From an archaeon (GTDB taxonomy: Archaea > Thermoproteota > Nitrososphaeria > Nitrososphaerales > JACAEJ01): a stretch of 64,000 nucleotides of DNA. Shown piece after piece: positions 1-64,000 of this stretch; the first letter of the stretch is position 1; the number at the start of each line of letters is the position of its first letter. Made by a program: the position numbers and the translations under genes. The notes below the pieces were generated by a model, which saw only the letters and a program-made list of their open reading frames with translations, did not search any database and had not been told where the DNA came from. The stretch is from positions 7,427 to 71,426 of the forward strand of contig JACGUG010000002.1 in the NCBI GenBank assembly GCA_024256285.1, given 5' to 3'.

Positions 1-355
1 AAAGGTCAACCCTCTTGCTTCCGTACTTCTTCCAAAGTATGCGCACAACTTCATCGCCAGATTTCTTGACTTCTTCCCATAGGAACTCTACTTCTTCACT
101 GTAGACCTTTTCAGACTCGCATTTGTTGCAAGCAGTCAAGAAATTATGTAGTTTGAGGATAAGAGGTGAGCTCACCAACTTTAGGATTTCTGAATTTATA
201 TTCACTTCCTCTATTATGGCTCCATGAACTTTAAAGGCACCCCCAAGGATGTCCTTCAGGAGCACATGATCGCCACTAACTTTTGCGTAGATTATATCCT
301 CTCCAACTTCTTGCTCTTTTTCACCTATCTTATTGATGACCTTAAGTTCGCACAA
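1..355 (-). CDS. CooT-like nickel-binding domain protein, partial (C-terminus runs off the window start)
   Basis: Hand translation of the minus strand from TTG at 355-353 gives M-CELKVINKIGEKEQEVGEDIIYAKVSGDHVLLKDILGGAFKVHGAIIEEVNINSEILKLV... The N-terminal Met-Cys-Glu and overall pattern resemble the CooT family. At least 55 further residues follow (..ACNKCESEKVYSEEVEFLWEEVKK..). It is absent from the ORF track because no stop lies inside the window. It sits directly downstream of the AOR gene. Confidence 0.45.
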   Translation of the reverse strand, partial: MCELKVINKIGEKEQEVGEDIIYAKVSGDHVLLKDILGGAFKVHGAIIEEVNINSEILKLVSSPLILKLHNFLTACNKCESEKVYSEEVEFLWEEVKKSGDEVVRILWKKYGSKRVDL

Positions 356-401
356 GGCTCTCCACTATAATATCTTGAGGGAGTGATCAAATATTTAATG
401 G

Positions 402-2207
402 TTAACCCTCAAAAGAGAGAAGTTCTTTTAATGCCTTCTCCTCTGGTCGTAACTGAAGCCCCTCACTCTCCCTTTTGTGGATGTAAAATTTTATTATGCT
501 TTGCATCTTTTCAGCATCAAGCTTTTTGTGGGGTGTCTGCATACTATAGACCCTACCAGGTATCTTCTGATCTGTCAATTCGAACCCTTCCTGAATCTTA
601 AATTTATAGAGGTTATGGAATATCTCCTTGCCTAACTGCATCAAACCTTCTGGAGTCTGGTCTATCCCCATGATCTTAAGAACTTCGCAGACTACTTCTT
701 TTGTATAGATTTTTCGAGCAAAGTAGCACGTTCCTAAAGAGTAAAGTACGTATAACCAGTCCTCTTGATTGATCAAAAACTTTGCGATCTGCTCAGGACC
801 GATGGGCTGATTCAAGGCCATTTGATCTATGCTGTAACCAGAATTACTGAGGTGAGAGTGGCGGGCACCTACTAACTGTCCTGCTATAGTACCATAACCA
901 GTAGCGTATCCAGCTAGCCCATTTCTGCCCACGATCATAGCGAACTCTTCTCCACCGTACTTTTCAGAAGCCACATCCAAGCCCTGAGCCAGCTTAGTAT
1001 AGAAAGGATTCTTCAGATCGACCATATTATCGATAATCTGTAGGTATGCTCCAACATCGCTCCATCTAGGTTCTATCCCTAAAGTGTCATCGAGATTGAT
1101 TATACCTTCTTCAAAGGCTTCTGTAACCCATGCCAAGACAGTCCCAACCATCATAGCATCTAAGCCAAGGCATTCACAACGATATATAAGGCGGAGTAAA
1201 TGGCTCGGTTCGTTTATGAGAAGGTTGCTTCCTAAAGCATACATAGGCTCATAGTTGTAAGGGACGAGCACTTTCTCAGAGAATATCTCCTTTCTGCCTT
1301 TCTCATGTTCAGGGGCAAAGCCTGTCTTCAATTCAGCTAGGTGTATACATGCTACCGGACAACCGGGGCATGAAATCTTTCTCTCCAAAGAAGACTCAGC
1401 CATGGCCTCGCCAGATATCCTCTCAGCGCCTCTGAACCTCGACTCTTTGAAGTTACGGCTAGGCAAAGCCCCTCGTTCATTCAGTTCGAGTACGTTGGCC
1501 GAAGTCCCGAGGTTATGATACTTCAACATATTTTCGCTATTGACAACTTCATCGTATAACTTCTTATACATCTCCTTTACAGCAAGGGGGTCTTCTAAAG
1601 GAATTTCCCCTGTACCATTTATCGAGATGGCTTTCAGCTTCTTGCTACCAAAGATCGCACCAAGACCGAGCCTTCCAAAGTGGTGAAACCTATCTACTAT
1701 AACGTTTCCATAATATATCAATCTCTCCCCAGCCCGTCCACAACTTATTACGCTCTGAATACCTTCGTAATGTTCTCTAAGGGTTTTTTCAACGTCTAAC
1801 GGAGATAGACCCCAAAGGGAATCGGCCCTCTCTACCTTCACATCATCGTCTACGATCTTTATCATGACTGGGTTCTCCGATGCTCCATGAACCACCAAAA
1901 CATCATAACCAGCAAATCTAAGCGCACTTGCAAGATGTCCCCCAGAATAGGATTCGCCCAAATTTTTAGTCAAAGGAGACTTGAACATGGCCACAGTCTT
2001 GACCATACATGGAAATATCCCGACCAGATACCCTGCTGCAAAGATTATAGGAGACTCAGGGGAGAAAGGGTCGGTGCCTGGTTTAGTTTCTTCAATAATA
2101 AGCTTTGAGGCGACTCCTGGGCCACCAAGATATTTTGAGAAGAGGTCTGGTCTCTCGATCACCTTGCTCGATCTTTCAGTGAGATCCACATAAAGGATAC
2201 TGTTCAA
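402..2207 (-). CDS. aor: tungsten-type aldehyde:ferredoxin oxidoreductase (AOR family)
   Basis: 601 aa. The N-terminus is ILYVDLTERSS..YLGGPGVASK. It has the CPGCPVAC Fe-S motif and AOR family length and architecture. Confidence 0.9.
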   Translation of the reverse strand: MNSILYVDLTERSSKVIERPDLFSKYLGGPGVASKLIIEETKPGTDPFSPESPIIFAAGYLVGIFPCMVKTVAMFKSPLTKNLGESYSGGHLASALRFAGYDVLVVHGASENPVMIKIVDDDVKVERADSLWGLSPLDVEKTLREHYEGIQSVISCGRAGERLIYYGNVIVDRFHHFGRLGLGAIFGSKKLKAISINGTGEIPLEDPLAVKEMYKKLYDEVVNSENMLKYHNLGTSANVLELNERGALPSRNFKESRFRGAERISGEAMAESSLERKISCPGCPVACIHLAELKTGFAPEHEKGRKEIFSEKVLVPYNYEPMYALGSNLLINEPSHLLRLIYRCECLGLDAMMVGTVLAWVTEAFEEGIINLDDTLGIEPRWSDVGAYLQIIDNMVDLKNPFYTKLAQGLDVASEKYGGEEFAMIVGRNGLAGYATGYGTIAGQLVGARHSHLSNSGYSIDQMALNQPIGPEQIAKFLINQEDWLYVLYSLGTCYFARKIYTKEVVCEVLKIMGIDQTPEGLMQLGKEIFHNLYKFKIQEGFELTDQKIPGRVYSMQTPHKKLDAEKMQSIIKFYIHKRESEGLQLRPEEKALKELLSFEG

Positions 2208-2621
2208 TCACTTCATCTCCTCATACTTGAACACGTTATGGGGGCAGTACTTCGCACAATCTCCACACTTATCACATATAACTGGAAACTTCGTCTTCTT
2301 GTCTAAAGCCAATGCCCGAATAGCACAGGCAGTTATGCAGTCAAAAGTCTCACACCCTTCACATCTGGATGTGATGAGCATTATCCCACCCTCTGGCAAG
2401 GGCTGTAAAGCATCTTTAGGGCAGGCTTCTGCACACTCCGGAGTTTTACAGAATCTACATGTTACTGGCATAAAAGGATTTGCAAGAGACCCTTCTGTCC
2501 TCAAAAAGACCGCTGTTCTAGACGGATCGACCGTGTTGAAGAGATGCCTTGAACATGCATAGACACAACTGTAGCAACCTATGCACCTTTCAGGACGGAC
2601 AACTTCTATGCGAAACCTCAA
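2208..2621 (-). CDS. 4Fe-4S polyferredoxin (electron-transfer partner)
   Basis: 137 aa with four Cys clusters: CIGCYSCVYAC, CRFCKTPECAEACP, CEGCETFDCITAC and CDKCGDCAKYCP. It abuts the aor start with no gap. Confidence 0.85.
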   Translation of the reverse strand: MRFRIEVVRPERCIGCYSCVYACSRHLFNTVDPSRTAVFLRTEGSLANPFMPVTCRFCKTPECAEACPKDALQPLPEGGIMLITSRCEGCETFDCITACAIRALALDKKTKFPVICDKCGDCAKYCPHNVFKYEEMK

Positions 2622-2629
2622 TTATTCAC

Positions 2630-4072
2630 CTAGCCAACTGCCCAATTCTTAGCAAGGAAACCTTTGATCTGTGATGAATCTCTTGGACCTACAAGAACTT
2701 CCCAATTGGTTGTATCCTCTATATCTCCTTTCAGCCTCGCTGCTAGACCAGGGATTATCAGCTTATGATGTTTTACCTTTTCTTCTATGCCCACAGATGA
2801 AAATAAGTCTTTTACACCCGCTGAAGTAAGCTGCCCCCCTGCTACAGAGACCTCTACAGCCAACCCCTCAGTATCCACCACAAGTAGGTAGCAATCTATC
2901 CCTGAAGACTCGATATCGTTAGCCACTGTATAGTATGTGAGGGAAAAATTCGTAGTCAGCAATACAGGCGACTCTGCCTTGGGCGATCCTATAGTACGAA
3001 GGCCTGCCTCTACTGAGACAGGTTTTCTTGGATCGGTATAGATATTTTGCCTCAAAGTGAGTACTGGAAGAAGCGACCATACATCCAAAGTATGCATGAT
3101 AAGTAGATCTGCATACCTATTCATGAATAATGAAGCCATATACGCTTCTCTGTAGGAGGTAGTCATAGGGTCCAGTTTATCACTTATCCAAACGGTTGCT
3201 GGTATGGCCATAACAGGATAGCCTACATCTTTGTCTCTCCTCTGGATGGCTGCCCTGCGTACCATAACCAGATTGTTGATAGTCTCCTTCAAGAGTCTGC
3301 CCTCTGTATAGGCGCCTAAATCCATCACCATATCATGGATACCCATAGCCTTTAAAGTCTTGATCAAAGATTTGAGCAATGTTATGTTGTTGGGCGCAAA
3401 GACAGCTACGGGGCAGTCATACTGCTTGGAAAGTTCTGAGACTTCTTTCCAATTATCTTCTGTGGCAGCGTATAGTAGAGGCCTTTTATCCGCTACCTCT
3501 CCTTTCTCTAATGCAACTTTCAAGACCTTAGGCTCGAAGGAGCACAAGATCAAGGGGAGTTTACAGCTCCTTTCTATAAGAGACGTGACAAAAGCAAATC
3601 TATCAGGGTCTTTGGATGCACATCTCACAGCTATCATATCCAGCTTGAGACGCTCCCCTATCCTGACTAAAGTAAAAGCCTCTACTGCTTTACATATCTC
3701 TACTATCTTCTTGTCATCCATCTTATCGCTGACATCTATAGCTATCGCTGTAGGGTTATGGTAAGTAAGTTTATGTCTATACATGACCTCCTCCCCCCCT
3801 ATCTTTACCATATTCTCTCCTACACCTATAGCTACCTCTTTGATCGGTGGGGCGAGCAACTCAGCCAATCGAGCCATCTGCTCCTTGTACTTGAGATCCT
3901 TCAAAGGAGGGCAATCTTCTGGGGTAGCCTCCCTGTTCAGAAGCTTCGAGGCAAAGACCATGCAACTCGGTACGCCACATTCTCCACAGTTTATCTGGGG
4001 GAGGTAGCGGTAGACTGTCAGTAGAGTTGCTTTTTCAGACATAATCTTCACCCTTCTATCTCTGTTATCCAA
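2630..4072 (-). CDS. cdhE: CODH/ACS gamma subunit (corrinoid Fe-S protein, large subunit)
   Basis: 480 aa. The N-terminal 4Fe-4S motif is LPQINCGECGVPSCMVFASKLL. The start may be the internal Met (MSEKAT, 4042). Confidence 0.88.
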   Translation of the reverse strand: MDNRDRRVKIMSEKATLLTVYRYLPQINCGECGVPSCMVFASKLLNREATPEDCPPLKDLKYKEQMARLAELLAPPIKEVAIGVGENMVKIGGEEVMYRHKLTYHNPTAIAIDVSDKMDDKKIVEICKAVEAFTLVRIGERLKLDMIAVRCASKDPDRFAFVTSLIERSCKLPLILCSFEPKVLKVALEKGEVADKRPLLYAATEDNWKEVSELSKQYDCPVAVFAPNNITLLKSLIKTLKAMGIHDMVMDLGAYTEGRLLKETINNLVMVRRAAIQRRDKDVGYPVMAIPATVWISDKLDPMTTSYREAYMASLFMNRYADLLIMHTLDVWSLLPVLTLRQNIYTDPRKPVSVEAGLRTIGSPKAESPVLLTTNFSLTYYTVANDIESSGIDCYLLVVDTEGLAVEVSVAGGQLTSAGVKDLFSSVGIEEKVKHHKLIIPGLAARLKGDIEDTTNWEVLVGPRDSSQIKGFLAKNWAVG

Positions 4073-5253
4073 TCTTGAATTCTCTGTTCACTATCGACTT
4101 CTCCATAAAGAGCCTGTATCAGCTTCCTCACAACTCTAACAGTAGCAGGGTGGCTCAGCATGAAAAGGTCGGCGCCAGACACCATAACCGTAATCGTTGT
4201 TATCGTCTCCCAAAGAGGCCCCCTGAACTCTCTGGGTCCCCACTCTTCAGACTTCATCCAAGCCTCTCTTGCACCCCAAGCATTACTCGATGGAGCAACT
4301 ATGGGCATCTGTAGATCGGAATCTCCGAGCAGGCCTGCGAGCTTGATCCTCTCCATCAAGCTAAGAGTGTAATCGAGTCCGTAACCAAGGGCTGCAGTCG
4401 TCGGATCCATTATTATCTGTTCCTTTGGGAGGCCCTCGTCTAGAAGATACCTGTTGAGTTTCTTCTGGTTGTTGATATCCATCGGCGTAAAAGCGATTAC
4501 TGCATGACCGTACTGCTTAGCTGCCTTTACTATCCTTTTATAGTCGTTATCTACATTCGCAGAGTTCAGGACACATCTTTCACCACTCAATACTTCAGCC
4601 GCAGCCTCTAGCACCAAAGGATCTTTAGCCTTGTTCCCTGATCCACCTATTATCAATGGTACATCTACTGCTTGCAAGACTTGCTCAACTGTCTTGGCAG
4701 CATCCTTTGGAGATGTATCCTTTATCAGTGGATCGGTGCTTATGAGGTTAAGGGAGATGATATCTGCATCAAAATCTTCTACATATTTCTTTGCCCAATC
4801 AGCGGGATCGGCCATAACGTCTTTGAAGTGTTGTTTGACTGCTTTTGCCAGTGTTATAGGCATATCGAATACATCCACAGCCAGGACAGGTTTATTCTGG
4901 TTCGTAGCTTCGAAGCTGTAGAAGGGCATGGTCTTGGCCCCGCCTATCTTTATGACCTTCCTCCTAGAGCCCCCATCAGACTTCGTAGCTCCTATCTGGA
5001 CCTCAGCTATTTCCCCCGGGTATACCTCGATCGGTGGAGAGAACTCTGCTTCAAGTAGGGCTTCGATCTCCTTTTCCACAACTCTTGGTACTAACTGGGG
5101 TGCCTGTGCTAAAGAGCTGATAACCGGCTGGATGAGGAATGTGAGCTCTTCAGCCCTGATCTCGACATTATCGAGCTCTATATCCCCAAACTTCTCTAAC
5201 AACTCGATTAGATTCTTCCCTAATATCCTTGCCTCCTTCTCTCCCATAATCAT
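4048..5253 (-). CDS. cdhD: CODH/ACS delta subunit (corrinoid protein, small subunit)
   Basis: 401 aa. It lies between cdhC and cdhE, has TIM-barrel-like CdhD length and layout, and is tightly packed with its neighbours. Confidence 0.8.
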   Translation of the reverse strand: MIMGEKEARILGKNLIELLEKFGDIELDNVEIRAEELTFLIQPVISSLAQAPQLVPRVVEKEIEALLEAEFSPPIEVYPGEIAEVQIGATKSDGGSRRKVIKIGGAKTMPFYSFEATNQNKPVLAVDVFDMPITLAKAVKQHFKDVMADPADWAKKYVEDFDADIISLNLISTDPLIKDTSPKDAAKTVEQVLQAVDVPLIIGGSGNKAKDPLVLEAAAEVLSGERCVLNSANVDNDYKRIVKAAKQYGHAVIAFTPMDINNQKKLNRYLLDEGLPKEQIIMDPTTAALGYGLDYTLSLMERIKLAGLLGDSDLQMPIVAPSSNAWGAREAWMKSEEWGPREFRGPLWETITTITVMVSGADLFMLSHPATVRVVRKLIQALYGEVDSEQRIQDWITEIEG

Positions 5254-5258
5254 CTCCC

Positions 5259-6689
5259 TTACTTCTTCTCACGTTTTATGATTACCTTCTCAGCCACTAT
5301 CCTGGCATTCTTCAGGATTATTCTAAACCCGCCTTGAGTGGGTATTTCAATACTCATAGGGGCTGAAACAGGTGGTGCAACCTCAAGAGCCTCTTCCTTA
5401 ATCTCTTCTTCAGCAACTTCCTTCGTTTCCCATCTACTCACTACGGGATGGTTCTTGCTCTTTAGAAACTCTTTAAGCTCCTCTATTGTTTTACATTCAG
5501 CTTCCGTACATATCTTTTCACTTAGATTCTCTGGTATGGCATCCTTCAACCTTTCTTTGATCTGGGAAGGCATCCAGACGACTCTCTCCCATCCCCCATC
5601 GGCCTGAAGGAATTTTGGAGAGCGTAGGTACTCTACCGATACGCCATTAAAGCCTGGGTTTTGAGTTCCCCCGCCTGTATGGCCTGCCATAATAGAGAAA
5701 GGTATACCGTTAATAGAAGGCCCTCTAAAGTCACGATGTACTACCCCTACTCCATCGACCTCAGGTATGTAGAAAGCTATGGCTTCAAAGCAACCACAAG
5801 AAGTGTGAGGGTGGTCGAACATACTATATAGAGAGACAGATTCTATGCCCCCCAGTGACTTCTCTTGGGCAACTTTATTGACACCTTCATAGATACCCTT
5901 TACAGGGTCTAAGCATTCGCCTTTAGGTATAGGGAAGTTCGGACCTTTGGGATCCACGTCATATGCAGCTCTAGCATCGAACCAGCTTATGGACCCACAT
6001 GAAGCCATTCTGTTGGGGGTTATGACACATACATGGGTAGGCGCAAAGGACTGACACATCACGCATGCATAAAAATCATCGACATCTTCGTCCTTCAAGG
6101 TTCTGGTTCTTGTATCTCTTTTATCCCAAACATCCATGGCCATAGGAAAGAGCTCTTCGATCTTGGCTTTGTCTGTGTAGATCGTCACCTGAACCTTCTC
6201 TATTACAGGAAAGCTAGACTTGAAGAGCCATGCAAGAATCTTTCCTATATAGACTAAAGATTTCAAACCCTTCTGATAAGATTTCTTGGTTATCCTTATC
6301 CAGATATCGTATCTCTGATTGAGATGCATTACGCCTTCGATATAGTTCAAGAAATAATGGATCTTTCTCTCCAAGACTCCCTCTAGGTCTTTCTCCACCT
6401 TGGCGCCAGCGACCTCCAGCAATATACCTATCGGATAACTGCCCCCAGGTTCCAGATCTGGCAGGTTAGGTCCTATAACTGTAACCTTTCCATCCTCTAC
6501 TTGGTCTGCAGGTCTTGATAGGGCCAACTCCCACTTCTTCTCGACTTTCATACCACCGAACTCAAGGTACATGTCGGGTTTGCGAACTCTTTCCCCTTCA
6601 TAGATCTCTCCGACATCGACGGGAAACTCTGGTCTCACAAGTCCCATTGGCTCAGTTTTAATTTCATCTACCTTAGATGAACCGCTCAT
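5259..6689 (-). CDS. cdhC: CODH/ACS beta subunit (archaeal-type acetyl-CoA synthase, A-cluster)
   Basis: 476 aa, the archaeal short form. It carries the A-cluster region FYACVMCQSFAPTHVCVITPNRMASCGSISWFDARAA and ..HTSCGCFE. Confidence 0.9.
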   Translation of the reverse strand: MSGSSKVDEIKTEPMGLVRPEFPVDVGEIYEGERVRKPDMYLEFGGMKVEKKWELALSRPADQVEDGKVTVIGPNLPDLEPGGSYPIGILLEVAGAKVEKDLEGVLERKIHYFLNYIEGVMHLNQRYDIWIRITKKSYQKGLKSLVYIGKILAWLFKSSFPVIEKVQVTIYTDKAKIEELFPMAMDVWDKRDTRTRTLKDEDVDDFYACVMCQSFAPTHVCVITPNRMASCGSISWFDARAAYDVDPKGPNFPIPKGECLDPVKGIYEGVNKVAQEKSLGGIESVSLYSMFDHPHTSCGCFEAIAFYIPEVDGVGVVHRDFRGPSINGIPFSIMAGHTGGGTQNPGFNGVSVEYLRSPKFLQADGGWERVVWMPSQIKERLKDAIPENLSEKICTEAECKTIEELKEFLKSKNHPVVSRWETKEVAEEEIKEEALEVAPPVSAPMSIEIPTQGGFRIILKNARIVAEKVIIKREKK

Positions 6690-6725
6690 CTAGATTACCC
6701 ACTCTTTTGGAGTTATTTCATCACT

Positions 6726-6857
6726 TTAATAACGGTGTTTTTTAAGGTTTTTGCACTCATAAAGCATGGAATCGACACGATCTTCTACCAGTAGCTTGAG
6801 TCCTCTGATCTTGGCGAAGCTCGATCCCAGATCTTCGACCGGTGATTTGGCACTCAT
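6726..6857 (-). CDS. candidate 43-aa small protein upstream of cdhC
   Basis: Hand translation gives MSAKSPVEDLGSSFAKIRGLKLLVEDRVDSMLYECKNLKKHRY, ending in TAA. A GGAG sits 6 nt upstream of the ATG (6864-6867). It ends 36 nt before the cdhC start. It is below the ORF-track size cut-off. Confidence 0.25.
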   Translation of the reverse strand: MSAKSPVEDLGSSFAKIRGLKLLVEDRVDSMLYECKNLKKHRY

Positions 6858-6896
6858 TCTGATCTCCTCTATAATTGCATTAAATCTTAAAACCTG

Positions 6897-6907
6897 TTTA
6901 TTTTATT
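6897..6907 (-). promoter_or_regulatory. candidate TATA-like element for the cdh operon
   Basis: The minus strand reads AATAAAATAAA 40-50 nt upstream of the ATG at 6857. This is the only long intergenic region upstream of the operon. Confidence 0.25.
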
Positions 6908-7270
6908 GAGAACCTTAACACATTTTGGTAAAGTGGTAGTTTTTGTCCTTTCTATGGTTTTATCTACCATATTAATGATTGTAGATTCACAATAATAAGC
7001 TTTTCGCATAGTTGACATTTCATTAAAAAACTTCCTAGAGTAGTTAAGAGTCGATGTAACCACATTCCATTAAATGGTGACTTAAGCAAGAAGGTATGGG
7101 ATATCGATCTGTCAAATTTTTACAGAGCATTTAACCTAGCATAGGAGCACTGTAGGATAGATGGTATGGACTGGATGCCATCAAAAGAGCTTTCAAGGGG
7201 ATCGTTCTTATCGAAAAATAGCATATTAACAAAAATTATTAAAGGCTGGATGAAAAACTGTTAAACTTGA

Positions 7271-8185
7271 ATGAGAGATCTCATAATAATAGGTTCAGGG
7301 CCTGCGGGCTTGACGGCTGCCATTTATGCTGGTAGGGTTAACCTAAAACCTCTTGTTATTGCAGGACGTCAACCTGGCGGGCAGTTGATGCTTACTGGTG
7401 AAGTTGAGAACTATCCTGGCTTTCCTGATGGAGTTCAAGGTCCTGAGTTGATAGATAGGATGAGGAAGCAGGCTGAGCGCTTTGGTGCAGAATTTATAGA
7501 CGATGACGTTACATCCGTGAATTTCTCTTCCCGTCCATTTGAGGTAAGAGTTGGCGATGAAGTGTATAAGGCGAAGTCTGTAATAATCGCAACAGGGGCA
7601 TCAGCGAAGTGGCTAGGCTTGGATTCTGAGAAGAGACTTAAGGGGAGGGGGGTATCCACATGCTCTGTCTGTGATGGTTTCTTCTTCAAGGACAAGGATG
7701 TAGTAGTTATAGGTGGTGGAGATCCTGCTATGTATGAAGCCTTAGACCTCACAAAGTTTGCAAGAAAAGTCGAAGTCATCCATTGGGGAGATAAACTTAG
7801 GGCCAACAAGATACTGCAAGAAAGAGCCCTTAAGAGTGAGAAGATACACTTCAGGTGGAACAGCGTTGTAGAGGAGATCTTGGGCGACGATACAGTAGAG
7901 GGTGTGCTCACCAGAGATGTCAAGACTGGGGAGAGGCATAAACTAGAATGCCAAGGAGTCTTTATAGCCATCGGATACAAACCTAACACAGAGGTCTTCA
8001 AAGGTTGGATAGAGCTGGATGAGAGGGGGTATATAATCAGGAAGAATCGTACTGAAACCAATATCAGAGGCGTATTCGTGGCAGGAGACGTCTGTGACCG
8101 TCGATACAGGCAAGCTATCATAGCAGCAGCGATGGGTTGTCAAGCAGCCATAGATGCAGGGAAGTACCTAGAATCTTTAGAGTAA
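7271..8185 (+). CDS. trxB: thioredoxin-disulfide reductase
   Basis: 304 aa with GSGPAGLTAAIYA (FAD site), the redox CSVCDG motif and GGGDPAMYEA (NAD(P)H site). Confidence 0.9.
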   Translation: MRDLIIIGSGPAGLTAAIYAGRVNLKPLVIAGRQPGGQLMLTGEVENYPGFPDGVQGPELIDRMRKQAERFGAEFIDDDVTSVNFSSRPFEVRVGDEVYKAKSVIIATGASAKWLGLDSEKRLKGRGVSTCSVCDGFFFKDKDVVVIGGGDPAMYEALDLTKFARKVEVIHWGDKLRANKILQERALKSEKIHFRWNSVVEEILGDDTVEGVLTRDVKTGERHKLECQGVFIAIGYKPNTEVFKGWIELDERGYIIRKNRTETNIRGVFVAGDVCDRRYRQAIIAAAMGCQAAIDAGKYLESLE

Positions 8186-8249
8186 GGAAAGGGAAGTCTA
8201 CACGATATCCGATAAAGCTCTTATCGTTACACCATGAAATTGTCAAAAG

Positions 8250-8714
8250 TTACACAAGCCTGATCTCGTCCTCTTTGCTATCATACTTCAACAGGAGCCC
8301 ATGACGCCCCCACTCGATCACCCATTTGAGTATTTCCTCGCTATCAGATTCATAGAACCTTTCCCCTATTAAATTTAGGAGCTCCTCCTTTGTAACTACC
8401 TTCTCCTCTTTTTGGCTTATGAATTCTATAACTTCCTTAAAGGATTCCAGCATAAGAAGTCTCTCTCCAAGTTGCTTCTTTCTACCTCTGGTTCCTTCAC
8501 TCAAGAAGATCGAGCCCTCATCAGTGAGTTCAATGTCGCCCGATTCTACCCTTACAAACCCTAGAAGTTCAGCGGCATCAACAGCGGGCAAGAGGTCGTC
8601 CAACTCTAAGCTTAAGTCGTCAGCTATCTTGGCGATATCGACCCTACCACCAAAGTCCTCTAAGACTTCTAAGAGCCCTATAACATGACTGTAGTGAACT
8701 CTTGGAATAGACAT
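8250..8714 (-). CDS. stand-alone AAA-associated C-terminal domain protein (NitT/TauT ABC accessory)
   Basis: 154 aa. VIGLLEVLEDFGGRVDIAKIADDLSLELDDLLPAVDAAELLGFV matches my recollection of the domain usually fused to NitT/TauT ATPases. It lies directly downstream of the ATPase gene. Confidence 0.55.
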   Translation of the reverse strand: MSIPRVHYSHVIGLLEVLEDFGGRVDIAKIADDLSLELDDLLPAVDAAELLGFVRVESGDIELTDEGSIFLSEGTRGRKKQLGERLLMLESFKEVIEFISQKEEKVVTKEELLNLIGERFYESDSEEILKWVIEWGRHGLLLKYDSKEDEIRLV

Positions 8715-8767
8715 CCAGACTATAACTCCTTTTCCATAGATTTTAAGGTTATCCTCAACGCCACTCC

Positions 8768-9559
8768 CTATGCGATAAGGGATGTGATCTTGTCTGTCAA
8801 TTCGTATATGTATGGACTTCTCTTATCTCTTGGTCTTGGCATGTCCACATCGAATTCTAAGATCACAGTCCCAGGCCTTTGGCTCAAGACTATAACCCGA
8901 TCTGATAGGTAGATCGCTTCCTCAACATTATGTGTGACCATTATTACAATTTCTGGCGAAGTGAACTTGTCGCTCCATAGCCTTATTACCTCTTCTCTAA
9001 GGCCTTCAGCAGTGAGAGGATCAAGGGAGGAGAAAGGCTCATCCATCAGCAGAATCTCAGGATCGATAACTAAAGCTCTTGCCAAACCTACCCTCTGCTT
9101 CATGCCCCCAGATAGCTCCCTTGGGTAGGCATCTTCAAAGTCTTCCAGCCCTACCTCCTCTACGATCTTCAAAGCCCTCTTCTTTCTTTGTTCTTTAGGT
9201 ATGCCTTGAGCCTCTAAGCCAAGCTCAACATTCTCAAGTACAGTTAACCAAGGGAAGAGGGCAAAAGATTGAAAGACCATCGACATACGTGGATTTACGC
9301 TTTGAGTCCTCTCCCCCTTATAGATCACTTCACCCTTTGTTGGAGGTGTCAAGCCCATTATGATCCTGAGGAGAGTGGACTTGCCACATCCTGATGGCCC
9401 AACTATGGATATAAATTCATGTTCATGAATGGAAAAGCTGACATCCTTTAAGATCGAGGTTTTCTTGCCACGTTGGGTAAATTCCTTACTCACATTCCTT
9501 ACATCAAGAATCGGAGTGATTAATCTCTCTTTAGTACTCAATTCGATACCTCCCAACAA
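8768..9559 (-). CDS. ABC transporter ATP-binding protein (NitT/TauT family)
   Basis: Walker A GPSGCGKST, signature LSGGMKQRV and Walker B LLMDEPFS. Confidence 0.9.
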   Translation of the reverse strand: MLGGIELSTKERLITPILDVRNVSKEFTQRGKKTSILKDVSFSIHEHEFISIVGPSGCGKSTLLRIIMGLTPPTKGEVIYKGERTQSVNPRMSMVFQSFALFPWLTVLENVELGLEAQGIPKEQRKKRALKIVEEVGLEDFEDAYPRELSGGMKQRVGLARALVIDPEILLMDEPFSSLDPLTAEGLREEVIRLWSDKFTSPEIVIMVTHNVEEAIYLSDRVIVLSQRPGTVILEFDVDMPRPRDKRSPYIYELTDKITSLIA

Positions 9560-11258
9560 CTATATTGTACAATCTCCTCCAGATGAGTCTATTAATCGCA
9601 AAAATGGTAATAATCATTGTTAAAACACATAATAAAATCAGGGCTACATTGCCCAATTCATAAGCTGCAATATCGAGCAATGCACCTATCCCCAAAACAG
9701 AGTAAATCTTCCCACCGAATATGATATATTCTGATACGATAAGGGCGTTCCAACCTCCGCCCCAACCAGTTATGCTCCCTGTAACGAAGGAAGGGTAGAT
9801 GGATGGCAAGAGAAGCCGTCGCCAATAAGTCTTCCCACTTACGTTAAAGGTCTTTGCAACCTCTTCCATATCCCCCGGGATCGACTTAACCCCTCCTATA
9901 AGGTTGAAGAGTAGATACCACTGCATTCCTGTAAGTATGAGCAGGATGGAGGCAAATTCTTGTCCGCCAGGCAGACCGATCATCAAAACCACTATGAAGG
10001 GGAACAGGGCTGTAGCAGGAATTGCAGCAAAGGTCTGAAAAAGTGGCATGAGGGACTTGAATAGTCTTGGACTCTTAGAGATCTTTACAGCAATGGGGAT
10101 AGTCCAACACACCGCAATTAAGTAGGCTATGAAGATACGTGCCACTGACAGAAGCATGGCTGAAGGGATTGAGGAGACGATATGGAGCGTTTCTTGTTCT
10201 GTAAAAAGTAGCTGGAAAGACTTAATGAAAAAAGGCCCTTGATCTAAGATTAGCAAGATTAACTCATATGCAATAGCAAAGATCACAGTAGTAATCGTCA
10301 CATATGAAAGTATTTTTGCAAACATGATATTTTCATATATCTTACCAACGATCCTTGTGAAAAAATTCCCTATTATAGAGAAGATGTTTGAAAATATTGT
10401 CACAATCTTGCTCGACAATTTATGGATAAGAGGCCTTGGATAGCGGGTCAGAAAATCGACCAGTCGGGAAAGAGGAAAAGTAACCTCCTTTGATGGCTCA
10501 ACGGTAACGACATATTCGTATTTGAAGCGAGTTGCATAAGACTCTAATGGTCTCCATACGAAAATGTCGATGAGTAGAATCGTGGCAACAAGGGTACCTA
10601 GCCCTAGAAAGGCGTTACCAAAATCACCAACATATGCAGATTTAGCAAGGAAACTGCCTATCCCTGGGAGAGTGTAGGTCTTCGAGCCGAGGGAGATTAT
10701 TTCAGCTGCAACGATGAAGTACCATCCACCTGCCCAAGACATGATGCCATTATACACTAGCCTATGAACAGTAACTGGGACATACACCCTCCTGATCCTC
10801 GTCCAGCCTTTAACACACAAAGACTCGGAAGCCTCCTCGAGATCCTTTGGGATGGACAATATGGACTCATAGACAGCGAAAGCAAGGTTCCAAGCCATGC
10901 TAGTGAAGATGAGAAATATAGCCGCAAACTCAACCCCGATCCAACTTTCGTTGAAAAGGGCTATGAAGAAGAAGACTGCTGCAGGAAAGAAACCAAGAAT
11001 GGGGATGGATTGAAGGACGTCTAGAAGGGGTATCAAGATCTTCTCGGCTCTGGCTCTTCGTGCAGCAACTATGCCATAGGTCATAGCGAAGGCTAAGGAA
11101 AGCAGAAAGGCGATGAACATCCTAAATAAGGAGCTTCCAGTGTAAAACAGGATTAAAAATAGGTTTGGTGGTAAGCTCGCTCCTTGAGCATCAACAGTTG
11201 GAATGAGTAGTAAGAAAGATAGACAGACCATTACCAAAATGACAATTCGCTTGCTCAT
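9531..11258 (-). CDS. ABC transporter permease, duplicated/fused transmembrane domains
   Basis: 575 aa and strongly hydrophobic. It has two permease-like halves and overlaps the ATPase gene by 29 nt. Confidence 0.8.
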   Translation of the reverse strand: MSKRIVILVMVCLSFLLLIPTVDAQGASLPPNLFLILFYTGSSLFRMFIAFLLSLAFAMTYGIVAARRARAEKILIPLLDVLQSIPILGFFPAAVFFFIALFNESWIGVEFAAIFLIFTSMAWNLAFAVYESILSIPKDLEEASESLCVKGWTRIRRVYVPVTVHRLVYNGIMSWAGGWYFIVAAEIISLGSKTYTLPGIGSFLAKSAYVGDFGNAFLGLGTLVATILLIDIFVWRPLESYATRFKYEYVVTVEPSKEVTFPLSRLVDFLTRYPRPLIHKLSSKIVTIFSNIFSIIGNFFTRIVGKIYENIMFAKILSYVTITTVIFAIAYELILLILDQGPFFIKSFQLLFTEQETLHIVSSIPSAMLLSVARIFIAYLIAVCWTIPIAVKISKSPRLFKSLMPLFQTFAAIPATALFPFIVVLMIGLPGGQEFASILLILTGMQWYLLFNLIGGVKSIPGDMEEVAKTFNVSGKTYWRRLLLPSIYPSFVTGSITGWGGGWNALIVSEYIIFGGKIYSVLGIGALLDIAAYELGNVALILLCVLTMIITIFAINRLIWRRLYNIVVGRYRIEY

Positions 11259-11293
11259 CCAACTCTGACCAGCAGAGATTAGTAAAAAGTGAT

Positions 11294-11300
11294 TATATAG
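11294..11300 (-). promoter_or_regulatory. candidate TATA box of the ABC operon
   Basis: The minus strand reads CCTATATAATCAC. The TATATAA ends 34 nt upstream of the permease ATG (11258). Confidence 0.3.
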
Positions 11301-11637
11301 GCTTAACGGCTTTACAGTGTCGAGATCAGATATTGAGAGAGGGACGATTCCCGAACTTTGGTGGTGTGTAAGATGTTATGAAGGCGGAGAAACTCCCGCC
11401 TTTCAGCAGAAAATAACACAAACGCTGGTTTGCCTCAATGAGGCAGACCAATAAATATCTGTCCCTAAGCACTTTTCGATCAAATTAAATGATCTTCACA
11501 GAGAAGAAATGAAATAAATATCCTCTGGGCATCCCCCTCCCCTCTAAATCCGACCATTTTCTAAAAGATTGTCTTAAAATGTCTAAGAAAATTGATTAAT
11601 GTAGTTATTATCTGCCAGATAGAACTTAGTTGTAACT

Positions 11638-11861
11638 GTGTCTAAGGATCCTTTCGAGATTTTGTATGATACTTGTGGCGAAGTTCTCTACAGGGGGATA
11701 GGGCTTAAGCCTTCAAAAGACATCCAGAAGAATCTGGTTTTAAATGTAAGAAATATGGTGCTCGTCTCTCGATTACCGATTTTATCTTGGAGGTAGTAGA
11801 TGCTATGGATCCATCCATGATGCATGGTAAAGATGTGAAAGATGGATTTGATACCCCATAG
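11638..11861 (+). pseudogene. possible decayed small zinc-ribbon gene (frameshift plus two Cys->Tyr)
   Basis: Frame 1 from GTG gives VSKDPFEILYDTCGEVLYRGIGLK. A shifted frame continues ..FKRHPEESGFKCKKYGARLSITDFILEVVDAMDPSMMHGKDVKDGFDTP*. The two knuckles read YDTCG and CKKYG. In both, the TAT (Tyr) is one transition away from TGT (Cys). Confidence 0.25.
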
Positions 11862-12215
11862 CTATTTCATAAATTCTATCTCGCAGAAAGATAAGTTGAG
11901 CAACCTGTCAAAGACTAAATAAGGGAATGCCTCCAATTATAGATTCGCCCAACTTATCCTGTAAAAGAGTGCAAGGAAGGAGTGAGAAGTTTTAGTAAAA
12001 TCTGTACTAAAATTTTGCGAAGATCTATGTAGGCACAAACCAACAACCACACCGATGATCTTTTCTGCCTATAAAAACGTTCCCAACCAAGGATTTAGAA
12101 AGAGAGTAAAGAGTCGTTATTACATCATCTCGTAATCTTATCAAGCGAGACTTCTACTTCCCGAAGAAAGGATAAATACTTTGGGTTCGAATAAAGACAA
12201 TCTTGAGGAATAGAA

Positions 12216-12839
12216 ATGACTGAAATAATAACTAGCATAGAAACCTTAGTTGAAGTGCTTACTGATACTCTGACCGAGTTATATGTCGAAAAAGAGATGA
12301 GAGATAGTGAGATAGAGATTGATTATGAATCTCTGCCGATGATGCGTGAAGCAATTGTAAAAGGTCTCCCTCTTGATGATAAAAGCGAACTTATAGTGTC
12401 TATGCTTACAGCCAAAAAAATGAGAACTGAGCATCCTGAAGTGTTGATGAATGTGCTTCCTTCTATTCAATCATCGGTTTTAGACTACTTGAAGGGATTG
12501 AAGGAATGGTTTGTGAAAAAATTCGCCAAAGCCAAAGATAAGCTGGAAGAGTTAGCACATAAGATAATAGATGAAGCTAAGAATTTGGGTGCAACTATTG
12601 CTGAAGTGCTAAGGCGAATGCAGACAAAGATAATTGAATTCCTTTTAAAGGGAGCAGTTGTGAATGAATTTACAGTAGGTAGTGGGACAGCTTCAAAGAT
12701 TTTTAATCTGATTGATGTTACTTTTAGCTATTCTATAAAGGGTGCCCCTGTGCTTCCTGAGATGACGATCACCTCTATTGTAGGCTTCTTGAAATCTCTT
12801 CCCGAGTTTTCCATTACTGTGTCAGCAAAATACCAATAA
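12216..12839 (+). CDS. hypothetical protein (helical N-terminal half, beta-rich C-terminal half)
   Basis: 207-aa ORF with no motif I recognise. A spot GC count is about 37 percent. It has an ATG start 8 nt downstream of a GAGGAA. Confidence 0.55.
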   Translation: MTEIITSIETLVEVLTDTLTELYVEKEMRDSEIEIDYESLPMMREAIVKGLPLDDKSELIVSMLTAKKMRTEHPEVLMNVLPSIQSSVLDYLKGLKEWFVKKFAKAKDKLEELAHKIIDEAKNLGATIAEVLRRMQTKIIEFLLKGAVVNEFTVGSGTASKIFNLIDVTFSYSIKGAPVLPEMTITSIVGFLKSLPEFSITVSAKYQ

Positions 12840-12908
12840 AGGAAGGCTATCAAAATGTTGTTTTAAATATGTTTTTTAGAAACAAAAAGGTGAAGAGGCC
12901 TAACTTAC

Positions 12909-13121
12909 CTATATATGGTGTAGGAGATTCTTACGTTTCTCCTTTGCCCATTCAGTATAAAACCCGATGGCAGCGATAACCATTAAGATAATCGTACTGT
13001 AGTTCAATTCCCACCATGTCATCGGGCAACCTACTACATATCTGACAGCACCTATCACCTGAAGTATAGAGGCGATAGTAAGAATAACTGCCGCAGTCGA
13101 CATGCCCGCTGACTTCTTCAT
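12909..13121 (-). CDS. small membrane protein (2 predicted TM helices)
   Basis: 70 aa with hydrophobic segments AAVILTIASILQVIGAV and TIILMVIAAIGFY. It is convergent with the previous ORF. Confidence 0.5.
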   Translation of the reverse strand: MKKSAGMSTAAVILTIASILQVIGAVRYVVGCPMTWWELNYSTIILMVIAAIGFYTEWAKEKRKNLLHHI

Positions 13122-13167
13122 CTTTTTATCACCACAAATAATTATAATAAAAAATATTCTTATGATG

Positions 13168-13215
13168 AAAAGGTGTAGGCTTAACCATCAACCCGCCCCA
13201 ATAGATTGGGAGACT
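13168..13215 (-). repeat. dispersed ~50-nt element, copy 1 (candidate sRNA/terminator module)
   Basis: The minus strand reads AGTCTCCCAATCTATTGGGGCGGGTTGATGGTTAAGCCTACACCTTTT. It shares the GTCTCCCA, CTATTG and TACACC-Tn blocks with the copies at 23013, 26891 and 37965. Confidence 0.6.
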
Positions 13216-13281
13216 AGACATTTGATTTTATAGGGATAGCAAAAGGTTATACTTTTTAAGTTTGAAGTAGAATCTATCCTT

Positions 13282-14061
13282 ATGCAGTCCAAAATCTACA
13301 AAGAGCCTCAACTCAAGGATCCGTACATGGTTGCGGGACTCCCTGGCATAGGTTATGTTGCAAAGCTGTCGGTTGACTACTTGATCAAGGAATTGAAAGC
13401 GGAGCTATTTGAGGAGCTTTATTCCTCATCGTTCCCATCTTATGTTCTAATCAGGAAAGATGGTACAGTCGAACTTCTAAAGAACGAATTCTATTACTGG
13501 AAAGATGACAAATCAAAAAATGACCTAATACTTTTTACTGGAAATACACAGGCGATCTCTTCAGAGGGACAGTATGAGGTTGCTAATGAAGTTTTAAACA
13601 GAGCCGAGAAGTTTAAAGTCGAAAAGCTCTTTGCATTGGCAGCCTATGTAACAGATAAACCAGTTGAAAAACCAAAAGTCTACGGAGCTGTCACTGAACA
13701 AGAACTACTGGAGGAGCTTAAAAAATATAAGGTCTTATCGATGGATGCTGGGAGTATCACTGGTACCAACGGACTGCTATTTGGGCTTGCAAAACTTAGG
13801 GACATTCAGAGCATCTGTTTGCTAAGTGAAACTCCTGGCTACAGGACTTCATCAGGTAACTTTCTGGCCGATGTAAGATCTGCTCAATCACTACTAGAAG
13901 TTTTGAGTAAGATGTTAGGCATAAAGATCGATATGAAGCCTTTAGAAAAAGAGGCCAAAGTGGCTGAAGAGTTCACTCGAAAAATGGAAGAATTAAAACG
14001 TCAGCAGGCTGAGATGATGCATAGGGCTGTTACCCCTCCACCAAAAGATATCTACACCTAA
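13282..14061 (+). CDS. PAC2-family proteasome assembly chaperone-like protein
   Basis: 259 aa. GLPGIGYVAKLSVDYLIKEL is the N-terminal signature of PAC2/PbaB-like proteins. Confidence 0.7.
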   Translation: MQSKIYKEPQLKDPYMVAGLPGIGYVAKLSVDYLIKELKAELFEELYSSSFPSYVLIRKDGTVELLKNEFYYWKDDKSKNDLILFTGNTQAISSEGQYEVANEVLNRAEKFKVEKLFALAAYVTDKPVEKPKVYGAVTEQELLEELKKYKVLSMDAGSITGTNGLLFGLAKLRDIQSICLLSETPGYRTSSGNFLADVRSAQSLLEVLSKMLGIKIDMKPLEKEAKVAEEFTRKMEELKRQQAEMMHRAVTPPPKDIYT

Positions 14062-14070
14062 GGTGGAACT

Positions 14071-14769
14071 ATGGCTTGGATAGAATACACCGGACAACCA
14101 GTAGTAAAAGAGGCCACAGCTATTGTAGGTTCTCCTGGACTAGGATCGATCGGGAAGATAGCAGTAGACTATTTAGTTGAAGAACTTCGACCGAAACTGG
14201 TTGCTGAGTTGTACTCGCCTCATTTTCCTATTCTTTACCAAACAAAGCCTTCCTATGTAACACATCCAGACTTCCCTGGTCAAGCCGGTATTAAGTTTCA
14301 AAGAGGCCAGGTGGAGCTCATAAAAGTTGAGTTCTACTCCTTAGCATCCCCACCACTATTGATAACTAAAGGATACCATGCCAATTTTAAAGGACAGTAC
14401 GAAGTAGCTGATCGAGTTTTGGATTTGTATCAAGAATTCGGAGTTAAGCGAATGATCGTACTCGCAGGTTATGGAACGGAAGGAAGAGATGTCTGCTGTG
14501 CTGCTACCGATCTGGAGCTCTTAGAAGAGCTAATGAAGTGCGGTATTAGTACAGGATACGAAGGCCCATTTTATGGTTTATCAGGACTTGTTTTTGGTCT
14601 AGGAATGCTAAGAGGCATAAGAGGTATGTGTCTATTTGGTAGAACTCAACCAAACCTAGTGGATCCAGAATATCCAGATCCAAAGGCAGCAAAAGCAGTA
14701 TTGGAGAGACTTAGTAGTCTGCTTAATTTTACCATAGATTTCTCAAAATTAGATGAGAAAAGAATTTGA
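14071..14769 (+). CDS. PAC2-family proteasome assembly chaperone-like protein (tandem paralog)
   Basis: 232 aa. GSPGLGSIGKIAVDYLVEEL is paralogous to the preceding gene. Confidence 0.7.
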   Translation: MAWIEYTGQPVVKEATAIVGSPGLGSIGKIAVDYLVEELRPKLVAELYSPHFPILYQTKPSYVTHPDFPGQAGIKFQRGQVELIKVEFYSLASPPLLITKGYHANFKGQYEVADRVLDLYQEFGVKRMIVLAGYGTEGRDVCCAATDLELLEELMKCGISTGYEGPFYGLSGLVFGLGMLRGIRGMCLFGRTQPNLVDPEYPDPKAAKAVLERLSSLLNFTIDFSKLDEKRI

Positions 14770-15005
14770 TGTAACTACCTTATTCGATGATAAGCTTCAA
14801 TATAGATCATCATCGTCGCCCAAACCAAGCCCCAGCTCTATCCAGCAAGAAGGACGAGGATAGGAAAAGTAGATATTTCGATGAAGGTTAATCCATTTCC
14901 TCCTTTACAACTCAGGAAGATCTCTGAATGACTGTAAGTAAGAAAGATCATTATTAAATGGGATCGTGTTGAACTTAATAATAATAGGATCGGGTAGACA
15001 ATGCC

Positions 15006-15620
15006 TTGAGAACTCTCATAATTAACAACTATTTGGATTCGAAGAAGGTCGAAGAGCTAACAGATGCTGTTAGGTTATTCAGTGATTATGAGGTCATAGA
15101 GTATCGAAAGACAGGATCTGGGTTCAAAGTTCCTAACGAATTCGATGCAATCGTTCTCTCAGGGTCTGAAGCAAGGATCGTCAAAGCTGGGCATGTCAAG
15201 ATGTACGAGGGAGTCGCCAATTTGATTGAGAATGTGAAATTACCGATTCTGGGAATCTGCTTTGGCCATCAACTTGTTTGTTTAGTATTTGGAGCTCAGG
15301 TTGGAGCACTAAAGAAGCCGGTGGAAACTTTTGAGAACGTCCGTATAGTTAAAAAGAACGGGTTGTTCTCAGGCTTCGAAGTCGGAGAAAAAATTCCTCT
15401 AGCTGAACATCATAATGACTACGTGAAGAAGAGAAGCTTGGAGAAGGCTAAACTTGAATTGCTTGCAGATTCATCGTCTTGCGAGGTCGAAGCGGTTAGA
15501 CACTTGACAAAACCCTTCTACGGGATTCAGTTCCATGCAGAACGGGTGCGTATAGGAAAAGAGGAGCATAGCGAAGGACTACATATAATTGGAAACTTCT
15601 TCGAGACTTCTAGAAGGTAA
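15006..15620 (+). CDS. class I glutamine amidotransferase
   Basis: ILGICFGHQL carries the nucleophile Cys and IQFHAE the His/Glu. The start is TTG in the ORF track. Confidence 0.8.
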   Translation: MRTLIINNYLDSKKVEELTDAVRLFSDYEVIEYRKTGSGFKVPNEFDAIVLSGSEARIVKAGHVKMYEGVANLIENVKLPILGICFGHQLVCLVFGAQVGALKKPVETFENVRIVKKNGLFSGFEVGEKIPLAEHHNDYVKKRSLEKAKLELLADSSSCEVEAVRHLTKPFYGIQFHAERVRIGKEEHSEGLHIIGNFFETSRR

Positions 15621-15750
15621 AACTTAGTGTTAGACATATCTATAAAAGGTGTCCAAGATTTATTTCAAGAGACATCATCTTAAAGTTTAGCTCTCATATC
15701 GTCAAAAAACTATAAAAGATTGTTTACTACTGTTGTTGAACACGATATGA

Positions 15751-16560
15751 TTGGTGTTCAGCATCGAATTTGTGGCACTCCTATTGATCGGAGTGGCTAT
15801 CGGTGCTTTTGGAGTACTTGTTGGAGCAGCAGGTGGTTTCCTAACCGTTCCACTATTGATATCTGGGTTTGTACTTGAACCAAGGATTGCTGTTGGGACT
15901 AGCTTACTGTTCATGTTCTCCAGCACACTATCTGGTAGTATAGCATACTCTAGGCAAGGAAGAGTAGATTTCCGCATAGGATTGTTATTTGCAACCTTGA
16001 CTATACCTGGATCTATCCTTGGTGCTCATATTACGGGATATTTCGAACCAAATCTGTTCAAAATACTCTTTGCGACGATTCTTCTCCTTGCCTCCATCTT
16101 TCCAGTTGTGAAACCGATTGAGGAGAGTGTTATCCCCAAGCTTCGAAACGGATACGTGCGAACGCTAACAGATCGCTATAGGAAAAACTGGGAGTATGTG
16201 GTTGATCTGCCTCGTGGACTCCTCTTCAGTCTGGCTATAGGATTCGCCTCCAGCATCTTCGGAATAGGAGGGGGGCTCATCTATGTCCCTGTGATGATAT
16301 TTCTCCTAGGCTTCCCAACTCACATATCGGTAGCTACGTCACGGTTCATAGTCACCTTCATCACCCTTGCAGGCTTTCTCTCCCATGCATCATTAGGGAA
16401 TGTCCAATATGACTTTGCAATACCGATGGCATTAGGCGGAGTAATTGGTGGGCAGGTTGGCGCCATGATCTCCCGTAAGACAAGAGGCACCATAATACAA
16501 AGGCTACTCGGTCTGACCCTGATTCTTGTTGCTGCAAAACTCATATTGGAGATCGTGTAG
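15751..16560 (+). CDS. TSUP (TauE/SafE) family anion exporter
   Basis: 269 aa, polytopic, with the duplicated 4-TM pattern and GxGGG motifs (GAAGGF, GIGGGL). Confidence 0.8.
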   Translation: MVFSIEFVALLLIGVAIGAFGVLVGAAGGFLTVPLLISGFVLEPRIAVGTSLLFMFSSTLSGSIAYSRQGRVDFRIGLLFATLTIPGSILGAHITGYFEPNLFKILFATILLLASIFPVVKPIEESVIPKLRNGYVRTLTDRYRKNWEYVVDLPRGLLFSLAIGFASSIFGIGGGLIYVPVMIFLLGFPTHISVATSRFIVTFITLAGFLSHASLGNVQYDFAIPMALGGVIGGQVGAMISRKTRGTIIQRLLGLTLILVAAKLILEIV

Positions 16561-16586
16561 AGAAACAAGTAGAAGAATCGGATAAG

Positions 16587-16675
16587 CGGGCCCGGTGGGA
16601 TTTGAACCCACGACCTCTGGCTCCGGAGGCTTACGCAACTTTACAGCGCCCTGATCCATGCTAGGCTACGGACCC
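16587..16675 (-). tRNA. tRNA-Arg (anticodon CCG) with a 13-nt intron at non-canonical position 29/30
   Basis: The hand-folded cloverleaf has acceptor stem GGGTCCG/CGGGCCC, D arm GCCT..GGGC, T arm GTGGG-TTCAAAT-CCCAC and variable loop AGGTC. The anticodon arm CTGGC-CTCCGGA-GCCAG forms only after removing TAAAGTTGCGTAA (plus-strand 16631-16643). No CCA is encoded. Confidence 0.85.
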
Positions 16676-16725
16676 ATCTTATTACATCTCACACATATAT
16701 ATAACAACTAAATTTTATCCATTAG

Positions 16726-17430
16726 GTGCTTTTGATGGATTTGAAGGGCTTTGCTATCGATATCGATGGTACTATAACTGAAGATGGGGGGGTTATCAAC
16801 CTCGATGCTGCCTATGCTCTACGCTGGCTTAATAAGATGGGCTATAAAGTGATATTCGTAAGTGGTAGGAGTGCATGGGAGGTTCTGGCTTTATCTGTCT
16901 ACATGGGCACCACAAGAGTAGCAGTAGGAGAGAATGGGGGGGTTGTTGCAACTTCCCCTATAGATATGTTCTTATTGGCAGACATATCTCATAGCATGAT
17001 GGCTTATGATCATCTCTCTAAAAAGATCAAAAATGTTAAGAAGAAAAAGGTCTTTCCCCGCCTCACTGAAGTCGTCTTAGAGAGAAATTTCAACCTTAAT
17101 GAAGGGAGAAAGATCCTTGATGAGAGTGGTCTGCCGGTCACGATTCATGACAGCAAGTATGGTTACCATCTATCACATAGGGCAGTAAGTAAGGCAAGTG
17201 GTCTGAAAATTGCTGCGAAGAGTCTTGGGTTGGATGTGAGCCAGATCATTGCTATTGGCGATAGTGACATAGACATCCCTATGTTCGAAGTATGTGGTTA
17301 CAGCGTGGCACTTGGAAATGCACCAGAGAACGTGAAGAAAAAGGCCGACTTCTCTGTGAATGTCAGCATGGGCGAAGGCTTTTTAGAGGCCATCCAGCAT
17401 ATCACCAACAAATTCATGAAAATTCATTGA
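16726..17430 (+). CDS. HAD-superfamily phosphatase (archaeal phosphoglycolate phosphatase/Cof-like)
   Basis: AIDIDGTIT is the DxDxT motif and GDSDIDIPMF is motif IV. An alternative ATG lies at 16735. Confidence 0.7.
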   Translation: MLLMDLKGFAIDIDGTITEDGGVINLDAAYALRWLNKMGYKVIFVSGRSAWEVLALSVYMGTTRVAVGENGGVVATSPIDMFLLADISHSMMAYDHLSKKIKNVKKKKVFPRLTEVVLERNFNLNEGRKILDESGLPVTIHDSKYGYHLSHRAVSKASGLKIAAKSLGLDVSQIIAIGDSDIDIPMFEVCGYSVALGNAPENVKKKADFSVNVSMGEGFLEAIQHITNKFMKIH

Positions 17431-17442
17431 CGAGGAGACGCT

Positions 17443-19347
17443 TTGAGCTTCAGAGAGTTTAGGGAAGACGTTAAAAGAAGCGTTGAGCTAGCTATAAGAG
17501 AAGCAGGTCTGCCTTTGATAGATTTTGAGCCTTCAGAACCTCCAAGACCTGAGTTTGGGGAGTTATCGGTGAATGTTGCCTTCACAATAGCCAACAAGCT
17601 TGGTCTCAATCCGTTGGAAGTGGCGAAGGCTATAGGCAACGAATTGAAGGTCCCGAAGGGCTCATTGATATCAAGTTTTGAAGTCTGCAGACCTGGCTAC
17701 ATAAACTTTAAGGTCAGATACCCAGATCTAAACTACAGATCACTCTCCGAATCTATATTAAAAGAGGATTACGGCTCGTTGAACATCGGTAGAGGGAAGA
17801 GGGTCTGCGTTGAGCATACGAGCGTGAACCCTAACAAGGCATTGCATGTAGGGCATATAAGAAACGTGATCCTTGGCGACTCTATTCATAGGATACTGAA
17901 GTTTACTGAGCATGATGTGCAGGTATTGAATTATATCGACGACTCAGGGTTGCAGATAGCCGACATAGTTGTGGGCTTTAAATATGTAGGCTTTCCCCTC
18001 GAACCTCCAAAGGGGGAGAAGTTCGACCATTACTGTGGTGATGAAGTTTACGTAAAAATGAACGAATTATACAAAATCCAGCCTGAACTCATTATGAAGC
18101 AGAAAGAGGTATTGAAAGAGATAGATGAAGGTAGATTGGATATAGCCAAGTTCGCTCAAGAGATAACAAGAAAAGTAGTAAGGGAGCAACTTGAGACATG
18201 CTGGAGGGTAGGCGCATACTATGATTGCCTTAACTTTGAATCTCATATAATTGAGACAGGGCTCTGGGAGAAGTTGTTCAACCAGATGAGAGATAAGGGA
18301 ATGATTCAGCTTGAAACCGAAGGCAAGCTTGTTAGGTGTTGGGTCATCAAGATGGAAGGGGAGGAGGATGAGAAGGTGATCAAGAGAAGCGATGGGACTC
18401 TAACCTACATCGCTAAAGACATACCTTACGCTGCATGGAAGACGGGGCTGGTGGAAGACCCTTTTCAGTATAACGTATTCGTAAAACAACCCAATGGCAG
18501 TGAATTATGGTCGACAGTTTCAGGAAAAGGAAGGGATTTGCACCCAGATTTTGGGAATGCCGACTTGGCGATAACAGTAATAGACGTGAGGCAGAGCAGG
18601 CTTCAGAAGATAATCTCATACATCCTTTCTCTTTTGAAAGGGGAGAAGATCGAAAAGAAGTACGTTCATCTTGGGTACGAGGTCGTTTCATTGAGCAGAA
18701 GGACTGCCGATGAACTTGGCATAATGATCGAAGAGAAAGACTTCATCCATATGTCTGGTCGGAAGGGCATCTACATCAACGCCGATGATGTGCTCGATGC
18801 CCTCCATAAAAAGGCTTATGAAGAGACGAAGAAAAGAAACCCGAAAGAAAGTGAGGATTGGCTTCACAATACTGCTGAGAAGGTGGCTGTATCTGCCCTT
18901 CGTTTTGATCTGATAAAACAAGATCTGGACAAGATAATAGTCTTCGATCTGCGTGAATCCCTCAACCTAGAAGGTGAGACGGGGCCCTACATTCAATACG
19001 CTCATGCAAGGGCATCCAGCATAATCAGAAAGGCTGATATCGAACCTGAAATTACGGCAGATAACGCTTCTACATTGGACCATCCCACAGAGTTGAATCT
19101 TGTAAAGTTGATCTCAAAGTTCGACCTTTACGTTGAAGAGGCTACAAAGAACCTCTCCCCAAAAACTCTGGCCAGATATGCCTATAGCCTTGCTACAAGT
19201 TTCAACGCCTTCTATGAGAAGAACCCCGTACTACAAGAGAAGGATGAGAAGAAGAGGATGGCAAGGATAACCCTTGTTCAAGCCTTTAAGAATGTAGTAA
19301 GGATTACCTTCGATCTGTTGGGGATGGAAACTCCTGAAAGGATATAA
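17443..19347 (+). CDS. argS: arginine--tRNA ligase
   Basis: 634 aa with HTSVNPNKALHVGHIRN (HIGH), HMSGRKG (KMSKS-like) and a DALR-type C-terminus. Confidence 0.92.
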   Translation: MSFREFREDVKRSVELAIREAGLPLIDFEPSEPPRPEFGELSVNVAFTIANKLGLNPLEVAKAIGNELKVPKGSLISSFEVCRPGYINFKVRYPDLNYRSLSESILKEDYGSLNIGRGKRVCVEHTSVNPNKALHVGHIRNVILGDSIHRILKFTEHDVQVLNYIDDSGLQIADIVVGFKYVGFPLEPPKGEKFDHYCGDEVYVKMNELYKIQPELIMKQKEVLKEIDEGRLDIAKFAQEITRKVVREQLETCWRVGAYYDCLNFESHIIETGLWEKLFNQMRDKGMIQLETEGKLVRCWVIKMEGEEDEKVIKRSDGTLTYIAKDIPYAAWKTGLVEDPFQYNVFVKQPNGSELWSTVSGKGRDLHPDFGNADLAITVIDVRQSRLQKIISYILSLLKGEKIEKKYVHLGYEVVSLSRRTADELGIMIEEKDFIHMSGRKGIYINADDVLDALHKKAYEETKKRNPKESEDWLHNTAEKVAVSALRFDLIKQDLDKIIVFDLRESLNLEGETGPYIQYAHARASSIIRKADIEPEITADNASTLDHPTELNLVKLISKFDLYVEEATKNLSPKTLARYAYSLATSFNAFYEKNPVLQEKDEKKRMARITLVQAFKNVVRITFDLLGMETPERI

Positions 19348-19373
19348 CAGTTGATGTTTTAGATTATAGGGAT

Positions 19374-20612
19374 ATGATGTTCAGCTTAAGGTGCATAAGT
19401 TGTGGGTCTGAAGAGAGCATCGACGAGATAGTCTACCGTTGCAGAAGATGCAACGACCTACTCGAAGTCCAATTGGACTTAGAGAGGGCAAAGGAGAGGG
19501 TTGATAAGAGAGAATGGAGCTCAAAGCCCCTATCTGTCTGGAAGTATATTGGGCTCATCCCTGTCTTCGATAAGAGCAAGATCGTGACTATCGGTGAGGG
19601 AGGGACTGGTCTGCACCGTTGTGACAATCTTGCAGAAGAGCTTGGAGTCAAGAATCTGTATGTGAAGAATGAAGGGGAGAACCCCACAGGGTCCTTTAAA
19701 GACAGAGGCATGACCATAGGTGTGACGAAAGCTAGGGAGTTGAATGTAAGCGAGGTTGCATGTGCATCTACTGGGAATACTGCTGCATCGTTGGCTGCCT
19801 ATTCTGCCAAAGCTCGTCTGAGATGTATGATCTTGATCCCACATGGTGCTATCGCTCTGGGCAAACTCGCTCAAGCCATGATCTACGGTGCCAAGGTAAT
19901 AGAGATAAAGGGAAACTTCGACGACGCACTCTCTATGGTTTTAGATGCTAGCAAGAGCCTTGGTCTATACCTCCTCAACTCTATCAATCCCTTTAGGATA
20001 GAGGGGCAGAAGACGGCAGCCTTCGAGATATGTGACCAACTTGGTTGGCATGCGCCCGATAGGCTTGTGATTCCCATAGGAAACGCAGGAAACATAACAG
20101 CATACTGGAAGGGTTTTAAAGAATTTTATGAATTAGGCTTGATCAAAGGCTTACCTATGATGACAGGAGTTCAAGCATCTGGCTCAAGTCCTATAATTCG
20201 AGCAATAAAGGAAGGGAAGAAGACGATTCAGCCTGTAAAAGACCCAAGGACGATAGCCAGTGCTATAAGGATCGGGAGACCAGTGAACTGGAAGAGGGCG
20301 ATGATAGCCATAAGAGAATCTGATGGCAAGGGTGAAACTGTGACGGATGAAGAAATAATCTCTGCTCAAAGGCTTCTGGCAAGAAAGGAAGGGCTTTTCG
20401 TAGAGCCTGCGAGTGCATCGAGCATAGCCGGTCTTAAGAAGTTGATTGAATTAGGAGAGATAGATAGAGAAGAAGAGATAGTCTGCGTGGCTACAGGTCA
20501 TGGGTTGAAGGATCCTGACAGTGCCATCGAATATTGTGAAGAACCGATTTTGATAGAGCCTGACCTCAAGATTTTAAGAGAAGTGATCGAGGGAGTAGTC
20601 ATCAAAGTTTAA
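19374..20612 (+). CDS. thrC: threonine synthase
   Basis: 412 aa with an N-terminal Zn ribbon (CISCGS..CRRCN) and the PLP-lysine motif GSFKDRG. Confidence 0.92.
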   Translation: MMFSLRCISCGSEESIDEIVYRCRRCNDLLEVQLDLERAKERVDKREWSSKPLSVWKYIGLIPVFDKSKIVTIGEGGTGLHRCDNLAEELGVKNLYVKNEGENPTGSFKDRGMTIGVTKARELNVSEVACASTGNTAASLAAYSAKARLRCMILIPHGAIALGKLAQAMIYGAKVIEIKGNFDDALSMVLDASKSLGLYLLNSINPFRIEGQKTAAFEICDQLGWHAPDRLVIPIGNAGNITAYWKGFKEFYELGLIKGLPMMTGVQASGSSPIIRAIKEGKKTIQPVKDPRTIASAIRIGRPVNWKRAMIAIRESDGKGETVTDEEIISAQRLLARKEGLFVEPASASSIAGLKKLIELGEIDREEEIVCVATGHGLKDPDSAIEYCEEPILIEPDLKILREVIEGVVIKV

Positions 20613-20648
20613 CTTAACTTAAGTATGCGATTTTGCTAGTTAAGTTAA
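20609..20648. terminator. 11-bp inverted repeat between convergent thrC and the HEPN gene
   Basis: TTAACTTAACT (20609-20619) pairs with AGTTAAGTTAA (20638-20648) around an 18-nt loop. It overlaps the thrC stop codon. Confidence 0.35.
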
Positions 20649-21467
20649 TTAGTATCTACTATCTTTTTTATCGACGTTTCTTATCAATTCTTCTTTAAGA
20701 TAGAGTTTGGAAGAAAGTGCTTTATCGATTGCTTTTTGAATGTATATACTCGGAATTTTTACGTCGTTAAAAGTAATTTTCTTCTTTCCTCCATGAACAA
20801 TAGCACTTCTTAAATCATAGAAATCACCAATTCTTTTTGAAATTTCAAATCTCTCTGTTTCATCATCTGCTATGAAGCTAGAGAGTCTACATTTGAGATT
20901 TTCCTTGATTTTTTCTCTATTGCTGAAAAGAACTTCAGCAGTAATCGCTAGGTTATTTAAAACTTCATCCAAATGACCTCTGTCAAATGTCTGTAGTGCA
21001 AAAAAATAATAACGGAGAGCTTGGCCAAGATATCCGCCCATTATTCTTTGAAAATCTTTTTCAAATTTTAAGAAATACTCTTTGGTTAAAAGAATTGATT
21101 TGCTAAGCTCAGAATTCATATCTTCCTCCATATTAGCTTTCTTAAATTTTGGAAATGAAACTTTCTTTTTTCCGAGGTCATTTAACGTAGATATCGGGGT
21201 TGCAGCACCTACTTTATGAGTTACAACTGTATTATATAACAAAGCACGTAGAAGAAGAAAGAAATCAATATATGTAATGGCTTCCGTAAAATGGTTTGAT
21301 TCATCTTCTGAACCGACGTATGCAAAAGCAAAAAATTGCGAATCGCTAGAAGGGTATTTTTCCCAAGCATTTTCTAGAATTAATCTTTCAGATACTTGTA
21401 GTCTTCCTATGGTAAAGGGCAATATTTCACTTTTTCCACTTAAGAGAAATTCTATCTGATGTATCAC
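20649..21467 (-). CDS. HEPN-motif protein (predicted RNase-type toxin/defence component)
   Basis: 272 aa. The C-terminal helical region ends in FYDLRSAIVHGG, an Rx4H motif. A spot GC count is about 30 percent. Confidence 0.55.
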   Translation of the reverse strand: MIHQIEFLLSGKSEILPFTIGRLQVSERLILENAWEKYPSSDSQFFAFAYVGSEDESNHFTEAITYIDFFLLLRALLYNTVVTHKVGAATPISTLNDLGKKKVSFPKFKKANMEEDMNSELSKSILLTKEYFLKFEKDFQRIMGGYLGQALRYYFFALQTFDRGHLDEVLNNLAITAEVLFSNREKIKENLKCRLSSFIADDETERFEISKRIGDFYDLRSAIVHGGKKKITFNDVKIPSIYIQKAIDKALSSKLYLKEELIRNVDKKDSRY

Positions 21468-21851
21468 GATTCATAAGTAGTATCTGCATTCATTTGAGTT
21501 TTTCTTAAGGTCTATTTCAATTAATTTGAAGATGGATGTGAGCTTGTAATCCGTAGAACACAACTGAGAGCTAAACATTTATTCTATAGCCCTAGCTTAA
21601 CACAAAAGCAGAACCCTAAATTTAAGGAAATAGGTTAACTAGCCTTTTTCGTTTAAAACATGGTTTTTTTGCATTCGTTATAATATTATATAAATATAGC
21701 CAAAATTTTCGTGGCTTTCGAACAGGGACAAAGGGTTTAAGGGTTGTTTTGTACTTCCTAAATAAGACGGGTTTTCTATTAACTCCTTATATAGGGTTAA
21801 GAGAAAGACTGAACTATTTACTTAAGATTATTCCAATTACAAAAGAGTACA

Positions 21852-21885
21852 AAGTGTAAAGCCTAAAGCATACGAAAGGAGACTC
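21852..21885 (-). repeat. degenerate copy of the dispersed element
   Basis: The plus strand reads AAAGTGTAAAGCCT..GGAGACT, compared with the AAGGTGTAGAGGCCT..GGGAGACT consensus. The CAATAG block is missing. It lies about 65 nt downstream of the second HEPN gene on the same strand. Confidence 0.3.
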
Positions 21886-21953
21886 AGTTAAAGTGAAGGA
21901 TGATTCTGAGATTTTGGCAGTTCAAGTTAAGAAAAGGATCCTATAAATTATTT

Positions 21954-22748
21954 TTAGAAATTCGAAGAATACCACATGGTGAGAGTGGTGGCACCATAAA
22001 GTGCATTTACTGCTTCTCTATCGGATACTGGAAATCTACTTCGGTGAACAGCTGATATTCGAGATTTGTTAACAGTCTCGATTGCTCCCGAAATATCTGA
22101 AGGAAAATCTATTTTTTCTTTAACCTTATAATACAATTCTCCTAAAGGAACATCTGGTGCGTATTCTTTGAATTGCTCTTCATAAAGGTCTGCTAGAATA
22201 CTCTCAACAGTAATTGCAGATAAGACTATGGATGTTCTCCATTCTTTCGACGAATGATACTTAACTGCACCTTTAAGAAAATCTCTTAGGTCTTTTGGTA
22301 CCGCTGTAGCTTTTTCGCTATGTTCTAACCATAGACGGACGGCCAAGGGGTAGGGTCGAAATGTGTAGCGGGATGAAAATGTTTGTCTATGACGGAGTTG
22401 ATTAACACTTTCTCCTATATATGGAATACATTTTATAAAGTTTGTAAAAATTGACATTCCTTGTTCTTTTATAGTAGTGATATTAATAAATAACTCATTA
22501 GACTCACCGCTCATACTCGCTATAAAAACCACATCGGGAATATTAGGGAAAATCCGTGAATCTAACATTTTACCTCCATTCTCAGCTTTCATATGATCTA
22601 TAACAAAATTCCATACAGTATTTAATAATTTTAGATCTCCCATTAAAGCTGATCGGTTGACTGTGAATCGTCGATCAATGTCAAGGTATTTCAGAATCTC
22701 GTTAGGGCATTTTTCAGACAAAAATAATACTTTAACTACTTCATCCAA
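21954..22748 (-). CDS. HEPN-motif protein with an unknown N-terminal domain
   Basis: 264 aa. The C-terminus reads ..WRTSIVLSAITVESILADLYEE...NKSRISAVHRSRFPVSDREAVNALYGATTLTMWY, an Rx4H motif within a helical bundle pattern. A spot GC count is about 20 percent. Confidence 0.55.
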   Translation of the reverse strand: MDEVVKVLFLSEKCPNEILKYLDIDRRFTVNRSALMGDLKLLNTVWNFVIDHMKAENGGKMLDSRIFPNIPDVVFIASMSGESNELFINITTIKEQGMSIFTNFIKCIPYIGESVNQLRHRQTFSSRYTFRPYPLAVRLWLEHSEKATAVPKDLRDFLKGAVKYHSSKEWRTSIVLSAITVESILADLYEEQFKEYAPDVPLGELYYKVKEKIDFPSDISGAIETVNKSRISAVHRSRFPVSDREAVNALYGATTLTMWYSSNF

Positions 22749-22764
22749 ATTTTTTGTTATTTCA

Positions 22765-22956
22765 TCATGTTTTAGAGTTTCTTTTTTCGATTTTTTTAGC
22801 TAATTCAACTAACTCAGCCGATTGTTTCTCATCTGCTTTAATATTTTCAGCCATATCTTTAAAGAATTGTGGAAGCCTAGAGAAATCGACCTTAATCAAG
22901 CTATTATATACACCACTTTTTAGAGGATTTGAGAGATACTTTATAATATAATCCAA
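22765..22956 (-). CDS. 63-aa hypothetical protein, upstream partner of the HEPN gene
   Basis: The ORF ends 16 nt before the start of 21954..22748 on the same strand. It has a charged helical C-terminus (ADEKQSAELVELAKKIEKRNSKT). Confidence 0.4.
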   Translation of the reverse strand: MDYIIKYLSNPLKSGVYNSLIKVDFSRLPQFFKDMAENIKADEKQSAELVELAKKIEKRNSKT

Positions 22957-23012
22957 ACTATGTATAAAATCATATATCGGCTAATAATCTTTACTAATCT
23001 TCGATCTCCACC

Positions 23013-23065
23013 AAAAAATAAGGTGTAGAGGCCTTCTAACCCAGCCTCAATAGGTCTGGGAGACT
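23013..23065 (-). repeat. dispersed ~50-nt element, copy 2
   Basis: The minus strand reads AGTCTCCCAGACCTATTGAGGCTGGGTTAGAAGGCCTCTACACCTTATTTTTT. It starts 37 nt downstream of the hisS stop on the same strand. Confidence 0.6.
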
Positions 23066-23101
23066 TTACTTAACTCATCAATTTCGAAGGGTTAAATTGT
23101 C

Positions 23102-24391
23102 TTAACTTACTTCAGCCTTAAGAAAAGGTACTAATTCATCGATCCCTATCTGCCTTTCAGTACCATCTCCCATATCTTTAAGAACTATCTTCTTTTGTGA
23201 ATACTCCCTTGGTGCGATTATCAAGACGTATCTTGCCTTTAAAGAAGATGCGACCTCCATCTGCTTCTTCAAACTTCTACCAGATAGATCGGCCTCCACT
23301 CTCATCCCACTCCTCCTCAACTCTGATGCCAACTGAGTGGCTTGTCTGATGAAATCTTTGTTTGCGTATGCAACGTAGATTATCCCTTGCTCTTCTTCGC
23401 TCTTGGCTAGACCTCTTTTTGATAATGCAAGCACTATCCTCTCCACACCTCCTGCAACGCCTGTTGCCAATAGATCTGGTCTGCCAAAGACTACAGGCAG
23501 ACTGTCGAACCTTCCACCCCCTGCCAAAGCTCCTATATCTACATGCTCTCCATCAAATACCTCAAAGACTACACCATCATAGTAATCCAATCCCCTGACT
23601 ATCCCCATGCTCAAGAGGACGTCCCCTATGCTTCTTGCATCGAGGGAATCTGTTATGCTCTTCAGATCCTTGAGATTTTGGAGGCCTTTCTCTTCCAACC
23701 TATCTATGACTTCATAAGGCTTGCCTCTTATTTTGCCGAATTCGATTACCCTTCTCATCACGTCTTCATCTATGCCTTTATCGGCATACTCTTCTATTAT
23801 CTGTGAGGTACTCTTCTTCTTTATCTTGTCCAGAGCCCTTAAAGCCTCTAAGATAAGATCTTCATCATCTGTCTTCATCTCCCTCCTTACATATTCTTCC
23901 ACCACTTTTCTATCCCCGATCTCTATAAAGCAGTTCTTCAGCCCTAGCTTGTCGAATATGATATGAGTTAGCTCCACTATCTCTGCATCTGCCTCTACGC
24001 TCTTTGAGCCGAATATCTCTGCATCCCACTGATAAAACCATCTATACCTTCCATACTGAGGTTCGTCGTACCTCCACATACTAGAGAAGGAGCACAATTT
24101 TATGGGAAGTTGAAGATCACGGCGGGAAGCAACGAACCTTGTCATCCCTACTGTTAGATCGAACCTCAGCCCCAGATCTCTGCCCCCCTTATCTTTAAAA
24201 CAGTATATCTCCTCTGATATTGCAGACCCGCTCTTCGCCTCTAATGTGCTCAAGAGTTCTATTGGCGACGGCTCCATGAGCTTAAAACCGAAGAGCTTCG
24301 ATACCTCTAAGAAGGTGCTTCTTATCTTCTCCACTACCTCGAAATCCTCTGGCTCTAGGTCACGCATACCCCGAGGCAACCGAAACTTCAT
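23102..24391 (-). CDS. hisS: histidine--tRNA ligase
   Basis: 429 aa with LPRGMRDLEP, the class II motifs and AGGGRFD. Confidence 0.92.
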   Translation of the reverse strand: MKFRLPRGMRDLEPEDFEVVEKIRSTFLEVSKLFGFKLMEPSPIELLSTLEAKSGSAISEEIYCFKDKGGRDLGLRFDLTVGMTRFVASRRDLQLPIKLCSFSSMWRYDEPQYGRYRWFYQWDAEIFGSKSVEADAEIVELTHIIFDKLGLKNCFIEIGDRKVVEEYVRREMKTDDEDLILEALRALDKIKKKSTSQIIEEYADKGIDEDVMRRVIEFGKIRGKPYEVIDRLEEKGLQNLKDLKSITDSLDARSIGDVLLSMGIVRGLDYYDGVVFEVFDGEHVDIGALAGGGRFDSLPVVFGRPDLLATGVAGGVERIVLALSKRGLAKSEEEQGIIYVAYANKDFIRQATQLASELRRSGMRVEADLSGRSLKKQMEVASSLKARYVLIIAPREYSQKKIVLKDMGDGTERQIGIDELVPFLKAEVS

Positions 24392-24478
24392 CTTAGATTC
24401 AACTACCTTTTTTCATTTAAAGAGCCTTTCCTTTGAATGAAATTGCAATTCGTGTTATTTAAAATGTTTCGAATTTAT

Positions 24479-25483
24479 CTATCGCTTAGTCTCTTTCTTC
24501 TTGGTTGCTGTGAAACCAGATTCTTTGCCTATCCTGCCAAGCTCGGCTATCATAGCCGTGAGTTGAATGTCTGGATGGGCACCTACTATCAGCCTATAAT
24601 CGTACTTTGCCAAGGCTTCTGAGACTTCATCTAGATTCGGCAAGTCGAGCTTGAATATCTCTTCATTCGCATACTTTATTACATCCCGCTCAGACATGCC
24701 ATAAACCCTCATCAACTCCAAGAGCTTCTCTCTCGCTTGCTTGAACTCCCCCCTTAAAGCTAGATCGACCAGATTTCCTACCTCAGATTTCCCTGATATT
24801 CCAGCGGTCTTCTTGACATTCTCAACGTTCACTTTACCAAAAGATGCCGATGATTGAAGTGTGTTTATGGCTAGCCTCAGATCTCCTCTACTTATCTCGT
24901 AAATCAGGCTCAGAGCCTTATCTTCGAAATCAACTTCTTCCTCTTTGCAGATATACCTCAAATGATCTACAACATCTTCCTCATCCAAGCGAAGGAACCT
25001 GAAGACAGCGCATCTGCTCTGAATGGGCTCTATTATCCCTGAAGAGTAGTTACAGACCAGTATGAACCTACATATCCTTGAGCTTTCCTCCATTATCCTC
25101 CTCAAGGCCGTCTGTGCATCGTTGGTCATCTCATCGGCTTCATCTAGTATTATTATCCTAAGGGGGACTTCGCCACCTATGCCAACATATCTCGAAAAGG
25201 TCTTCACTCTATCTCTAACTATATTTATGCCCCTCTCATCTGAAGCATTAAGTTCTAGTGTGTAATCCCTCCAAGAGCCTCCCAGTATCTTTCTTGCTAT
25301 GCAGAGAGCAGCGGTTGTCTTGCCAGTGCCAGGTGGACCGGCGAAGAGCAGATGTGGCATCTCGCTTGGAGAGTTCAGCATGGACAGTAGTCTCTCTACT
25401 ATAGTCTTTTGATTCACCAAATCCTTCAGCTCTACAGGTCTATACTTCTCCACCCACATCAAGGTCTCTATTCTAGCCATCAA
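24479..25483 (-). CDS. rfcS: replication factor C small subunit
   Basis: 334 aa with WVEKYRP, GPPGTGKTT, ILDEADEM and the SRC motif (QSRCAVFRF). Confidence 0.92.
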   Translation of the reverse strand: MMARIETLMWVEKYRPVELKDLVNQKTIVERLLSMLNSPSEMPHLLFAGPPGTGKTTAALCIARKILGGSWRDYTLELNASDERGINIVRDRVKTFSRYVGIGGEVPLRIIILDEADEMTNDAQTALRRIMEESSRICRFILVCNYSSGIIEPIQSRCAVFRFLRLDEEDVVDHLRYICKEEEVDFEDKALSLIYEISRGDLRLAINTLQSSASFGKVNVENVKKTAGISGKSEVGNLVDLALRGEFKQAREKLLELMRVYGMSERDVIKYANEEIFKLDLPNLDEVSEALAKYDYRLIVGAHPDIQLTAMIAELGRIGKESGFTATKKKETKR

Positions 25484-25555
25484 TGATGATAAGGAAGGGG
25501 TATTTATAATGCATTACGATGTTTTACAACTTATAGACAGGATTGATGTGGGGAG

Positions 25556-26010
25556 ATGAATTCAAAGATCGTAGAAGATCCATCTCTAAGATATAGGAGG
25601 TATGTGTTTAAAGACAGGATCCATGCAGGCGAACTTCTGGCGGAAAAGCTTAGAAGGTATAAGACCGAAGATGCTTTTGTCCTGGCTAACCCTCTGGCGG
25701 GGTTCCAGTGGGATTCATCGTCGCCAGAGAACTCGACAAACCCTTTGACCTTATAATTGTCAGAAAGATCCCTATCCCCATGGAGCCTGAAGCAGGTTTT
25801 GGAGCGATAACCTTCGATGGCATAAAAGCCCTTAATGAGCCTCTGTTGAGACAGCTTGGTCTGACAAAGGAAGAGATCGATGAATGTTCTTCAAAGGTCA
25901 TCGAAGAGATAAGAAGGAGAATGAAGAAGTTCAGGCGAGAGAAGTCCTTTCCAGATCTAAAGAAAAGACTGTCATACTTGTAGATGATGGTCTTGCCTCT
26001 GGCTATACCT
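25556..26010 (+). pseudogene. phosphoribosyltransferase pseudogene (two frameshifts, 3' truncation)
   Basis: Three ORF fragments lie in three different frames. Together they align colinearly with the intact paralog at 26101..26772: RYVFKDRIHAGELLAEKL / GVPVGFIVARELDKPFDLIIVRKIPIP..EAGFGAITFDG / KTVILVDDGLASGYT. Similarity stops after DDGLASGYT. Confidence 0.75.
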
Positions 26011-26100
26011 TCAAAATTGAACGTCTAGTCTTCCACCCTACTGGAGCAGGGGATAAGCTCCTACACCCTATTTTATATCGAGAAATCCTCCCCAAAAGCG

Positions 26101-26772
26101 TTATAAGTTTAGATAATCCTTGACTTCCTCTTCGGATAGGTCGTACCATGATCGATATGCATCAGCTACAGCATAGGGGAATCCTTCCCTTACGTTTAAG
26201 CAGACGATCATGTCAGAGTAAGGTTCCACCAATTTGATGGCGTCTGCCGAAGCTGTTGGAGTGGCAATTATTATCTTCTTTGGCCCCTTTTTCTTCACCG
26301 ATATGGCCGTAGCCAGCATGCTATAGCCGGATGCCAAACCATCATCGATCAGCAAAACATCCTTGTTTCTAAGGTCTGGGAAGGGTTTCTCCTCTCTAAA
26401 AACTATCAGTCTCTTCTTGATCTCCTTCTTCTCCTCATCGACACACCTTTTTACCACTTCTTCGGATAAACCGAGATTCACAAGCAGGGGTTCATTAAAT
26501 ATTACAGAACCATCCCAAGTGACAGCACCAAATCCAGCTTCAGGGTTCCATGGTATGTGGATCTTCCTTACAACGATTACATCGAAGGGTAGGTTCAGCT
26601 CTTTAGAAACCACGTGGCCTACCGGTACCCCACCGGCTGGTATCGCCAGAACGATGGCATCCTTTCCTACTAGACCTTTAAGCTTCTTGGCTATCAGATG
26701 ACCTGCGACCATTCTATCCTCGAATACGTACTTTCTGTTTCTGAAAGCCGGTTCATCGATGAGTTTTGACAT
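26101..26772 (-). CDS. phosphoribosyltransferase-family protein
   Basis: 223 aa with the PRPP-binding loop VLLIDDGLASGYS. It is intact. Confidence 0.8.
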   Translation of the reverse strand: MSKLIDEPAFRNRKYVFEDRMVAGHLIAKKLKGLVGKDAIVLAIPAGGVPVGHVVSKELNLPFDVIVVRKIHIPWNPEAGFGAVTWDGSVIFNEPLLVNLGLSEEVVKRCVDEEKKEIKKRLIVFREEKPFPDLRNKDVLLIDDGLASGYSMLATAISVKKKGPKKIIIATPTASADAIKLVEPYSDMIVCLNVREGFPYAVADAYRSWYDLSEEEVKDYLNL

Positions 26773-26890
26773 ATTTCACAGAATTTTAGGTATAACCTCT
26801 TTTTAAGTATCTTCACATAATGGTAAAAGGAAAGTGAAGCCTTAAGCTCTCCTATGCATATAATTGTTAACCATCAACAATTGAACGTTT

Positions 26891-26946
26891 AGTCTCCCAG
26901 ACTATTGAGGCCAGGTCTAAGCTAAGGTCTCTACACCTTTTTATTT
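26891..26946 (+). repeat. dispersed ~50-nt element, copy 3 (plus-strand orientation)
   Basis: It reads AGTCTCCCAGACTATTGAGGCCAGGTCTAAGCTAAGGTCTCTACACCTTTTTATTT. ATATAA at 26858-26863 ends 28 nt upstream of the conserved 5' block. Confidence 0.6.
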
Positions 26947-27011
26947 AAAGAAGGTTCTCATACTACATGAACCAATATTCTCGTTAGAATCTAATCATTT
27001 AGAATAGGGGA

Positions 27012-27039
27012 TTCCTACTCTTCCCGGGAAGAGTAGGAA
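27012..27039. terminator. perfect 28-nt palindrome just downstream of the 27048..27716 gene
   Basis: TTCCTACTCTTCCC|GGGAAGAGTAGGAA has 14+14 nt with no mismatch. It ends 8 nt from the stop codon of the minus-strand gene. Confidence 0.45.
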
Positions 27040-27047
27040 ATTTGCTC

Positions 27048-27716
27048 TTAGACCACTATGTCACCCGTTGTGCCATAGTCAAAGTTGTTCCATGTTTGAC
27101 TCTTGTAATGGTATGTCCAACCCCAGCTGATTAATGTCAAAGGACTTGCTCCAGTGAAGTATGTGGAAAGGAAATTGAATAGTGTAGTTGGACCCGTCTG
27201 GCCTGCTCCATAAGTCCCGAGAAGAATGTCTGCTTTGGTCCCACCGTAATCGTATGTGCCAATATTTCCGAATGCTGATGTGTATCCTGTAGCTGTGAAC
27301 GTTGCTATATAGCCACCCTCAAATGTTCCCTGTGCGTCTTTAGATTGAGCGACCCCAGCTCCAGGGCTTAATGCTCCAGCAAACGTGTACCATTTTCCAG
27401 TATATCGGGCGACCACATAGAAGGTTCCGTCGGGCGCCTGCCAGACTTGAACGTGCTTGTTGTAATTATCCAAGGCCCAATAACCCACATTTCCTGAGTC
27501 TTCGTCGTTTGTGACTTTATGATTAATGTTTAAGATCAGTACGGATCCACTTGGAACATCACCAGCATTTACGAAACTGCCAAAGGTTGGATGAGTAGAT
27601 TTAGCCATCACAGGTACTGCGAATACAACCATTGACATTAGAAACATTGCAGCAGCGAAGATCGACAGTACCTTTCTATTCACTATTGCTTCCATTTTTC
27701 TTCCGGAAATATACAT
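27048..27716 (-). CDS. secreted/cell-surface hypothetical protein (beta-rich, G/T/Y-rich)
   Basis: 222 aa with an N-terminal signal-like segment (VLSIFAAAMFLMSMVVFAVPVMA). I recognise no catalytic motif. Confidence 0.6.
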   Translation of the reverse strand: MYISGRKMEAIVNRKVLSIFAAAMFLMSMVVFAVPVMAKSTHPTFGSFVNAGDVPSGSVLILNINHKVTNDEDSGNVGYWALDNYNKHVQVWQAPDGTFYVVARYTGKWYTFAGALSPGAGVAQSKDAQGTFEGGYIATFTATGYTSAFGNIGTYDYGGTKADILLGTYGAGQTGPTTLFNFLSTYFTGASPLTLISWGWTYHYKSQTWNNFDYGTTGDIVV

Positions 27717-28111
27717 TATTAGTTCAATTTTTTAAACTTTTTATATAAATATTATAAATAAAAACAATATTATCAAGCATTCTTGAAAAATAATCCAAAA
27801 TTTTAAAATATTTAACAATATTATATTTTATTGTAACGAAAACGTAGTAATAATAAATCGATCGATAAGTAAGATCGTAGTCGCTGTTCCTACGGCATCC
27901 ATAAGTGCTATACGGCTGATAATGCCTCATGTAGATGAAATCGTCTGTGAATATCAGAGACGATCTCTTCTTTGCAGTTGCCGATGCCTATGAGAGGTGG
28001 TACGATCTAAGTGATATGAGGTATAGAGATACTTGGGGGGATGAGAGACGAGTCTCAAGAGTGAAAGTTTAGATCCTTCATCTCCTTAGATGGCAGGGAT
28101 CTTAAATCGAC

Positions 28112-30304
28112 TTACTCTTTGTCTATAAATTCATCGGGCTTTGGTGGCTCAGGCTTTAAACCTTTCCTCTTCCTTACCTCTGTTATCAGAGGCATGAGCA
28201 TGTTAGATGGCACAGAGCTCCACATCTTAAAGTTAGTAGACCATAAAGCCTTGCCCGCAGTTGCGCTCCTCATAACATCGCTCAGATCGAAGGTCTCTGA
28301 GGCTGGTATCTCTCCTACGATCAGCGTTGTGAACTCCTTTTGATTTATAGTCAAGACTCTACCCCTTTTCGATGAGATCACGCTCACCACCTGCCCTACA
28401 AGCTCTGTTGGTACCTTGGCTTCGATGCCCAATATAGGCTCAAGAAGTACAGGGTCTGCTAGTAGTAAAGCGCCAAGCAGGGATCGTCTTGAAGCTGGCA
28501 TCAATTGGGCGTATGTGCGGTGGGCAGTATCGCTATGGAAATCTGCATGGTGTAGTATGGCTTTTATGCCTCTACAATACTCGTACGCCAAAGGTCCATT
28601 CTCCATAACATCCATGAATCCAGACCTGATCATATCTACGGACTCTTGCATGTACTGGACACCTTTTGTTGCATCTATGAGGATGTTGCCCCTATCGTCT
28701 ATTGTAATTACATTCTTTGCCTCATCTGCACTCCATCCTTCATCCCTCAATATCTTGGCGATGGCCTTTCTTTCAAGAGCTTCACGAATCGTTCCATCTC
28801 TTATCAATTGTACGATATCATCTTGTAATGGCTCGACTCTCATGAAGATGCGGTTATGCCTATTCGGTGATTTCGCCATTATAGGTCCAGCTTTGCCTCT
28901 AATAGTCTCTCTGTAGTTGATGAGGGGCTTTGATGTTATTATCTCTAAACCTTGCTGCTCGAGCATAGTGGTCGCTATCTCTAAATGTAGTACACCCATA
29001 CCAGACATGAGCATCTCCCCTGTCTCTTCGTTGATCTTCATGATGAGATTTGGATCTTCTATGCTGAGCTTCCTGAGAGAATCCACCAATTTTGGTAGGT
29101 CTCGGGGGTGCTTAGACTCTATAGCTATAGTAACAACAGGCTCTGAGACATACTTTATCTGCTCGAAGGGGACTATGCCTTTCATAGAAGAGACTGTCTC
29201 CCCAGACCTTGCATGCTCCAACCCTAGTAGAGCTGGTATGTTGCCTGCAGGTAAGCTTTCAACTATTTCTCGAAAAGGTCCCATGAACATATTGACCGAC
29301 TGTACCCTCCCCTCTCTTTTAGCATTCAACAGGTAGACGTTATCCCCATCATTGACTGTGCCTGAGAAGAGCCTACCTACAGCTACTACGCCTGCTTGTG
29401 GATCGACCACAACGTTCGTGACCATCATCACTATCGGCCCATTATCATCACAGTTGAAAAGGGCTTTTCCTACTTCTGAATCTAGGTCTCCCTTCCAGAT
29501 CCTTGGGATACGGTACTTTTGCGCAACGTGAGGTGGGGGGTGATACTTTATAACCATCAACAGGACTGCTTCATGAAGAGGAAGCTCTTTTGCCAGTTCA
29601 GCCTCAGCATTCTTATTGTAAGCTTTTACTATATCGCTGAACTTTACACCCTTTTTTTGAGCGATTTCAAAGTTGAAGCCCCAGCGGTCCTTGGCAGAAC
29701 CGAAAGCTACTGAGTTGCCAGGTATGCTGACCTTCCAATCCTTCTTGAATTGGGGCTCAGCGTATATATCGATCAACTGGTTGAAATCGTTCACTATATT
29801 TGCAAGCCACTGCTGCATCTTCTCTGGAGTTAAGCGAAGCTCCTTGATCAACCGATCTATCTTGTTGATGTATAGAACAGGGCGGACTCTTTCTTCTAAT
29901 GCCTGTCGAGTGACAGTTTCAGTCTGAGTCATCACTCCCTCTACTGCATCTATTACGACGACACAACCATCTATCGCCCTAAGACTTCTTGTCACTTTTC
30001 CTGTGAAGTCTATGTGTCCAGGGGTATCGATCAAGTTTATGACGAAAGGCTTACCTTCATATTCGTAATATAGAGTGATGTTGGCAGCCTTGATGGTCAT
30101 CTGCCTTTTCTGTTCAAGATCCATGTAATCTAATGCGAGAGCTTGCCCTGCCACTGAAGGGCTCAACATACCACAAGCAGCGAGAAGGCTATCACTCATC
30201 GTAGTTTTGCCATGATCGACATGGGCAATGATACCTATATTCTTGATCTGATCTTTATTCTCGATTATCTTCAGGGCCTCAGTAGTTGTCTTGTACCTAG
30301 GCAA
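28112..30304 (-). CDS. fusA: translation elongation factor aEF-2
   Basis: 730 aa with IIAHVDHGKTT, DTPGH and full EF-2 domain length. Confidence 0.95.
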   Translation of the reverse strand: MPRYKTTTEALKIIENKDQIKNIGIIAHVDHGKTTMSDSLLAACGMLSPSVAGQALALDYMDLEQKRQMTIKAANITLYYEYEGKPFVINLIDTPGHIDFTGKVTRSLRAIDGCVVVIDAVEGVMTQTETVTRQALEERVRPVLYINKIDRLIKELRLTPEKMQQWLANIVNDFNQLIDIYAEPQFKKDWKVSIPGNSVAFGSAKDRWGFNFEIAQKKGVKFSDIVKAYNKNAEAELAKELPLHEAVLLMVIKYHPPPHVAQKYRIPRIWKGDLDSEVGKALFNCDDNGPIVMMVTNVVVDPQAGVVAVGRLFSGTVNDGDNVYLLNAKREGRVQSVNMFMGPFREIVESLPAGNIPALLGLEHARSGETVSSMKGIVPFEQIKYVSEPVVTIAIESKHPRDLPKLVDSLRKLSIEDPNLIMKINEETGEMLMSGMGVLHLEIATTMLEQQGLEIITSKPLINYRETIRGKAGPIMAKSPNRHNRIFMRVEPLQDDIVQLIRDGTIREALERKAIAKILRDEGWSADEAKNVITIDDRGNILIDATKGVQYMQESVDMIRSGFMDVMENGPLAYEYCRGIKAILHHADFHSDTAHRTYAQLMPASRRSLLGALLLADPVLLEPILGIEAKVPTELVGQVVSVISSKRGRVLTINQKEFTTLIVGEIPASETFDLSDVMRSATAGKALWSTNFKMWSSVPSNMLMPLITEVRKRKGLKPEPPKPDEFIDKE

Positions 30305-30401
30305 AGTTCATCACATCTGTGTGGGTTTGAGTGCTTTAATAAAGCATATCTGACTTTTAATCTATTCTACTTAAACCTTTTCGATCGTTTCTATCGATTC
30401 T

Positions 30402-31028
30402 TCATTCTATATTGGCATGGCGTTTTCCTAGGTCTTCTTCGCTAAGCTTTAGCTTCTTCATCATATATGAGATTATTGCATCCAACAGAATCATACATGT
30501 ATCCTCAAAGAGGGTGCCTAGAGGAGCCAAAGGCTCATGAAGACCTAAAATCTGCCTTGCAAAGTAATCTCTCTTGTCCACTTCTTTAGCCGGCATCATC
30601 CTGCCCTTTACTTGAAGAACAAAGTCGGCGATCTTCCCCAAAGGCGAATCTGGATAAGACGTTATCCCTATTATCGTGGCACCTACATGCTTTGCAGCCT
30701 CTACAGCAGTCATTACGAGCATCGTGGAGCCTGAGCCTGAAATCGCTATGAAAAGGTCATCTTTACTCACTGAAGGTATGATGGTCTCTCCTACGACATG
30801 GACTCGATACCCCAAGTGTAACAGTCTTACAGCAAAAGCTCGGCCTACCAACCCACTCCTCCCCGCACCCATGATAAAGATCTTCTTATCACGATGTGAG
30901 AGGATGAGTTCTGTGCATCTCTCTACCTGATCTTCAGATACTTCAGAAAGGTTCTTGCCTATTAGGTCCACAAGGCCTAAAGCATTGCTTTTCACATTCA
31001 GATTAAGAGCGAACACCAAAGGCACCAC
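30402..31028 (-). CDS. hxlB: SIS-domain sugar isomerase, 6-phospho-3-hexuloisomerase-like
   Basis: 208 aa with GAGRSGLVGRAFAVRLLHLGY and ISGSGST, the PHI-type SIS pattern. Confidence 0.7.
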   Translation of the reverse strand: MVPLVFALNLNVKSNALGLVDLIGKNLSEVSEDQVERCTELILSHRDKKIFIMGAGRSGLVGRAFAVRLLHLGYRVHVVGETIIPSVSKDDLFIAISGSGSTMLVMTAVEAAKHVGATIIGITSYPDSPLGKIADFVLQVKGRMMPAKEVDKRDYFARQILGLHEPLAPLGTLFEDTCMILLDAIISYMMKKLKLSEEDLGKRHANIE

Positions 31029-31192
31029 TTAAGTTAAATGTCAATTTTTTCCATAAAAAAAGCTTTTGCTAAATTTAGTTTTACACCGTCCTCTTATAAA
31101 CGACCCTCCTAATTTTGTACTCTAAAGATTTTTAAATATAAAGTTACAAGTGATACTCCAATAAACAAAAGGTGGCTCAACCATCACAAAAA

Positions 31193-32212
31193 TTATGATA
31201 GCTTCTTTATCTTGATCTGAAGTTTCTCAGATAGAGCAGACAGGACAGATGTTATAGCCTCATCTATGGTACATTGGGAGGAGAGTGATGCAGCAGTAGG
31301 GTGCCCCCCTCCTTTGCCCTTGAGCATAGAGGCAGCTTTCTGAGCTACATCTTTCCCTAAATGTACCCCTGTCTTTAAGTAGAAGGATTGGGTAGATCGA
31401 AGGCTACCTCTCACCCCCTTTCCATACCCCCCCACAGCGAAAGCCATATCTGCACCCAAACCCAGAAGGGTGTTGGCTACAGAAGCTTGAAAAGAGCGGA
31501 CATTCGTTACAGCTATCATCAAATCCTTTGCCCTATACGTTCTGAGTCTTTGGGCGGCTTTCATGCGGGCTATGATCTCAGACTTTCTAAGGGGCATCTC
31601 AAGCAACTCCCTTGACGAAACCAAAGAAGCACCCTTCCTACATAATTCCATTACAATCTTTATGGTCCTGCAATCAGCTATGGTCAAGTGCCTCGAATCG
31701 TACAGTATGCCCAAGAGGAGGGCTTGCGCCGTATCCTGCCCCAATTCAGCTTTTTTAGCCTTGAAGAGTCTGTAAATTATCTCGCTGGAGGAGGAAGCAT
31801 CTTCATCTATTAAGAGGAGGTCTGCTACAGATTTCGTTGATTCGGTTAATGGATGATGATCGATGAAGATCCTCGTTGATTTTGTCGATCTGAGCTGGTC
31901 GCCCCAACTTTCCAGAAGTGATAGGTCTCCTGTATCGACGACAACCACCAAGTCTGCTTTTGAGATATCTAATGAGGCGGTAACTTCTACGTTAAACTCC
32001 TTCTGAACCCTTCTGGCAAGGGTATCGAGACCTTTAGGTGAAGCTACATCTACATGGGCTTCAGGATTTATCTGCTTTATAAGGTGAACAACGGCATAGG
32101 CTGAACAGTAGGCATCTACATCTGCATTTCTATGGCAGATAACAACAGCATCTTTTAACCTCTTGGGTTCTATTAAAGGGAACTTCTTGAGCCTTCTTGA
32201 TGTTAATTTCAT
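31193..32212 (-). CDS. DHH/DHHA1 phosphoesterase (NrnA-like)
   Basis: HRNADVDA, DTGD, IDHHP and GGGHPTAAS. Confidence 0.8.
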   Translation of the reverse strand: MKLTSRRLKKFPLIEPKRLKDAVVICHRNADVDAYCSAYAVVHLIKQINPEAHVDVASPKGLDTLARRVQKEFNVEVTASLDISKADLVVVVDTGDLSLLESWGDQLRSTKSTRIFIDHHPLTESTKSVADLLLIDEDASSSSEIIYRLFKAKKAELGQDTAQALLLGILYDSRHLTIADCRTIKIVMELCRKGASLVSSRELLEMPLRKSEIIARMKAAQRLRTYRAKDLMIAVTNVRSFQASVANTLLGLGADMAFAVGGYGKGVRGSLRSTQSFYLKTGVHLGKDVAQKAASMLKGKGGGHPTAASLSSQCTIDEAITSVLSALSEKLQIKIKKLS

Positions 32213-32583
32213 GTCGATGATGGAGATTTAGAACGCAAGGCTTCATTGATCTTAGCTTGCAACTCCTTTATACTCTCCCTTAATCTTGTCTCTTGCTTTG
32301 CTAGTATCGCAGACCGGGTGTTATCTATTTCTCTTTTCTCCTCAAGATCTTTGAGCATATCGTCCCTCTTCACCTTTATCAAGATCGATCCAACGTGTTT
32401 GTAGACAGTATCGTCGGGCCCTATCTTTTTCAACTCAGCTGTCGCCCTTTCTATTTCACTGATCTCTAATTCAATCTGTTGCTTCTGAGCCAATATTGCT
32501 TGAAGATTTCGCTGTGACTGCTCGAACCTTGCCAGCTGTTCCCTTAACCATGGAGGAACTTCTTCTCTGCTCATGCCAACCAC
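32209..32583 (-). CDS. pfdB: prefoldin beta subunit
   Basis: 124 aa with the coiled coil - beta hairpin - coiled coil pattern. It overlaps the DHH gene by 4 nt. Confidence 0.8.
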   Translation of the reverse strand: MVGMSREEVPPWLREQLARFEQSQRNLQAILAQKQQIELEISEIERATAELKKIGPDDTVYKHVGSILIKVKRDDMLKDLEEKREIDNTRSAILAKQETRLRESIKELQAKINEALRSKSPSST

Positions 32584-32918
32584 TCTTTAACCGCTGTTAC
32601 AACATAGATCACTACACATAAATAAGTTATGCTGGCATCACCACACTCATCTTGCCTTTAACATGAACATAGAGGGGTAATGGCGAATATAGCTATCGTA
32701 AAGAAGATGGGCATTTCAGATAGGCATTATTAGGCCGATAATCAAAGAGCCTGAGAATATACAACATTGAGGCATGTATCCAAAAAAACCCCAACTAAAC
32801 CTATTCTTGATATCGACCAATTTGATTTTTAGATCGGTTTTTAATATTCATAACACAGTCTTAACTTATTCACATAAAAAAGCTAATTTACTACTGGGTA
32901 GAAATCGGTCTGAAGGAG

Positions 32919-33863
32919 ATGTCTAATAACATAGGAGTCATAGGTGTTGGAGGCTGGGGGAAGAATCATCTAAGAATATTGAACGATCTGGGTGTTCTCT
33001 CATCCTTTTGTGATATAGATGAGGACAAGGTAAAGATTTTTGAAAAGAGGTATCAGATCAGAGGATACAAGAATATCGATGAAATGCTGAAAAATGAAAA
33101 GTTGGATGCAGTTACGATATGCACGCCCACAGCTACTCATTATGAAATCGCAGAGAAGACGATAAAAGCTGGTCTGGATACATTCGTAGAAAAACCCCTC
33201 ACTTATACCTCTGTAGAGGGAGAGAGACTGGTCAAGTTAGCTGAGGATAAGGGCGTGATAATGACCGTTGGCTTCATAGAGCGCTTTAATCCGGCGATTA
33301 TGGAATTGAAGAACTTGTTGAAGAGTGGGAAGCTTGGAGAGCCCTTGCTCCTAGAATTTCATAGAGAGAATGTATGGACAGGAAAGGTCAAGGATGTGGG
33401 TATTATAATGGATACTGCGGTTCACGACATAGATACTGCTAGATGGATCTTTGATGAGGAGCCAAAGGTAACATTCGCAAGGGCCGGTAAGGTCTTGAAT
33501 AAGCATGAGGGGCCCGACTTTGCCGCCATAACTCTGGGCTTTCATGGAGAGAAGACAGCGTTCATAGTTGCCAATTGGTTGACGCCAAAGAAGATCAGAG
33601 AGTTGGAGGTTGTCTGCATAAGAGGGATAGTCACGATAGATTTCATAACTCAAGAGCTGAAGATAGATAGCGACGAAGGTACCATGATTCCAAGGAGGAA
33701 GTGGGAAGAGCCCCTTCTTATCGAGCTGAGAGAATTCATAAAGTGCATAAAAGAGAGGAGAAGACCTATTATCACAGGGATAGATGGCATCAATGTGACG
33801 AAGATAGCTGAAGCATCCACGCTCTCACATGAGACGGGGTCGCCCATTTACCTCGATCTCTAA
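32919..33863 (+). CDS. Gfo/Idh/MocA-family sugar-nucleotide dehydrogenase
   Basis: It has an N-terminal Rossmann motif (IGVIGVGGWGKNH), EKP and a WbpB-like size. Confidence 0.75.
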   Translation: MSNNIGVIGVGGWGKNHLRILNDLGVLSSFCDIDEDKVKIFEKRYQIRGYKNIDEMLKNEKLDAVTICTPTATHYEIAEKTIKAGLDTFVEKPLTYTSVEGERLVKLAEDKGVIMTVGFIERFNPAIMELKNLLKSGKLGEPLLLEFHRENVWTGKVKDVGIIMDTAVHDIDTARWIFDEEPKVTFARAGKVLNKHEGPDFAAITLGFHGEKTAFIVANWLTPKKIRELEVVCIRGIVTIDFITQELKIDSDEGTMIPRRKWEEPLLIELREFIKCIKERRRPIITGIDGINVTKIAEASTLSHETGSPIYLDL

Positions 33864-33883
33864 TACCATTACTACATCTTAAT

Positions 33884-34432
33884 TTGATTAAGTTAAAATA
33901 TATTGAAGAAAAATTACAATTGATGAAAAAACCTCCTGAAGATAAGATCGTAAATCATGTTGGGAAGGATGTCAAGCTTGGAAGGAACGTAAAGCTCTGG
34001 CACTTCACGTATATAGGGGACAGTACAAAGATAGGGGATAATGTAAAGATAGGCTCTCTTTCACATATAGATTACAAGGTCAAGATAGGCAATGATTGTA
34101 GGATAGAAGGTAATGTGTACATACCACCTTTGACCGTCATAGGCAACGGCGTATTCATCGGGCCTGGAGCCATCTTCACAAACGATCCATACCCCCCAAG
34201 CAAGAGACTTGCTGGAATAACCGTAGAGGATGGTGCCATAATAGGAGCCGGCTCTACCATAAGGTCAGGCATAAGGATAGGAAAGAAAGGCGTGATAGCT
34301 ATGGGAGCTCTGGTAACCGATGATGTGCCTCCAGATACAGTGGTCATGGGCATCCCAGCCAAGCCAGCATATTCACGTACTGAGTATGAAAAGAAGAGAG
34401 AAGATTGGGAGAAGGGTATGATCGTCGATTAA
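33884..34432 (+). CDS. hexapeptide-repeat (LbH) sugar N-acetyltransferase
   Basis: It has repeated [LIV]G hexapeptides (IGDNVKIG, IGNDCRIEG, IGNGVFIGPGA, IGAGSTI). Confidence 0.8.
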   Translation: MIKLKYIEEKLQLMKKPPEDKIVNHVGKDVKLGRNVKLWHFTYIGDSTKIGDNVKIGSLSHIDYKVKIGNDCRIEGNVYIPPLTVIGNGVFIGPGAIFTNDPYPPSKRLAGITVEDGAIIGAGSTIRSGIRIGKKGVIAMGALVTDDVPPDTVVMGIPAKPAYSRTEYEKKREDWEKGMIVD

Positions 34433-34683
34433 TCTGATAGTTTCCTTTTGATGTAGATATCCCTCAACTTGATCATGATAAGGATCCACATAACAGATAG
34501 AACTGTGGACAATGTCACTTTAAGCAAAGAATTGAAGAAGGTGAAGATATAATCCGTTCTTCCAGGGAAGAGGTCGATGGGCACGATCAGATGAAATATT
34601 ATATAAGATCCTAAAAAGACGAGTAACCAAGCCACACCTATGATCCCCATCAAAGGAAGAAGTCTCGACCTCAAATTAGACAC
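34429..34683 (-). CDS. small membrane protein
   Basis: 84 aa with two hydrophobic helices. It overlaps the GT4 gene by 8 nt. Confidence 0.45.
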   Translation of the reverse strand: MSNLRSRLLPLMGIIGVAWLLVFLGSYIIFHLIVPIDLFPGRTDYIFTFFNSLLKVTLSTVLSVMWILIMIKLRDIYIKRKLSD

Positions 34684-35722
34684 ACCATGTTGCCAGTGCC
34701 GTTATTACAGCAAGAAAAGCTGAAAAGGCAGAGAGCTTGAAGATATCTGACACAACTTCTCGCTCAGATAGAGGGCCGTCGATAAGTATCATCCTCACCA
34801 AAGTTGCAGGTGCTGAGGGGTTTTTAGATGCAGCAAGACGACTATCTGGAAGTAGGATCGTTGGTCTGGTCTTTATATTTCTGTGCTCTATAAACCCCTT
34901 TATGCTCGATAAGATGAAGAAAGAGTTCAGTATAGCAGGGAGGATGGCCATTACAGCGACGATCTCCACCCTACCAACTATCGCTATGGCGCAAAACATG
35001 GCACCCAAAGCCAGACTGCCAGAGTCTCCTGGAAATATCTTCGAAGGATACCTGTGAAATATGTAGAATGCTAAAGATGATGCGATCAGTGGTATGGTTG
35101 CTACCATAATAGTATGATCTGGTCTCAATGCCAAAGCAAAGATCAAGGGTATGGTAGTTATTACCATAAAGCTGCTCAAGGCACCATTTAACACATCCAT
35201 CATGTTCGTTGCATTCGAGACTATAGGTACAGCTAATAGCACCAGTATGGGATAGACTATGGAAAGCCTAACGCTACCGAATATGGGAAAGATAGGATGA
35301 AAATCATAGGTTCTTAAGAGAAGGATGGGTAAGCTCGCTAGGATGAGCAACCCAGGCTTTATTATCCCTCTATTGAATTTCATCCGATCGTCGATAAGAC
35401 CCACAGACCCTGCTATGACGGTCACCAAAGCTATAGATAGAATTCTCAGGTCTCCATAAATGAAGTATAAGATCGATTCAACGACTACTAAAGAGAATAG
35501 TATGGCAGGCCCTCCTGGCCAAGCTACTTTGGGCTTACCTTGTTTATGGTAATCTTCGACTACCGATCCCTTTTTTGGCAGAGTTTTAACTAAAGTAAGT
35601 GTCAGGAGATAAGTAAGGGAGAAGGCCAGGGCAAAACTAAAAGAAATGAGTATGATCAAACCAAATAGATCCATGCACCAATGGTTAAAGGAAGATGGAT
35701 TTAAGTATAATTCAACTTTCAA
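34676..35722 (-). CDS. glycosyltransferase family 4 (UDP-HexNAc:dolichyl-phosphate HexNAc-1-P transferase, AglH/WecA-like)
   Basis: It is polytopic and carries NATNMMDVLNG and FPGDSGSLALG. Confidence 0.8.
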   Translation of the reverse strand: MKVELYLNPSSFNHWCMDLFGLIILISFSFALAFSLTYLLTLTLVKTLPKKGSVVEDYHKQGKPKVAWPGGPAILFSLVVVESILYFIYGDLRILSIALVTVIAGSVGLIDDRMKFNRGIIKPGLLILASLPILLLRTYDFHPIFPIFGSVRLSIVYPILVLLAVPIVSNATNMMDVLNGALSSFMVITTIPLIFALALRPDHTIMVATIPLIASSLAFYIFHRYPSKIFPGDSGSLALGAMFCAIAIVGRVEIVAVMAILPAILNSFFILSSIKGFIEHRNIKTRPTILLPDSRLAASKNPSAPATLVRMILIDGPLSEREVVSDIFKLSAFSAFLAVITALATWCV

Positions 35723-35794
35723 AATAAATTTCTTAAATAAACTGTAAGTATCTTTTTTAGTAACTTTATAACGTAAGAATAAGAGGAGTGGTAC

Positions 35795-36415
35795 ATGTCT
35801 ACATCTAAGCTGGAGGCAGATGCAAAAGAGTTAAGCGAGATAGCCATCAAAAGTGGGGCAAGTAAGGCGAAACCCATCAAAGCTGAACAGATAATTGTTG
35901 ATGAGAGAGTTCTGCTAAAATGTAGGTACCCTCCATGTATGTGGTATGGACAATGCTTGATGTGTCCTCCCTTTACCCCATCGCCACAAGAATTTTCAAG
36001 ATACCTCCAAAAATATAGATATGCAGTAATAGTCCAGTTCGAGTTTCCTTACCCAGATGAGTTGGCAACGAGGGTGAATAAGGATGTAACGCTACCCGAT
36101 CTATTTAGGGAGATGGGGCGCAGGTTAGAGAACTCTATCGATGTAGCTTGGAAGGATTTACAGAAGATAGTTTCGATCATTGAAAGAGAGGCTTTTAACC
36201 GGGGATACTATTTTGCTACAGGTCTATTAGCAGCTTCATGTAGGTTGTGTGATAGATGTAATCCAGATATGCCTTGCAGGCATCCTTTTGAGGCTAGGCC
36301 CAGTATGGAAGCAGTTGGGATAGACGTTTATGCCACTATAAAAAACGCAGGTTTAGAAGCCACTTTTGAGCCCCGTGATAAGATAACCTTAACTGGTCTA
36401 GTTCTTTTAGATTAA
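35795..36415 (+). CDS. DUF2284-like Cys-rich metal-binding protein
   Basis: CRYPPCMWYGQCLMCPP and CRLCDRCNPDMPCRH. Confidence 0.6.
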   Translation: MSTSKLEADAKELSEIAIKSGASKAKPIKAEQIIVDERVLLKCRYPPCMWYGQCLMCPPFTPSPQEFSRYLQKYRYAVIVQFEFPYPDELATRVNKDVTLPDLFREMGRRLENSIDVAWKDLQKIVSIIEREAFNRGYYFATGLLAASCRLCDRCNPDMPCRHPFEARPSMEAVGIDVYATIKNAGLEATFEPRDKITLTGLVLLD

Positions 36416-36463
36416 TTAGATTCTCATTTTAGGCTCAAAGTTATATATCAGCTATTTGTAAGA

Positions 36464-36769
36464 GTGGTGAGAGTGGCGATGAAGATAAGTGAATTGAGAG
36501 ACGGGATGAGGAGAATCGACATCGAGGGTATAATTTCAGATATTCCTGAACCCAGGACTGTCACTTTAAGGACTGGGCAACAGGCAAGGGTAGCCGACTG
36601 TACCTTACAAGATGCTTCTGGCCCGATAACGTTGTCCCTTTGGAACGATGATATAGACAGGGTTCAAGTAGGTTCTAAGGTAAAGATAGAGAACGGTTAC
36701 ACGAATAGTTTTAGGGGAGAAGTAAGGTTGAACGTGGGAAGGTATGGGCGGCTCATTATCCTAGAATGA
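36464..36769 (+). CDS. OB-fold nucleic-acid-binding protein (SSB/RPA-like single OB)
   Basis: About 96-101 aa. ..VADCTLQDASGPITLSLWNDDIDRVQVGSKVKIENGY..FRGEVRLNVGRYG is a typical OB pattern. An alternative ATG lies at 36479. Confidence 0.6.
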   Translation: MVRVAMKISELRDGMRRIDIEGIISDIPEPRTVTLRTGQQARVADCTLQDASGPITLSLWNDDIDRVQVGSKVKIENGYTNSFRGEVRLNVGRYGRLIILE

Positions 36770-36837
36770 TACCAAACAATAGAGCCTTCGATAAGAGGAC
36801 TGAAGTCACATCTCATAAGAGGAAACGTATACCTTTG

Positions 36838-36863
36838 AAAGCCTAGGGCTAAAGAGAGGCTTT
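36838..36863. terminator. hairpin between convergent genes
   Basis: AAAGCCT (36838-36844) pairs with AGGCTTT (36857-36863) around a 12-nt loop. Confidence 0.3.
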
Positions 36864-36948
36864 AGGAGTATGTGATTTTAATTAACCATTCCTAGCCTTT
36901 GATCTCACATCTACACTGTCCTTTGAGCCTTCCAGTTATTATGTTATG

Positions 36949-37599
36949 TTATGTTGTTTCTGTTACCCTCTCTTCCACCTTTTGAGAAAGCAGTTGAGGA
37001 ATCTCTGGGAAGATCTCTTTCATCTGTTCCTCAGCTATTGCTGAAGCCTCGGCGAGAATCTTCTCCGCATCTTCATTTAAGATCTCAAAGCTTATCAGCT
37101 CTTCACCAGTTTGGCTGGCATTCACGATAACGTCATTGAGGAGGTGGCTTATCTCTCTCATTCCATTCTCGGCCTCAGGAACTACGCCTGCTAATCCTGA
37201 CTTGATACTTCTTATCACTGGAATGGTCGGGCCTATTGTGCTGGTTATATCACCTAAATCCTTCACGGTATCTAGCCTTAACACTATCTGCTCTAAAGCG
37301 AGTTTGGATTGTGTAATCATCTTGTTCATCCTCCTAACCTCGCTCAGCTCATTTGCGAACATAGATGCATGTTGCATATCACGCCTCTGAATGGATAAAA
37401 CTACATTATTGAAGATTTTAAGGCCTCTCTCCCTAATCCTAGTACAAGCCAAGTCTAGTTTGGCTATCTGCACCCGAATCTGTCTAATTGCCTGCTCAAT
37501 CATGGGCTTTAGAGGTTTATTTGGTCTAACGATGCCTCCCAACTTATCCTTTAGACTCTTAGACTCAACCTTATCCCAATTATCGATGAATCTGGTCAT
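36949..37599 (-). CDS. cdvB: ESCRT-III (Snf7/CdvB-like) protein
   Basis: 216 aa. The helical pattern ..HASMFANELSEVRRMNKMITQSKLALEQIVLRLDTVKDLGDI..PVIRSIKSGLAGVVPEAE.. and the acidic C-terminus resemble crenarchaeal CdvB as I recall it. Confidence 0.55.
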   Translation of the reverse strand: MTRFIDNWDKVESKSLKDKLGGIVRPNKPLKPMIEQAIRQIRVQIAKLDLACTRIRERGLKIFNNVVLSIQRRDMQHASMFANELSEVRRMNKMITQSKLALEQIVLRLDTVKDLGDITSTIGPTIPVIRSIKSGLAGVVPEAENGMREISHLLNDVIVNASQTGEELISFEILNEDAEKILAEASAIAEEQMKEIFPEIPQLLSQKVEERVTETT

Positions 37600-37646
37600 A
37601 TTATTCGTCTCAAAATATGTTGAGATTGTGAATTTTATATGGTTAA

Positions 37647-37661
37647 GATAATAACCCTTAA
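37647..37661 (+). repeat. 15-nt direct repeat, left copy
   Basis: GATAATAACCCTTAA is identical to 38044-38058. Confidence 0.7.
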
Positions 37662-37964
37662 CGAATTGGTTTAGTTTGGTTAACTATTAGAAAACCCCGG
37701 TATTGCTCTTCTTGTCTGCTTTAGGATAAATCTCTGACTTTATCGAAATCGAGCTCATCCATCGATCTTACAAGACTAAGCTCCTCTTGCAACTACTTCT
37801 TGTAAGAGCTTAATCCCCTCTTCACTTAAGAAACTTTTGATAAGGTGATTGATTAGGGTTTTATCTGCTTTGTGCAATAGTTGCTATAGACGGAGAAACT
37901 AACGGACGGATGAAGAACATTTTCCCATCAGCTACCCTACCTAAAATCTTGACTGCTCATTCAT

Positions 37965-38012
37965 AAAAAGGGTGTAGAAGCTTATCCCCTTGCTCCAATA
38001 GGGTGGGAGACG
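37965..38012 (-). repeat. dispersed ~50-nt element, copy 4
   Basis: The minus strand reads CGTCTCCCACCCTATTGGAGCAAGGGGATAAGCTTCTACACCCTTTTT. It lies about 150 nt downstream of the M50 protease gene on the same strand. Confidence 0.6.
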
Positions 38013-38043
38013 AAGAGTTTACTTACCGTAAGGACTTCATTGT

Positions 38044-38058
38044 GATAATAACCCTTAA
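38044..38058 (+). repeat. 15-nt direct repeat, right copy
   Basis: GATAATAACCCTTAA is identical to 37647-37661. Confidence 0.7.
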
Positions 38059-38162
38059 GGAAAAGTAGAATATGGAGTTGAATTCAGACCTATCATAGAT
38101 AACCTCCCTTATCCAGAGTTTCTTACCTTTTGATTACATCCCATTGGTTAATAGATTCATAG

Positions 38163-38789
38163 TCATAATGGTAAGAAGATTATTATCCATATAGGTATCG
38201 CCATCATCGCCCAGATTCCTTTGTTCCATGCAAATACTTTAGATCCATCCAGAGGTGGGAAGGGGATCATATTAAACGCTGCAAGCCAGAGATTGATCAG
38301 ATACCCTAAATATCCTATACTTGATACCAGTCCACCATAGCCTATCAAAGAGAAGAAGAATAGGGCGAAGAGCACGTTCGTGAGAGGGCCTGCTAGAGAG
38401 ATTATACCATTTTCTCTCCTGCTGATGCCGAGACCTAGACCGAAGGAAATTGGCACGATGTATACAGCCCCAGGAGCGGCGAAGATTATCTGTCCTCCTG
38501 AGACCAAAGCGAAGAATAAGGCAAGGACCAACCCTAAAGGCCAGATTCTGAACTCTGCCAAGTATCCGTATCTTTGAGCTGCAAATTTATGGGCCAACTC
38601 ATGGCCTATGAACCCCGCACCCAACGTCAATAGAGAGATTATGAGAGAGCTTATGAATGAGTTTAGAGGCGAGTTCCTGTATAGTCCCTGTATAGAGAAG
38701 GCTACCCCAAGCACGAGCCATGCTATTAAAAGATGACGAATCTCAGTCCAACTTAGTGTTCTTCTCCTCTCAAAAGCCATTTTAACCAA
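38163..38789 (-). CDS. M50-family (site-2 protease-like) membrane metalloprotease
   Basis: It has HELAHKFAAQRYG (HExxH) and is polytopic. Confidence 0.8.
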   Translation of the reverse strand: MVKMAFERRRTLSWTEIRHLLIAWLVLGVAFSIQGLYRNSPLNSFISSLIISLLTLGAGFIGHELAHKFAAQRYGYLAEFRIWPLGLVLALFFALVSGGQIIFAAPGAVYIVPISFGLGLGISRRENGIISLAGPLTNVLFALFFFSLIGYGGLVSSIGYLGYLINLWLAAFNMIPFPPLDGSKVFAWNKGIWAMMAIPIWIIIFLPL

Positions 38790-38830
38790 AACCGATCTAT
38801 AACAGCTGTTTAAAGCTCTTTCTTAAAAGC

Positions 38831-40366
38831 TCATCTTATCGGTGGGGCATCGAACTTCTTCAACACCTCATGAATCTTCTCTATAACATCTGTTGCCATT
38901 ATATGGTATCCCCTATCCCTTACAGCGAGGTCTCCAGCAGATCCAGATATGAAGGCACCGGCACAGGCAGCTCTAAAGGGCTTTACACCCCAGGCCAATA
39001 ATGTAGCTACTATGCCTGACAGTACATCTCCCGTCCCACCAGTAGTCATCCCCGGGTTTCCAGTAAGATTTATCTTGAAATGATTGCTATCAGATATTAT
39101 ATCCTCGTGACCCTTCAAGAGTATGGTTACGCCCAATCTCTTTGCCTCTTTCTTGACATGTGTTATCCTCTCCTCTAACCTATCTGGGGGTGCTATTGTG
39201 CTGTGTGTAACGATCTCGAACTCTCCTGCATGAGGGGTGAGCACTGCTGGATAACCTTGTAAGCATTTAGGGTCCTTTGATAGAGCTTTTAGGGCATCGG
39301 CATCGATCAGCATAGGCTTATCCTTTCCCACTGTTTTCATAAAGCTCAAAATAGCGTCTTTCGTCTCTCCTTCCAATCCAAGACCTGGACCTGCTATTAT
39401 ACTCGAGCAACGCTCTGCCAAATTCTTCAACTCTGGTAGATCGTCCGATGTGAGGTAATCGCCTCCTAACCTTCTAACTATAAGGTTTGGGGAGAAGGAT
39501 CGGATTACATCAGCCACGCTCCTTGGTGCAGCTATGATTGCTATATCAGCGCCTGTACGGAGGGCTGCAAGGGCTGCCAAAGTTGGTGCCCCAGAGTACT
39601 CTTTGCTCCCCCCTACTATCAATAAACGACCAAAATCTCCTTTCTTTGAAAATTTATTCCTTGGCTTTATAGAATAACGTACATCTCCGGGTCCAGCTAC
39701 GATCTCAGCCTCTTGTGGCATCCCTATAGGAGATACGATTACGTCTCCAGTTATACTACTTTTATCTGCCAATCCGACCTTCATTTTATGCAGAGTTACA
39801 GTGATGTCTGCGATCACACATTTATCGTGAACATCGCCAGTTAAGGGGTCTAGACCAGAAGGCACATCGACAGCAACCTTAAAGCCCTTCGATGAATTGA
39901 TAATATCTATGGCCGATGAGAAAGGCTCTCTTATCTTTCCCCTGATCCCTGTTCCAAATATAGCGTCGACTATTATGTCCGCTTCCTCTATTTCACTTTT
40001 CAAGTTCATCAATGAATCGGCATCAGGTGCCAGAGCATACTGAAGGCCGATCTTCATCTTCTCTATTACTTTCCAATTCGCTGAAGCCTCATCGGTTTTT
40101 ATGTCCTCAACTCTTCCTAAAAGGATGACAGTTACCTTCGCTTTATCAGATAGATGCCTTGCACATACGAGACCGTCTCCCCCGTTATTCCCAGTCCCAG
40201 CCACGATTACAACTTTTTTGCCTGAGGTCTTCTTCAGCTTCTCCTTTACGATCTCTGCGATGCCTTTCCCCGCATTTTCCATTAAGAGAATTCTTGGCAC
40301 TCCCAGATACTCTGAATTCTCATCAGCTATTGCCATCTCTTCTGGCGTGATGGTGTTCATGATCAT
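38831..40366 (-). CDS. nnr: bifunctional NAD(P)H-hydrate repair enzyme (epimerase/ADP-dependent dehydratase)
   Basis: 511 aa. The YjeF_N half has GTGNNGGDG and the C-terminal kinase-like half has GGTGDVLSG. Confidence 0.9.
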   Translation of the reverse strand: MIMNTITPEEMAIADENSEYLGVPRILLMENAGKGIAEIVKEKLKKTSGKKVVIVAGTGNNGGDGLVCARHLSDKAKVTVILLGRVEDIKTDEASANWKVIEKMKIGLQYALAPDADSLMNLKSEIEEADIIVDAIFGTGIRGKIREPFSSAIDIINSSKGFKVAVDVPSGLDPLTGDVHDKCVIADITVTLHKMKVGLADKSSITGDVIVSPIGMPQEAEIVAGPGDVRYSIKPRNKFSKKGDFGRLLIVGGSKEYSGAPTLAALAALRTGADIAIIAAPRSVADVIRSFSPNLIVRRLGGDYLTSDDLPELKNLAERCSSIIAGPGLGLEGETKDAILSFMKTVGKDKPMLIDADALKALSKDPKCLQGYPAVLTPHAGEFEIVTHSTIAPPDRLEERITHVKKEAKRLGVTILLKGHEDIISDSNHFKINLTGNPGMTTGGTGDVLSGIVATLLAWGVKPFRAACAGAFISGSAGDLAVRDRGYHIMATDVIEKIHEVLKKFDAPPIR

Positions 40367-40398
40367 AAGTATCCTGAGATTAATTGATTAATTAATTT

Positions 40399-41148
40399 TT
40401 AAAGGTCTTCCACGATTACGGCAATCCTTTCGACAAGGTCTTCCAAAAGCAACTTTCCCTTCTCTGCAGAGGCTTTAGTGGGTGCGCCGATTACCCCAGA
40501 ATCGCTTACCTCCTTCATCCTCCATGCAAATGAGAACCCTTCCTCTACTGCCTCTAATGTGAGATGGGGGCGAAACTTGGGAGATTCGTCTACACATCTA
40601 TCTGTCCTTACCTTTTCGGGGCAGATGGTGAGCATCAAAGAAGTCTCAACCTCATCGGCATGTCCTACATCCCCCTTTGGCGACTCCCTTATCTTATCGA
40701 AGACCTTCCCAACCATGCTCAACAATGTAAAGGAGTATAATGAGATGTTCAATTCGCTTTTAATAGACTGAATAGCACTCTCTATAATAGCTTTATTGCC
40801 ACCATGACCGTTTATGATGAAGATCTTTTTGAAGCCATTCTGGGCCAAACTCGAGCATATATCTCTCAAAAGGGCTGTCAGGGTCAAAGGCTCCAAAGAT
40901 ATGGTTCCTGGGAAGCCCATATGCTCAACAGAGAAGCCGAAGTTTATTGGCGGGGTCAAGGCGATATTCAATCTTTCGGCAACCCTTTTGGCTACTTCAA
41001 AGGCTATGATCGTATCTGTAGAGAGGGGTAGATGTGGGCCATGTTGCTCAAGACTCCCTACTGGGATCAAGACTTTATCGGTTCTATTCCTGAGATCGTC
41101 GACTTCTTGCCAAGTTAGATCGGGAAGGTAATTCTTCAATAACTTCAC
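40399..41148 (-). CDS. arfB: creatininase-family formamide hydrolase (2-amino-5-formylamino-6-ribosylaminopyrimidinone 5'-phosphate deformylase)
   Basis: It has the creatininase pattern GSLEQHGPHLPL and HGGN..HADEVETS. It overlaps arfC by 4 nt inside the riboflavin operon. Confidence 0.7.
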   Translation of the reverse strand: MKLLKNYLPDLTWQEVDDLRNRTDKVLIPVGSLEQHGPHLPLSTDTIIAFEVAKRVAERLNIALTPPINFGFSVEHMGFPGTISLEPLTLTALLRDICSSLAQNGFKKIFIINGHGGNKAIIESAIQSIKSELNISLYSFTLLSMVGKVFDKIRESPKGDVGHADEVETSLMLTICPEKVRTDRCVDESPKFRPHLTLEAVEEGFSFAWRMKEVSDSGVIGAPTKASAEKGKLLLEDLVERIAVIVEDL

Positions 41149-41819
41149 CTTAAAGGTCTATAAGTTAAGACTACTTCATCCCCAAACCGTTTCACTTCGT
41201 AGAGTTTCACTCGAACTCCTTCATCTATCCTTGCCACCCCATCGCCTTCGACCAGAGTTACCGAATCTCTTCCCCCAATGATAAAGGGGCATATAGTGAC
41301 ATGTAACTCATCGAACAAGTTCTGGCTGACGAAACTCCAGTTGATGTTGCCTCCACCTTCTACAACTACCTTCCTTACACCCATCTCTTTAAGTTTCTTG
41401 AGCAATATCTTTAGATCAACTTTTTCTCCCCCTCCACATACTATTACCTTTGCTCCAGCCCTCTCAAGATTCTTCACTCGATCTTCTGGTGCTTTGCTGG
41501 TGGTTGCGATCAGGGTAGGAGACTTTGAGGAGATTATTCTCGATTCGACAGGTGTCCTCGCTCTGCTATCTACCACCACCCTCATGGGGTTCTTCCCTTC
41601 ACAATACCTAACTGTTAAAGATGGATCGTCGACAAGAACTGTATTTATGCCAACCATTATGGCGTCCACAGATGCTCTAAGCCCATGTACTCTTACAAGG
41701 TCTTCTTTACTCGACATCTTAGAGTCCCCTGTCTTCGTCGCAATCTTTCCATCCAGAGTCATGGCTGCATTCAGGATAACATACGGTCTATCATCATTCA
41801 CATTCTGGTAGAGACCCAT
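41145..41819 (-). CDS. arfC: 2,5-diamino-6-ribosylamino-4(3H)-pyrimidinone 5'-phosphate reductase
   Basis: It contains only the RibD C-terminal (reductase) domain: ILNAAMTLDGKIATKTGDSK and VEGGG. No deaminase domain is present. Confidence 0.8.
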   Translation of the reverse strand: MGLYQNVNDDRPYVILNAAMTLDGKIATKTGDSKMSSKEDLVRVHGLRASVDAIMVGINTVLVDDPSLTVRYCEGKNPMRVVVDSRARTPVESRIISSKSPTLIATTSKAPEDRVKNLERAGAKVIVCGGGEKVDLKILLKKLKEMGVRKVVVEGGGNINWSFVSQNLFDELHVTICPFIIGGRDSVTLVEGDGVARIDEGVRVKLYEVKRFGDEVVLTYRPLR

Positions 41820-43032
41820 AGACTATCTTTCCTCCTACCATCACGGCTTGAATATCGTCAGGTCTGACCCTATGAACTATCGAGTTGATAGGATCTTTTA
41901 CCGACCTGAGGTTTTTTGTACCCATGTTTATAAATACAACATCAGCCCTCTTCCCCTCCTCTATCGATCCAATTTCTTTATCCAATTTCAAAGCCTTTGC
42001 AGCGTTGATCGTAACCATCTTCATTATCTCCTTAGACGATATCGTTGAAGGCTCTTTCTCCAAGGCCCTTAAAATCCTTGATGTGTAGTCCATCTCACGG
42101 AATAGGTCTGCAGAGTTGAGCATAACGTTGTCGGTACCCAGAGCAACGGTGATACCACCCCTGATCATCGAGCTTATTGGGGGGAAACCTAAACCCAAGA
42201 TCGAGTTGGCTCTTGGGCAGCATACAACTGGAACCTTCGCCTTTGAGACAAGCTCTATATCTTCGTCTCTGGCTTGAGTCAGATGGACGAGAAAATTTAG
42301 ATCGATATTCTTTAAAGCACGCTCAACCTCGCTCTGATGAAAATTTCTCAGTGAAAAATTCATAGAGTATCTGTCTTCACATGCATGTATAGCGAATATC
42401 TTGCCCCTGACCAACCTTGACATCTCCTTCATAGACCGATCAGTATATTCGTTGGGACCACTTAGCCCTACCCCATCACATATCTTTAAGACCTCTTCTA
42501 CTTCACGAACCTTTTCATCTGGCATGGGAGAGTTCTTTACAACCTCTTCTTCGCTGAAATAGTAATCCGGTCTTCCAAGAATCATTGTCCTGATCTTCAC
42601 TCCTTTAAGGGCGCTCTTTAAGAGCATCACCCCTTTCTTCCCTCCTTCACGAAAATCAGCAAAGGTTGTAACGCCACACCTTAACATATCCAAGGCTGAG
42701 TCTCTCATCGATTTAAGGATCAGACTTTCAGGTACTGATTCCAGTAGCTTGTGCTTTAACCCGGTCATGGGGCGGAAAAGCTCGTTGAGAGACCTGCCTA
42801 TTCCTACATCCTTTGCAAAAGAGTCGCCTAGATGTGTATGGGCATCAATCAGACCTGGGATTGCAACCATATCTTTCCCTTTATACCTGACACATCTCGA
42901 TCGATGCTGTGGATTTCCTTCCCTAACTTCTGTGAAATGACCATCATCATCTATCCTTATGAAGGCCTTCTCCATTACGTCTAGGTTCTGACCTACTACT
43001 GCAGTTACTCCTTCGATTATAGAATCTCTCAT
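41794..43032 (-). CDS. amidohydrolase-superfamily deaminase-like protein (COG0402-type)
   Basis: 412 aa with GLIDAHTHL (HxH), FAIHACE (HxxE), VHLT and LGTDN. It shares an ATGA overlap with the arfA stop and a 26-nt overlap with arfC. Confidence 0.8.
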   Translation of the reverse strand: MRDSIIEGVTAVVGQNLDVMEKAFIRIDDDGHFTEVREGNPQHRSRCVRYKGKDMVAIPGLIDAHTHLGDSFAKDVGIGRSLNELFRPMTGLKHKLLESVPESLILKSMRDSALDMLRCGVTTFADFREGGKKGVMLLKSALKGVKIRTMILGRPDYYFSEEEVVKNSPMPDEKVREVEEVLKICDGVGLSGPNEYTDRSMKEMSRLVRGKIFAIHACEDRYSMNFSLRNFHQSEVERALKNIDLNFLVHLTQARDEDIELVSKAKVPVVCCPRANSILGLGFPPISSMIRGGITVALGTDNVMLNSADLFREMDYTSRILRALEKEPSTISSKEIMKMVTINAAKALKLDKEIGSIEEGKRADVVFINMGTKNLRSVKDPINSIVHRVRPDDIQAVMVGGKIVYGSLPECE

Positions 43033-43799
43033 AACAAAACATCAGAGAGTTTGTGAACGGGGCCTTTCGCTTTACGATCCCTGATCATGTCCAACCCTTT
43101 AGTGGCAAGCTCCATGGCTTTTCGCCCAGTTCTCGCTACACCGATACCTGCTTTTAGCATGAGATCGAAATTCTTGCTTGCCATCGAAAGAATCTTCTCA
43201 ACTTCCCTCTCCGAGACACCGTTCGCTACTGCCATGAAGTTGTCTCCGCCACAGAAGAAGGTTAGAGCCTTATGGTTCAGGAAGAGCTCACTTAACTTTA
43301 CATTTAACCTATTGATCATCAACGCTGTATCGTAAGCTGATAATTTATAGGTGAATCTGTCTGTCATATCATCTACATCTACATGGACCATCTGTACGCT
43401 ATATTCGTAGGGGCCACTCAGTCCACCCCTCATTATCTTCTTTACGTCTCTGCTTTTACTACATCTCTGTAAGGCTCTTGTAGCCATCTCCAATGCATTG
43501 TATGGTGTTTCAGCCACCCCGATGCCCATGCTTATGGTGAAGGGGTAATTCTTTGATATCTCATCCTGGATTTCTATGTGATCCTCCAAGGGAATACCGT
43601 TACTGATAGCCACCATTTCATCAAAGCGATTGTAAAATACTGCTCCCCCTCTCTCTGCAAAGGATCTCTGTAGATGGGCATGAAGCTGAGACTGAAGTAT
43701 CTGTAATCTGTACTCTCTATCGTTACCAAGCTCAAGAGTCCATGGGCCATAGTTGTCTATCCTAATCAGGGTCATCTGCACTTTGTCATTCATGGTCAA
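43029..43799 (-). CDS. arfA: GTP cyclohydrolase III
   Basis: 256 aa. MTLIRIDNYGPWT is the hallmark N-terminus of archaeal GCH III. Confidence 0.85.
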   Translation of the reverse strand: MTMNDKVQMTLIRIDNYGPWTLELGNDREYRLQILQSQLHAHLQRSFAERGGAVFYNRFDEMVAISNGIPLEDHIEIQDEISKNYPFTISMGIGVAETPYNALEMATRALQRCSKSRDVKKIMRGGLSGPYEYSVQMVHVDVDDMTDRFTYKLSAYDTALMINRLNVKLSELFLNHKALTFFCGGDNFMAVANGVSEREVEKILSMASKNFDLMLKAGIGVARTGRKAMELATKGLDMIRDRKAKGPVHKLSDVLL

Positions 43800-44254
43800 T
43801 CCACCATGGCTGGATATTGAGTAACTTCCATCTCTTCCAGCATCCTCATACGCCTCACCATCTTGACTGCCGCTTCGACAGCCCTCTTTGCATACTCGTC
43901 TATGCGCTCCATGCCTTGAATCCTCGTCATGCCCGGCCCTGAAACTCCAAGAGATACTGGCTTTCTATACTGGATCGATAGATCGGTTATCTTTCTTGTT
44001 ACATGTTGCGCTATGATCTCATCATGCCTCGTCTCACCTTCTACGATCGCCCCAAGGGTCACAACAGCACTCACATCCTTCTTCTCGAGCAAAGACTGGA
44101 TCAACAGGGGCATATCGAAGGAACCGGGTGCTTTGCAGATGTACGTGATCTGGGCTCCTAAAAATGTAGCATGCTCTTTGGCCCTCTCAAGCATAAGGTA
44201 AGAAATATCGAAGTTGAACTCAGATACGACCAGAGCCACTTGCATCTTCTCCAT
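43796..44254 (-). CDS. ribH: 6,7-dimethyl-8-ribityllumazine synthase
   Basis: 152 aa with lumazine synthase size and pattern (..VALVVSEFN.., GAIVEGETRHDE). It lies within the operon. Confidence 0.85.
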   Translation of the reverse strand: MEKMQVALVVSEFNFDISYLMLERAKEHATFLGAQITYICKAPGSFDMPLLIQSLLEKKDVSAVVTLGAIVEGETRHDEIIAQHVTRKITDLSIQYRKPVSLGVSGPGMTRIQGMERIDEYAKRAVEAAVKMVRRMRMLEEMEVTQYPAMVD

Positions 44255-44269
44255 TCATTTATTCACCTC

Positions 44270-45531
<1,262 letters not shown>

Positions 45532-45581
45532 AAAATTTGTAATAAATCATATATACGCAGAGGATTAAATGTCAAGGGGAG

Positions 45582-45977
45582 ATGCTATTGAGTGCTGAAG
45601 ATCAGATTAGGACGACTGCTGAAGAGCTTCTGAAGGTATTGTCCATCAAGAATGTTATAGGTGAGCCCATGGAGATAGAGGATAAGATACTCATCCCTGT
45701 TACTAGGGTGGGTGTGGGCTTCGGTGCTGGGACAGGTGAAGGCACGGGCGGAAGGGGCGAAGGAGGGAAGGGTGGAGGAGGCGGTGGAGGTGCAGGCGTT
45801 GACCCTGTAGCCATGGTGGCCATCTTTAAAGGGGTGCCAGGCCCAGAAGGTGTTAGCGTACTGTCTCTAGCCAAACCCAGCCCCATAGCCAAATCCATAG
45901 GTGAAATAGCGTCAACAATGATGGAGAAGTTCGGAGGAAAGAAGGAAGCCAAGAAGGAAGAGAAAGAAGAGAAGTAA
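45582..45977 (+). CDS. GerW/YtfJ-family protein with a poly-Gly linker
   Basis: NVIGEPMEIEDKILIPVTRVGVGFGAGTGEG..GGGGGGGAGVDPVAMVAIFKG matches the Spore_YtfJ pattern as I recall it. Confidence 0.65.
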   Translation: MLLSAEDQIRTTAEELLKVLSIKNVIGEPMEIEDKILIPVTRVGVGFGAGTGEGTGGRGEGGKGGGGGGGAGVDPVAMVAIFKGVPGPEGVSVLSLAKPSPIAKSIGEIASTMMEKFGGKKEAKKEEKEEK

Positions 45978-46004
45978 AAAAGATTGCCAAAGAGGAGGTC
46001 GTAG

Positions 46005-46568
46005 TTGATCTATGTCATCCTGGCTATCATCCTCCTTATTTTTTTGTTGATCGTATCGAGTTTTTTGCTGGTTCCCTTCCACATATCTCTAAATCTGTTC
46101 AAGAGAGGCTCTTTGACTCAAGGAAGCTTTTGTATGAGTTGGCTGGGAATAAGGCTCATTCGGAGAAAGATACCTTCAGAAGAAGGAAGGAAAGAGAAAG
46201 AAAAGTTCTACTGGGGAAGCATACCAGAGATGACTTCTCTCTTCGCAGAATCCTTCCCATATCTTATGAATATATTGAACGCTGCCATGAAATCTATTTC
46301 CATAAAAAGATTCTCCTGTGATGTTGTCATGGGTTTGGATAGCCCAGCCGATACGGCGGTGGTGAGCGGCTATCTGTGGTCTCTAGCATCTATAATCAAC
46401 ATCTTTCCTAAGGTTTACCTTTCTGTAAAGCCCGACTTCCAAGAAAGAAGGTTGGATGGATCCATGATGGTCGAATTGAAGGTTAGGCTCCTGCGGATTG
46501 TTCCAGCCTTCATAAGGGCTTTCTTCAAGAAGCCTGTGAGGCAGTTGTTCGGAAAGATGAGAAGGTGA
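46005..46568 (+). CDS. DUF2953 (YtfI-like) membrane-anchored protein
   Basis: It has an N-terminal TM helix followed by ..VPFHISLNLFKRGS..MSWLGIRL.. It partners with GerW genes as in the Bacillus ytfI-ytfJ pair. Confidence 0.55.
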   Translation: MIYVILAIILLIFLLIVSSFLLVPFHISLNLFKRGSLTQGSFCMSWLGIRLIRRKIPSEEGRKEKEKFYWGSIPEMTSLFAESFPYLMNILNAAMKSISIKRFSCDVVMGLDSPADTAVVSGYLWSLASIINIFPKVYLSVKPDFQERRLDGSMMVELKVRLLRIVPAFIRAFFKKPVRQLFGKMRR

Positions 46569-46870
46569 AACCATTGTTTAGAGAGATGAAACTCAGAGAG
46601 GTCAAGACAGAGACAGATACGGTGGTCGGAGAAGCTCTTAAGATCGGCGATAGAACACTTTACCCTGTGATTAGGGTCTCGACTATAAAAAGGGAAGGAG
46701 AGGGTTTCTTTGGGGCGTGGGTCTCTCCGCTAGCCATGGTGGTGGTTGAACCAGCACAAGAGTACGCTATTCCTCTGACAGATGAAACCATTACGCTTGA
46801 GAAACTTCTCGAGATGGTACCTTCACTGAAAGAGGAGATGAAGAAAGTTCAGAGAAGACGGTCTTTGTAA
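46565..46870 (+). CDS. GerW/YtfJ-like protein (short paralog)
   Basis: VVGEALKIGDRTLYPVIRVS..GAWVSPLAMVVVEP. It overlaps the previous gene by 4 nt. Confidence 0.5.
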   Translation: MKPLFREMKLREVKTETDTVVGEALKIGDRTLYPVIRVSTIKREGEGFFGAWVSPLAMVVVEPAQEYAIPLTDETITLEKLLEMVPSLKEEMKKVQRRRSL

Positions 46871-46996
46871 ATTTCAAAAAAGACAGGCAGAAGAAGAAAG
46901 GGGGAGATCGGGTTCTATTCTATTTCCTCCTTACTGGAAAGATATCTCTGATTAGCTTACAGTTATAACTAGGAGCATAAAATATTGGCACTTCAA

Positions 46997-47551
46997 TTAC
47001 GAGTCGTCAACCCATACCTCGCTTACTATGTTCTGCTTTATCAAAGGCCTTGCATTTTCTAGAGGGATTACAGCTATATCCTCCTCTTTAAAGGGACCGT
47101 ACTTCTTCAGGTCGATGCCCATTATCGATGGGGTAGGTTGCAGAAACTTGACTATAGTAAATCTAGAAGATATCATATCAGATATCTTTTCCAATCTGGA
47201 CGATTGACCGTTCTTTATAGCCCTGCTAACTTTCTTCAATCTCTTGGTAAATAGGGATAAAGGCTCGATTATGTACCTCTCTTCAGGAGTCAGATCTTCT
47301 GTATCATCTAAACTTTGTGCCTTTTTTATCCTCAAATCGATCAATCTATCGATCAGGCATCCAATAAGTTCCCTTTCCTTGAAGGCCAAGTTGCTCATGA
47401 TGCTCTTCTCACTCTGGTTGATCTCCTTCATTATCTTATTCATATGAGTAGCCACATCTTTATAGAAACTCTTGGGAATCTTCTCCACTCTATCGCTCTT
47501 AGACTCTGATTCTATCAAACTATAAATCCTATCCAGAATAGCCTCGCCCAT
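46997..47551 (-). CDS. GINS subunit-like protein (Gins15/51-type)
   Basis: It is 184 aa and helical. It lies immediately downstream of priS (1-nt gap), the arrangement known for archaeal gins15/51. I have no strong motif. Confidence 0.5.
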   Translation of the reverse strand: MGEAILDRIYSLIESESKSDRVEKIPKSFYKDVATHMNKIMKEINQSEKSIMSNLAFKERELIGCLIDRLIDLRIKKAQSLDDTEDLTPEERYIIEPLSLFTKRLKKVSRAIKNGQSSRLEKISDMISSRFTIVKFLQPTPSIMGIDLKKYGPFKEEDIAVIPLENARPLIKQNIVSEVWVDDS

Positions 47552-47552
47552 A

Positions 47553-48722
47553 TCAGTCCGCCTCAGCCAACCCCTTCCCCATCAAGTAGACAGCAGCCAT
47601 CAATGGCAATTTAACCCTCTCTGACTTATAAGGTCCAAATAGTTTCCCCTTTAAAGTAAACTTTGGAGAATGGTCGACGAATATCTGTATAGGCTCTTCA
47701 CCTAAGGCAACTGCATCGACGAAGGGGTCGAAGGAGAGCAGATCGTCACACCTCCTTTTAAGCATGCCCGTACTGCCATGTAGCGTGTTCGGAAGCCTGA
47801 AGATTCTATGTATATCTGTTGTGACCATTGCATCGATCTTGGCGCTCAGCTTCCCAACGATCTCTCCAACAAAATTCTCGAAATTCTTATGCTTCATCTT
47901 TTCATAAATGTAAATGATCTTGTCTCTCACATCGTTACCATCATAACCTTCGAACTCCGTCTCTGAAAAGAACTTAGCTATCCGACCTCTATACCCAGAT
48001 TCGTTAGTCAATGGAAGCATCCTACGCATCTTTTCGTATGATGCTCTTTTGGAGATGCCGAGGCTCTCTAAACTCAGGCCGATGCCAGAAACATAATCCG
48101 ATATCTCACTTCTTGCCAACTGATCCAACTCTTCCAGAGCACTTTTCTCTACAGTCACATGGTATCCCCTACCTCCTGAGAAATAAACCTCGATGTTCTC
48201 CATTGAGATGCCAAAATCTTTCAGTAGGAAGTCCATCAACTTCATCGCCTCGTCTTTTGTGGCTTCTAGGCAAGACTGGCAGACCCAATACTCTTCATCT
48301 ATTCTCATGCCTTCACACTTAGGGCATTTATCGGGTCTTTTTCCTTTACCCATAAAATTGCAGTCTTTACATATCCAACGATCGTGCTCTTCCTTGCATC
48401 TCGTAGGTATGTCATCGGCATCTATGTCAAAGATCAGATCAGCCCCCTTCCAGCCCTTCTCATCCATGGCAAGAATCGGTTCATAATAATAGGCGCAAGA
48501 GTAGTAGACTGAGTGGGGCATCTCCTTGATAAGGAAAGCTCGAAGATTGCCTTCGGTCTGGAACGATAGATGCCTGACCATGACCTTATCGAAGGACATA
48601 TAGCCGAACTCTCTCTCCTTCATTCTGATAGGGGCAGTGATCTTTTCTGCGTTCTTAAAGTAGAACTCTTTAAAGGCTTGCTTCAAAACTGCTATAGTCT
48701 TCTCATTCATAACAATAATCAT
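47553..48722 (-). CDS. priS: DNA primase small (catalytic) subunit
   Basis: It has DLIFDIDADD, the zinc knuckle CKDCNF..CPKC and SGGRGYH. Confidence 0.9.
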   Translation of the reverse strand: MIIVMNEKTIAVLKQAFKEFYFKNAEKITAPIRMKEREFGYMSFDKVMVRHLSFQTEGNLRAFLIKEMPHSVYYSCAYYYEPILAMDEKGWKGADLIFDIDADDIPTRCKEEHDRWICKDCNFMGKGKRPDKCPKCEGMRIDEEYWVCQSCLEATKDEAMKLMDFLLKDFGISMENIEVYFSGGRGYHVTVEKSALEELDQLARSEISDYVSGIGLSLESLGISKRASYEKMRRMLPLTNESGYRGRIAKFFSETEFEGYDGNDVRDKIIYIYEKMKHKNFENFVGEIVGKLSAKIDAMVTTDIHRIFRLPNTLHGSTGMLKRRCDDLLSFDPFVDAVALGEEPIQIFVDHSPKFTLKGKLFGPYKSERVKLPLMAAVYLMGKGLAEAD

Positions 48723-48736
48723 TCATCCATTTGTTC

Positions 48737-49801
48737 TTATTCACGAATTTGACGGGTAGATTTTTTCTTGAATGGGGGCTTTTTACCAAACTGAAGGGGG
48801 CTTCTGATCGTAGCGCATAAAATTTTATCTTTAAAGCATAGACCGTGAGTGGCTAGCGTCCTACAACTTGGAACCTTATAGCGCCTTCTCCCCCCTCTCA
48901 TTCCAGCTATATGCTCCACTTGATATCTTGTCAGCCTTTCATTGAAGTCTGGCGATCTTGGGTAGATATCGATTATATCGTCAACGGATTTACCGATACT
49001 TAGAAGGTACGTTGTTAAAAGGAAACGGCCGTAATGGGATACGTTCTGCCCCTTCTTAAGCAGATCTAGCGTGTGTATAACGCAAGGGGGAAACTTCTCA
49101 GGGGTAACCCTCTGAAACCTATCCGATGGGGGAGGCAATACTCCAGATATCTCATGGACTGCCTCTTTCAGATTTTTCGGCATGCTAGGCAACGATACAC
49201 CCTTCATCCTATCGTAAATCTTCCTTCTAATTTCCTCCCTGATCAATCTGACTAGTTCATAAGTCTTCAGATAGACGAAACCATTCTCAACGACCCGGTT
49301 GATAAGCTTCCATTCTGGTTCGTGGAAATGAGTTGCGCGCTTCAAGTATTCAATCAAATTTATCTTAAAGTCGAATAACTCATGCTCTACGCTGATAGGC
49401 TCTACATTAAAAGTGCTTTTGAAGATGTACGATATGATCGACTTCTTTTCTTCCTTAAGAAGCCTCTCAGCCCTTATCGCTTCTGCCAGTGAGTATCTAT
49501 GTATGATGTATTCGACATTCATTGCCTTGACGAGCATCAAAGCCAGTGGGAAGGAGAGAAGCTCTACTGTGGGCTCCGATATTTCACTAGATATGTAATT
49601 CTTTTGAATCGCCTCCATTACCCTCTGCTTTGCTCTTTCCACGGCTGGGCGATAGTCTTCCTGCCCCAGATCCTCTACACTTAGACTCAACTCCTTCACA
49701 TAATCCCCAGCTTCCTTCAGAAAAGGGTACTTTGCCAGGTCTTCTAACCCAAACTCTATCTCCATACCTACTCTCTTTAACAGGTCTTGCCTCTTAAACA
49801 A
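48737..49801 (-). CDS. priL: DNA primase large subunit
   Basis: It is 354 aa and lies upstream of priS. Its C-terminal Fe-S domain cysteines are PPCV..., ..SCRTL..GLCF..LC. Confidence 0.85.
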   Translation of the reverse strand: MFKRQDLLKRVGMEIEFGLEDLAKYPFLKEAGDYVKELSLSVEDLGQEDYRPAVERAKQRVMEAIQKNYISSEISEPTVELLSFPLALMLVKAMNVEYIIHRYSLAEAIRAERLLKEEKKSIISYIFKSTFNVEPISVEHELFDFKINLIEYLKRATHFHEPEWKLINRVVENGFVYLKTYELVRLIREEIRRKIYDRMKGVSLPSMPKNLKEAVHEISGVLPPPSDRFQRVTPEKFPPCVIHTLDLLKKGQNVSHYGRFLLTTYLLSIGKSVDDIIDIYPRSPDFNERLTRYQVEHIAGMRGGRRRYKVPSCRTLATHGLCFKDKILCATIRSPLQFGKKPPFKKKSTRQIRE

Positions 49802-49831
49802 TTCTACATTAGAAATTTGTTGGTATTAATC

Positions 49832-50851
49832 TCATCTGTAAACCCTTCCTTTCCAGATCGTCCCTTTCTTTCTTATCATACGACAAGTGGAGGTTGCCAT
49901 CATCATGACGTAGATAACAACAGACGCAGGGAAAAGTGGAACATATTTAATATCAGCACCAAACGCTGGGAAGACTATGAGAGGAAGCAAGAGAAAAGTA
50001 AAGGATGCAAGAATGGCTAACAGAAATTCCCTTGTTCTTTGGAAGACTGCAAGAAAACTTGTAAATGCGTTTTTAACCAATCCTTCTCATAACTCTCTAA
50101 AATTTCTGTACATCCGTGTTTGTAGTGCATGAGGAGCGTACAACAACCTAAGCCTAAACTTCGACTTCTTAACCTTCTCAGCCAGACGATAGTCCTCATC
50201 AATTCTGTTCCATACTGCTTTATGCCCACCTACATTTTCATAAACACTCCTTCTAATGAGTATGTACTGCCCATTTCCCAGCCAACTTGAGCCATCGTCA
50301 TCATTCACATTCGGTCTCAGTGAAAAGAGGAATATGATATAAGCCATGGTTGGGATCATCAACTTCTCCCAAAAAAAGTATTCATTATAAACTTCGGATA
50401 AAGAGACAGCATATCGACTTGATTTTTCAGAAGATAGTTTACTGTCAAGGTTAGACTATCTTTGCTATGGATGGTATCTCCGTCTGTGAAGAGCAAAAAT
50501 TCACCTTTCGATCTCTTATAACCTACGGAGCAAGCCCAGTTCTTTCCCACCCATCCTTCAGGGAGGTTTTCTTCCTCTAAAACTTCGATCTTTTCCTGAA
50601 AGCCTTCCAATATATTTCCCGTGCCATCTGTAGAGTTCCCATCAACGACTATTATCTCCTTTTTAGCGTAGCCCAAATTCGTTATAGAGTCGAGGCAATC
50701 TATCTTTTAGGGTATCTTCCTCATTTCTCACTGGAATTATTATTGAGATCGATGGTTCTTTTTTCATCCGCATCGGATTGATTGGCAGTGAGGGAAAGGT
50801 CTTGAGAGAGTAGATGATGAAGAGGCTGAGTAAAAACTGCAGAATGGTCAA
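49832..50851 (-). pseudogene. family-2 glycosyltransferase pseudogene (two frameshifts plus an in-frame TGA)
   Basis: Four colinear fragments are present: SISIIIPVRNEEDTL / EIIVVDGNSTDGT..GWVGKNWAC..LFTDGDT / GNGQYILIRRSVYENVGGH..EDYRLA / a TM tail. By coordinate arithmetic, fragment 2 is in a different frame. Fragments 3 and 4 are separated by an in-frame TGA at 50087-50089. Confidence 0.75.
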
Positions 50852-50929
50852 TATTTAAAAGGATCAGTGAGGCGATAGCCATGATTTCGCTATCCGCTTC
50901 CATAAAATAGGTTAAAAATCTTTGGAGAT

Positions 50930-51709
50930 TTACTTCTCTTCTATCCTTGGAGCAAGATAGAAGTGTATCTTACCGCCAAGATCGCTAAGCTTTAACTCCA
51001 GCCTTATGGGCATCTTACTTGAATATTCAAGTACAACTGTATCGGATGCCGAACCAATAGCCTTAATTATGTTCGAGAGATATTCAATGTTATAAGTCGC
51101 TTTGCTATTCTCCTTAACTTCTAGCTCCAATACGTCTTGGGTTGTTCGCTCTAAGGTTACAGAGCCAGAGCCGATATCACCCTTGCCATAGAAGACTAAC
51201 TTATCATTCGATGTATCTATGGTAACATGGTCTGAAACAACCGAAATATCGTTCAGCATACTCTCGAAGGCCTTCTTCGCTATTATGGATTTGATGTTGA
51301 AGGTAAGCTTAGGAAGGGGCGTAGAACCGTAAGTGCTTTCTATCAGGTGTAGTAAAAATTCTCTCCCATATCCATTTAGAATCCTGAGGATGATGTTTTC
51401 ATCATTGGTAGTTGCGATCTCTATACTATCCTTCGCATCGGCCCTTTTTATCAACTTCGCAAAGTCATCCATCTTGACGCTGAACTTGAAGGGAGCATCG
51501 CATTCGTATTTTTCAAAGGCTAGGCTTGGCCATGATAGGTCTACAAGGGCTACATGAGATGGGTCCATAGCCCTGAAGGTGATGCCCTCTGGAGAAGCCT
51601 CGAATGTTGCCTCATCCACCAACGTTAAGACGACCGATGAGACTACCTTCCACTCCCCTGATGTAGAGGTTTTGGCTAAAAAGACCAAATCGACCGCCGT
51701 TGCAGACAT
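50930..51709 (-). CDS. pcn: DNA polymerase sliding clamp (PCNA)
   Basis: 259 aa with a two-domain PCNA pattern (..EGITFRAMDPSHVALVDL.., ..LEYSSKMPIRLEL..YLAPR). Confidence 0.9.
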   Translation of the reverse strand: MSATAVDLVFLAKTSTSGEWKVVSSVVLTLVDEATFEASPEGITFRAMDPSHVALVDLSWPSLAFEKYECDAPFKFSVKMDDFAKLIKRADAKDSIEIATTNDENIILRILNGYGREFLLHLIESTYGSTPLPKLTFNIKSIIAKKAFESMLNDISVVSDHVTIDTSNDKLVFYGKGDIGSGSVTLERTTQDVLELEVKENSKATYNIEYLSNIIKAIGSASDTVVLEYSSKMPIRLELKLSDLGGKIHFYLAPRIEEK

Positions 51710-51797
51710 TAGTTCTGATATGATTTAAGCATTGCTCAAAATCGAATTTTTATGGAACTATGAGGGTCATTTCCCTTCCTTCATTACAACGTAGAAT

Positions 51798-52202
51798 CTA
51801 TCTTCTAATGATCGAGTACTTCACCATGTTCCCCTCACGATCGAATACCCCTATATCATCCTCAGACTTATAGGGATAGGCGATTATGACCATGATCCTG
51901 CCGTAAAAGTTGTTCAGATCGCCTATAGAGGGCCGTAAAGTTCCAGATGGATGTGAGTGAGCAGTACCCAATATCGATAGATCAAGGGGGAGGGTATGAA
52001 GGGGAAAGCTGGAGAAACCTCTTCCATGTATAGCAAAAGGTGGTACGATAACGCTTTCCACTACGATCTCATCTTTATGGACCTTGCCTCTAAGTAGAAG
52101 TATCCCTTCGTCTGGGTAAGAGTTCTGGGCATAGCTCAAAAGGCTGTCGATCACTGATGCCTTGAAGATTATTTTCTTGGTCATTTTAAGCCCGTATCTC
52201 AA
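51798..52202 (-). CDS. JAMM/MPN+ metalloprotease
   Basis: It has EGILLL plus HSHPSGTLRPSIGD (the HxHx7Sx2D motif). Confidence 0.8.
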   Translation of the reverse strand: MRYGLKMTKKIIFKASVIDSLLSYAQNSYPDEGILLLRGKVHKDEIVVESVIVPPFAIHGRGFSSFPLHTLPLDLSILGTAHSHPSGTLRPSIGDLNNFYGRIMVIIAYPYKSEDDIGVFDREGNMVKYSIIRR

Positions 52203-52242
52203 AGAGGTTTTTTATCCATTAGTTCCTGAGATCGTGAAGACG

Positions 52243-53418
52243 TTAGTCATATACCCTTAATATATCGTAAGTAGTGGACCTCTGGGCAGGAATTCTGCCT
52301 ATGTCTTGAATCAGCCTTCTGAACTCCTCTGGGTGTAAAAGTTGCCCATGAATAGCTCCAGCAGCTCTTGATATGCTCTCATTGATCAGAGTTCCACCAA
52401 AGTCGTTGGCGCCAACATTAAGGCAGAACTGTGCAAATTTCTTTCCTTCCTTGACCCAAGATACCTGTATGTTCTTGATGTCATCGTTAAGCATCAGCCT
52501 AGATGCTGCATACATCTTGACTACCTCTGCACCAGTCGCGCCTCTCCTTATGTTCTTTACTAGACCTTTCTTGTAGATCGGGGTTTCATAGTGCACAAAA
52601 CTCAGGGGGACGAATTCTGTTATGCCATGAGTCTCTTTCTGTATATCCCTTATTATGGCTATGTGCTTCGCCTTGTGTAATGAATTTTCGATATGCCCAT
52701 ACATTATAGTCGAAGTTGTTGGGATGCCTAGCCTGTGGGCTGCCTTTATCACTCTGATCCAATCTTTTGTTCTAATTCTATTGGGAGAGATCACTTCTCT
52801 GATTTCGTCGTCGAGTATCTCTGCTGCTGTGCCGGGCAGACTGCCGATACCAGCCTCCTTGAGCATCTTCAAGTAATCTTCCACAGTTGTACCCAACCTT
52901 AAAGCCCCATAAACCACCTCTTCAGGGGAGAAGGCATGGATATGGATGTCTGGCACCTCTTTCTTCACGGCTTTGCAGATATCGATGTAAATATTCCCGT
53001 CCATATTTGGTGGGAGACCGGCTTGAATACATACTTCTGTTGCTCCTAATTCCCATGCCTCCTTCGCCATCCTGACTACTTCTTCGATGGGCAAGAAGTA
53101 GCTATCTTTATCTCCATAACTCCGGCTGAAGGCACAGAACCCACATCTATTTATGCAGATGTTCGTGAAGTTGATGTTTCGGTTTACAACATAAGTGACT
53201 ACATCGCCGACTGTCGTGCGCCTAAGTTCATCGGCAACTGTAATTAAAGCGTTAAGATCGGTTCCTTTTATCTCAAAAAGCTCGACACACTCATCTACAG
53301 AAATTTCCTTGCCATCAAGGGCCTTATCAAGAATCGATGCTATAACAGGGTCGATCTTATACAGTAAGTTTTCAAGAGAGGGGCGAAGGATGTCAGAATC
53401 GTGTGCGCTCAGGTTCAA
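52243..53418 (-). CDS. cofH: FO synthase subunit CofH (radical SAM)
   Basis: It has NICINRCGFCAF and is 391 aa. It directly abuts cofG. Confidence 0.85.
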   Translation of the reverse strand: MNLSAHDSDILRPSLENLLYKIDPVIASILDKALDGKEISVDECVELFEIKGTDLNALITVADELRRTTVGDVVTYVVNRNINFTNICINRCGFCAFSRSYGDKDSYFLPIEEVVRMAKEAWELGATEVCIQAGLPPNMDGNIYIDICKAVKKEVPDIHIHAFSPEEVVYGALRLGTTVEDYLKMLKEAGIGSLPGTAAEILDDEIREVISPNRIRTKDWIRVIKAAHRLGIPTTSTIMYGHIENSLHKAKHIAIIRDIQKETHGITEFVPLSFVHYETPIYKKGLVKNIRRGATGAEVVKMYAASRLMLNDDIKNIQVSWVKEGKKFAQFCLNVGANDFGGTLINESISRAAGAIHGQLLHPEEFRRLIQDIGRIPAQRSTTYDILRVYD

Positions 53419-54651
53419 TCAAGATACCTCTCTTACATAACCTTCGTGGTCGGCAAGGGATAGTATGTGACTTTTAAGAGGCTTTGGCAAGAAATCGGCC
53501 TTGTTCAATATAAACTCGGGATAGATAGGGAGCCTAGCCCTCAATTCAAGACCCCCCTTCTCTGTTACACTTTTCAGAGCCCTTATCTCAGGCCATGGTG
53601 CTTCGGGGTTCACGAAGTCTTTTGTAACAGGGGATACGCCACCCCAGTCATTTATTCCTGCAGATAGATACATACCATATTCATCAGGGCTAAGGTTTGG
53701 AGGCACTTGTATGTTCACATCATTCCCGAAGATCAATCTCGATACAGAAATTACTCGAGAGATTTCTTTTACAGTAGGCTCTGGATGAGATGCCATAGGG
53801 GTATCTGGCTTAGCCTTGAAGTTCTGGATTATCACCTCTTGAATATGACCATATCTTTCATTCAACTTCTTTATGGCGTAGAGAGAGTCTACGATCTCTT
53901 CAAGAGTTTCTCCTATGCCTATCAACAGACCAGTGGTGAAAGGTATCTTGAGTTGCCCAGCATTCTCGATTGTAGCCAATCTCAGATCAGGCCTTTTACT
54001 TGGAGAGAACTCATGAGGTTCACCTTTACCACACAATCTATCGCTCACATTCTCCAGCATCAACCCCATGCTGGCATTTACATCCTTTAGATCAACCATC
54101 TCTCCCTTCGTCATAAACCCAGGATTAGAGTGAGGCAGAAGGCCAGTCTTCTTTATCACCATCTTACACATATCATGTAGATATTCTAACATGCTCTTAT
54201 ATCCCAGTCTCTTCAACCACCTAAGGGCTTCTGGATAGCGTCTCTCAGGCTTCTCACCTAAAGTGAAAAGGGCTTCTGTACAATGAAAACCTTTACCAGC
54301 CTCAGCGAAGGAAAGAACTTTGCTTGGATTCATTATCTCTGCATCAGGGTCTGTGGGCTCCCTTCTGAATTTACAGTAACCACATCTATTCCTGCATAGG
54401 TTCGTCAGAGGTATGAATACCTTTCTTGAATAGGTTATACGCTTTCCCTTACCATTATCTCGGATGATCCTTGCTACAGACATCAACACCTGAAGATCGT
54501 GGCCATCACACCTTATTAGATCATAAGCCTCTTCTTTTGTAATTTCCTTCCCTTCAAGGCTTTTGTATAGTACTTCTTTAATCTCAGAGTCGATTTCATC
54601 TTCAAGGTTGACAATGCCGTGAGGCTTCGTGTTCTGCTTTGGGATAGCCAA
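53419..54651 (-). CDS. cofG: FO synthase subunit CofG (radical SAM)
   Basis: It has NLCRNRCGYCKF and is 410 aa with a TTG start in the track. Confidence 0.85.
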   Translation of the reverse strand: MAIPKQNTKPHGIVNLEDEIDSEIKEVLYKSLEGKEITKEEAYDLIRCDGHDLQVLMSVARIIRDNGKGKRITYSRKVFIPLTNLCRNRCGYCKFRREPTDPDAEIMNPSKVLSFAEAGKGFHCTEALFTLGEKPERRYPEALRWLKRLGYKSMLEYLHDMCKMVIKKTGLLPHSNPGFMTKGEMVDLKDVNASMGLMLENVSDRLCGKGEPHEFSPSKRPDLRLATIENAGQLKIPFTTGLLIGIGETLEEIVDSLYAIKKLNERYGHIQEVIIQNFKAKPDTPMASHPEPTVKEISRVISVSRLIFGNDVNIQVPPNLSPDEYGMYLSAGINDWGGVSPVTKDFVNPEAPWPEIRALKSVTEKGGLELRARLPIYPEFILNKADFLPKPLKSHILSLADHEGYVREVS

Positions 54652-54801
54652 TTTGGTGGCAACCTCTTTAGAGAGTTGCTAATACATGCATTTATTTTAA
54701 CCTTTTATCTTAGATATAGAACTAGTTTTAAACCACCCTGAATAAACTTATTCCTTGCCTCTTCTCCCCCTTAAACATAAGTAAACTAGAGATACTGTTA
54801 T

Positions 54802-55365
54802 CTATCTGTATCCCGTCCACCTCTTGAAGAGATTATGCTCTATGCCAAGGCTATCGAGAATCTTACCAACAACGAAGTCTATTAATTGATCTATATCTTT
54901 TGGATTGTGATAAAAAGCTGGCATTGCAGGAAGTATAACTACACCTATCCTCGCCAACTTGAGCATATTTTCAAGAAAGATAGCACTGAGAGGAGTCTCC
55001 CTTGGGACGAGTATCAACTTTCTCCCTTGCTTTATGGCGACTTCTGCAGCCCTAAGGATGAGGTTATCGGAGTAACCATGGGCAATCCCTGCCAGAGTCT
55101 TGGCGCTGCATGGCACTATGACCATCCCGTCTGTAATGTATGAGCCACTTGCCAATGGTGATAGAAGATCGTCTAATTGGTAGGCATGAGTTGCCAACTT
55201 CTCTATGTCTTCCCTCTTCGATGAAAGTTCATGGGCGATGATTTCTTCAGCAGCTCCTCGGCTCACTATCACATGAGTCTCAACACCCTTATCCGAGAGA
55301 ACTTCTAAGAGGCGCTTGCCATATATTACGCCGCTTGCCCCTGTTATTCCTACAACTATTCTCAT
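54802..55365 (-). CDS. ubiX: flavin prenyltransferase UbiX
   Basis: It is 187 aa with MRIVVGITGASG and the PAMPAFY pattern. Confidence 0.9.
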   Translation of the reverse strand: MRIVVGITGASGVIYGKRLLEVLSDKGVETHVIVSRGAAEEIIAHELSSKREDIEKLATHAYQLDDLLSPLASGSYITDGMVIVPCSAKTLAGIAHGYSDNLILRAAEVAIKQGRKLILVPRETPLSAIFLENMLKLARIGVVILPAMPAFYHNPKDIDQLIDFVVGKILDSLGIEHNLFKRWTGYR

Positions 55366-56090
55366 CCGATCTCAACTTCAGGAGTTATCTTCTTCACAGA
55401 CCCATCTTTACAAGCCTTATAAATTGTATGAACTCTTTCGATGAATATGCCTGCCTCAACAACACCAGGCATATCCTTTATCTTACTCAAGAGCAGGGGA
55501 GGTTCATCTATAAGCCCAAAGTCTACATCGAGGATTACATTCCCGTTATCGGTAAAGAAAGGGTAGCCTTTTTTCAACGTTCTCAGTTCGGGCTTTCCTC
55601 CAATCTTTTCAAGCTCCTTCTGGACAAAGACGCGGGCAAAGGGCACGACTTCTATGGGCACTTTTCTGGACAGAACTTCTACGAACTTTTCTTCATCTGC
55701 AAGTATTACAACCTTCTTCGCTACCCTCATCAATACCTTTTCTCTTAAAAGAGCGCCCCCACCTCCCTTTATCATGTTGAAGTTCTTATCAACCTGATCG
55801 ACTCCATCGACGACCAAGTCGATAGAAGAGGCCAGACGGGGTTGGACGATCTCCAGTCCAGCCCTCTCTGCGAAGGTCTGTATCTGCAATGATGAGGGGA
55901 TTACTGAGACTTTGAAGTTGATCCTCGTCAGATACCTGCCTAAAGCATCGACGAACCTCGCTACAGTAGACCCGCTCCCTAAGCCTATGGTAATGTCTTC
56001 TTCTACGTTCTCAAGGGCTTCTTCAGCCATCTTCTCTAAAGTTTCTTCAGATCTTATCTTAATCACCCCCAAAATTATGAATTTCACCAA
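55362..56090 (-). CDS. rpiA: ribose-5-phosphate isomerase A
   Basis: It has GLGSGST, DGVDQVD and KGGGGAL. Confidence 0.9.
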   Translation of the reverse strand: MVKFIILGVIKIRSEETLEKMAEEALENVEEDITIGLGSGSTVARFVDALGRYLTRINFKVSVIPSSLQIQTFAERAGLEIVQPRLASSIDLVVDGVDQVDKNFNMIKGGGGALLREKVLMRVAKKVVILADEEKFVEVLSRKVPIEVVPFARVFVQKELEKIGGKPELRTLKKGYPFFTDNGNVILDVDFGLIDEPPLLLSKIKDMPGVVEAGIFIERVHTIYKACKDGSVKKITPEVEIG

Positions 56091-56596
56091 TGCTCAAGAT
56101 GTATAACTTCTTCAAGAGGCTTTCTATTGGAGACTTCACCCTTAACTTCATCTGAATAGCCTAAGGGTGTCATGGCAACTACACGTATATGTGGCGGTAT
56201 CCCAAGAGCACCCTTTTCTGCTTGCTCATCAAAATTCACTATCCAGCAAGTTTCCAGACCCTCCTCAGTTGCGCAGAGAATCATGTTCTGCAGGGCGATC
56301 GCTACATCGACTTTCCAGTACTCCTCTCCATCTTCTCTTACCCATGCTTCATTTGGGTCTGCACAGGCAACTATTATCACTGGGGCATGGATGAACCAGT
56401 CCTTAGAGTAAGTCTCTACCAGCCTTTCTTTTACCTTAGAGTCCGTTATTACGATGAAGTGCCGTGGTTGTCTGTTTGCAGCCGATGGTGCTAGACGCCC
56501 AGCCTCAAGCACATGCATGATCTTCTCCTTTTCGACTTCCTTCGACTTGTATCTACGTATGCTTCGCCTGAGTCTTATAGCTTCAGATACCTTCAA
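56084..56596 (-). CDS. nitroreductase-family flavoprotein
   Basis: It has RRSIRRY and ..APSAANRQP.. It overlaps rpiA by 7 nt. Confidence 0.8.
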   Translation of the reverse strand: MKVSEAIRLRRSIRRYKSKEVEKEKIMHVLEAGRLAPSAANRQPRHFIVITDSKVKERLVETYSKDWFIHAPVIIVACADPNEAWVREDGEEYWKVDVAIALQNMILCATEEGLETCWIVNFDEQAEKGALGIPPHIRVVAMTPLGYSDEVKGEVSNRKPLEEVIHLEHW

Positions 56597-56688
56597 GGAA
56601 GACTACCTCAAGTCAGTTCTCAAAAAGACCTAATAAAGAATTACTCTTCAGTTATCATAAATGATTATCGAATTATCTTACGTTATCT

Positions 56689-57750
56689 CTACTTTTCCTT
56701 AAATTTCACCTTATATCTCGGAGCAACTTCTTGAAGTGTCTTAATTATGAGGTTGTAAAGAAAATCGTCGGGCAAACCCCTCCCTATTGCGTTGATAACG
56801 ATCCTTCCGCTACTCAGGCTCTTGATATCCCCAACGAAATCGACTTCTTGACCTAACCTCACCAAACTAGCTTTAAGGAAGAAGCCCTCATTGCCGATAA
56901 ACGCTTTTATATGGTTGACTTCTCCTCCCGCGCCGATCACCTTTTCCCCTATCCCCCTTAACAGGTCTCGTAAGAAGTTCTTCACGTCAGACTCGCTGAG
57001 GGCACGCTCAGACGTGATAGTGTACTGTTCTCCCCTCCATCCTATCTCAGTCACAGACCTAGCAAAACTCTTGACCACGGTCATGGTGACGGTGGGAAAG
57101 ACTTCATGCCTTCCATGGAGTACTACATCCAATAATTCATTTAAGCCCATTCCCGTCTTTGCCGACATAGTCATCAATCTTGCCCTAGGATTGATTTCCC
57201 GAACCATTTTTTCTATAAATGGGATCTTGTCTGGTGGCACCAGATCGATCTTATTTATCACAACTACCTCCGCGTCCTCTATCTGACGTGACTCGATATA
57301 GGGCAACTCTGTACCATGTTGACTATAGTGTAAAAGTTGTGGCCCATCGATTAATATCGTTATAGGCGCCACCTCTAATTTCTCACCTAACTCTCTCCCC
57401 AAATCTTCATATAGTTTTGAGGGTAGGAAGTATGCTACTGGCTCAATGAACATAATATCAGGGATGAACTTCTTAGTTATCGTGTCAACAACTTCGCTGA
57501 CTCGGTCCAAATAAAAGCAGATACATCCTCCTGTAATATCCTCAGCCTCAAATCCAAGACTTTTTATCACCTCTCCATCGACGTTGATAACACCTTTGTC
57601 ATTGGTTATCACCGCCACACGCTTCCCTTCTCCACTTAGTTTTTTCCCCATCTGTATGATGGTGGTGGTCTTCCCAGTACCATAAAATCCACCTATAAGT
57701 GCCACTCTTATTTTCTCCATTTCGTTCAATTTCTTTATCCCTTGCCCCAA
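56689..57750 (-). CDS. G3E-family (CobW/HypB/UreG-like) P-loop GTPase
   Basis: It has the P-loop GGFYGTGKTT, GGCICF (a CxC-type metal motif) and NKIDL (NKxD). Confidence 0.6.
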   Translation of the reverse strand: MGQGIKKLNEMEKIRVALIGGFYGTGKTTTIIQMGKKLSGEGKRVAVITNDKGVINVDGEVIKSLGFEAEDITGGCICFYLDRVSEVVDTITKKFIPDIMFIEPVAYFLPSKLYEDLGRELGEKLEVAPITILIDGPQLLHYSQHGTELPYIESRQIEDAEVVVINKIDLVPPDKIPFIEKMVREINPRARLMTMSAKTGMGLNELLDVVLHGRHEVFPTVTMTVVKSFARSVTEIGWRGEQYTITSERALSESDVKNFLRDLLRGIGEKVIGAGGEVNHIKAFIGNEGFFLKASLVRLGQEVDFVGDIKSLSSGRIVINAIGRGLPDDFLYNLIIKTLQEVAPRYKVKFKEK

Positions 57751-57826
57751 GTTTAAAGTTTATCGATGTAAAGCATAGTCCTATAATGAGACTAAGATAC
57801 CAAATCCAACGGGTTAGTTGCCGTTT

Positions 57827-58351
57827 TCAATCTCCCTTTCTACGCCGTAGTTGCTTAATAATCCCAACCAAGAAGTTCATTCTTGGCACCTTTTGCATAT
57901 AGCGTTTATAGTCATCGCCAAACTTCTCGATATTTAATTGGTCTCCCGATAGAATAATTAGGTAGCAGCATGCAATCCCCACAATAGAATTAATTGTAAT
58001 TATCCAATTTTGAAAAAAGAAGATATGAGAAAAGAACATCACCATCCCACCCAAATACATCGGATGCCGAACAATACCGTAGATTCCACTATCAATGAGA
58101 TTACCGGTACCTTTCCTACGAAGGGTGAATATGGATATAATAACGAATAACGCACCGATACCGAGTATCATCCATCCTACAACTAGTAATTCTTCGATGA
58201 TTGGAACTATATTTAGCAATAAGGGCAATGATATGTTAAGGAGAAAAACGATTCCTATGATACTAAGTAAAATGTTGTCTTTTGTCTCTCGCCTCATATT
58301 TTTATCCTCCTTTTTATCCTCCTTCTGATTTTTCCAGTATAAGTGTACCAT
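57827..58351 (-). CDS. isoprenylcysteine carboxyl methyltransferase-family membrane protein
   Basis: It has GIYGIVRHPMYLGGMV and ..FGDDYKRYMQKVP. Confidence 0.75.
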   Translation of the reverse strand: MVHLYWKNQKEDKKEDKNMRRETKDNILLSIIGIVFLLNISLPLLLNIVPIIEELLVVGWMILGIGALFVIISIFTLRRKGTGNLIDSGIYGIVRHPMYLGGMVMFFSHIFFFQNWIITINSIVGIACCYLIILSGDQLNIEKFGDDYKRYMQKVPRMNFLVGIIKQLRRRKGD

Positions 58352-58444
58352 CTATCTTATTGAGTTCCCATGGTGTGTCAGATTCATTTGGAATTCATCT
58401 CCCAACTACAAGGAAGATCGTCATAAATGATCGTTGTTATGATA

Positions 58445-59107
58445 TTACTCTTCGATATCGATCTGCTCCAGCCTATCAAGGGCCTGTAGAACCTCTTCCC
58501 TTAAAGCCTTGACCTTGTCGTCGACCTTCGCCCCTTCAGGTTTTACCTTCGGTTTCTCTTTCTTTGGCACCACTTTGGTTGGCATGGTGGGTTTGGGGGC
58601 TGGACCTAAAACTTCTACCAACTTGGCTTTCGCTCGATTCAACCTACTCTCTATCTGCCCTATCTTTCTCTCGAATAAGTCGATCAGCTCGTCTCGAAGG
58701 TTCTCTAACTCTCCAACCTCGATCAGTAGCTCTGTGTTCCCTAGCTTCTCTTCTACTCTTTTCAGTTGTTCACGATATTTTTTTGAAAGCTGTTCTCTCT
58801 CCTCCTTGGTTATCTTTTTTTGAACCTCTGCCTCATATACACGTGTGAGGGCGCTGGAGAGTAGCTCCTTTTCGAGCAGTATAGCGTTCAACTCTTTTCG
58901 AGCCTTCTCAAGTTCAGGCATCTGGACGAGTTTTTCCTGATCAGGTAGGGGGAGGGGTTTGGGAATATCAGTTTCAGCCTTTTCAATGGGTCGTTTTTTT
59001 GAAGCCACTTTCGATGCGATATAAAGGATTGAAGACCCTATTACGAGGCCGATCCCTAAGCCGATAGCCACATCGAAAAGCTCCATCTGACTCCAATAAT
59101 TAATCAT
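58445..59107 (-). CDS. membrane-anchored coiled-coil protein
   Basis: It has an N-terminal TM helix (VAIGLGIGLVIGSSILYIA) followed by long E/K/L-rich heptad-like segments. Confidence 0.55.
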   Translation of the reverse strand: MINYWSQMELFDVAIGLGIGLVIGSSILYIASKVASKKRPIEKAETDIPKPLPLPDQEKLVQMPELEKARKELNAILLEKELLSSALTRVYEAEVQKKITKEEREQLSKKYREQLKRVEEKLGNTELLIEVGELENLRDELIDLFERKIGQIESRLNRAKAKLVEVLGPAPKPTMPTKVVPKKEKPKVKPEGAKVDDKVKALREEVLQALDRLEQIDIEE

Positions 59108-59199
59108 ATGATGGTATTTAAAAGTGATCGGTTAAGCTCTGAGCGAATCGTTGTAAGATAGAAATTTATGGGAGCAACTGATTTACAACAGAGATAGGA

Positions 59200-60159
59200 A
59201 TGGCATACCCTCCTCAACTATTCGATGTATTGAGAAGGCAGAAATATCATATGGTTGGTAGGCACTCAAGTGTCAAGAAGTGCAAGTGGTTGCATGAGAG
59301 CCTTGTTCGGAATAAATTCTGCTACAAGCAAAAGTTCTATGGTATAAGATCACATCGCTGCCTTCAGATGACGCCAGCAGTCTTGAGTTGCTTGACCCAC
59401 TGCATCTATTGTTGGAGGGTTATGCCTGAGGATCTAGGTATAAAGTGGGATGAGACATTTAAAGGCGGATGGGATGAGCCAGAGGAGATAATAGAAGGTT
59501 GCATCAAAGAGCAGAGAAGGATACTTACAGGTTATAAAGATCAGGTCATCAAGGGAAGGGTGAGCAAAGAAAAGTACGAGGAAGCCCTCAACCCAAATAT
59601 GGCAGCCATAAGCCTCTCAGGTGAGCCTACACTATACCCTAAGCTGGGAGAGCTGATAAAATCGTTTAAAGAGAAGGGGTTCACTACATTTCTGGTAACG
59701 AGCGGCGTACTTCCAGAGGCTCTGAAAAGGCTTGATTCAGAGCCTTCTCAACTTTACGTATCTATAACTGCACCAGACTACGAGACCTATCAGAAGGTCA
59801 ACCGTCCGATCTCACCAAGGCTATGGTATTCCCTTATGGAGACTCTTGAGCTCATGAAGAGCTTCAGATGCCCAAAAGTTATGAGGATAACGGCCATAAA
59901 GGGCATAAACATGGATCATCCAGAGGATTTCAGCAGATTGATAGACTTATCTGACTGCACATACGTGGAGATAAAGGCTTACATGCACCTTGGATATTCT
60001 ACAGGCAGACTTGAAAGAAGCAACATGCCGAGATTTAAAGATATTGAAAAGATGGGAGGGCAGATATCTGAGTCAACGGGGTATAGGGTCGTAGGAAGGT
60101 GTAAGGACAGTCGAGTAGTACTACTTTCAAGACTTAAAAGGCCCATCACCTTCGATTGA
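59200..60159 (+). CDS. taw1: tRNA 4-demethylwyosine synthase (Taw1/TYW1, radical SAM)
   Basis: It has KCKWLHESL and CLQMTP..CTHCIYCWR, the two Cys clusters typical of Taw1. Confidence 0.85.
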   Translation: MAYPPQLFDVLRRQKYHMVGRHSSVKKCKWLHESLVRNKFCYKQKFYGIRSHRCLQMTPAVLSCLTHCIYCWRVMPEDLGIKWDETFKGGWDEPEEIIEGCIKEQRRILTGYKDQVIKGRVSKEKYEEALNPNMAAISLSGEPTLYPKLGELIKSFKEKGFTTFLVTSGVLPEALKRLDSEPSQLYVSITAPDYETYQKVNRPISPRLWYSLMETLELMKSFRCPKVMRITAIKGINMDHPEDFSRLIDLSDCTYVEIKAYMHLGYSTGRLERSNMPRFKDIEKMGGQISESTGYRVVGRCKDSRVVLLSRLKRPITFD

Positions 60160-60239
60160 TTCTATATAATGTGTTTATAAAACCAAAAAATTCTTAAGTC
60201 AATTAATCTGAATACCTATCCTCTTAAGGAAGTTGAATT

Positions 60240-60824
60240 ATGTTCCAGATAGTTGAGCTTGAAGATGTTATAAGGGTTCCTCCGGCAAAGTTCGGTCAAC
60301 CACTTGATGAGGTAGCATTAGAGATTCTGAAGACGAAATATGAGAGTACGATAAATCCTGAGTTGGGTTACATAATCTTGATCAGGGATGTGTCTGTTGG
60401 TCGTGTAGGGAAGATAATCCCTGGTGATGGAAGCACTTACCACAAGGTGAAGTTCTCTGTACTCAACTTTTATCCGAAGATTCAAGAGATAGTGGAAGGA
60501 GAGATCGTCGAAATTACCGACTTTGGAGCCTTCGTCAGGATAGGGCCTGTTGACGCTATGCTCCACCTCTCTCAGATTACAGACGATTTTCTGACCAGTG
60601 ATGTAAGACAGGGCATTATATTGGCAAGCAAGAGCAAGAGGACGATCAAAGTCGGCTCCAAAGTCAGAGTTAGAATCACTGCGGTGAGCTTAGGGCGAGG
60701 AGCGACTATAGGGAAGATTGGAGTGACGAGCAGGCAGCCTTTCTTAGGAGCCCTTGAGTGGATCGAGGAGGATCTGAAGAAGGCTTCAAAGATGGTTGAA
60801 GTGGAGAGCAAAACAAAAACCTGA
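60240..60824 (+). CDS. rpo7: DNA-directed RNA polymerase subunit Rpo7 (E')
   Basis: It has MFQIVELEDVIRVPP and an S1 domain (GEIVEITDFGAFVRIGPVDAMLH). Confidence 0.9.
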   Translation: MFQIVELEDVIRVPPAKFGQPLDEVALEILKTKYESTINPELGYIILIRDVSVGRVGKIIPGDGSTYHKVKFSVLNFYPKIQEIVEGEIVEITDFGAFVRIGPVDAMLHLSQITDDFLTSDVRQGIILASKSKRTIKVGSKVRVRITAVSLGRGATIGKIGVTSRQPFLGALEWIEEDLKKASKMVEVESKTKT

Positions 60825-60841
60825 AAGAAATGTGAGATCCA

Positions 60842-61030
60842 TTGGTTAAAGAATTGGCGTGTAGGAAATGCAAAACATTGACTACAGATCGTATCTGTCC
60901 TAACTGCAAATCCAAGGATTTGAGCCCTGATTGGTCGGGACTTATAATCATCGAAGATGTCGATCGATCCCTTGTGGCCAAGACACTGGATATCAGCAGA
61001 CCTGGGAGGTATGCCCTGAAGGTTACCTGA
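60842..61030 (+). CDS. spt4: transcription elongation factor Spt4 (RpoE'')
   Basis: It has ACRKCK..CPNCKS (Zn ribbon) and DWSGLIII. The start is TTG in the track. Confidence 0.85.
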   Translation: MVKELACRKCKTLTTDRICPNCKSKDLSPDWSGLIIIEDVDRSLVAKTLDISRPGRYALKVT

Positions 61031-61053
61031 AAGTATAAAAGGCAAGTAAAAAG

Positions 61054-61617
61054 ATGCATCGAATCAGACACATCAAGAGCACCGATATTATAAAGTACGA
61101 ATATATATTGACAGAAGAGCTAAGAGAGGTATTGAAGGAGCCTTTGGGGCTCCTAGTTTCCAACGATAGGTTGACTTATGAAGAGATAGCACGTCACATC
61201 GATAAAAGCGAGATTGTAGTTACAGTAGGGGATGCCACTACTGAGAGATTGATCAGCTTGGGCATCGTACCATCTGTCCAGATAGTCGATGGGAGAGAGA
61301 TGCGCATTGAGAGGGATCTACCTATTTCAAAAATAGAGACTCAACTAAGAGCTTCGAACCCTGCAGGGCACATATCGAGAGAGTCTTTGATGGCTTTATC
61401 GACGGCTATAAAAGCGAGGAAGCCTGTCAGGATCATTATAGACGGAGAAGAGGACCTCCTTGCACTCCCTACGATAGCACTGTTCCCTAATTGTACATCT
61501 GTCCTTTATGGGCAACCTGGAAGGGGGGTGGTCATCATCAAAGTGGATCAAAGATCAAGGGAGATGGTAATTTCGTTCATGGATAAGATGGTCATAAAGT
61601 GTGTCAATGATGGTTAA
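61054..61617 (+). CDS. DUF359-family protein (archaeal GTP-dependent dephospho-CoA kinase type)
   Basis: It has VVTVGDATTERL and IIDGEEDLLALP. It lies in the conserved archaeal rpo7-spt4-DUF359-S24e-S27ae context. Confidence 0.6.
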   Translation: MHRIRHIKSTDIIKYEYILTEELREVLKEPLGLLVSNDRLTYEEIARHIDKSEIVVTVGDATTERLISLGIVPSVQIVDGREMRIERDLPISKIETQLRASNPAGHISRESLMALSTAIKARKPVRIIIDGEEDLLALPTIALFPNCTSVLYGQPGRGVVIIKVDQRSREMVISFMDKMVIKCVNDG

Positions 61618-61677
61618 GGCTATGCTAAAATTATAAAGATATATATCACGGATAGTTTCGGTTCGAAAGGTGGTGCT

Positions 61678-62013
61678 TTGAGCTTTCAAGTAAAGGAGGA
61701 TAACAGGAACGACCTGCTCAGAAGGAGGGAGATCGACTGCGTCTTCAGCTCCATGACTGGGTCTTTGACAAGGCAAGATGCTGTGAAGATGGTTGCAGAA
61801 AAGCTTAATGTAGATGTAGACAAAGTTTATCTAATCTCTTTAAAGATGAAGACTGGTACAAGGGATGTCTCCGGGCTCTTTTACATATACGATAATACTG
61901 AGGATGCTAAAAAGCAACTCCCAAGACATCTATTTTTAAGGATGCTATCAAAAGAGGAGAGGGAGAAGGTGGTCAAGGAGGCAAAGAAGAAAGAGGCAAA
62001 GAAAGGCTCATAA
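61678..62013 (+). CDS. rps24e: 30S ribosomal protein eS24
   Basis: It has NDLLRRREI.. and ..TGTRDVSGLFYIYDN. Confidence 0.9.
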   Translation: MSFQVKEDNRNDLLRRREIDCVFSSMTGSLTRQDAVKMVAEKLNVDVDKVYLISLKMKTGTRDVSGLFYIYDNTEDAKKQLPRHLFLRMLSKEEREKVVKEAKKKEAKKGS

Positions 62014-62029
62014 GTAGGAGGTGTAGAAG

Positions 62030-62218
62030 TTGTCTGAGGAAAAGAAAGTTAAGAAGAAGACTAGTCCCCGGATCTGGAAATTTTACCGAATCGATGGTCC
62101 ATCTTTGGTCAGGTTGAGGAAGGAGTGCCCAAGGTGTGGAAGAGGGGTTTTCCTTGCTGAGCATGAAGACCGATCGACTTGTGGAAAATGTGGATATACG
62201 ATCTTCAAGAAGAAATGA
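62030..62218 (+). CDS. rps27ae: 30S ribosomal protein eS31 (S27ae)
   Basis: It has the Zn ribbon [25 protein letters not shown]. Confidence 0.9.
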
Positions 62219-63898
62219 TTAAGGTGTAATTACCTTATTCATTTCATCTCTAATAGCTTTAACTACAGTTGGAGCTAGAGTTGCTTGGAAGGGTAAAAGG
62301 TACTTCAGACTTAAGGCTTCTTTGACCGTATCGATATCTCCTACTTTCAGATAACCATCCAAAAATGCCTGAGTTACCTTCCTTGCCCCACTAGTATTCA
62401 AAGTAAGTTTGTTCGAATAATAGACGAATTCTGCGATATCCCATGCTATATCTCCATTCTCGGCAGACTGCTCCAGATCTGTCAAGAATATCTTCCCTTC
62501 TGAAAATATTGCATTGTTAGGCTTCGTATCCCCTAAAGAATACCCATGTTTATGTGCAAAACCCATACTCTCGCCGTACATGGAAATCGGGGATGCATCC
62601 ACACAACGCTCATCTAAGATTTCCTTGACGTTTTTACCTAGATTGACTCCATCTATGAACTCTGTAATCAATATCTTCTTGTTCAAGATCATCGAGATCA
62701 CTTTTGGCGTATTCAAGCCGATCTCTCTCAACCGCCTTATAGCCCTGTACTCATTTTTGAGTCTCGTTAGGGGGGATAGTTCGAACCTTTTAGTAAAAAA
62801 TGCCCATAAGTTCAAAAAAGCCCACTTTAAAGACATGGGGTCTTTGAACCTTTTCACGGCTATAGCGATCTCTTCATCACCATCCTTCAATGCATATACC
62901 TTCAAGGTTTCGTGAAACTCTTCTCGCCGTCTTTGAGTTATCTTGGTATTCTGGCTCAGACCGAGGTAGTCTATAATCTTGTGAAGCCAGTCATCACTTT
63001 CAACGATCAACAAGCCTTCATCGATCCTCCAGAGGTTCTTTGGGTGCTCCATCTCCTCTGGTATGTGACCAAGATCTTTTGATCGGCTGATCTTTGATAG
63101 CACTTCCTTCCTCACAACATCTAGACTTACACGCCCTGCGTAACCATGGGCTACATAGGACATTATACCCCTCTTGGTGTACGAGAGTTTTTTCAGGAAC
63201 TTTCTGGTCTTTCTTAACTTAAGGTACTTCTCCTTAATCCTAAAGGATTCATCATCTAATGAAATCCATCCCTGTATTTCCATTTCTTTTAATGGTGCAA
63301 GAAAACCTTTAAGGGTCGCATTCAGATTCTCTTCACTCAAGTGCCCACCATAGGTCTTCACGTAACTGTATAAAACTGGTGGATAAAGAGATGCTCTTTT
63401 CTTAAGCTTCTCGAATAAAAGATACTTTACTGGGATGATGAATTCTGTGGAGAGATCGCCATAAGTTAAGGCCATCTCATCCAGAATTTCGAATATCACC
63501 CTGCTCTTTAACTTTCTTTCAACTTCTTCGATAAATTCCCCTCCTGTTAGAGCTTCATAGGCATTCAATAGCCTACCAGCTATAAATTCACCTAAAGAAG
63601 CCTCTTCAGCATCCTTCATCAAAGACTTGCTATCGATGATTAAAGCGGATAGATTTAGCCCTTTTTTCACATATTTATACTTCAATTTTTGCTTGTATCT
63701 TGAGAGAGCAACTATAACGTCATAATCACTATCTTTTCTTGCGTAGCCAGTAATACGAGACCCATAGACACAGATGGCTACAACTTCTTTATCTTTGGCT
63801 ATATCTTCAAGGGCTTCGAAGATCAGATTCTTTTCGTTTTCTTCCAGCTTACAGATATTTCCACTTTCATTAATTTCATTCATAGCCCTTTCGCTCAA
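62219..63898 (-). CDS. fusion protein: N-terminal Pol-beta-type nucleotidyltransferase (Tam41/Mmp37-like) plus C-terminal RIO/Bud32-like kinase domain
   Basis: The N-terminus has VYGSRITGYARKDSDYDVIV (GS..DxD) and LGEFIAGRLLNAYEAL. The C-terminus has IAVKRFKD, ILITEFIDG, LGDTKPNN and FLTDLEQS. An alternative ATG lies at 63883. Confidence 0.55.
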   Translation of the reverse strand: MSERAMNEINESGNICKLEENEKNLIFEALEDIAKDKEVVAICVYGSRITGYARKDSDYDVIVALSRYKQKLKYKYVKKGLNLSALIIDSKSLMKDAEEASLGEFIAGRLLNAYEALTGGEFIEEVERKLKSRVIFEILDEMALTYGDLSTEFIIPVKYLLFEKLKKRASLYPPVLYSYVKTYGGHLSEENLNATLKGFLAPLKEMEIQGWISLDDESFRIKEKYLKLRKTRKFLKKLSYTKRGIMSYVAHGYAGRVSLDVVRKEVLSKISRSKDLGHIPEEMEHPKNLWRIDEGLLIVESDDWLHKIIDYLGLSQNTKITQRRREEFHETLKVYALKDGDEEIAIAVKRFKDPMSLKWAFLNLWAFFTKRFELSPLTRLKNEYRAIRRLREIGLNTPKVISMILNKKILITEFIDGVNLGKNVKEILDERCVDASPISMYGESMGFAHKHGYSLGDTKPNNAIFSEGKIFLTDLEQSAENGDIAWDIAEFVYYSNKLTLNTSGARKVTQAFLDGYLKVGDIDTVKEALSLKYLLPFQATLAPTVVKAIRDEMNKVITP

Positions 63899-64000
63899 GC
63901 TCCTCGAGCTTCAGCTTTAAGAGGGGGTCGATCTTCATGTTCAAGATCAGTGATACTGGAACCCTTATGATGTTGCTGTCAGGGGATAGATTTACTGTAG
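63876..64000 (-). CDS. partial CDS (C-terminal 41 codons), function unknown
   Basis: Hand translation gives ..TVNLSPDSNIIRVPVSLILNMKIDPLLKLKLEELERKGYE*. The TGA at 63876-63878 overlaps the start region of the NTase-kinase gene. The N-terminus lies beyond the window. Confidence 0.35.
   Translation of the reverse strand, partial: TVNLSPDSNIIRVPVSLILNMKIDPLLKLKLEELERKGYE

Follow-up and report, generated by a model that had tools for sequence, protein, structure and literature searches.

A hairpin-bearing repeat at the edges of inserted DNA in a methanogenic archaeon: a possible end module of mobile DNA

Does a sequence of ~50–65 nt that recurs through a 64,000-nt stretch of archaeal DNA (hereafter the window), carrying a small hairpin and a T-run, mark a set of small RNA (sRNA) genes, or does it belong to DNA that moves? 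The present analysis confirms that the repeat is a genuine family, and because its copies sit at the edges of recent insertions, the element resembles a terminal piece of mobile DNA that also halts transcription more than it resembles an ordinary sRNA gene.

Copies of the repeat and their hairpin

An earlier note on this DNA described four copies, at 13168..13215 (copy 1, minus strand), 23013..23065 (copy 2, minus), 26891..26946 (copy 3, plus), and 37965..38012 (copy 4, minus), and its coordinates and sequences are exact. It overlooked a fifth full copy, AGTCTTCCACCCTACTGGAGCAGGGGATAAGCTCCTACACCCTATTTT, at 26027..26074 (copy 5, plus). A covariance model run over the full window with filters off returned exactly these five, scoring 57, 68, 70, 73, and 76 bits for copies 1 to 5, respectively, and the best further match in the window reached 12 bits; Rfam holds no family matching the element. 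Within the window the blocks exceed chance: the composite pattern TCCCA-N(1-8)-TATTG-N(10-40)-ACACC has 4 matches where 0.02 are expected by chance, and the 3′ block with its T-run has 7 where 0.64 are expected. GTCTCCCA by itself (6 matches, 2.3 expected) is not significant. The conserved blocks and T-run were likewise borne out, with the T-run terminating every copy, and CTAC stands right after the 3′ strand of the stem in 8 of 11 copies. The blocks called invariant are so among the four copies first listed but vary elsewhere (GTCTTCCA, GTCTTTCA, GTCGCCCA, ATCTCCCA, TACTG, TATACC, CAAACC, and GCCACC).

The three degenerate copies proposed earlier fared differently. The 3′-half copy GGCCTCTTCACCTTTTT at 12884..12905 (minus) is significant, with 3 matches and 0 expected; it lies immediately past the stop codon of a 70-aa ORF, which it brackets in direct orientation together with copy 1, itself in the divergent intergenic region between a PAC2 gene and this ORF. 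The sequence at 21851..21884 (minus), 70 nt past the stop codon of a HEPN-family gene, is a probable decayed copy that retains AGTCTCC, TACAC, and a T-rich stretch; it is favored by a two-block pattern (0.01 expected, the pattern having been picked after seeing the sequence) but receives no covariance-model score. The candidate at 31165-31190 is unsupported in covariance-model scans.

Covariation in the hairpin, reported from four copies, holds over 11. In these, 94% of cells are paired, compared with 39–66% after the 3′ partner is offset by 1–3 columns, and two-sided changes occur at two of the five stem pairs (7 cells), a count reached by 1 of 500 shuffles. The stem is only 5 bp long and the loop 9–18 nt; copy 1 has a weaker stem, GGGC/GCCU, displaced by one position. 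Folded singly, the sequences are no more stable than shuffled ones (z-scores ~0), and no second, pseudoknot stem could be demonstrated.

The family is present only in this genome (Ca. Methylarchaceae, GCA_024256295.1), that of an uncultured methanogenic archaeon, and, patchily, in its sister species, the sample across both amounting to only ~170 kb. It is absent from the syntenic loci of relatives with HisRS identity ≤85%, and pattern scans of metagenomes and IMG/VR did not find it. Copies have been both gained and lost between the two sister species. Orthologous copies are conserved no more highly than their noncoding flanks, and their substitutions fall within the supposedly invariant blocks, including the putative seeds. 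Types of 5′ flank and of hairpin body are assorted among copies, and the body of the copy L055b is closer to copy 1 than to copy 3, its positional orthologue.

Position of the copies at block boundaries

Copy 2 lies 37 nt 3′ of the HisRS stop codon and marks the leading edge of a 2.5-kb block specific to the window (block B, 20623..23101, minus) that also holds the frameshifted HEPN-family gene, the degenerate copy, and a 272-aa ORFan. Copy 2 and this cargo are missing in the sister species and in several more distant relatives examined, where HisRS adjoins the PALP gene. A second, 1.8-kb block (block C, 26013..27850, plus, right end approximate) splits an ancestral phosphoribosyltransferase (PRTase) gene, leaving a frameshifted N-terminal remnant (aa 1-153, 25556..26012, plus) and a C-terminal remnant (aa 162-215, 27856..28039, plus); the gene is intact at three other loci, L057, L058, and L068. 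Block C comprises copy 5, a PRTase xenologue (26101-26772, minus), copy 3, and a 222-aa ORFan (27048-27716, minus). Copy 5 forms its start: the copy begins ~15 nt from the point of interruption, and its 5′ extension begins at ~26013, exactly where ancestral PRTase homology ends. Within copy 3, at ~26906, homology to the sister species is lost: the 5′ part of this copy is common to both species, and its 3′ half and downstream cargo differ.

Two further units are bounded by direct repeats. In the sister species, locus L059 contains a 2953-bp block that neither the window nor L068 has; a perfect 13-bp direct repeat, TAATCGAAGGTTA, flanks this block, which starts directly with an element copy. In the window, a 19-nt direct repeat, whose upstream copy (38044..38062) is 18/19 identical to the downstream copy (37647..37665, in the upstream region of a Snf7/CdvB gene) and whose score is reached by 0 of 500 shuffles, flanks a 378-bp noncoding unit whose start lies 31 nt ahead of the copy 4 core. 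This copy, 151 nt past the stop codon of an M50 peptidase gene, has an orthologue in the sister species. The two clear flanking repeats are unequal (13 vs. 19 nt), and copies 1 and 2 and the copy at L002 have no significant flanking repeats.

Collectively, in four independent cases within the ~170 kb sampled the element lies ~0–35 nt from the boundary of a block that is missing in sister or outgroup genomes or is repeat-flanked, and in all four the element has its 5′ end on the outer side. Additional copies, full or decayed, are found within blocks and share this orientation, which produces an element–cargo–element arrangement; there are four such direct units, copy 1 to 12884, copy 2 to 21851, copy 5 to copy 3, and L059Y to L059X. 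The far ends of two blocks look like an inverted version of the element's 5′ half that lines up with the block ends (p ~0.03 each), and terminal inverted repeats are not significant in two other units. Right ends of blocks share no significant motif and have no second hairpin. No transposase or integrase was found in the window or the other loci examined, and the cargo ORFs have no recombinase-type match in Pfam, NCBIfam, PADLOC, PHROGs, or the PDB. Movement of the ~60-nt element alone is not seen in any filled-versus-empty pair.

Possible functions of the element

At 8 of the 10 nonorthologous loci the element lies 9–151 nt 3′ of a co-oriented gene (HisRS, the M50 peptidase, the PRTase remnant, the 70-aa ORF, the HEPN-family gene, trpA, BtrH/DUF4872, and a hexapeptide transferase), a marginal bias in orientation (binomial p ~0.055 vs. 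0.5). Of the two functions that the earlier note had offered, a mobile terminator module is the better fit, given this gene context and the position at the edges of missing blocks; sRNA genes with their own TATA box fit less well, the A/T boxes being positionally inconsistent and two copies lying at junctions. Our tentative reading, to which we assign a probability of about 0.4, is that the element is the end module of nonautonomous mobile DNA and also an insulating terminator. The blocks would constitute a small, lineage-specific family of acquired or mobile units of 0.4–3 kb, with accessory cargo genes, no recombinase of their own, and the element as leading-edge module. The 5′ extension, GTCTCCCA, CTATTG, and the covarying hairpin with its CTAC foot may form the end recognized by a recombinase or transposase whose gene lies at another place in the genome. 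Facing into the block, the hairpin, CUACACC, and oligo-U would stop transcription from the resident upstream gene, which would insulate the cargo and provide the resident gene with a new 3′ end. A short RNA, either a 3′-UTR fragment or a ~55-nt transcript, is a probable by-product and might have a role of its own. Several observations run against the end-module reading. Copies 1 and 3, which lie in divergent or antisense contexts, have no upstream co-oriented gene to terminate and do carry TATA-like boxes; in addition, no recombinase was found in the DNA examined, there is no common right-end motif, the inverted-repeat evidence is weak, the flanking repeats are unequal, and the stem has 5 bp.

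The copies could instead be independent trans-acting sRNA genes, each with its own TATA box ~30–36 nt upstream, a ~55–60-nt transcript, and an oligo-U terminator; single-stranded CU-rich seeds (GUCUCCCA and CUACACC) would flank the hairpin and act on, for example, G-rich or Shine-Dalgarno-like targets, and travel with neighboring DNA would be incidental. Unpaired conserved blocks with a covarying stem and variable loops are the usual pattern of RNA genes, all copies end in a T-run, and no gene reads into copies 1 and 3, both of which have TATA-like boxes. Multicopy bacterial sRNAs with UCCC seeds, such as LhrC and RsaE, are known. The ATATAA box of copy 3, at −33, is kept in the sister species, and the spacing is compatible with that of a tRNA gene in the window (~28–30 nt from TATA box to mature 5′ end). 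Copies 2 and 3, as well as L059X, have an A/T hexamer between −33 and −31. However, this upstream hexamer, which had been ascribed to each copy, is variable in position or missing in other copies, with no clear positional peak in upstream A+T content. Copy 5 and L059Y lie directly at insertion junctions; the inserted DNA leaves them no space for a promoter of their own, and any promoter would have to be unrelated target DNA. Confinement to two sister species with turnover between them, orthologues not visibly more constrained than their flanks and altered in the putative seeds, the lack of an Rfam match, and folding z-scores near zero also speak against sRNA genes, and a block-edge position in four of four mapped cases is unexpected for passenger genes; we consider this reading unlikely. 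Far less credible is an ordinary gene-end terminator or 3′-UTR motif, arisen by descent or convergence, immobile and with no separate function, whose link to insertions is a sampling accident. Such a motif would account for the T-run ends and the marginal excess of copies 3′ of co-oriented genes, but ~50 nt of specific sequence (57–76 bits) is common to copies at unrelated loci, one copy interrupts a coding sequence, and the HisRS and hexapeptide transferase genes lack the element in the sister species or outgroups; the presence/absence junctions largely refute it.

Two readings invoke a known kind of recombination. If the element were an attC-like cassette site, with cargo and one structured element per cassette, crossover in the conserved 5′ boxes would insert, excise, or swap cassettes at elements or secondary sites and so build short arrays. 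Integrons and attC clusters without integrase have been reported in archaeal metagenome-assembled genomes (PMC9668308). The four direct element–cargo–element units, the two units bounded by direct repeats, the assortment of flanks and bodies (including L055b), and the shared 5′ part of copy 3 are consistent with such a site, although the copy-3 difference is equally explicable as divergence plus an adjacent indel. No integrase lies nearby, and the 5-bp stem is accompanied by neither a complementary R′′/R′ core pair nor a long imperfect hairpin, the defining features of attC; moreover, the flanking repeats vary in sequence and length per insertion, and the arrays have two units only, at unrelated chromosomal sites without a platform site. 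On balance we judge an attC-like site improbable. The element could also be a REP-like or IS200/IS605-type single-stranded DNA hairpin mobilized by a Y1 (HUH) transposase, CTAC, the reverse complement of GTAG, being the cleavage tag. The left end of IS200 bears a hairpin that terminates impinging transcription. REPs carry GTAG at one end of the palindrome, a tag cleaved by RAYT transposases (PMC3733652), and here CTAC directly follows the stem in most copies, the structure of the stem is conserved rather than its sequence, and copies are extragenic and often at gene 3′ ends. Nevertheless, REPs are near-perfect palindromes of 20–40 bp in >100 copies, often as inverted pairs, whereas the element has a short stem, a 9–18-nt loop, low copy number, and no inverted pairs; IS200/IS605 elements make no target duplication, whereas two units here have 13- and 19-nt repeats; far block ends lack a second hairpin; and a Y1 transposase gene was not seen in the examined fraction of each genome. 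This reading is very unlikely.

Comparison with known systems

LhrC1-5 and RsaE of Firmicutes are multicopy trans-acting sRNAs with C/U-rich seeds, fixed loci across species, and defined promoters. The element resembles them in having several clustered paralogues (~50–110 nt), unpaired UCCC-type motifs, a hairpin, and a U-tail, but it turns over rapidly, sits at insertion edges, and is known here from sequence; no homology to these families is detectable (Rfam negative). With integron attC sites and CALINs, including archaeal ones (PMC9668308), it shares a structured site per cargo unit, same-orientation arrays, cargo that varies at a common site, and accessory or ORFan cargo, including a HEPN-type gene. 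It differs in lacking R′′/R′ or L′′/L′ inverted cores, a long bottom-strand hairpin, an integrase, and an attI platform, in inserting at unrelated sites, and in its conserved primary sequence, attC sites being variable.

The bacterial REP/BIME sequences with their RAYT (TnpA-REP) transposases are likewise short extragenic repeats, patchy between close relatives, with a stem conserved in structure over sequence, a tetranucleotide at the hairpin foot (GTAG in REPs, CTAC on the written strand of the element), and a frequent location at gene 3′ ends, where a terminator or mRNA-stabilizer role is possible. The archaeal element departs from them in its 5-bp stem, large loop, long conserved single-stranded boxes, few copies without inverted pairs, and position at the edges of kilobase-sized cargo blocks, and no RAYT gene was identified in the DNA examined. 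IS200/IS605 elements and their cargo-less derivatives (PATEs) differ in that TnpA/TnpB genes are absent from the element blocks, and in having no target-site duplication and a related right-end hairpin, whereas here repeats of 13 and 19 nt flank two units and the right ends lack a hairpin. Common to both are the lack of obvious long terminal inverted repeats and an inward subterminal hairpin at one end that can terminate incoming transcription. Unlike MITEs and other nonautonomous cargo elements, the blocks have no convincing terminal inverted repeats (two units reach p ~0.03, and two others show no significance), flanking repeats of inconstant length, and a conserved module at a single end; like them, they are nonautonomous, vary in length, are polymorphic for presence or absence between sister genomes, and in two cases lie between direct repeats.

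A family of structured elements

The element, a repeat of about 50–65 nt in which a 5′ block, CTATTG, a short hairpin, TACACC and a T-run follow one another, is a real feature of this DNA. The four copies described in the earlier note (copy 1, 13168–13215, minus strand; copy 2, 23013–23065, minus; copy 3, 26891–26946, plus; copy 4, 37965–38012, minus) are present exactly as written, and its proposal that they form a dispersed family holds: the three-block pattern (TCCCA, TATTG, ACACC) gives 4 matches in the window against 0.02 expected, and the 3′ block with its T-run gives 7 against 0.64; the 5′ octamer by itself is not significant (6 against 2.3). An additional match to the 3′ block revealed a fifth full copy that had been missed (copy 5, 26027–26074, plus). 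Two covariance models, the first built from seven copies and the second from eleven, were applied to the entire window with filtering disabled, and both recover exactly these five copies, at 54.7–76.5 bits (57.2–76.5 with the first model), with no other window match above 12 bits; the copies are confined to the stretch from 13 to 38 kb. The degenerate copies proposed alongside them fared unevenly. At 12884–12900 there is a clear 3′-half copy (GGCCTCTTCACCTTTTT, 0 expected); the site at 21851–21884 keeps both outer blocks (0.01 expected, for a two-block pattern chosen post hoc) and is not recovered by the covariance model; and that at 31165–31190 has no support. A coding role for the element is rejected, because copies differ by indels whose lengths are not divisible by three and copy 4 contains an in-frame stop.

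Comparison of the copies modestly supports the covarying hairpin that had been proposed. Drawn as GRRGC/GYYYC, the 5-bp stem, which closes loops of 9–18 nt, is 94% paired over 11 copies from two species, versus 39–66% when the 3′ strand is slid, in an alignment that was fitted to the tested stem and whose variation reflects only a few independent events; double-sided changes, from A-U to G-C and from G-C to A-U, occur in two of the five stem pairs. Single-sequence folding gives z-scores of −2.1 to +0.6, mostly about 0, and in minimum-free-energy folds the partner of the GRRGC block is often the 5′ box, not the proposed 3′ strand, so the stem appears thermodynamically weak. A possible second stem, in which the 3–5 nt before UAUUG would pair with the G-rich start of the loop to form an H-type pseudoknot, can be drawn with 3–6 bp in 9 of the 11 copies. 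It beats shuffled loops (p = 0.007), yet pairings within a copy are no better than those between mismatched copies, because the loops are G/U-rich, and the helix is absent from L055a and L059Y, two copies at sister-species loci.

No copy matched or overlapped an Rfam 15 family, whether at the gathering threshold or at E ≤ 10; the sole significant match in the window is a tRNA at 16587–16675. C/D-box sRNAs, which have a C box (RUGAUGA) near the 5′ end, a D box (CUGA) near the 3′ end, C′/D′ boxes and a K-turn, were rejected: UGAUGA occurs only in the flank of copy 2, a conserved CUGA is absent, and no snoRNA match falls on any copy. H/ACA sRNAs, hairpins in which an ACA box lies about 14 nt from a pseudouridylation pocket and a K-turn or K-loop holds tandem G·A pairs, were rejected as well. 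ACA does occur in UACACC, but an internal pocket is missing from the 5-bp stem, conservation of the GA dinucleotides breaks down among the GAGGC, GGAGC and GGGGC variants, and none of the variable parts is long enough to serve as a guide. A tRNA half or fragment, a CRISPR repeat and a preQ1-like riboswitch were rejected on sequence, context and the lack of Rfam matches. The tRNA gene itself (16586–16675, minus), the only one in the window, is 90 nt long, contains an intron, is doubtfully called tRNA-Phe with anticodon AAA by ARAGORN, and has a TATA box about 28–30 nt upstream of the mature 5′ end.

Among 185,579 species-representative genomes scanned, true copies outside the element's own genome occur in HK01M only, with 2 strict-pattern matches there; pattern matches in bacteria (five), metagenomes (two) and IMG/VR viruses (34) score at most 19.5 bits with the covariance model and were dismissed as chance. 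HK01M, HK01B and GCA_975956755.1 represent a sister species at about 91% nucleotide identity, which has orthologues of copies 3, 4 and 5, lacks copy 2 and carries three further copies that are missing from the window or located outside its span. Syntenic loci of relatives with 73–85% HisRS identity or 77% Snf7 identity hold no copy. The MAGs most closely related to the window's genome bear the name Candidatus Methylarchaceae (Nitrososphaerota), a methanogenic lineage described in PMC9478090, and the Ca. Methylarchaeales are uncultured, cytochrome-containing methanogens within the Nitrososphaerota (PMC9478090). Neighboring genes in the window are ordinary chromosomal ones (HisRS, ArgRS, RFC, EF-2, PAC2, CdvB/Snf7, CODH/ACS). 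The CODH/ACS (CdhC/CdhD-type) cluster and aldehyde:ferredoxin oxidoreductase gene at 402–6689 (minus) fit the Wood–Ljungdahl/methyl metabolism of the lineage. The RFC small-subunit gene (24479–25483, minus) is intein-free and encodes about 330 aa in both the window and the sister species; in relatives at about 78% HisRS identity (loci L045, L048 and L050, ~7200–9540) it bears an intein (774 aa, PF14890).

Junctions of the inserted blocks

HisRS and a convergent PALP gene are immediate neighbors in the sister species and in several of the outgroups examined; in the window they are 2.5 kb apart. Copy 2 opens this stretch, 37 nt downstream of the HisRS stop codon, and is joined there by a frameshifted HEPN-family gene, the decayed copy at 21851–21884 and a 272-aa ORFan. 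The first of these genes (21957–22956, minus) is a member of a widespread family of about 330 aa in which some proteins are annotated with a HEPN domain; here it reads as a 264-aa ORF with a frameshift near 22780, and amino acids 1–58 and 62–333 of its homologues map to different frames. At the sister-species locus L059, a 2953-bp block that is absent from the window and from the outgroup locus L068 (a BtrH/DUF4872-like gene, MntP and a 138-aa ORF) is flanked on both sides by a perfect 13-bp direct repeat (TAATCGAAGGTTA) spanning two convergent stop codons, with one element copy, L059Y, at its very start and a second, in the same orientation, inside. Copy 4 opens a 378-bp non-coding unit with a 19-nt flanking repeat (37647–37665 and 38044–38062) that agrees at 18 of 19 positions, a score reached by 0 of 500 shuffles. 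Because this repeat reaches into the sequence upstream of Snf7/CdvB, a cell-division gene, a copy of the motif found there (TTAAGGGTTATTATC) also precedes copy 4; in the sister species the upstream repeat copy is degraded.

Between EF-2 and RFC, the outgroup loci L057, L058 and L068 carry an uninterrupted phosphoribosyltransferase (PRTase) gene. Its counterpart in the window lies in two pieces, residues 1–153 mapping to 25556–26012 (plus) and residues 162–215 to 27856–28039 (plus). In the ~1.84 kb inserted between them copy 5 comes first, its 5′ extension leading, about 15 nt from the breakpoint; a PRTase xenologue on the opposite strand (26101–26772, minus; 53% identical), copy 3 and a 222-aa ORFan follow. 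The ancestral PRTase is a frameshifted, split pseudogene whose function has passed to the xenologue within the very insertion that disrupted it. The sister species aligns at ~95% as far as ~15 nt into copy 3, where homology stops; beyond that point the two species differ in the 3′ half of the element and in the downstream cargo. The 3′ half in the sister species resembles copy 1. The place of the 222-aa ORFan and the C-terminal PRTase remnant is occupied in HK01M by about 230 bp (locus L055, 4757–4985) with a short Lys/Glu-rich ORF that has no counterpart in the window. Directly upstream of copy 3, and overlapping its 5′ extension, lies a 7-bp inverted repeat (26862–26882, plus; AATTGTT-AACCATC-AACAATT), which the sister species keeps and which is found at no other copy. 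A perfect palindrome with a 12-bp stem (TTCCTACTCTTCCCGGGAAGAGTAGGAA, 27012–27039) stands just 3′ of the 222-aa ORFan, in the window-specific segment. An apparent 5′-block remnant at ~28049 was rejected: an outgroup has similar sequence at the same position, which is therefore ancestral 3′ flank.

In all mapped cases the 5′ end of the element points out of the block, and the resident gene on its upstream side (HisRS, a hexapeptide transferase gene, the truncated PRTase or an M50 peptidase) runs in the same direction as the element. The two clear flanking repeats differ in length (13 bp at the L059 block, 19 nt at the copy-4 unit), and none is significant at the units of copies 1, 2 and 5 or of the copy at locus L002. 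Alignment of the left end with the reverse-complemented right end gives marginal terminal inverted repeats, both in register, at L059 (p ~0.03) and the copy-2 unit (p ~0.027), and nothing significant at the copy-5/copy-3 and copy-4 units; the far (right) ends of the blocks have no significant motif in common. Neither the window nor the relatives' loci yielded a transposase or integrase, and searches of Pfam, NCBIfam, PADLOC, PHROGs and PDB sequences found no recombinase among the cargo ORFs; apart from accessory genes, of which the HEPN-family gene is one, these are ORFans. No case of the element moving independently was seen.

Transcription signals and competing readings

Archaeal termination signals are poorly characterized. 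All 11 copies have at least 3–4 T within 9 nt after ACACC, and on sequence grounds the T-run qualifies as a predicted archaeal oligo-T termination signal, that is, at least 4–5 consecutive sense-strand T where a transcription unit ends. A co-oriented gene lies 9–151 nt upstream of the element at 8 of 10 non-orthologous loci. A bacterial-type intrinsic terminator, defined by a G+C-rich stem of at least 5 bp, a loop of 3–8 nt and a T-run 0–2 nt from the stem, was rejected, given the 9–18-nt loops and a stem-to-T-run gap of 6 nt (UACACC). In a terminator scan of 25800–27100, copies 5 and 3 went unflagged and the palindrome TTCCTACTCTTCCCGGGAAGAGTAGGAA was the sole terminator-like match. A sequence shared near several left junctions (TAACCTTCGA) was set aside, both as a target or core motif and as a TATA box, because it is inseparable from chance occurrence in A/T-rich DNA.

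The earlier note had offered two interpretations, a mobile terminator module or sRNA genes, and we prefer the former, in the sense that the element may serve as the end module for a family of non-autonomous mobile or acquired DNA (probability roughly 0.4). The inward-pointing hairpin and oligo-T run would then stop read-through from the upstream gene. This reading is favored because finding passenger sRNA genes at the block edge in four of four mapped cases would be unexpected, and because resident terminators would exist in the sister genome too. It would also explain the patchy distribution, the orthologues that show no extra conservation and carry substitutions inside boxes held to be invariant, and the mixing of 5′-flank types with hairpin-body types among copies. 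The alternative that the copies encode a family of trans-acting sRNAs is, in our estimate, unlikely. It draws on copies 1 and 3, which have TATA-like boxes and no gene reading into them, and where it would predict RNAs of about 55 nt with primary 5′ ends about 5–8 nt upstream of AGUCUCCCA. Against it stand the edge positions and the A/T boxes: the hexamer that had been placed 28–32 nt before each copy, a TATA-compatible spacing, proves inconsistent in position across all copies. Given that no recombinase and no far-end motif were found, that the inverted repeats are marginal and the flanking repeats few, that the element was not seen to move alone, and that copies 1 and 3 have the context they do, the sRNA family is nevertheless still a serious rival to the end module.

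Perhaps the most interesting reading, although we consider it improbable, takes the element for the site of recombination in an archaeal system of gene cassettes that has not been described before and would belong to the methanogenic Nitrososphaerota. Accessory genes would move as "element + cargo" units, with a putative recombinase recognizing the 5′ boxes and the covarying hairpin and crossing over there; units would be inserted or swapped at existing elements and at secondary chromosomal sites, and the module would also insulate them transcriptionally, an integron-like logic with neither attC nor IntI features. To our knowledge, neither mobile DNA nor small RNAs have been described for the Ca. 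Methylarchaeales. If the element does mark the end of a mobile unit, then covariance model R2 would provide a sequence handle for cataloguing recently acquired genes, the responsible recombinase could be found by co-occurrence, and this would be a natural archaeal mobile element with its own transcriptional insulator; an sRNA family, if that is what it is, would be the first described for the lineage. Either reading would explain the local rearrangements, with the split and replaced PRTase gene and the HEPN-type cassette between HisRS and PALP.

Comparison with known mobile systems

The left end of IS200/IS605 elements carries an inward-facing terminator hairpin, and the terminator-like hairpin of the element likewise faces inward. 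That family has subterminal hairpins at both ends, encodes tnpA/tnpB in its autonomous members and makes no target duplication, whereas the hairpin module described here stands at one end only and two units have flanking repeats; no tnpA or tnpB was seen, and there was no Rfam match to IS605-type RNAs. For a MITE or classical DNA transposon, target-site duplications of fixed length and terminal inverted repeats would be expected; the two clear flanking repeats here measure 13 bp and 19 nt, and the inverted repeats are marginal at two units. In gene arrangement the units resemble attC arrays, reported also in Archaea (PMC9668308). However, attC sites combine complementary core sites R″ (RYYYAAC) and R′ (GTTRRRY) with L″/L′ in a long imperfect hairpin with extrahelical bases, whereas the 5′ block (GTCTCCCA) and 3′ block (CTACACC) of the element are not complementary and no RYYYAAC...GTTRRRY pair brackets it; as to an integron integrase (IntI)/attI platform, no Phage_integrase-type protein is encoded in the window or adjoining any copy.

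By analogy, the element would work most like REP elements, which are defined by a GTAG/CTAC tetranucleotide at one end of a palindrome (PMC3733652). Both are extragenic hairpins with conserved structure and such a tag at the foot (PMC3733652); in 8 of 11 copies CTAC comes directly after the stem's 3′ strand (the exceptions, all from sister-species loci, are L059X with TTAT, L059Y with CGCC and L055b with CTCA). REPs are near-perfect palindromes of 20–40 bp that number more than 100 per genome and often form inverted pairs (BIMEs/REPINs), whereas the element has a 5-bp stem and a 9–18-nt loop, occurs five times in 64 kb and as 2 strict-pattern matches in the whole HK01M MAG, and was found in no inverted pairs; no gene for a RAYT (Y1/HUH transposase) was seen among the ORFs examined. 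Because the defining features of REP elements, IS200/IS605 and attC sites all fail, we rate the element as a small structured repeat tied to mobile DNA, outside any described family.

Follow-up and report, generated by a model that had tools for sequence, protein, structure and literature searches.

The AT-rich block between thrC and hisS of this archaeon, an organism from mangrove sediment with a Ca. Methylarchaeales-like lineage, is DNA of foreign origin that was put between the convergent 3' ends of the two genes in one lineage. It probably carries two independent single-gene HEPN effectors, A and B, on the acquired DNA, with B in decay. The block was analysed within a stretch of 64,000 nucleotides, referred to here as the window, and the features used in the argument are as follows.

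19374 to 20612, plus strand: thrC (threonine synthase), left flank, native composition, GC 0.465
20609 to 20648, no strand: hairpin located where the stops of thrC and gene A converge
20613 to 20621, no strand: left copy of the junction repeat CTTAACTTA, in a (TTAAC)n run right after the thrC stop
20619 to 23101, no strand: inserted AT-rich DNA, about 2.48 kb, borders fixed to the precision of the junction repeat (5-9 nt)
20649 to 21467, minus strand: gene A, intact, 272 aa, with a predicted beta-rich N-terminal domain (residues ~1-110) and a predicted helical, HEPN-like C-terminal domain
21468 to 21953, no strand: non-coding spacer of 486 bp, from the B stop to the A start
21954 to 22748, minus strand: downstream fragment of gene B, 264-aa ORF, with the rest of the predicted N-terminal alpha/beta domain and the predicted C-terminal HEPN domain
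22765 to 22956, minus strand: upstream fragment of gene B, the "63-aa ORF", N-terminus of the B family protein
22782 to 22797, minus strand: B frameshift site, A7 (22797-22791) and A6 (22787-22782) on the coding strand
23013 to 23086, plus strand: one copy of a dispersed element (about 65 nt, intergenic), which belongs to the insertion and lies upstream of B, shortly beyond the stop of hisS
23101 to 23109, no strand: right copy of the junction repeat, overlapping the hisS stop and last codons
23102 to 24391, minus strand: hisS (histidyl-tRNA synthetase), right flank, native composition, GC 0.450

The thrC gene is 94% identical to that of Ca. Methylarchaceae HK01M, the closest genome, and hisS is 92% identical to the copy of the closest relative (locus L010). 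In L010, the gap between thrC and hisS is 6 nt and the block is absent; it is likewise absent from four Nitrososphaerales relatives (L012-L015), and the thrC-hisS spacing across these five loci is 6-50 nt. Since thrC and hisS are directly adjacent in the closest genome and in the four relatives, the block is a lineage-specific insertion. We found the block at the same site in contigs from four runs (X1-X4) of two studies, and at a further locus (L011), a different inserted gene occupies the thrC-hisS intergenic site. The composition of the island was also strongly deviant, with a GC of 0.329 compared with 0.434 in the remaining window, which makes it the GC minimum among all 2.5-kb segments (median 0.43, 5th percentile 0.390). 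Genes A and B are the two lowest-GC ORFs of the window, and their GC3 values of 0.234 and 0.260, respectively, lie far under the host mean of 0.448 (sd 0.060), which was taken over 47 ORFs of at least 200 aa. A preliminary description of this DNA had reported an AT-rich block at 20613-23101 between two housekeeping genes, had put thrC at about 47% GC (measured, 0.465) and had proposed horizontal acquisition, a proposal that the empty site in the relatives and the deviant composition bear out. The locus offers a clean comparison of a filled with an empty site, and thereby an example of gene gain, in an archaeal order that is related to methanogens and little known.

The preliminary description had counted three ORFs, and their coordinates, their location on the minus strand and the 16-nt gap between the 63-aa and 264-aa ORFs proved accurate. 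As judged from alignment, the 63-aa ORF is the front end of a broken gene B, and there are two genes, not three. In particular, this ORF aligns with residues 1 to ~60 of the homologs P0025-P0088 (e.g., LDYIIKYLSNPLKSGVYNS compared with LDYVIKYLSNPLKTGVYNS in P0027). Full-length B homologs are 320-345 aa long, and the window's B would reach ~327 aa if read through. The frame of the 264-aa ORF is open up to 22799, the two B frames overlap at the A7/A6 runs, and the frameshift site has a single base more than the homologs that stay in one frame. Because B keeps every family-invariant residue, the break is recent. An assembly error was considered as the cause of the frameshift and rejected, since the region is identical and gap-free in the contigs of the four runs from the two studies. 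For annotation, the gene count is corrected to two instead of three, and one of the two is a recent pseudogene. Separately, poor sequence quality was rejected as an explanation for the neighbouring split phosphoribosyltransferase ORFs, as the same decayed duplicate was found in L010.

On the basis of its predicted structure, protein B is HEPN-like. The model of the full-length homolog P0027 (pLDDT 93.8) contains helices at residues 213-227 and 231-254, an insert at 263-271, and then helices at 278-296 and 304-324, with R291-x4-H296 predicted at the end of helix 278-296. In the HEPN layout (PMC3710099), Rx4H is placed where the penultimate core helix finishes, and an insert separates helices 2 and 3. 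The models of both A and B follow this layout: the motif closes the penultimate core helix and opens the loop that leads to the final helix, and the insert that separates helices 2 and 3 is helical. Foldseek matched B with a probability of 1.00 to 1o3u, 1ufb and 1wol and of 0.99 to 2hsb and 3o10, and the TM values with solved HEPN structures were 0.59-0.70. The R and H of the B motif (NKSRISAVHRS), as well as an upstream E, did not vary across 60 sequences, among them the window's protein. Helix 2 of HEPN domains further carries an acidic residue, typically as Ex3[KR], and the R is followed by a polar residue (PMC3710099); in B, E243 lies in helix 2 with no Ex3[KR], and Ile follows the catalytic R where a polar N/D/H is usual. 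PF05168 was matched by 36 of the 60 B members at E<=1 (best E 9.3e-6; P0027, 13.5 bits), B remaining under the gathering threshold of 22 bits, and the window's 264-aa ORF gave no PF05168 match at E<=1; the B relative P0137 has a precomputed PF05168 call. PADLOC-DB 2.0 yielded only weak QatB matches (E 0.0004-0.02), which fell on the first HEPN helices in 6-8 of the 60 members. The B family comprises more than 140 clusters at 90% identity, and its N-terminal domain has an invariant SSRYTFRPYPLA motif. Identification of this domain as a fused MNT nucleotidyltransferase was rejected as unsupported, since it contains no G[SG]...DxD (only G15...D-F-S) and Foldseek returned no nucleotidyltransferase.

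The structural model of protein A also indicates a HEPN-like protein, with support that is weaker than for B yet consistent. The preliminary description had placed an Rx4H motif at the end of the 272-aa protein; the motif is present (FYDLRSAIVHGG), at residues 216-227 and not at the very end. The A model (pLDDT 92.4) shows helices at residues 146-162 and 166-181, an insert at 187-199, and then helices at 203-224 and 233-252, with R220-x4-H225 predicted at the end of helix 203-224. In the A family, E178 is invariant and R220-x4-H225 is kept in at least 90% of 22 sequences, two members being devoid of R and/or H. The residue following R is S/G/C, and E178 of helix 2 does not stand in an Ex3[KR] context. 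The top-probability Foldseek matches of A were HEPN structures (4nqf, 0.85; 2hsb, 0.84), with non-significant E-values of 0.57-0.73, and a Foldseek search against viral structures returned nothing for A. Over the motif helix, 12 of the 22 A members gave a sub-threshold HEPN_RiboL-PSP match, and distant relatives matched RiboL-PSP (3.8e-5) and Apea HEPN. The PF18735 (HEPN_RiboL-PSP) gathering score of 28.4 bits was missed both by the A family (best, 18.7) and by the distant relatives (best, 24.1), and the window's own protein A had no PF18735 match. The A family consists of ~35 close clusters at 50% identity (E<=1e-30), and its HEPN part links to 1280 representatives. No RNA-seq runs were listed for gene A, and the locus was present in no RNA run.

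The HEPN nature that had been claimed for both proteins agrees with the folds, with where the motif lies and with the conserved R and H, and it is in line with the HEPN matches in the structure searches (probability 1.00 for B, 0.84-0.85 for A) and the retention of the motif residues in homologs. The claim that the two proteins are unrelated agrees with the hhalign comparison of A with B, which gave a probability of 1%. Scans of the window's own proteins against Pfam, NCBIfam, PADLOC and PHROGs revealed nothing significant, and profile searches against PDB sequences gave no HEPN match with A2 and A3 and only coiled-coil noise with B. The two uncharacterised HEPN families have no Pfam model, and their N-terminal domains have no solved relative.

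Each gene encodes a single chain composed of an N-terminal domain of an unfamiliar kind and a predicted C-terminal HEPN domain. A and B may dimerise via the HEPN domain, which would generate a metal-independent Rx4H RNase site, and the N-terminal domain may serve as a trigger sensor or as a gate on the nuclease, in the manner of HEPN effectors of abortive infection or defence that consist of one protein. Under such single-chain gating, a separate antitoxin would not be needed. A defence or toxin role of A and B is plausible. HEPN domains with Rx4H are typically conflict RNases, and HEPN toxins often have partners (PMC3710099). At the island, we found no antitoxin, MNT, integrase or PADLOC system; in particular, no ORF of the island is a minimal nucleotidyltransferase gene adjacent to B, and no neighbour was conserved across 67 B contexts or 5 A contexts. 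A and B did not co-occur at any other locus examined. These results do not support the earlier view of A and B as a co-functioning module.

A and B might also be ordinary cellular RNA-processing or nucleotide-binding proteins that are passive on a foreign fragment and have no conflict function, an explanation that we regard as unlikely. The Bathyarchaeia homologs, which are single genes amid housekeeping genes with GC near that of the host, favour it, as does the absence of homologs from PADLOC models and viral contigs, where B had no match and A had one distant match in the HEPN part only. However, the genes are distributed patchily and no two contexts are alike, B is often pseudogenised and is sporadically located near Cas1, integrase and methyltransferase-like genes, and the typical function of Rx4H HEPN domains in conflict (PMC3710099) also argues against a cellular role. 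The near-native GC and housekeeping context of the Bathyarchaeia homologs, which fit a non-conflict cellular role as well, count against our preferred explanation of two independent effectors. If A and B are not defence effectors, the locus is an ordinary small genomic island.

The borders and the spacer bear on a further alternative, namely that a larger element (provirus, plasmid or transposon) lost its mobility genes and decayed to the present island, with the spacer and border repeats as relics. The sharp borders with a direct repeat of 5-9 nt, the long non-coding spacer, one cargo gene that is already broken and the other inserted gene at the same intergenic site in L011 are all consistent with such an origin. 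However, no integrase, transposase or recombinase gene was found among the ORFs or in any frame of the spacer, a comparison of both island ends revealed no terminal inverted repeats, and no viral contig matched the island beyond the one distant match in the HEPN part of A. Additionally, the border repeat is part of a run of (TTAAY)n pentamers, a run that the relative's empty site has too (L010, TAA-CTTAAT-TTAACTTAC), and the 9-mer CTTAACTTA occurs six times in the window versus 0.8 expected. A target duplication, as proposed, may have occurred: the 9-mer is present at 20613 and 23101 as described, and the junction repeat amounts to 5-9 nt inside a short tandem repeat. Taken together, we consider a remnant of a larger element distinctly unlikely.

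The remaining non-coding features were examined as well. The spacer at 21468-21953 has the length of 486 bp given for it, and it contains no notable ORF, gene remnant or similarity to any of the comparison loci. A degenerate copy of the dispersed element had been reported within it, and nhmmer detected none there even at E<=10. In contrast, the reported right-border copy is real (E 1e-14), one of six found by nhmmer in the window, and the copy at another site has an ortholog in L010. The hairpin next to thrC consists of an outer 11-bp stem (TTAACTTAACT / AGTTAAGTTAA) and an inner 4-bp helix, with an RNA fold of -12.6 kcal/mol, and its 42 nt recur with 2-3 mismatches in other contigs with unrelated flanks. 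Rfam gave no match on the island and a single tRNA in the whole window.

We also consider distinctly unlikely a more specific proposal, in which the A and B families would be undescribed single-chain archaeal immune effectors, a new N-terminal sensor would gate the HEPN RNase, and the unusually frequent B frameshifts, several of which fall in an A-rich linker, would reflect on/off switching or repeated selection against strong self-toxicity. The candidate sensors would be the beta-rich domain of A and the alpha/beta domain of B with its SSRYTFRPYPLA motif. If A and B prove to be defence effectors, they would extend the short list of archaeal immune systems that consist of one gene.

It is very doubtful that the B frameshift itself is a switch, whereby transcriptional slippage or +1 ribosomal frameshifting at A7/A6 would give a low, regulated amount of full-length HEPN protein, or the population would toggle between on and off states. 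The shift falls exactly in homopolymer runs, B is otherwise undecayed with its invariant residues all kept, and 9 of ~66 B loci are frame-split, i.e., eight others independent of the window's, and three or four of these are likewise broken within the Lys/Glu-rich linker (residues 40-150). However, the other frameshifts are scattered from residue ~41 to 292, which fits random inactivation, a conserved slippery motif was not seen across the B family, and no alternative allele was present in the contigs of the four runs, from which rare variants would, however, be lost. A toxin-antitoxin or multi-component defence module, in which the 63-aa protein would be the antitoxin of the 264-aa HEPN toxin with A possibly as a third component, has the small same-strand ORF 16 nt upstream, the frequent partnering of HEPN toxins (PMC3710099) and a weak AIPR_N match of the 63-aa ORF (E 0.031) in its favour, but it is extremely improbable because the putative antitoxin is collinear with the N-terminus of single-chain homologs and continues into B after a +1 shift of frame at the A-run, and the co-occurrence of A and B, an MNT and a conserved neighbour are all lacking at the other loci examined; the small ORF is a frameshifted fragment of B and not the neutralising partner suggested earlier.

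Two independent single-gene effectors, our preferred explanation, can be compared with three groups of known systems. The HepT/HEPN-T toxins (HEPN-MNT; PF05168; 1o3u TM0613, 2hsb AF_0298, 1wol ST0689, 1ufb/1wwp, SO_3166) have the fold predicted for the C-terminal domain of B, and, as in B, R-x4-H ends helix 3 and an acidic residue is conserved in helix 2, in B outside an Ex3[KR] context. The differences are that B was not accompanied by an adjacent MNT at 67 loci, that ~210 aa at its N-terminus form a conserved domain, fused to the HEPN domain, for which no relative is known, and that Ile follows the R, with the window's protein under the Pfam cut-off.

The RiboL-PSP-HEPN (PF18735) and Apea-like HEPN (PF18739) families gave repeated sub-threshold matches over the motif helix of A, and the C-terminal domain of A shares an E...ALF / FYxxRSxIVHG pattern with its 1280 distant relatives. 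In contrast, the family-specific, beta-rich N-terminal domain of A is not described in those families.

Finally, the single-protein abortive-infection effectors AbiD/AbiF, AbiJ, AbiU2 and AbiV and the sensor-HEPN effectors Csm6/Csx1 and RnlA follow the same logic, a variable N-terminal domain combined with a C-terminal Rx4-6H HEPN domain, and they resemble A and B in being stand-alone, patchily distributed and located in variable regions (PMC3710099). A and B differ from these Abi and sensor-HEPN effectors in having no sequence or profile match to them and no CARF or other known N-terminal domain, and in their hosts, which are archaeal (Bathyarchaeia and Methylarchaeales).

The AT-rich island between thrC and hisS (20613-23101) was shown to be acquired DNA of 2.5 kb that carries two unrelated stand-alone HEPN-domain genes, A and B, one intact and one recently frameshifted, without an antitoxin-like partner. 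All ORFs of the island lie on the minus strand, and argS and the gene for the RFC small subunit adjoin the flanks.

Features of the island and its flanks
19374-20612, plus strand, thrC (flank)
20649-21467, minus strand, gene A, 272 aa, GTG start
21468-21953, ORF-free spacer of 486 bp
21954-22748, minus strand, 264-aa ORF (downstream fragment of gene B), TTG start
22765-22956, minus strand, 63-aa ORF (upstream fragment of gene B), 16 nt upstream of the 264-aa ORF
23102-24391, minus strand, hisS (flank)

The preliminary description had reported an AT-rich island of foreign DNA, and its composition bore this out. The GC content was 0.329 compared with 0.434 in the rest of the window, the lowest value of any 2.5-kb window (median 0.434, 5th percentile 0.390). 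Of the 47 ORFs with 200 aa or more, A and B had the lowest GC, and their GC3 values (0.234 and 0.260) were far under the mean of 0.448 (sd 0.060). Bathyarchaeia homologs of A and B had a GC content near that of their host, and in the window it was 10 points lower; judged by composition, this gap would fit a recent arrival out of a lower-GC donor. A second very AT-rich stretch (27550-27999, GC 0.28-0.29) looks intergenic; within it, 27747-27773 and 27798-27824 are short direct repeats rich in A/T.

Relatives were sought with the thrC protein across 185,579 species genomes. The closest was locus L010 of 'Candidatus Methylarchaceae archaeon HK01M', a MAG from mangrove sediment placed in the order Ca. 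Methylarchaeales, class Nitrososphaeria (PMC9478090), with identities of 94% for thrC, 92% for hisS and 93% for RFC. Only 6 nt separate the thrC and hisS stop codons in L010, which reads gttTAA-CTTAAT-TTAACTTAC, whereas the window junctions read gttTAA-CTTAAC-[TTAAGTATG...ATTGTC]-TTAACTTAC. The distance was 15-50 nt in four Nitrososphaerales relatives (L012-L015). Since this synteny comparison, which the preliminary description had suggested, places thrC next to hisS in all of these relatives, we conclude that approximately 2.48 kb (20619-23101) was inserted. Contigs from four public runs of two studies spanned both junctions with the island present, and no empty-site joint was seen in them. 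In another lineage, the Nitrososphaerales MAG locus L011, a 527-aa ORF (6478-8061, minus strand) sits between thrC and hisS and is thus a different extra gene at the same intergenic site.

The HEPN-like nature of both proteins was supported by models, Foldseek and a conserved R-x4-H motif, although the evidence for A is weaker because its E-values were not significant. The AlphaFold model of P0027, the closest full-length homolog of B, had a pLDDT of 93.8 and a pTM of 0.89, and its C-terminal domain matched solved HEPN domains.

Foldseek matches of the P0027 model
1o3u, probability 1.00, TM-score (target) 0.69
1wol, probability 1.00, TM-score (target) 0.70
1ufb, probability 1.00, TM-score (target) 0.59
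2hsb, probability 0.99, TM-score (target) 0.69, rmsd 2.7 Å
3o10 (sacsin HEPN), probability 0.99, TM-score (target) 0.63-0.65

PF05168 matched 36 of the 60 B-family members (best E 9.3e-6), and the family has an invariant R-x4-H and an invariant upstream Glu; it deviates in the Ile directly after the motif R. For the gene A model (pLDDT 92.4, pTM 0.90), the best-probability matches were HEPN proteins (2hsb, 0.84; 4nqf, 0.85; also 5yep_C and 2q00), none significant, and 12 of 22 family members gave a sub-threshold HEPN_RiboL-PSP match over the motif helix. When 1.84 billion representatives were searched with a profile, 1280 relatives of A emerged; in the distant ones the similarity is confined to the C-terminal domain (E..ALF / FYxxRSxIVHG), and some of these match HEPN_RiboL-PSP (3.8e-5) or HEPN_Apea. 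E178 is invariant in the A family, and R220 and H225 are kept in at least 90% of members. The motif has H replaced by N in P0002, the closest homolog of A, and R by K and H by R in P0020, while the relatives P0178, P0187 and P0189 carry an extra C-terminal domain of ~150 aa beyond the A-type core.

In both models, Rx4H closes core helix 3, where the loop to helix 4 begins, with a conserved Glu in helix 2 and a helical insert between helices 2 and 3, which is the HEPN layout of PMC3710099; the Ex3[KR] form is absent. The two proteins are unrelated in sequence (hhalign probability 1%), as had been proposed. The N-terminal domain of A (residues 1 to ~110) is beta-rich and matched nothing in Pfam, PDB sequences, or PDB or BFVD by Foldseek; that of B (residues 1 to ~210) is alpha/beta with an invariant SSRYTFRPYPLA stretch and matched nothing in Pfam, PDB sequences, or PDB by Foldseek. 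Neither protein matched a PADLOC system, and neither family was found in viral contigs, save one distant match to the HEPN part only. A cellular role of A and B outside conflict is unlikely, though still a reading of some weight.

The island might also be the remnant of a larger mobile element, which we consider rather improbable; it contains neither a recombinase or transposase nor terminal inverted repeats. The 9-mer CTTAACTTA, previously put forward as weak evidence for a target duplication, does occur at both borders, but it is overabundant in the window (6 copies against 0.8 expected, the other four in unrelated contexts), and the junction falls inside a (TTAAY)n pentamer run. As the empty site already contains this run, the real extent of the duplication may lie anywhere between CTTAA and the whole 9-mer. 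A hairpin at the left border (20609-20648, -12.6 kcal/mol as folded RNA) is built with host pentamers, and the 42-nt palindromic stretch where thrC meets gene A (20608-20649) is seen again, with 2-3 mismatches and unrelated flanks, in other contigs of the public runs X1, X2 and X4; a repeated hairpin element and a terminator are both possible readings. The sole tRNA gene in the window (16586-16675, minus strand, 90 nt), called tRNA-Phe with anticodon aaa by ARAGORN and confirmed as a tRNA by Rfam, is probably either interrupted by an intron or miscalled.

A dispersed intergenic element of ~65 nt has six copies in the window by nhmmer, one of them within the inserted DNA near hisS, at its right end.

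Copies of the dispersed element
12879-12933, plus strand
13168-13228, plus strand
23013-23086, plus strand
26012-26077, minus strand
26877-26947, minus strand
37961-38024, plus strand
4622-4675 in L010, minus strand

Its consensus is AAAGGTGTAGAGGCCT...GCTCCAATAGGGTGGGAGACT..ACGTTCAATTT, preceded by an A/T-rich stretch, with no Rfam match and no constant orientation relative to the genes on either side. The orthologous copy of another site in L010 marks the element as native to the host lineage; it is a candidate small RNA, regulatory site or MITE. A degenerate copy claimed in spacer 21468-21953 is unsupported, since nhmmer found none there.

The preliminary description counted three genes, with the 63-aa ORF as a partner; there are only two, and this ORF is the N-terminus of frameshifted B. 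Single-chain B homologs are 320-345 aa long, and the ORF is collinear with their initial ~60 residues (LDYIIKYLSNPLKSGVYNS in the window, LDYVIKYLSNPLKTGVYNS in P0027). Both frames are open across A7 and A6 runs (22797-22782), and the +1 offset equals one extra base relative to the homologs. An assembly slip was ruled out: contigs of X1-X4 are identical and gap-free at the site, so the population does carry the frameshift. That the A-run serves as a slippage switch has a slim chance at best. The break is recent, since the window's B retains all columns invariant among 60 family members. The B-family match was also split over two frames in eight other independent loci of 67 examined (L116, L117/L118, L119, L121, L127, L133, L144 and L154), with breaks at differing residues (~41 to 292), which suggests from sequence comparison that the family is inactivated recurrently; autotoxicity or cost might explain such frequent pseudogenisation. 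Elsewhere in the window, three overlapping ORF fragments in differing frames (25556-26123, plus strand) form a decayed, inverted duplicate of the adjoining phosphoribosyltransferase gene (26101-26772, minus strand). The same arrangement in L010 (81% nucleotide identity) rules out sequencing error and marks an old pseudogene.

A co-evolved module was not borne out either: A and B never occurred together in the contexts examined, and no common neighbour was found among five contexts of A-family and 67 of B-family genes, where Cas1 (5 loci), tyrosine integrases (4) and a methyltransferase-like gene (3) were sporadic neighbours of B. A true toxin-antitoxin module is thus contradicted and highly improbable. 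As a whole, the earlier observation is largely real and its general direction (foreign DNA, HEPN) right, while it erred on the number of genes and on the 'partner'.

A and B add new, uncharacterised members to a well-known superfamily, and their setting is that of a typical small island. By analogy with known Rx4-6H HEPN domains (PMC3710099), each protein would be a dimeric, metal-independent RNase, and the N-terminal domain may gate this activity, much as happens in single-protein effectors of abortive infection or defence.

What the first reader, a model, noticed from the sequence alone, without database searches (positions are those of the whole stretch)
41794..43032. Deaminase-signature amidohydrolase embedded in the archaeal riboflavin operon: candidate for the unassigned pyrimidine deaminase step
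Seen in sequence:
- The minus-strand run ribB-ribC-ribH-arfA-[this gene]-arfC-arfB is packed with overlaps. There is an ATGA overlap with the arfA stop at 43029-43032 and a 26-nt overlap with arfC.
- The protein carries the metal-dependent deaminase set HxH (DAHTH), HxxE (IHACE), a later His (VHLT) and Asp (GTDN).
- The neighbouring arfC contains only the RibD reductase domain. No CMP/dCMP-type deaminase domain occurs anywhere in the operon.

Established knowledge: archaea make 5-amino-6-ribitylaminouracil via GTP cyclohydrolase III (ArfA), formamide hydrolase (ArfB) and reductase (ArfC), followed by a deamination. To my knowledge no enzyme has been experimentally assigned to that deamination.

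Inference: this amidohydrolase is the missing deaminase. Its product would also feed CofG/CofH (FO synthase), which are present at 52-54.6 kb in the same window.
Basis: partly seen in the sequence, partly recalled or inferred. Interest (0 to 1): 0.72.

Follow-up and report, generated by a model that had tools for sequence, protein, structure and literature searches.

The report
Predicted archaeal riboflavin pyrimidine deaminase
This gene is a real metal-dependent deaminase sitting inside an archaeal vitamin B2 operon and is very probably the pathway's missing deaminase, but the same family (MJ0699 / "PyrD") was proposed for this job in 2010 and 2017 and I found no report of an experimental test.

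Summary
A 412-aa ORF (41794-43032, minus strand) shares an ATGA overlap with arfA and overlaps arfC by 26 nt. It carries the HxH / HxxE / His / Asp set of cog0402-type amidohydrolase deaminases. It lies in a packed ribB-ribC-ribH-arfA-X-arfC-creatininase operon with no CDA-fold deaminase.

The functional inference is well supported by context:
- arfA-X-arfC adjacency holds across Nitrosopumilus, Nitrososphaera, Bathyarchaeia and the window's Methylarchaceae-like lineage.
- Two other loci place X next to cofG/cofH.
- One metagenomic protein fuses a creatininase domain to an X-like domain.
- An RbkR-type operator motif precedes the operon.

X is not a DadD, MtaD or guanine deaminase. It passes only the NCBIfam model NF005552 (PRK07213), and it replaces the residues those enzymes conserve after the HxH and in the PHAPY segment.

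The idea is not new. X is 37% identical to M. jannaschii MJ0699. That family was proposed as the archaeal pyrimidine deaminase "PyrD" (Osterman 2010; Rodionova 2017; HVO_2483 in Pfeiffer 2021), and some GenBank entries already read "Pyrimidine deaminase archaeal predicted". I found no biochemical test. Verdict: a correct rediscovery of a known, still unproven prediction, of modest interest.

The parts
41794..43032 (-). X: 412-aa amidohydrolase-superfamily deaminase of the MJ0699 / NF005552 (PRK07213) family. It is the predicted 2,5-diamino-6-ribitylamino-4(3H)-pyrimidinone 5'-phosphate deaminase.
   Evidence: ORF. Pfam Amidohydro_1, 2e-44. NF005552, 356 bits against a cut-off of 294. 37% identity to MJ0699, E 3e-67. 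AF2 model with pLDDT 92.6, and Foldseek TM 0.82-0.86 to cog0402 deaminases.
43029..43799 (-). arfA, GTP cyclohydrolase III. Its stop codon overlaps the X start codon (ATGA).
   Evidence: PF05165, 1.9e-74. Overlap read.
41145..41819 (-). arfC, the archaeal pyrimidine nucleotide reductase. It has a RibD_C domain only and no deaminase domain. It overlaps the 3' end of X by 26 nt.
   Evidence: PF01872, 1e-59. TIGR01508, 250 bits against a cut-off of 186. Overlap read.
40399..41148 (-). Creatininase-family hydrolase, the ArfB-like candidate formamide hydrolase. It overlaps arfC by 4 nt.
   Evidence: PF02633, 5.6e-77, but NF033501 (ArfB) only 35 bits against a cut-off of 180. It holds the same operon position in L001, L084 and L085.
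43796..44254 (-). ribH, lumazine synthase.
   Evidence: TIGR00114, 138 bits.
44270..44740 (-). ribC, archaeal-type riboflavin synthase.
   Evidence: TIGR01506, 222 bits.
44737..45531 (-). ribB, DHBP synthase. The real start is probably downstream of the longest-ORF GTG.
   Evidence: TIGR00506, 233 bits. The Pfam domain starts at residue 36. An operator-like site overlaps the called start.
45525..45542 (.). TTAC-N10-GTAA palindrome at the head of the operon, a candidate RbkR operator.
   Evidence: 5 matches in the window against 0.6 expected; this is the only one in a promoter position. The same motif lies 35-75 nt upstream of ribB in L005-L009 and L085. The consensus is taken from PMC5397151.
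52243..54651 (-). cofH (52243-53418) and cofG (53419-54651), FO synthase. It consumes the dephosphorylated product of the deaminase step.
   Evidence: Radical_SAM plus CofH_C, and Radical_SAM. In L083 and L087 homologues of these genes lie next to X homologues.

Best explanation
X is the archaeal counterpart of the RibD / Rib2 deaminase, built on a different fold. It is a mononuclear-metal (beta/alpha)8 amidohydrolase of the cog0402 deaminase group.

Proposed mechanism (inferred): a metal held by H65, H67, H216 and D301 activates water, with E219 and H250 acting as proton shuttles. The enzyme would hydrolyse the 2-amino group of 2,5-diamino-6-ribitylamino-4(3H)-pyrimidinone 5'-phosphate, the product of ArfA, the ArfB-like hydrolase and ArfC. 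The product would be 5-amino-6-ribitylamino-2,4(1H,3H)-pyrimidinedione 5'-phosphate plus ammonia. After dephosphorylation, that product feeds lumazine synthase (RibH) and FO synthase (CofG/CofH).

X appears to be translationally coupled to arfA and arfC, and the operon is probably under RbkR control.

Shown here: family membership, catalytic residues, fold, gene context and its conservation. Inferred: the substrate, the order of reduction before deamination (taken from the M. jannaschii literature), the metal, and the regulation.
For: 1. Catalytic set and fold. The HxH, HxxE, His and Asp residues are invariant. The AF2 model has pLDDT 92.6. Its best structural matches are cog0402 deaminases and dechlorinases, including guanine and isocytosine deaminases, which remove the same 2-amino group from an isocytosine ring.
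2. Distinct orthologous group. The window protein passes NF005552, as do ten relatives from Nitrososphaeria-like lineages, Bathyarchaeia, Methanobacterium, Methanocellales, Thermoplasmatota, Hydrothermarchaeota and Haloferax and two Methanocaldococcus members including MJ0699. None passes any other model's cut-off.
3. Conserved synteny.
   - arfC is adjacent in 10 of 10 Nitrososphaeria/Bathyarchaeota loci, and arfA in 9 of 9 loci with upstream sequence, at only 38-43% protein identity.
   - The full ribB-ribH-arfA-X-arfC-creatininase-ribE order occurs in L084 and L085.
4. Links to the only shared intermediate of flavin and deazaflavin synthesis: X-arfC-cofG-cofH in L083 and X-cofG-cofH in L087.
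5. A creatininase::X-like fusion protein, P0329, on a 104-kb contig.
6. The operon has no CDA-fold deaminase, and arfC is reductase-only.
7. Residues specific to the family and absent from 63 bacterial cog0402 relatives include four basic ones (K74, K93, R274, R388). This is compatible with a phosphorylated polyol substrate.
8. An RbkR-type operator motif sits at the operon head, here and in relatives.
9. An independent published prediction exists for the same family (PMC5397151, PMC8305020).
Against: - I found no biochemical or genetic test of any family member.
- In Euryarchaeota the gene is not next to riboflavin genes. This holds for all 9 such loci examined: M. jannaschii L088, Methanobacterium L081, Methanocellales L010, Thermoplasmatota L082, Hydrothermarchaeota L086 and the haloarchaeal loci L012 and L014-L016. 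The context argument therefore rests on the Nitrososphaeria/Bathyarchaeia side of the family.
- The closest solved structures are adenosine/MTA-type deaminases and triazine hydrolases at 16-22% identity, so the substrate cannot be read from homology.
- I had no model coordinates, so I could not confirm that the family-specific basic residues line the pocket.
- Genome-wide co-occurrence with prototrophy was not recomputed here. It is taken from the literature.
Confidence: 0.75

Rival explanations
1. X works in the same pathway but at a different step or on a different form of the intermediate. It could deaminate the ribosyl compound before reduction (the bacterial order), act on the dephosphorylated compound, or serve as the formamide hydrolase while the creatininase-like protein does something else.
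For: The context evidence ties X to the pathway, not to one particular step. The neighbouring creatininase-family protein matches the ArfB model only weakly (35 bits against 180). The gene order arfA-X-arfC places X between the cyclohydrolase and the reductase.
Against: The HxxE motif and the whole cog0402 catalytic set belong to enzymes that displace an exocyclic group from an amidine carbon, not to amide hydrolases. The creatininase family is the family of the characterised ArfB, and it is conserved in the operon and even fused to an X-like domain. Published work on M. jannaschii places reduction before deamination (cited in PMC5397151).
Confidence: 0.1
2. X is a purine-nucleoside deaminase of the DadD/MtaD kind. 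It would clear 5'-deoxyadenosine, MTA or SAH, for example the 5'-deoxyadenosine produced by the radical-SAM enzymes CofG/CofH, and its place in riboflavin operons would be secondary.
For: The best sequence and structure matches in the PDB are MTA/SAH/adenosine deaminases (3lnp, 4dyk/4gbd, 4f0r). Two loci place X beside the radical-SAM genes cofG/cofH.
Against: Scores fall far below the DadD and MtaD cut-offs (118 against 522; 64 against 779). The W-P-x-E and PHAPY-His positions conserved in those enzymes are replaced in all 35 family members examined. From my own knowledge, M. jannaschii has a separate characterised DadD (MJ1541), distinct from MJ0699; PMC10978960 describes the enzyme but gives no locus tag. 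Most linkage is to arfA/arfC, which are not radical-SAM enzymes.
Confidence: 0.07
3. X deaminates an unrelated base or pterin (guanine, isocytosine/cytosine, a pterin or 8-oxoguanine), or hydrolyses creatinine-pathway intermediates as assumed in some Thaumarchaeota genome papers. On this view its linkage to riboflavin genes reflects operon history rather than function.
For: Sources name the family 'cytosine deaminase' or 'cytosine/adenosine deaminase-related hydrolase'. PMC7848895 reads COG0402 plus creatininase in Thaumarchaeota as creatinine catabolism. The fold is similar to guanine and isocytosine deaminases.
Against: All those NCBIfam models score far below their cut-offs. Adjacency to arfA/arfC is retained at about 40% protein identity across classes, and independent adjacency to cofG/cofH is hard to explain without a shared pathway. 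The 'creatininase' partner belongs to the ArfB family.
Confidence: 0.05

Closest known systems
[quoted passage not shown]
   Same: It is the same orthologous group. X is 37% identical to MJ0699 (E 3e-67). X, MJ0699 and the Haloferax member all pass NF005552. The predicted role and the line of argument (clustering with riboflavin genes) are the same (PMC5397151).
   Different: Nothing essential differs. X is about 30 residues longer than the methanococcal and methanobacterial proteins and about 75 longer than the haloarchaeal one. It comes from a Methylarchaceae-like lineage (90% identical to a protein of HK01M) that, as far as I know, the published reconstructions did not cover. The function of the family is still untested.
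RibD N-terminal deaminase domain (bacteria), Rib2 (yeast), PYRD (plants)
   Same: They carry out the same pathway step: hydrolytic removal of the 2-amino group of the diaminopyrimidine intermediate by a metal-activated water. Yeast Rib2 also acts after reduction, as expected here.
   Different: The fold is unrelated. Those enzymes have a cytidine-deaminase fold with an H/C-A-E ... PCxxC zinc site, whereas X is a TIM-barrel amidohydrolase. X has no sequence similarity to them and no such motif occurs anywhere in the window. X would be a non-orthologous replacement.
Tm0936 / MtaD / DadD and Pseudomonas/Chromobacterium MTA-adenosine deaminases (PDB 1p1m, 4f0r, 4dyk, 4gbd, 3lnp)
   Same: They share the superfamily subgroup, fold (TM 0.82-0.85) and catalytic HxH / HxxE / His / Asp residues.
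   Different: Identity is only 18-22%. X fails their curated cut-offs. The W-P-x-E segment and the PHAPY histidine conserved in those proteins are replaced by family-specific residues ([H/R]-P-x-x-G-L-K, S191), and 'GTDGA' becomes 'GTDNVM'.
Guanine deaminase, isocytosine deaminase Vcz, 8-oxoguanine deaminase (cog0402)
   Same: They share the fold and chemistry on the same substructure, the 2-amino group of a 2-amino-4-oxopyrimidine ring (Foldseek TM 0.79-0.85).
   Different: Identity is 16-20% and scores are far below the family cut-offs. Their substrates are free bases, whereas the predicted substrate here carries a phosphoribityl chain.

Membership tests
NF005552 / PRK07213 (MJ0699-type, 'pyrimidine deaminase, archaeal, predicted') | Whole-protein score above the curated NCBIfam equivalog cut-off (294 bits), with no other model passed | tested here: met
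   356.2 bits. The next best model scores 142 against a cut-off of 540. MJ0699 itself scores 589.
NF005552 / PRK07213 (MJ0699-type, 'pyrimidine deaminase, archaeal, predicted') | Full-length homology to the named founder MJ0699 (Q58110) | tested here: met
   37% identity over residues 42-394, E 3e-67. Its position, 624.7-625.8 kb of L77117.1, lies within a 13-kb stretch that also encodes fibrillarin, Nop5 and a DNA primase large subunit.
NF005552 / PRK07213 (MJ0699-type, 'pyrimidine deaminase, archaeal, predicted') | Family-specific invariant residues absent from other cog0402 proteins: D70, K74, K93, F127, S191, R274, P284, N302-V303-M304, R388 | tested here: met
   All are present in X. They are at least 91% conserved in 35 family members and occur in at most 8% of 63 bacterial relatives. 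This residue set is my own derivation, not a published definition.
NF005552 / PRK07213 (MJ0699-type, 'pyrimidine deaminase, archaeal, predicted') | Chromosomal clustering with riboflavin biosynthesis genes, the basis of the published prediction | tested here: met
   In the window and in L001-L009, L013 and L083-L085. It is not met in the nine euryarchaeal loci examined.
NF005552 / PRK07213 (MJ0699-type, 'pyrimidine deaminase, archaeal, predicted') | Deaminase activity on 2,5-diamino-6-ribitylamino-4(3H)-pyrimidinone 5'-phosphate | not testable with these tools
   I found no experimental report.
Amidohydrolase superfamily, cog0402-type mononuclear deaminases | HxH after strand 1, HxxE at strand 5, His at strand 6, Asp at strand 8 | tested here: met
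   H65/H67, H216/E219, H250 and D301 are invariant in the family and conserved in 92-100% of the outgroup.
Amidohydrolase superfamily, cog0402-type mononuclear deaminases | (beta/alpha)8 barrel with an N/C-terminal beta-sandwich, similar to solved members | tested here: met
   AF2 pLDDT 92.6, pTM 0.93. Foldseek E 6e-32, TM 0.85 to 4gbd, plus AtzA, TrzN, guanine deaminase and Tm0936.
DadD / MtaD (5'-deoxyadenosine, MTA, SAH deaminases) | Score above the curated cut-offs of NF005557 (522) or NF012037 (779) | tested here: not met
   118 and 63.6 bits.
DadD / MtaD (5'-deoxyadenosine, MTA, SAH deaminases) | Conserved W-P-x-E segment after the HxH and a His in the 'PHAPY' segment. That these residues contact the ribose and adenine in Tm0936 is from my own knowledge. 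| tested here: not met
   X has R87-P88-M-T-G-L-K93 and S191 at the aligned positions. The outgroup has His at the S191 column in 76% of sequences and the family in none.
RibD-type deaminase domain (CMP/dCMP deaminase fold, PF00383) | H/C-A-E and PCxxC zinc-binding motifs; a Pfam dCMP_cyt_deam hit | tested here: not met
   There is no such Pfam hit in X or in any operon protein, and no such motif in any ORF of the window. X may work like RibD's deaminase, but it is not a member.
Guanine deaminase (TIGR02967) | Score above the curated cut-off (375 bits) | tested here: not met
   73 bits, covering the C-terminal third only.

The most novel reading that the evidence does not exclude
A TIM-barrel amidohydrolase, not a cytidine-deaminase-fold enzyme, carries out the pyrimidine deamination of riboflavin and F420 biosynthesis across archaea: Nitrososphaeria, Bathyarchaeia, methanogens, haloarchaea, Thermoplasmatota and Asgard lineages. 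It would act on the reduced phosphoribityl intermediate and directly supply both lumazine synthase and FO synthase. Proving this with this protein or MJ0699 would close the last enzyme gap of the archaeal pathway apart from the phosphatase. It would also add a phosphorylated ribityl-pyrimidine to the substrate range of cog0402 deaminases. The idea is already published as a prediction.
Probability: 0.75. Interest if true: 0.5.

Novelty: already known. Interest (0 to 1): 0.3.

Why it matters
- Open step. The deaminase is, apart from the phosphatase, the remaining step of archaeal riboflavin and F420-precursor synthesis without an experimentally assigned enzyme. The candidate is compact, models with high confidence and is easy to test. 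A positive assay would be a textbook case of non-orthologous displacement: a TIM-barrel amidohydrolase replacing a CDA-fold deaminase.
- Annotation. Most databases still call these proteins 'amidohydrolase', 'chlorohydrolase' or 'cytosine deaminase'. At least one Thaumarchaeota study counted this family together with the ArfB-like 'creatininase' as creatinine catabolism (PMC7848895).
- Discovery value. As a discovery the finding adds little, because the prediction has been in the SEED subsystem and in the literature since 2010 and 2017.

Tried and rejected
- Direct literature look-up of MJ0699 and HVO_2483 gave only one paper, with no family name. PMC3262898 is not held. The Rodionova supplements are not held.
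- I first inferred HVO_2483 = X homologue by gene order in Haloferax marinum: X, Usp, BirA, PccA, then Asd, with asd being HVO_2487. I then confirmed the family link directly by finding MJ0699 itself.
- A homologue search with the Methanocellales protein did not reach Methanococcales.
The remaining 64 were distant bacterial cog0402 proteins, which I used as the outgroup.
- The hypothesis that X is a DadD/MtaD paralogue was rejected on model scores and residue replacements.
- The hypothesis that a CDA-fold deaminase hides in the window was rejected.
- I looked for domain fusions among long family representatives. Only P0329 is a real fusion. The other seven long proteins scanned carry no domain other than amidohydrolase.
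- The first MAFFT run timed out and was repeated with fast settings.
- A search for 'ArfD' as a possible gene name returned only plant ARF papers.
Full report
**1. What is in the sequence**

The ORF at 41794-43032 on the minus strand is real: it has an ATG start and encodes 412 aa. I call it X.

- Its start codon and the stop of the upstream GTP cyclohydrolase III gene form ATGA at 43032-43029.
- Its stop (41796-41794) lies 26 nt inside the longest ORF of the downstream reductase gene, whose ATG is at 41819.

Seven genes are packed on this strand, with 4-nt overlaps or gaps of at most 15 nt:

| Gene | Coordinates | Evidence |
|---|---|---|
| ribB | 44737-45531 | |
| archaeal ribC | 44270-44740 | |
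| ribH | 43796-44254 | |
| arfA | 43029-43799 | |
| X | 41794-43032 | |
| arfC | 41145-41819 | RibD_C only; TIGR01508, 250 bits |
| creatininase-family gene | 40399-41148 | |

A further gene, an NAD(P)HX repair gene, follows after 32 nt.

X carries DAHTH (63-67), IHACE (215-219), VHLT (249-252) and GTDN (299-302). The six catalytic residues within these motifs are invariant in 24 homologues.

No cytidine-deaminase-type zinc motif exists in any ORF of the window, and X has no paralogue there. cofH and cofG lie at 52243-54651. The one reservation is that the 'arfB' gene matches the curated ArfB model only weakly (35 bits against a cut-off of 180).

**2. What kind of protein it is**

Pfam places X in Amidohydro_1 (2e-44).

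Among NCBIfam models it passes only NF005552 (PRK07213, 'chlorohydrolase', an equivalog model), with 356 bits against a cut-off of 294. Its scores on other models are far below their cut-offs:

| Model | Score (bits) | Cut-off (bits) |
|---|---|---|
| DadD | 118 | 522 |
| MTA/SAH deaminase | 64 | 779 |
| Guanine deaminase | 73 | 375 |
| 8-oxoguanine deaminase | 102 | 532 |

An AlphaFold2 model built from a 24-sequence alignment is confident (pLDDT 92.6, pTM 0.93). It superposes on cog0402 enzymes at TM 0.79-0.87 but only 16-22% identity. These include Pseudomonas and Chromobacterium MTA/adenosine deaminases, AtzA, TrzN, isocytosine deaminase Vcz, guanine deaminase and Tm0936.

Profile alignments to the solved MTA/adenosine deaminases show where the family departs:
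- Their 'H.H.AMSL.RGLADD..L..WL....WP.EG' segment is replaced by 'HTH.GDS.AKD.GIG..L.EL..P..GLK..LL'.
- 'TTF.DMY' becomes 'TTFADFREGG'.
- 'G.GPHAPYT' becomes 'GLGLSGPNEYT'.
- 'GTDGAASNN' becomes 'GTDNVMLNS'.

I also compared 35 family members with 63 bacterial cog0402 relatives recovered in the genome scan.
- The catalytic H65, H67, H216, E219, H250 and D301 are shared by both sets.
- D70, K74, K93, F127, S191, R274, P284, N302, V303, M304 and R388 are at least 91% conserved in the family and present in at most 8% of the outgroup.
- The outgroup has His where the family has S191.

X is therefore a deaminase-type amidohydrolase with an intact catalytic centre and a substrate pocket of its own.

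**3. Context elsewhere**

The window's organism is close to 'Candidatus Methylarchaceae archaeon HK01M' (90% identity; an identical protein is deposited from an unclassified archaeal MAG).

tblastn with the window's own riboflavin proteins gave these results:
- The ten loci from Bathyarchaeota, Nitrososphaerales, Nitrososphaera and Nitrosopumilus are only 38-43% identical to X. All ten have arfC immediately downstream.
- All nine of these with upstream sequence have arfA immediately upstream, usually as ribB-ribH-arfA-X-arfC.

Look-ups of further members added these loci:
- ribB-ribH-arfA-X-arfC-creatininase-ribE in L084 and L085.
- X-arfC-cofG-cofH in a Bathyarchaeia genome, L083.
- X-cofG-cofH in L087.

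The only metabolite common to riboflavin and FO synthesis downstream of ArfC is 5-amino-6-ribitylaminouracil. This is what the missing deaminase (plus a phosphatase) would deliver.

One representative, P0329, lies inside a 104-kb metagenomic contig. It is a fusion of a creatininase-family domain with a divergent X-like domain: 31% identity to X, with the HxH, DFREGG, HxxE and GTDN motifs retained and 232 bits on NF005552.

In Euryarchaeota the gene is present but not linked to riboflavin genes. I examined nine such loci:
- M. jannaschii
- Methanobacterium
- Methanocellales
- Thermoplasmatota
- Hydrothermarchaeota
- four haloarchaeal loci, L012 and L014-L016 (L012 also)

All tested members still pass NF005552 and nothing else. 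Cluster look-ups also show members in Asgard bins (Jordarchaeales, Njordarchaeia). With the Methanobacterium protein as query, 239 clusters at 50% identity match at E <= 1e-30.

**4. Regulation (noticed while checking)**

Rodionova et al. give TTAC-N10-GTAA as the RbkR operator consensus for Thaumarchaeota and Thermoplasmata (PMC5397151).
- The window has this motif at 45525-45542, directly after a TATATAT box and overlapping the longest-ORF start of ribB.
- The same motif, often in tandem, lies 35-75 nt upstream of ribB in five Nitrososphaeria loci and in L085.
- The four other matches in the window are inside unrelated genes.

This fits an RbkR-controlled operon. It also suggests that ribB starts further downstream than the longest ORF.

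**5. Most likely function**

X is most likely the archaeal deaminase for 2,5-diamino-6-ribitylamino-4(3H)-pyrimidinone 5'-phosphate, working by the standard cog0402 mechanism.

The chemistry is plausible. Guanine, isocytosine, 8-oxoguanine and pterin deaminases of the same subgroup remove the same 2-amino group from a 2-amino-4-oxopyrimidine ring. The four family-specific basic residues could hold the phosphoribityl tail, but I could not test this without model coordinates.

I put this explanation at 0.75. The rivals are:
- A different step, or a different form of the substrate, in the same pathway (0.10).
- A DadD/MtaD-like nucleoside deaminase serving the radical-SAM enzymes CofG/CofH (0.07). 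Model scores, residue replacements and the predominance of arfA/arfC linkage argue against this. So does, from my own knowledge, the existence of a separate characterised DadD in M. jannaschii.
- An unrelated base or pterin deaminase, or a creatinine-pathway enzyme (0.05).

**6. Comparison with what is known, and novelty**

The literature says otherwise.
- Rodionova et al. [quoted passage not shown] They cite Osterman, Overbeek and Rodionov 2010, and they list PyrD in RbkR regulons of 15 genomes.
- Pfeiffer and Dyall-Smith 2021 name HVO_2483 (34% identical to MJ0699) as that candidate and call for experimental confirmation.

I verified that this is the same family.
- MJ0699 (Q58110, deposited as 'atrazine chlorohydrolase isolog') was recovered as P0489.
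- It is 37% identical to X (E 3e-67) and scores 589 bits on NF005552.
- The Haloferax marinum homologue is 35% identical to MJ0699. It sits four genes from asd, and asd is HVO_2487 in H. volcanii.
- Methanocaldococcus lauensis orthologues are deposited under the product name 'Pyrimidine deaminase archaeal predicted'. This SEED role also appears in metagenome papers.

I found no biochemical or genetic test in the searchable literature. A 2026 review of the pathway names no archaeal deaminase.

The finding is thus a correct, independent rediscovery of a published but unproven prediction.

**7. Verdict**

| Question | Verdict |
|---|---|
| Observation | Confirmed |
| Novelty | Already known as a prediction; the gene is an ordinary orthologue |
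| Interest | 0.3 |

The open question is real and directly testable with this protein, but specialists already hold this hypothesis.

Noticed in passing
window 45525-45542 (and L005 7958/7976, L006 8120, L007 7999, L008 8122, L009 8121, L085 3967): A TTAC-N10-GTAA palindrome, the published RbkR operator consensus for Thaumarchaeota and Thermoplasmata, sits at the head of the riboflavin operon. It follows a TATATAT box and overlaps the longest-ORF start of ribB, so the real ribB start is probably further downstream (the Pfam domain starts at residue 36). The same motif, often in tandem, precedes ribB in related loci.
   Followed up: partly
window 2812, 20759, 30051, 35535: Four more exact TTAC-N10-GTAA matches bring the window total to 5 against 0.6 expected by shuffling. 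All four lie inside coding regions (CdhD, an ORF with no Pfam hit, EF-2, a family-4 glycosyltransferase). I have no explanation for the excess.
   Followed up: partly
window 40399-41148; L084 7903-8640; L085 7882-8625; L089 5001-6629 (P0329): The creatininase-family gene at the end of the operon matches the curated ArfB model only weakly (35 bits against 180), yet it keeps this operon position in relatives. In one metagenomic protein it is fused to an X-like domain. A Thaumarchaeota genome paper (PMC7848895) interprets this family plus COG0402 'cytosine deaminase' as creatinine catabolism, which looks like a misreading of riboflavin genes.
   Followed up: partly
L083 6001-10288; L087 1330-4926: In a Bathyarchaeia genome and in a second contig, the X homologue lies directly next to cofG/cofH (with arfC between them in L083). 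This links X to F420 precursor synthesis as well as to riboflavin.
   Followed up: yes
L084 8654-9280; L085 8630-9301 versus window 44270-44740: Relatives with the same operon end it with a bacterial-type riboflavin synthase (Lum_binding, RibE). The window instead has the archaeal pentameric type (RibC) between ribB and ribH. This is a non-orthologous swap within one operon framework.
   Followed up: no
window 54802-56596: Directly downstream of cofG/cofH, with overlapping starts and stops, lie a PF02441 flavoprotein (UbiX / PPC-decarboxylase type), ribose-5-phosphate isomerase A and a nitroreductase-family protein. They may form a cofactor-related cluster with FO synthase.
   Followed up: no
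window 38831-40366: A bifunctional NAD(P)HX epimerase/dehydratase (YjeF_N plus Carb_kinase) follows the riboflavin operon after a 32-nt gap on the same strand and may be co-transcribed with it.
   Followed up: no
L085 (P0085) and L087 (P0212): The deposited names assign these proteins to bacteria (Methylomirabilota; [Eubacterium] cellulosolvens). Their contigs nevertheless carry archaeal-type genes: GTP cyclohydrolase III in L085, and an NF005552-family gene with cofG/cofH in L087. The contigs are probably mis-binned.
   Followed up: no
L010 4723-8501; L082 1647-8170: In Methanocellales and a Thermoplasmatota MAG, the X homologue (the two are 50% identical to each other) is not near riboflavin genes. 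In both it lies near sua5 and purC. The meaning of this recurring neighbourhood is unknown.
   Followed up: no
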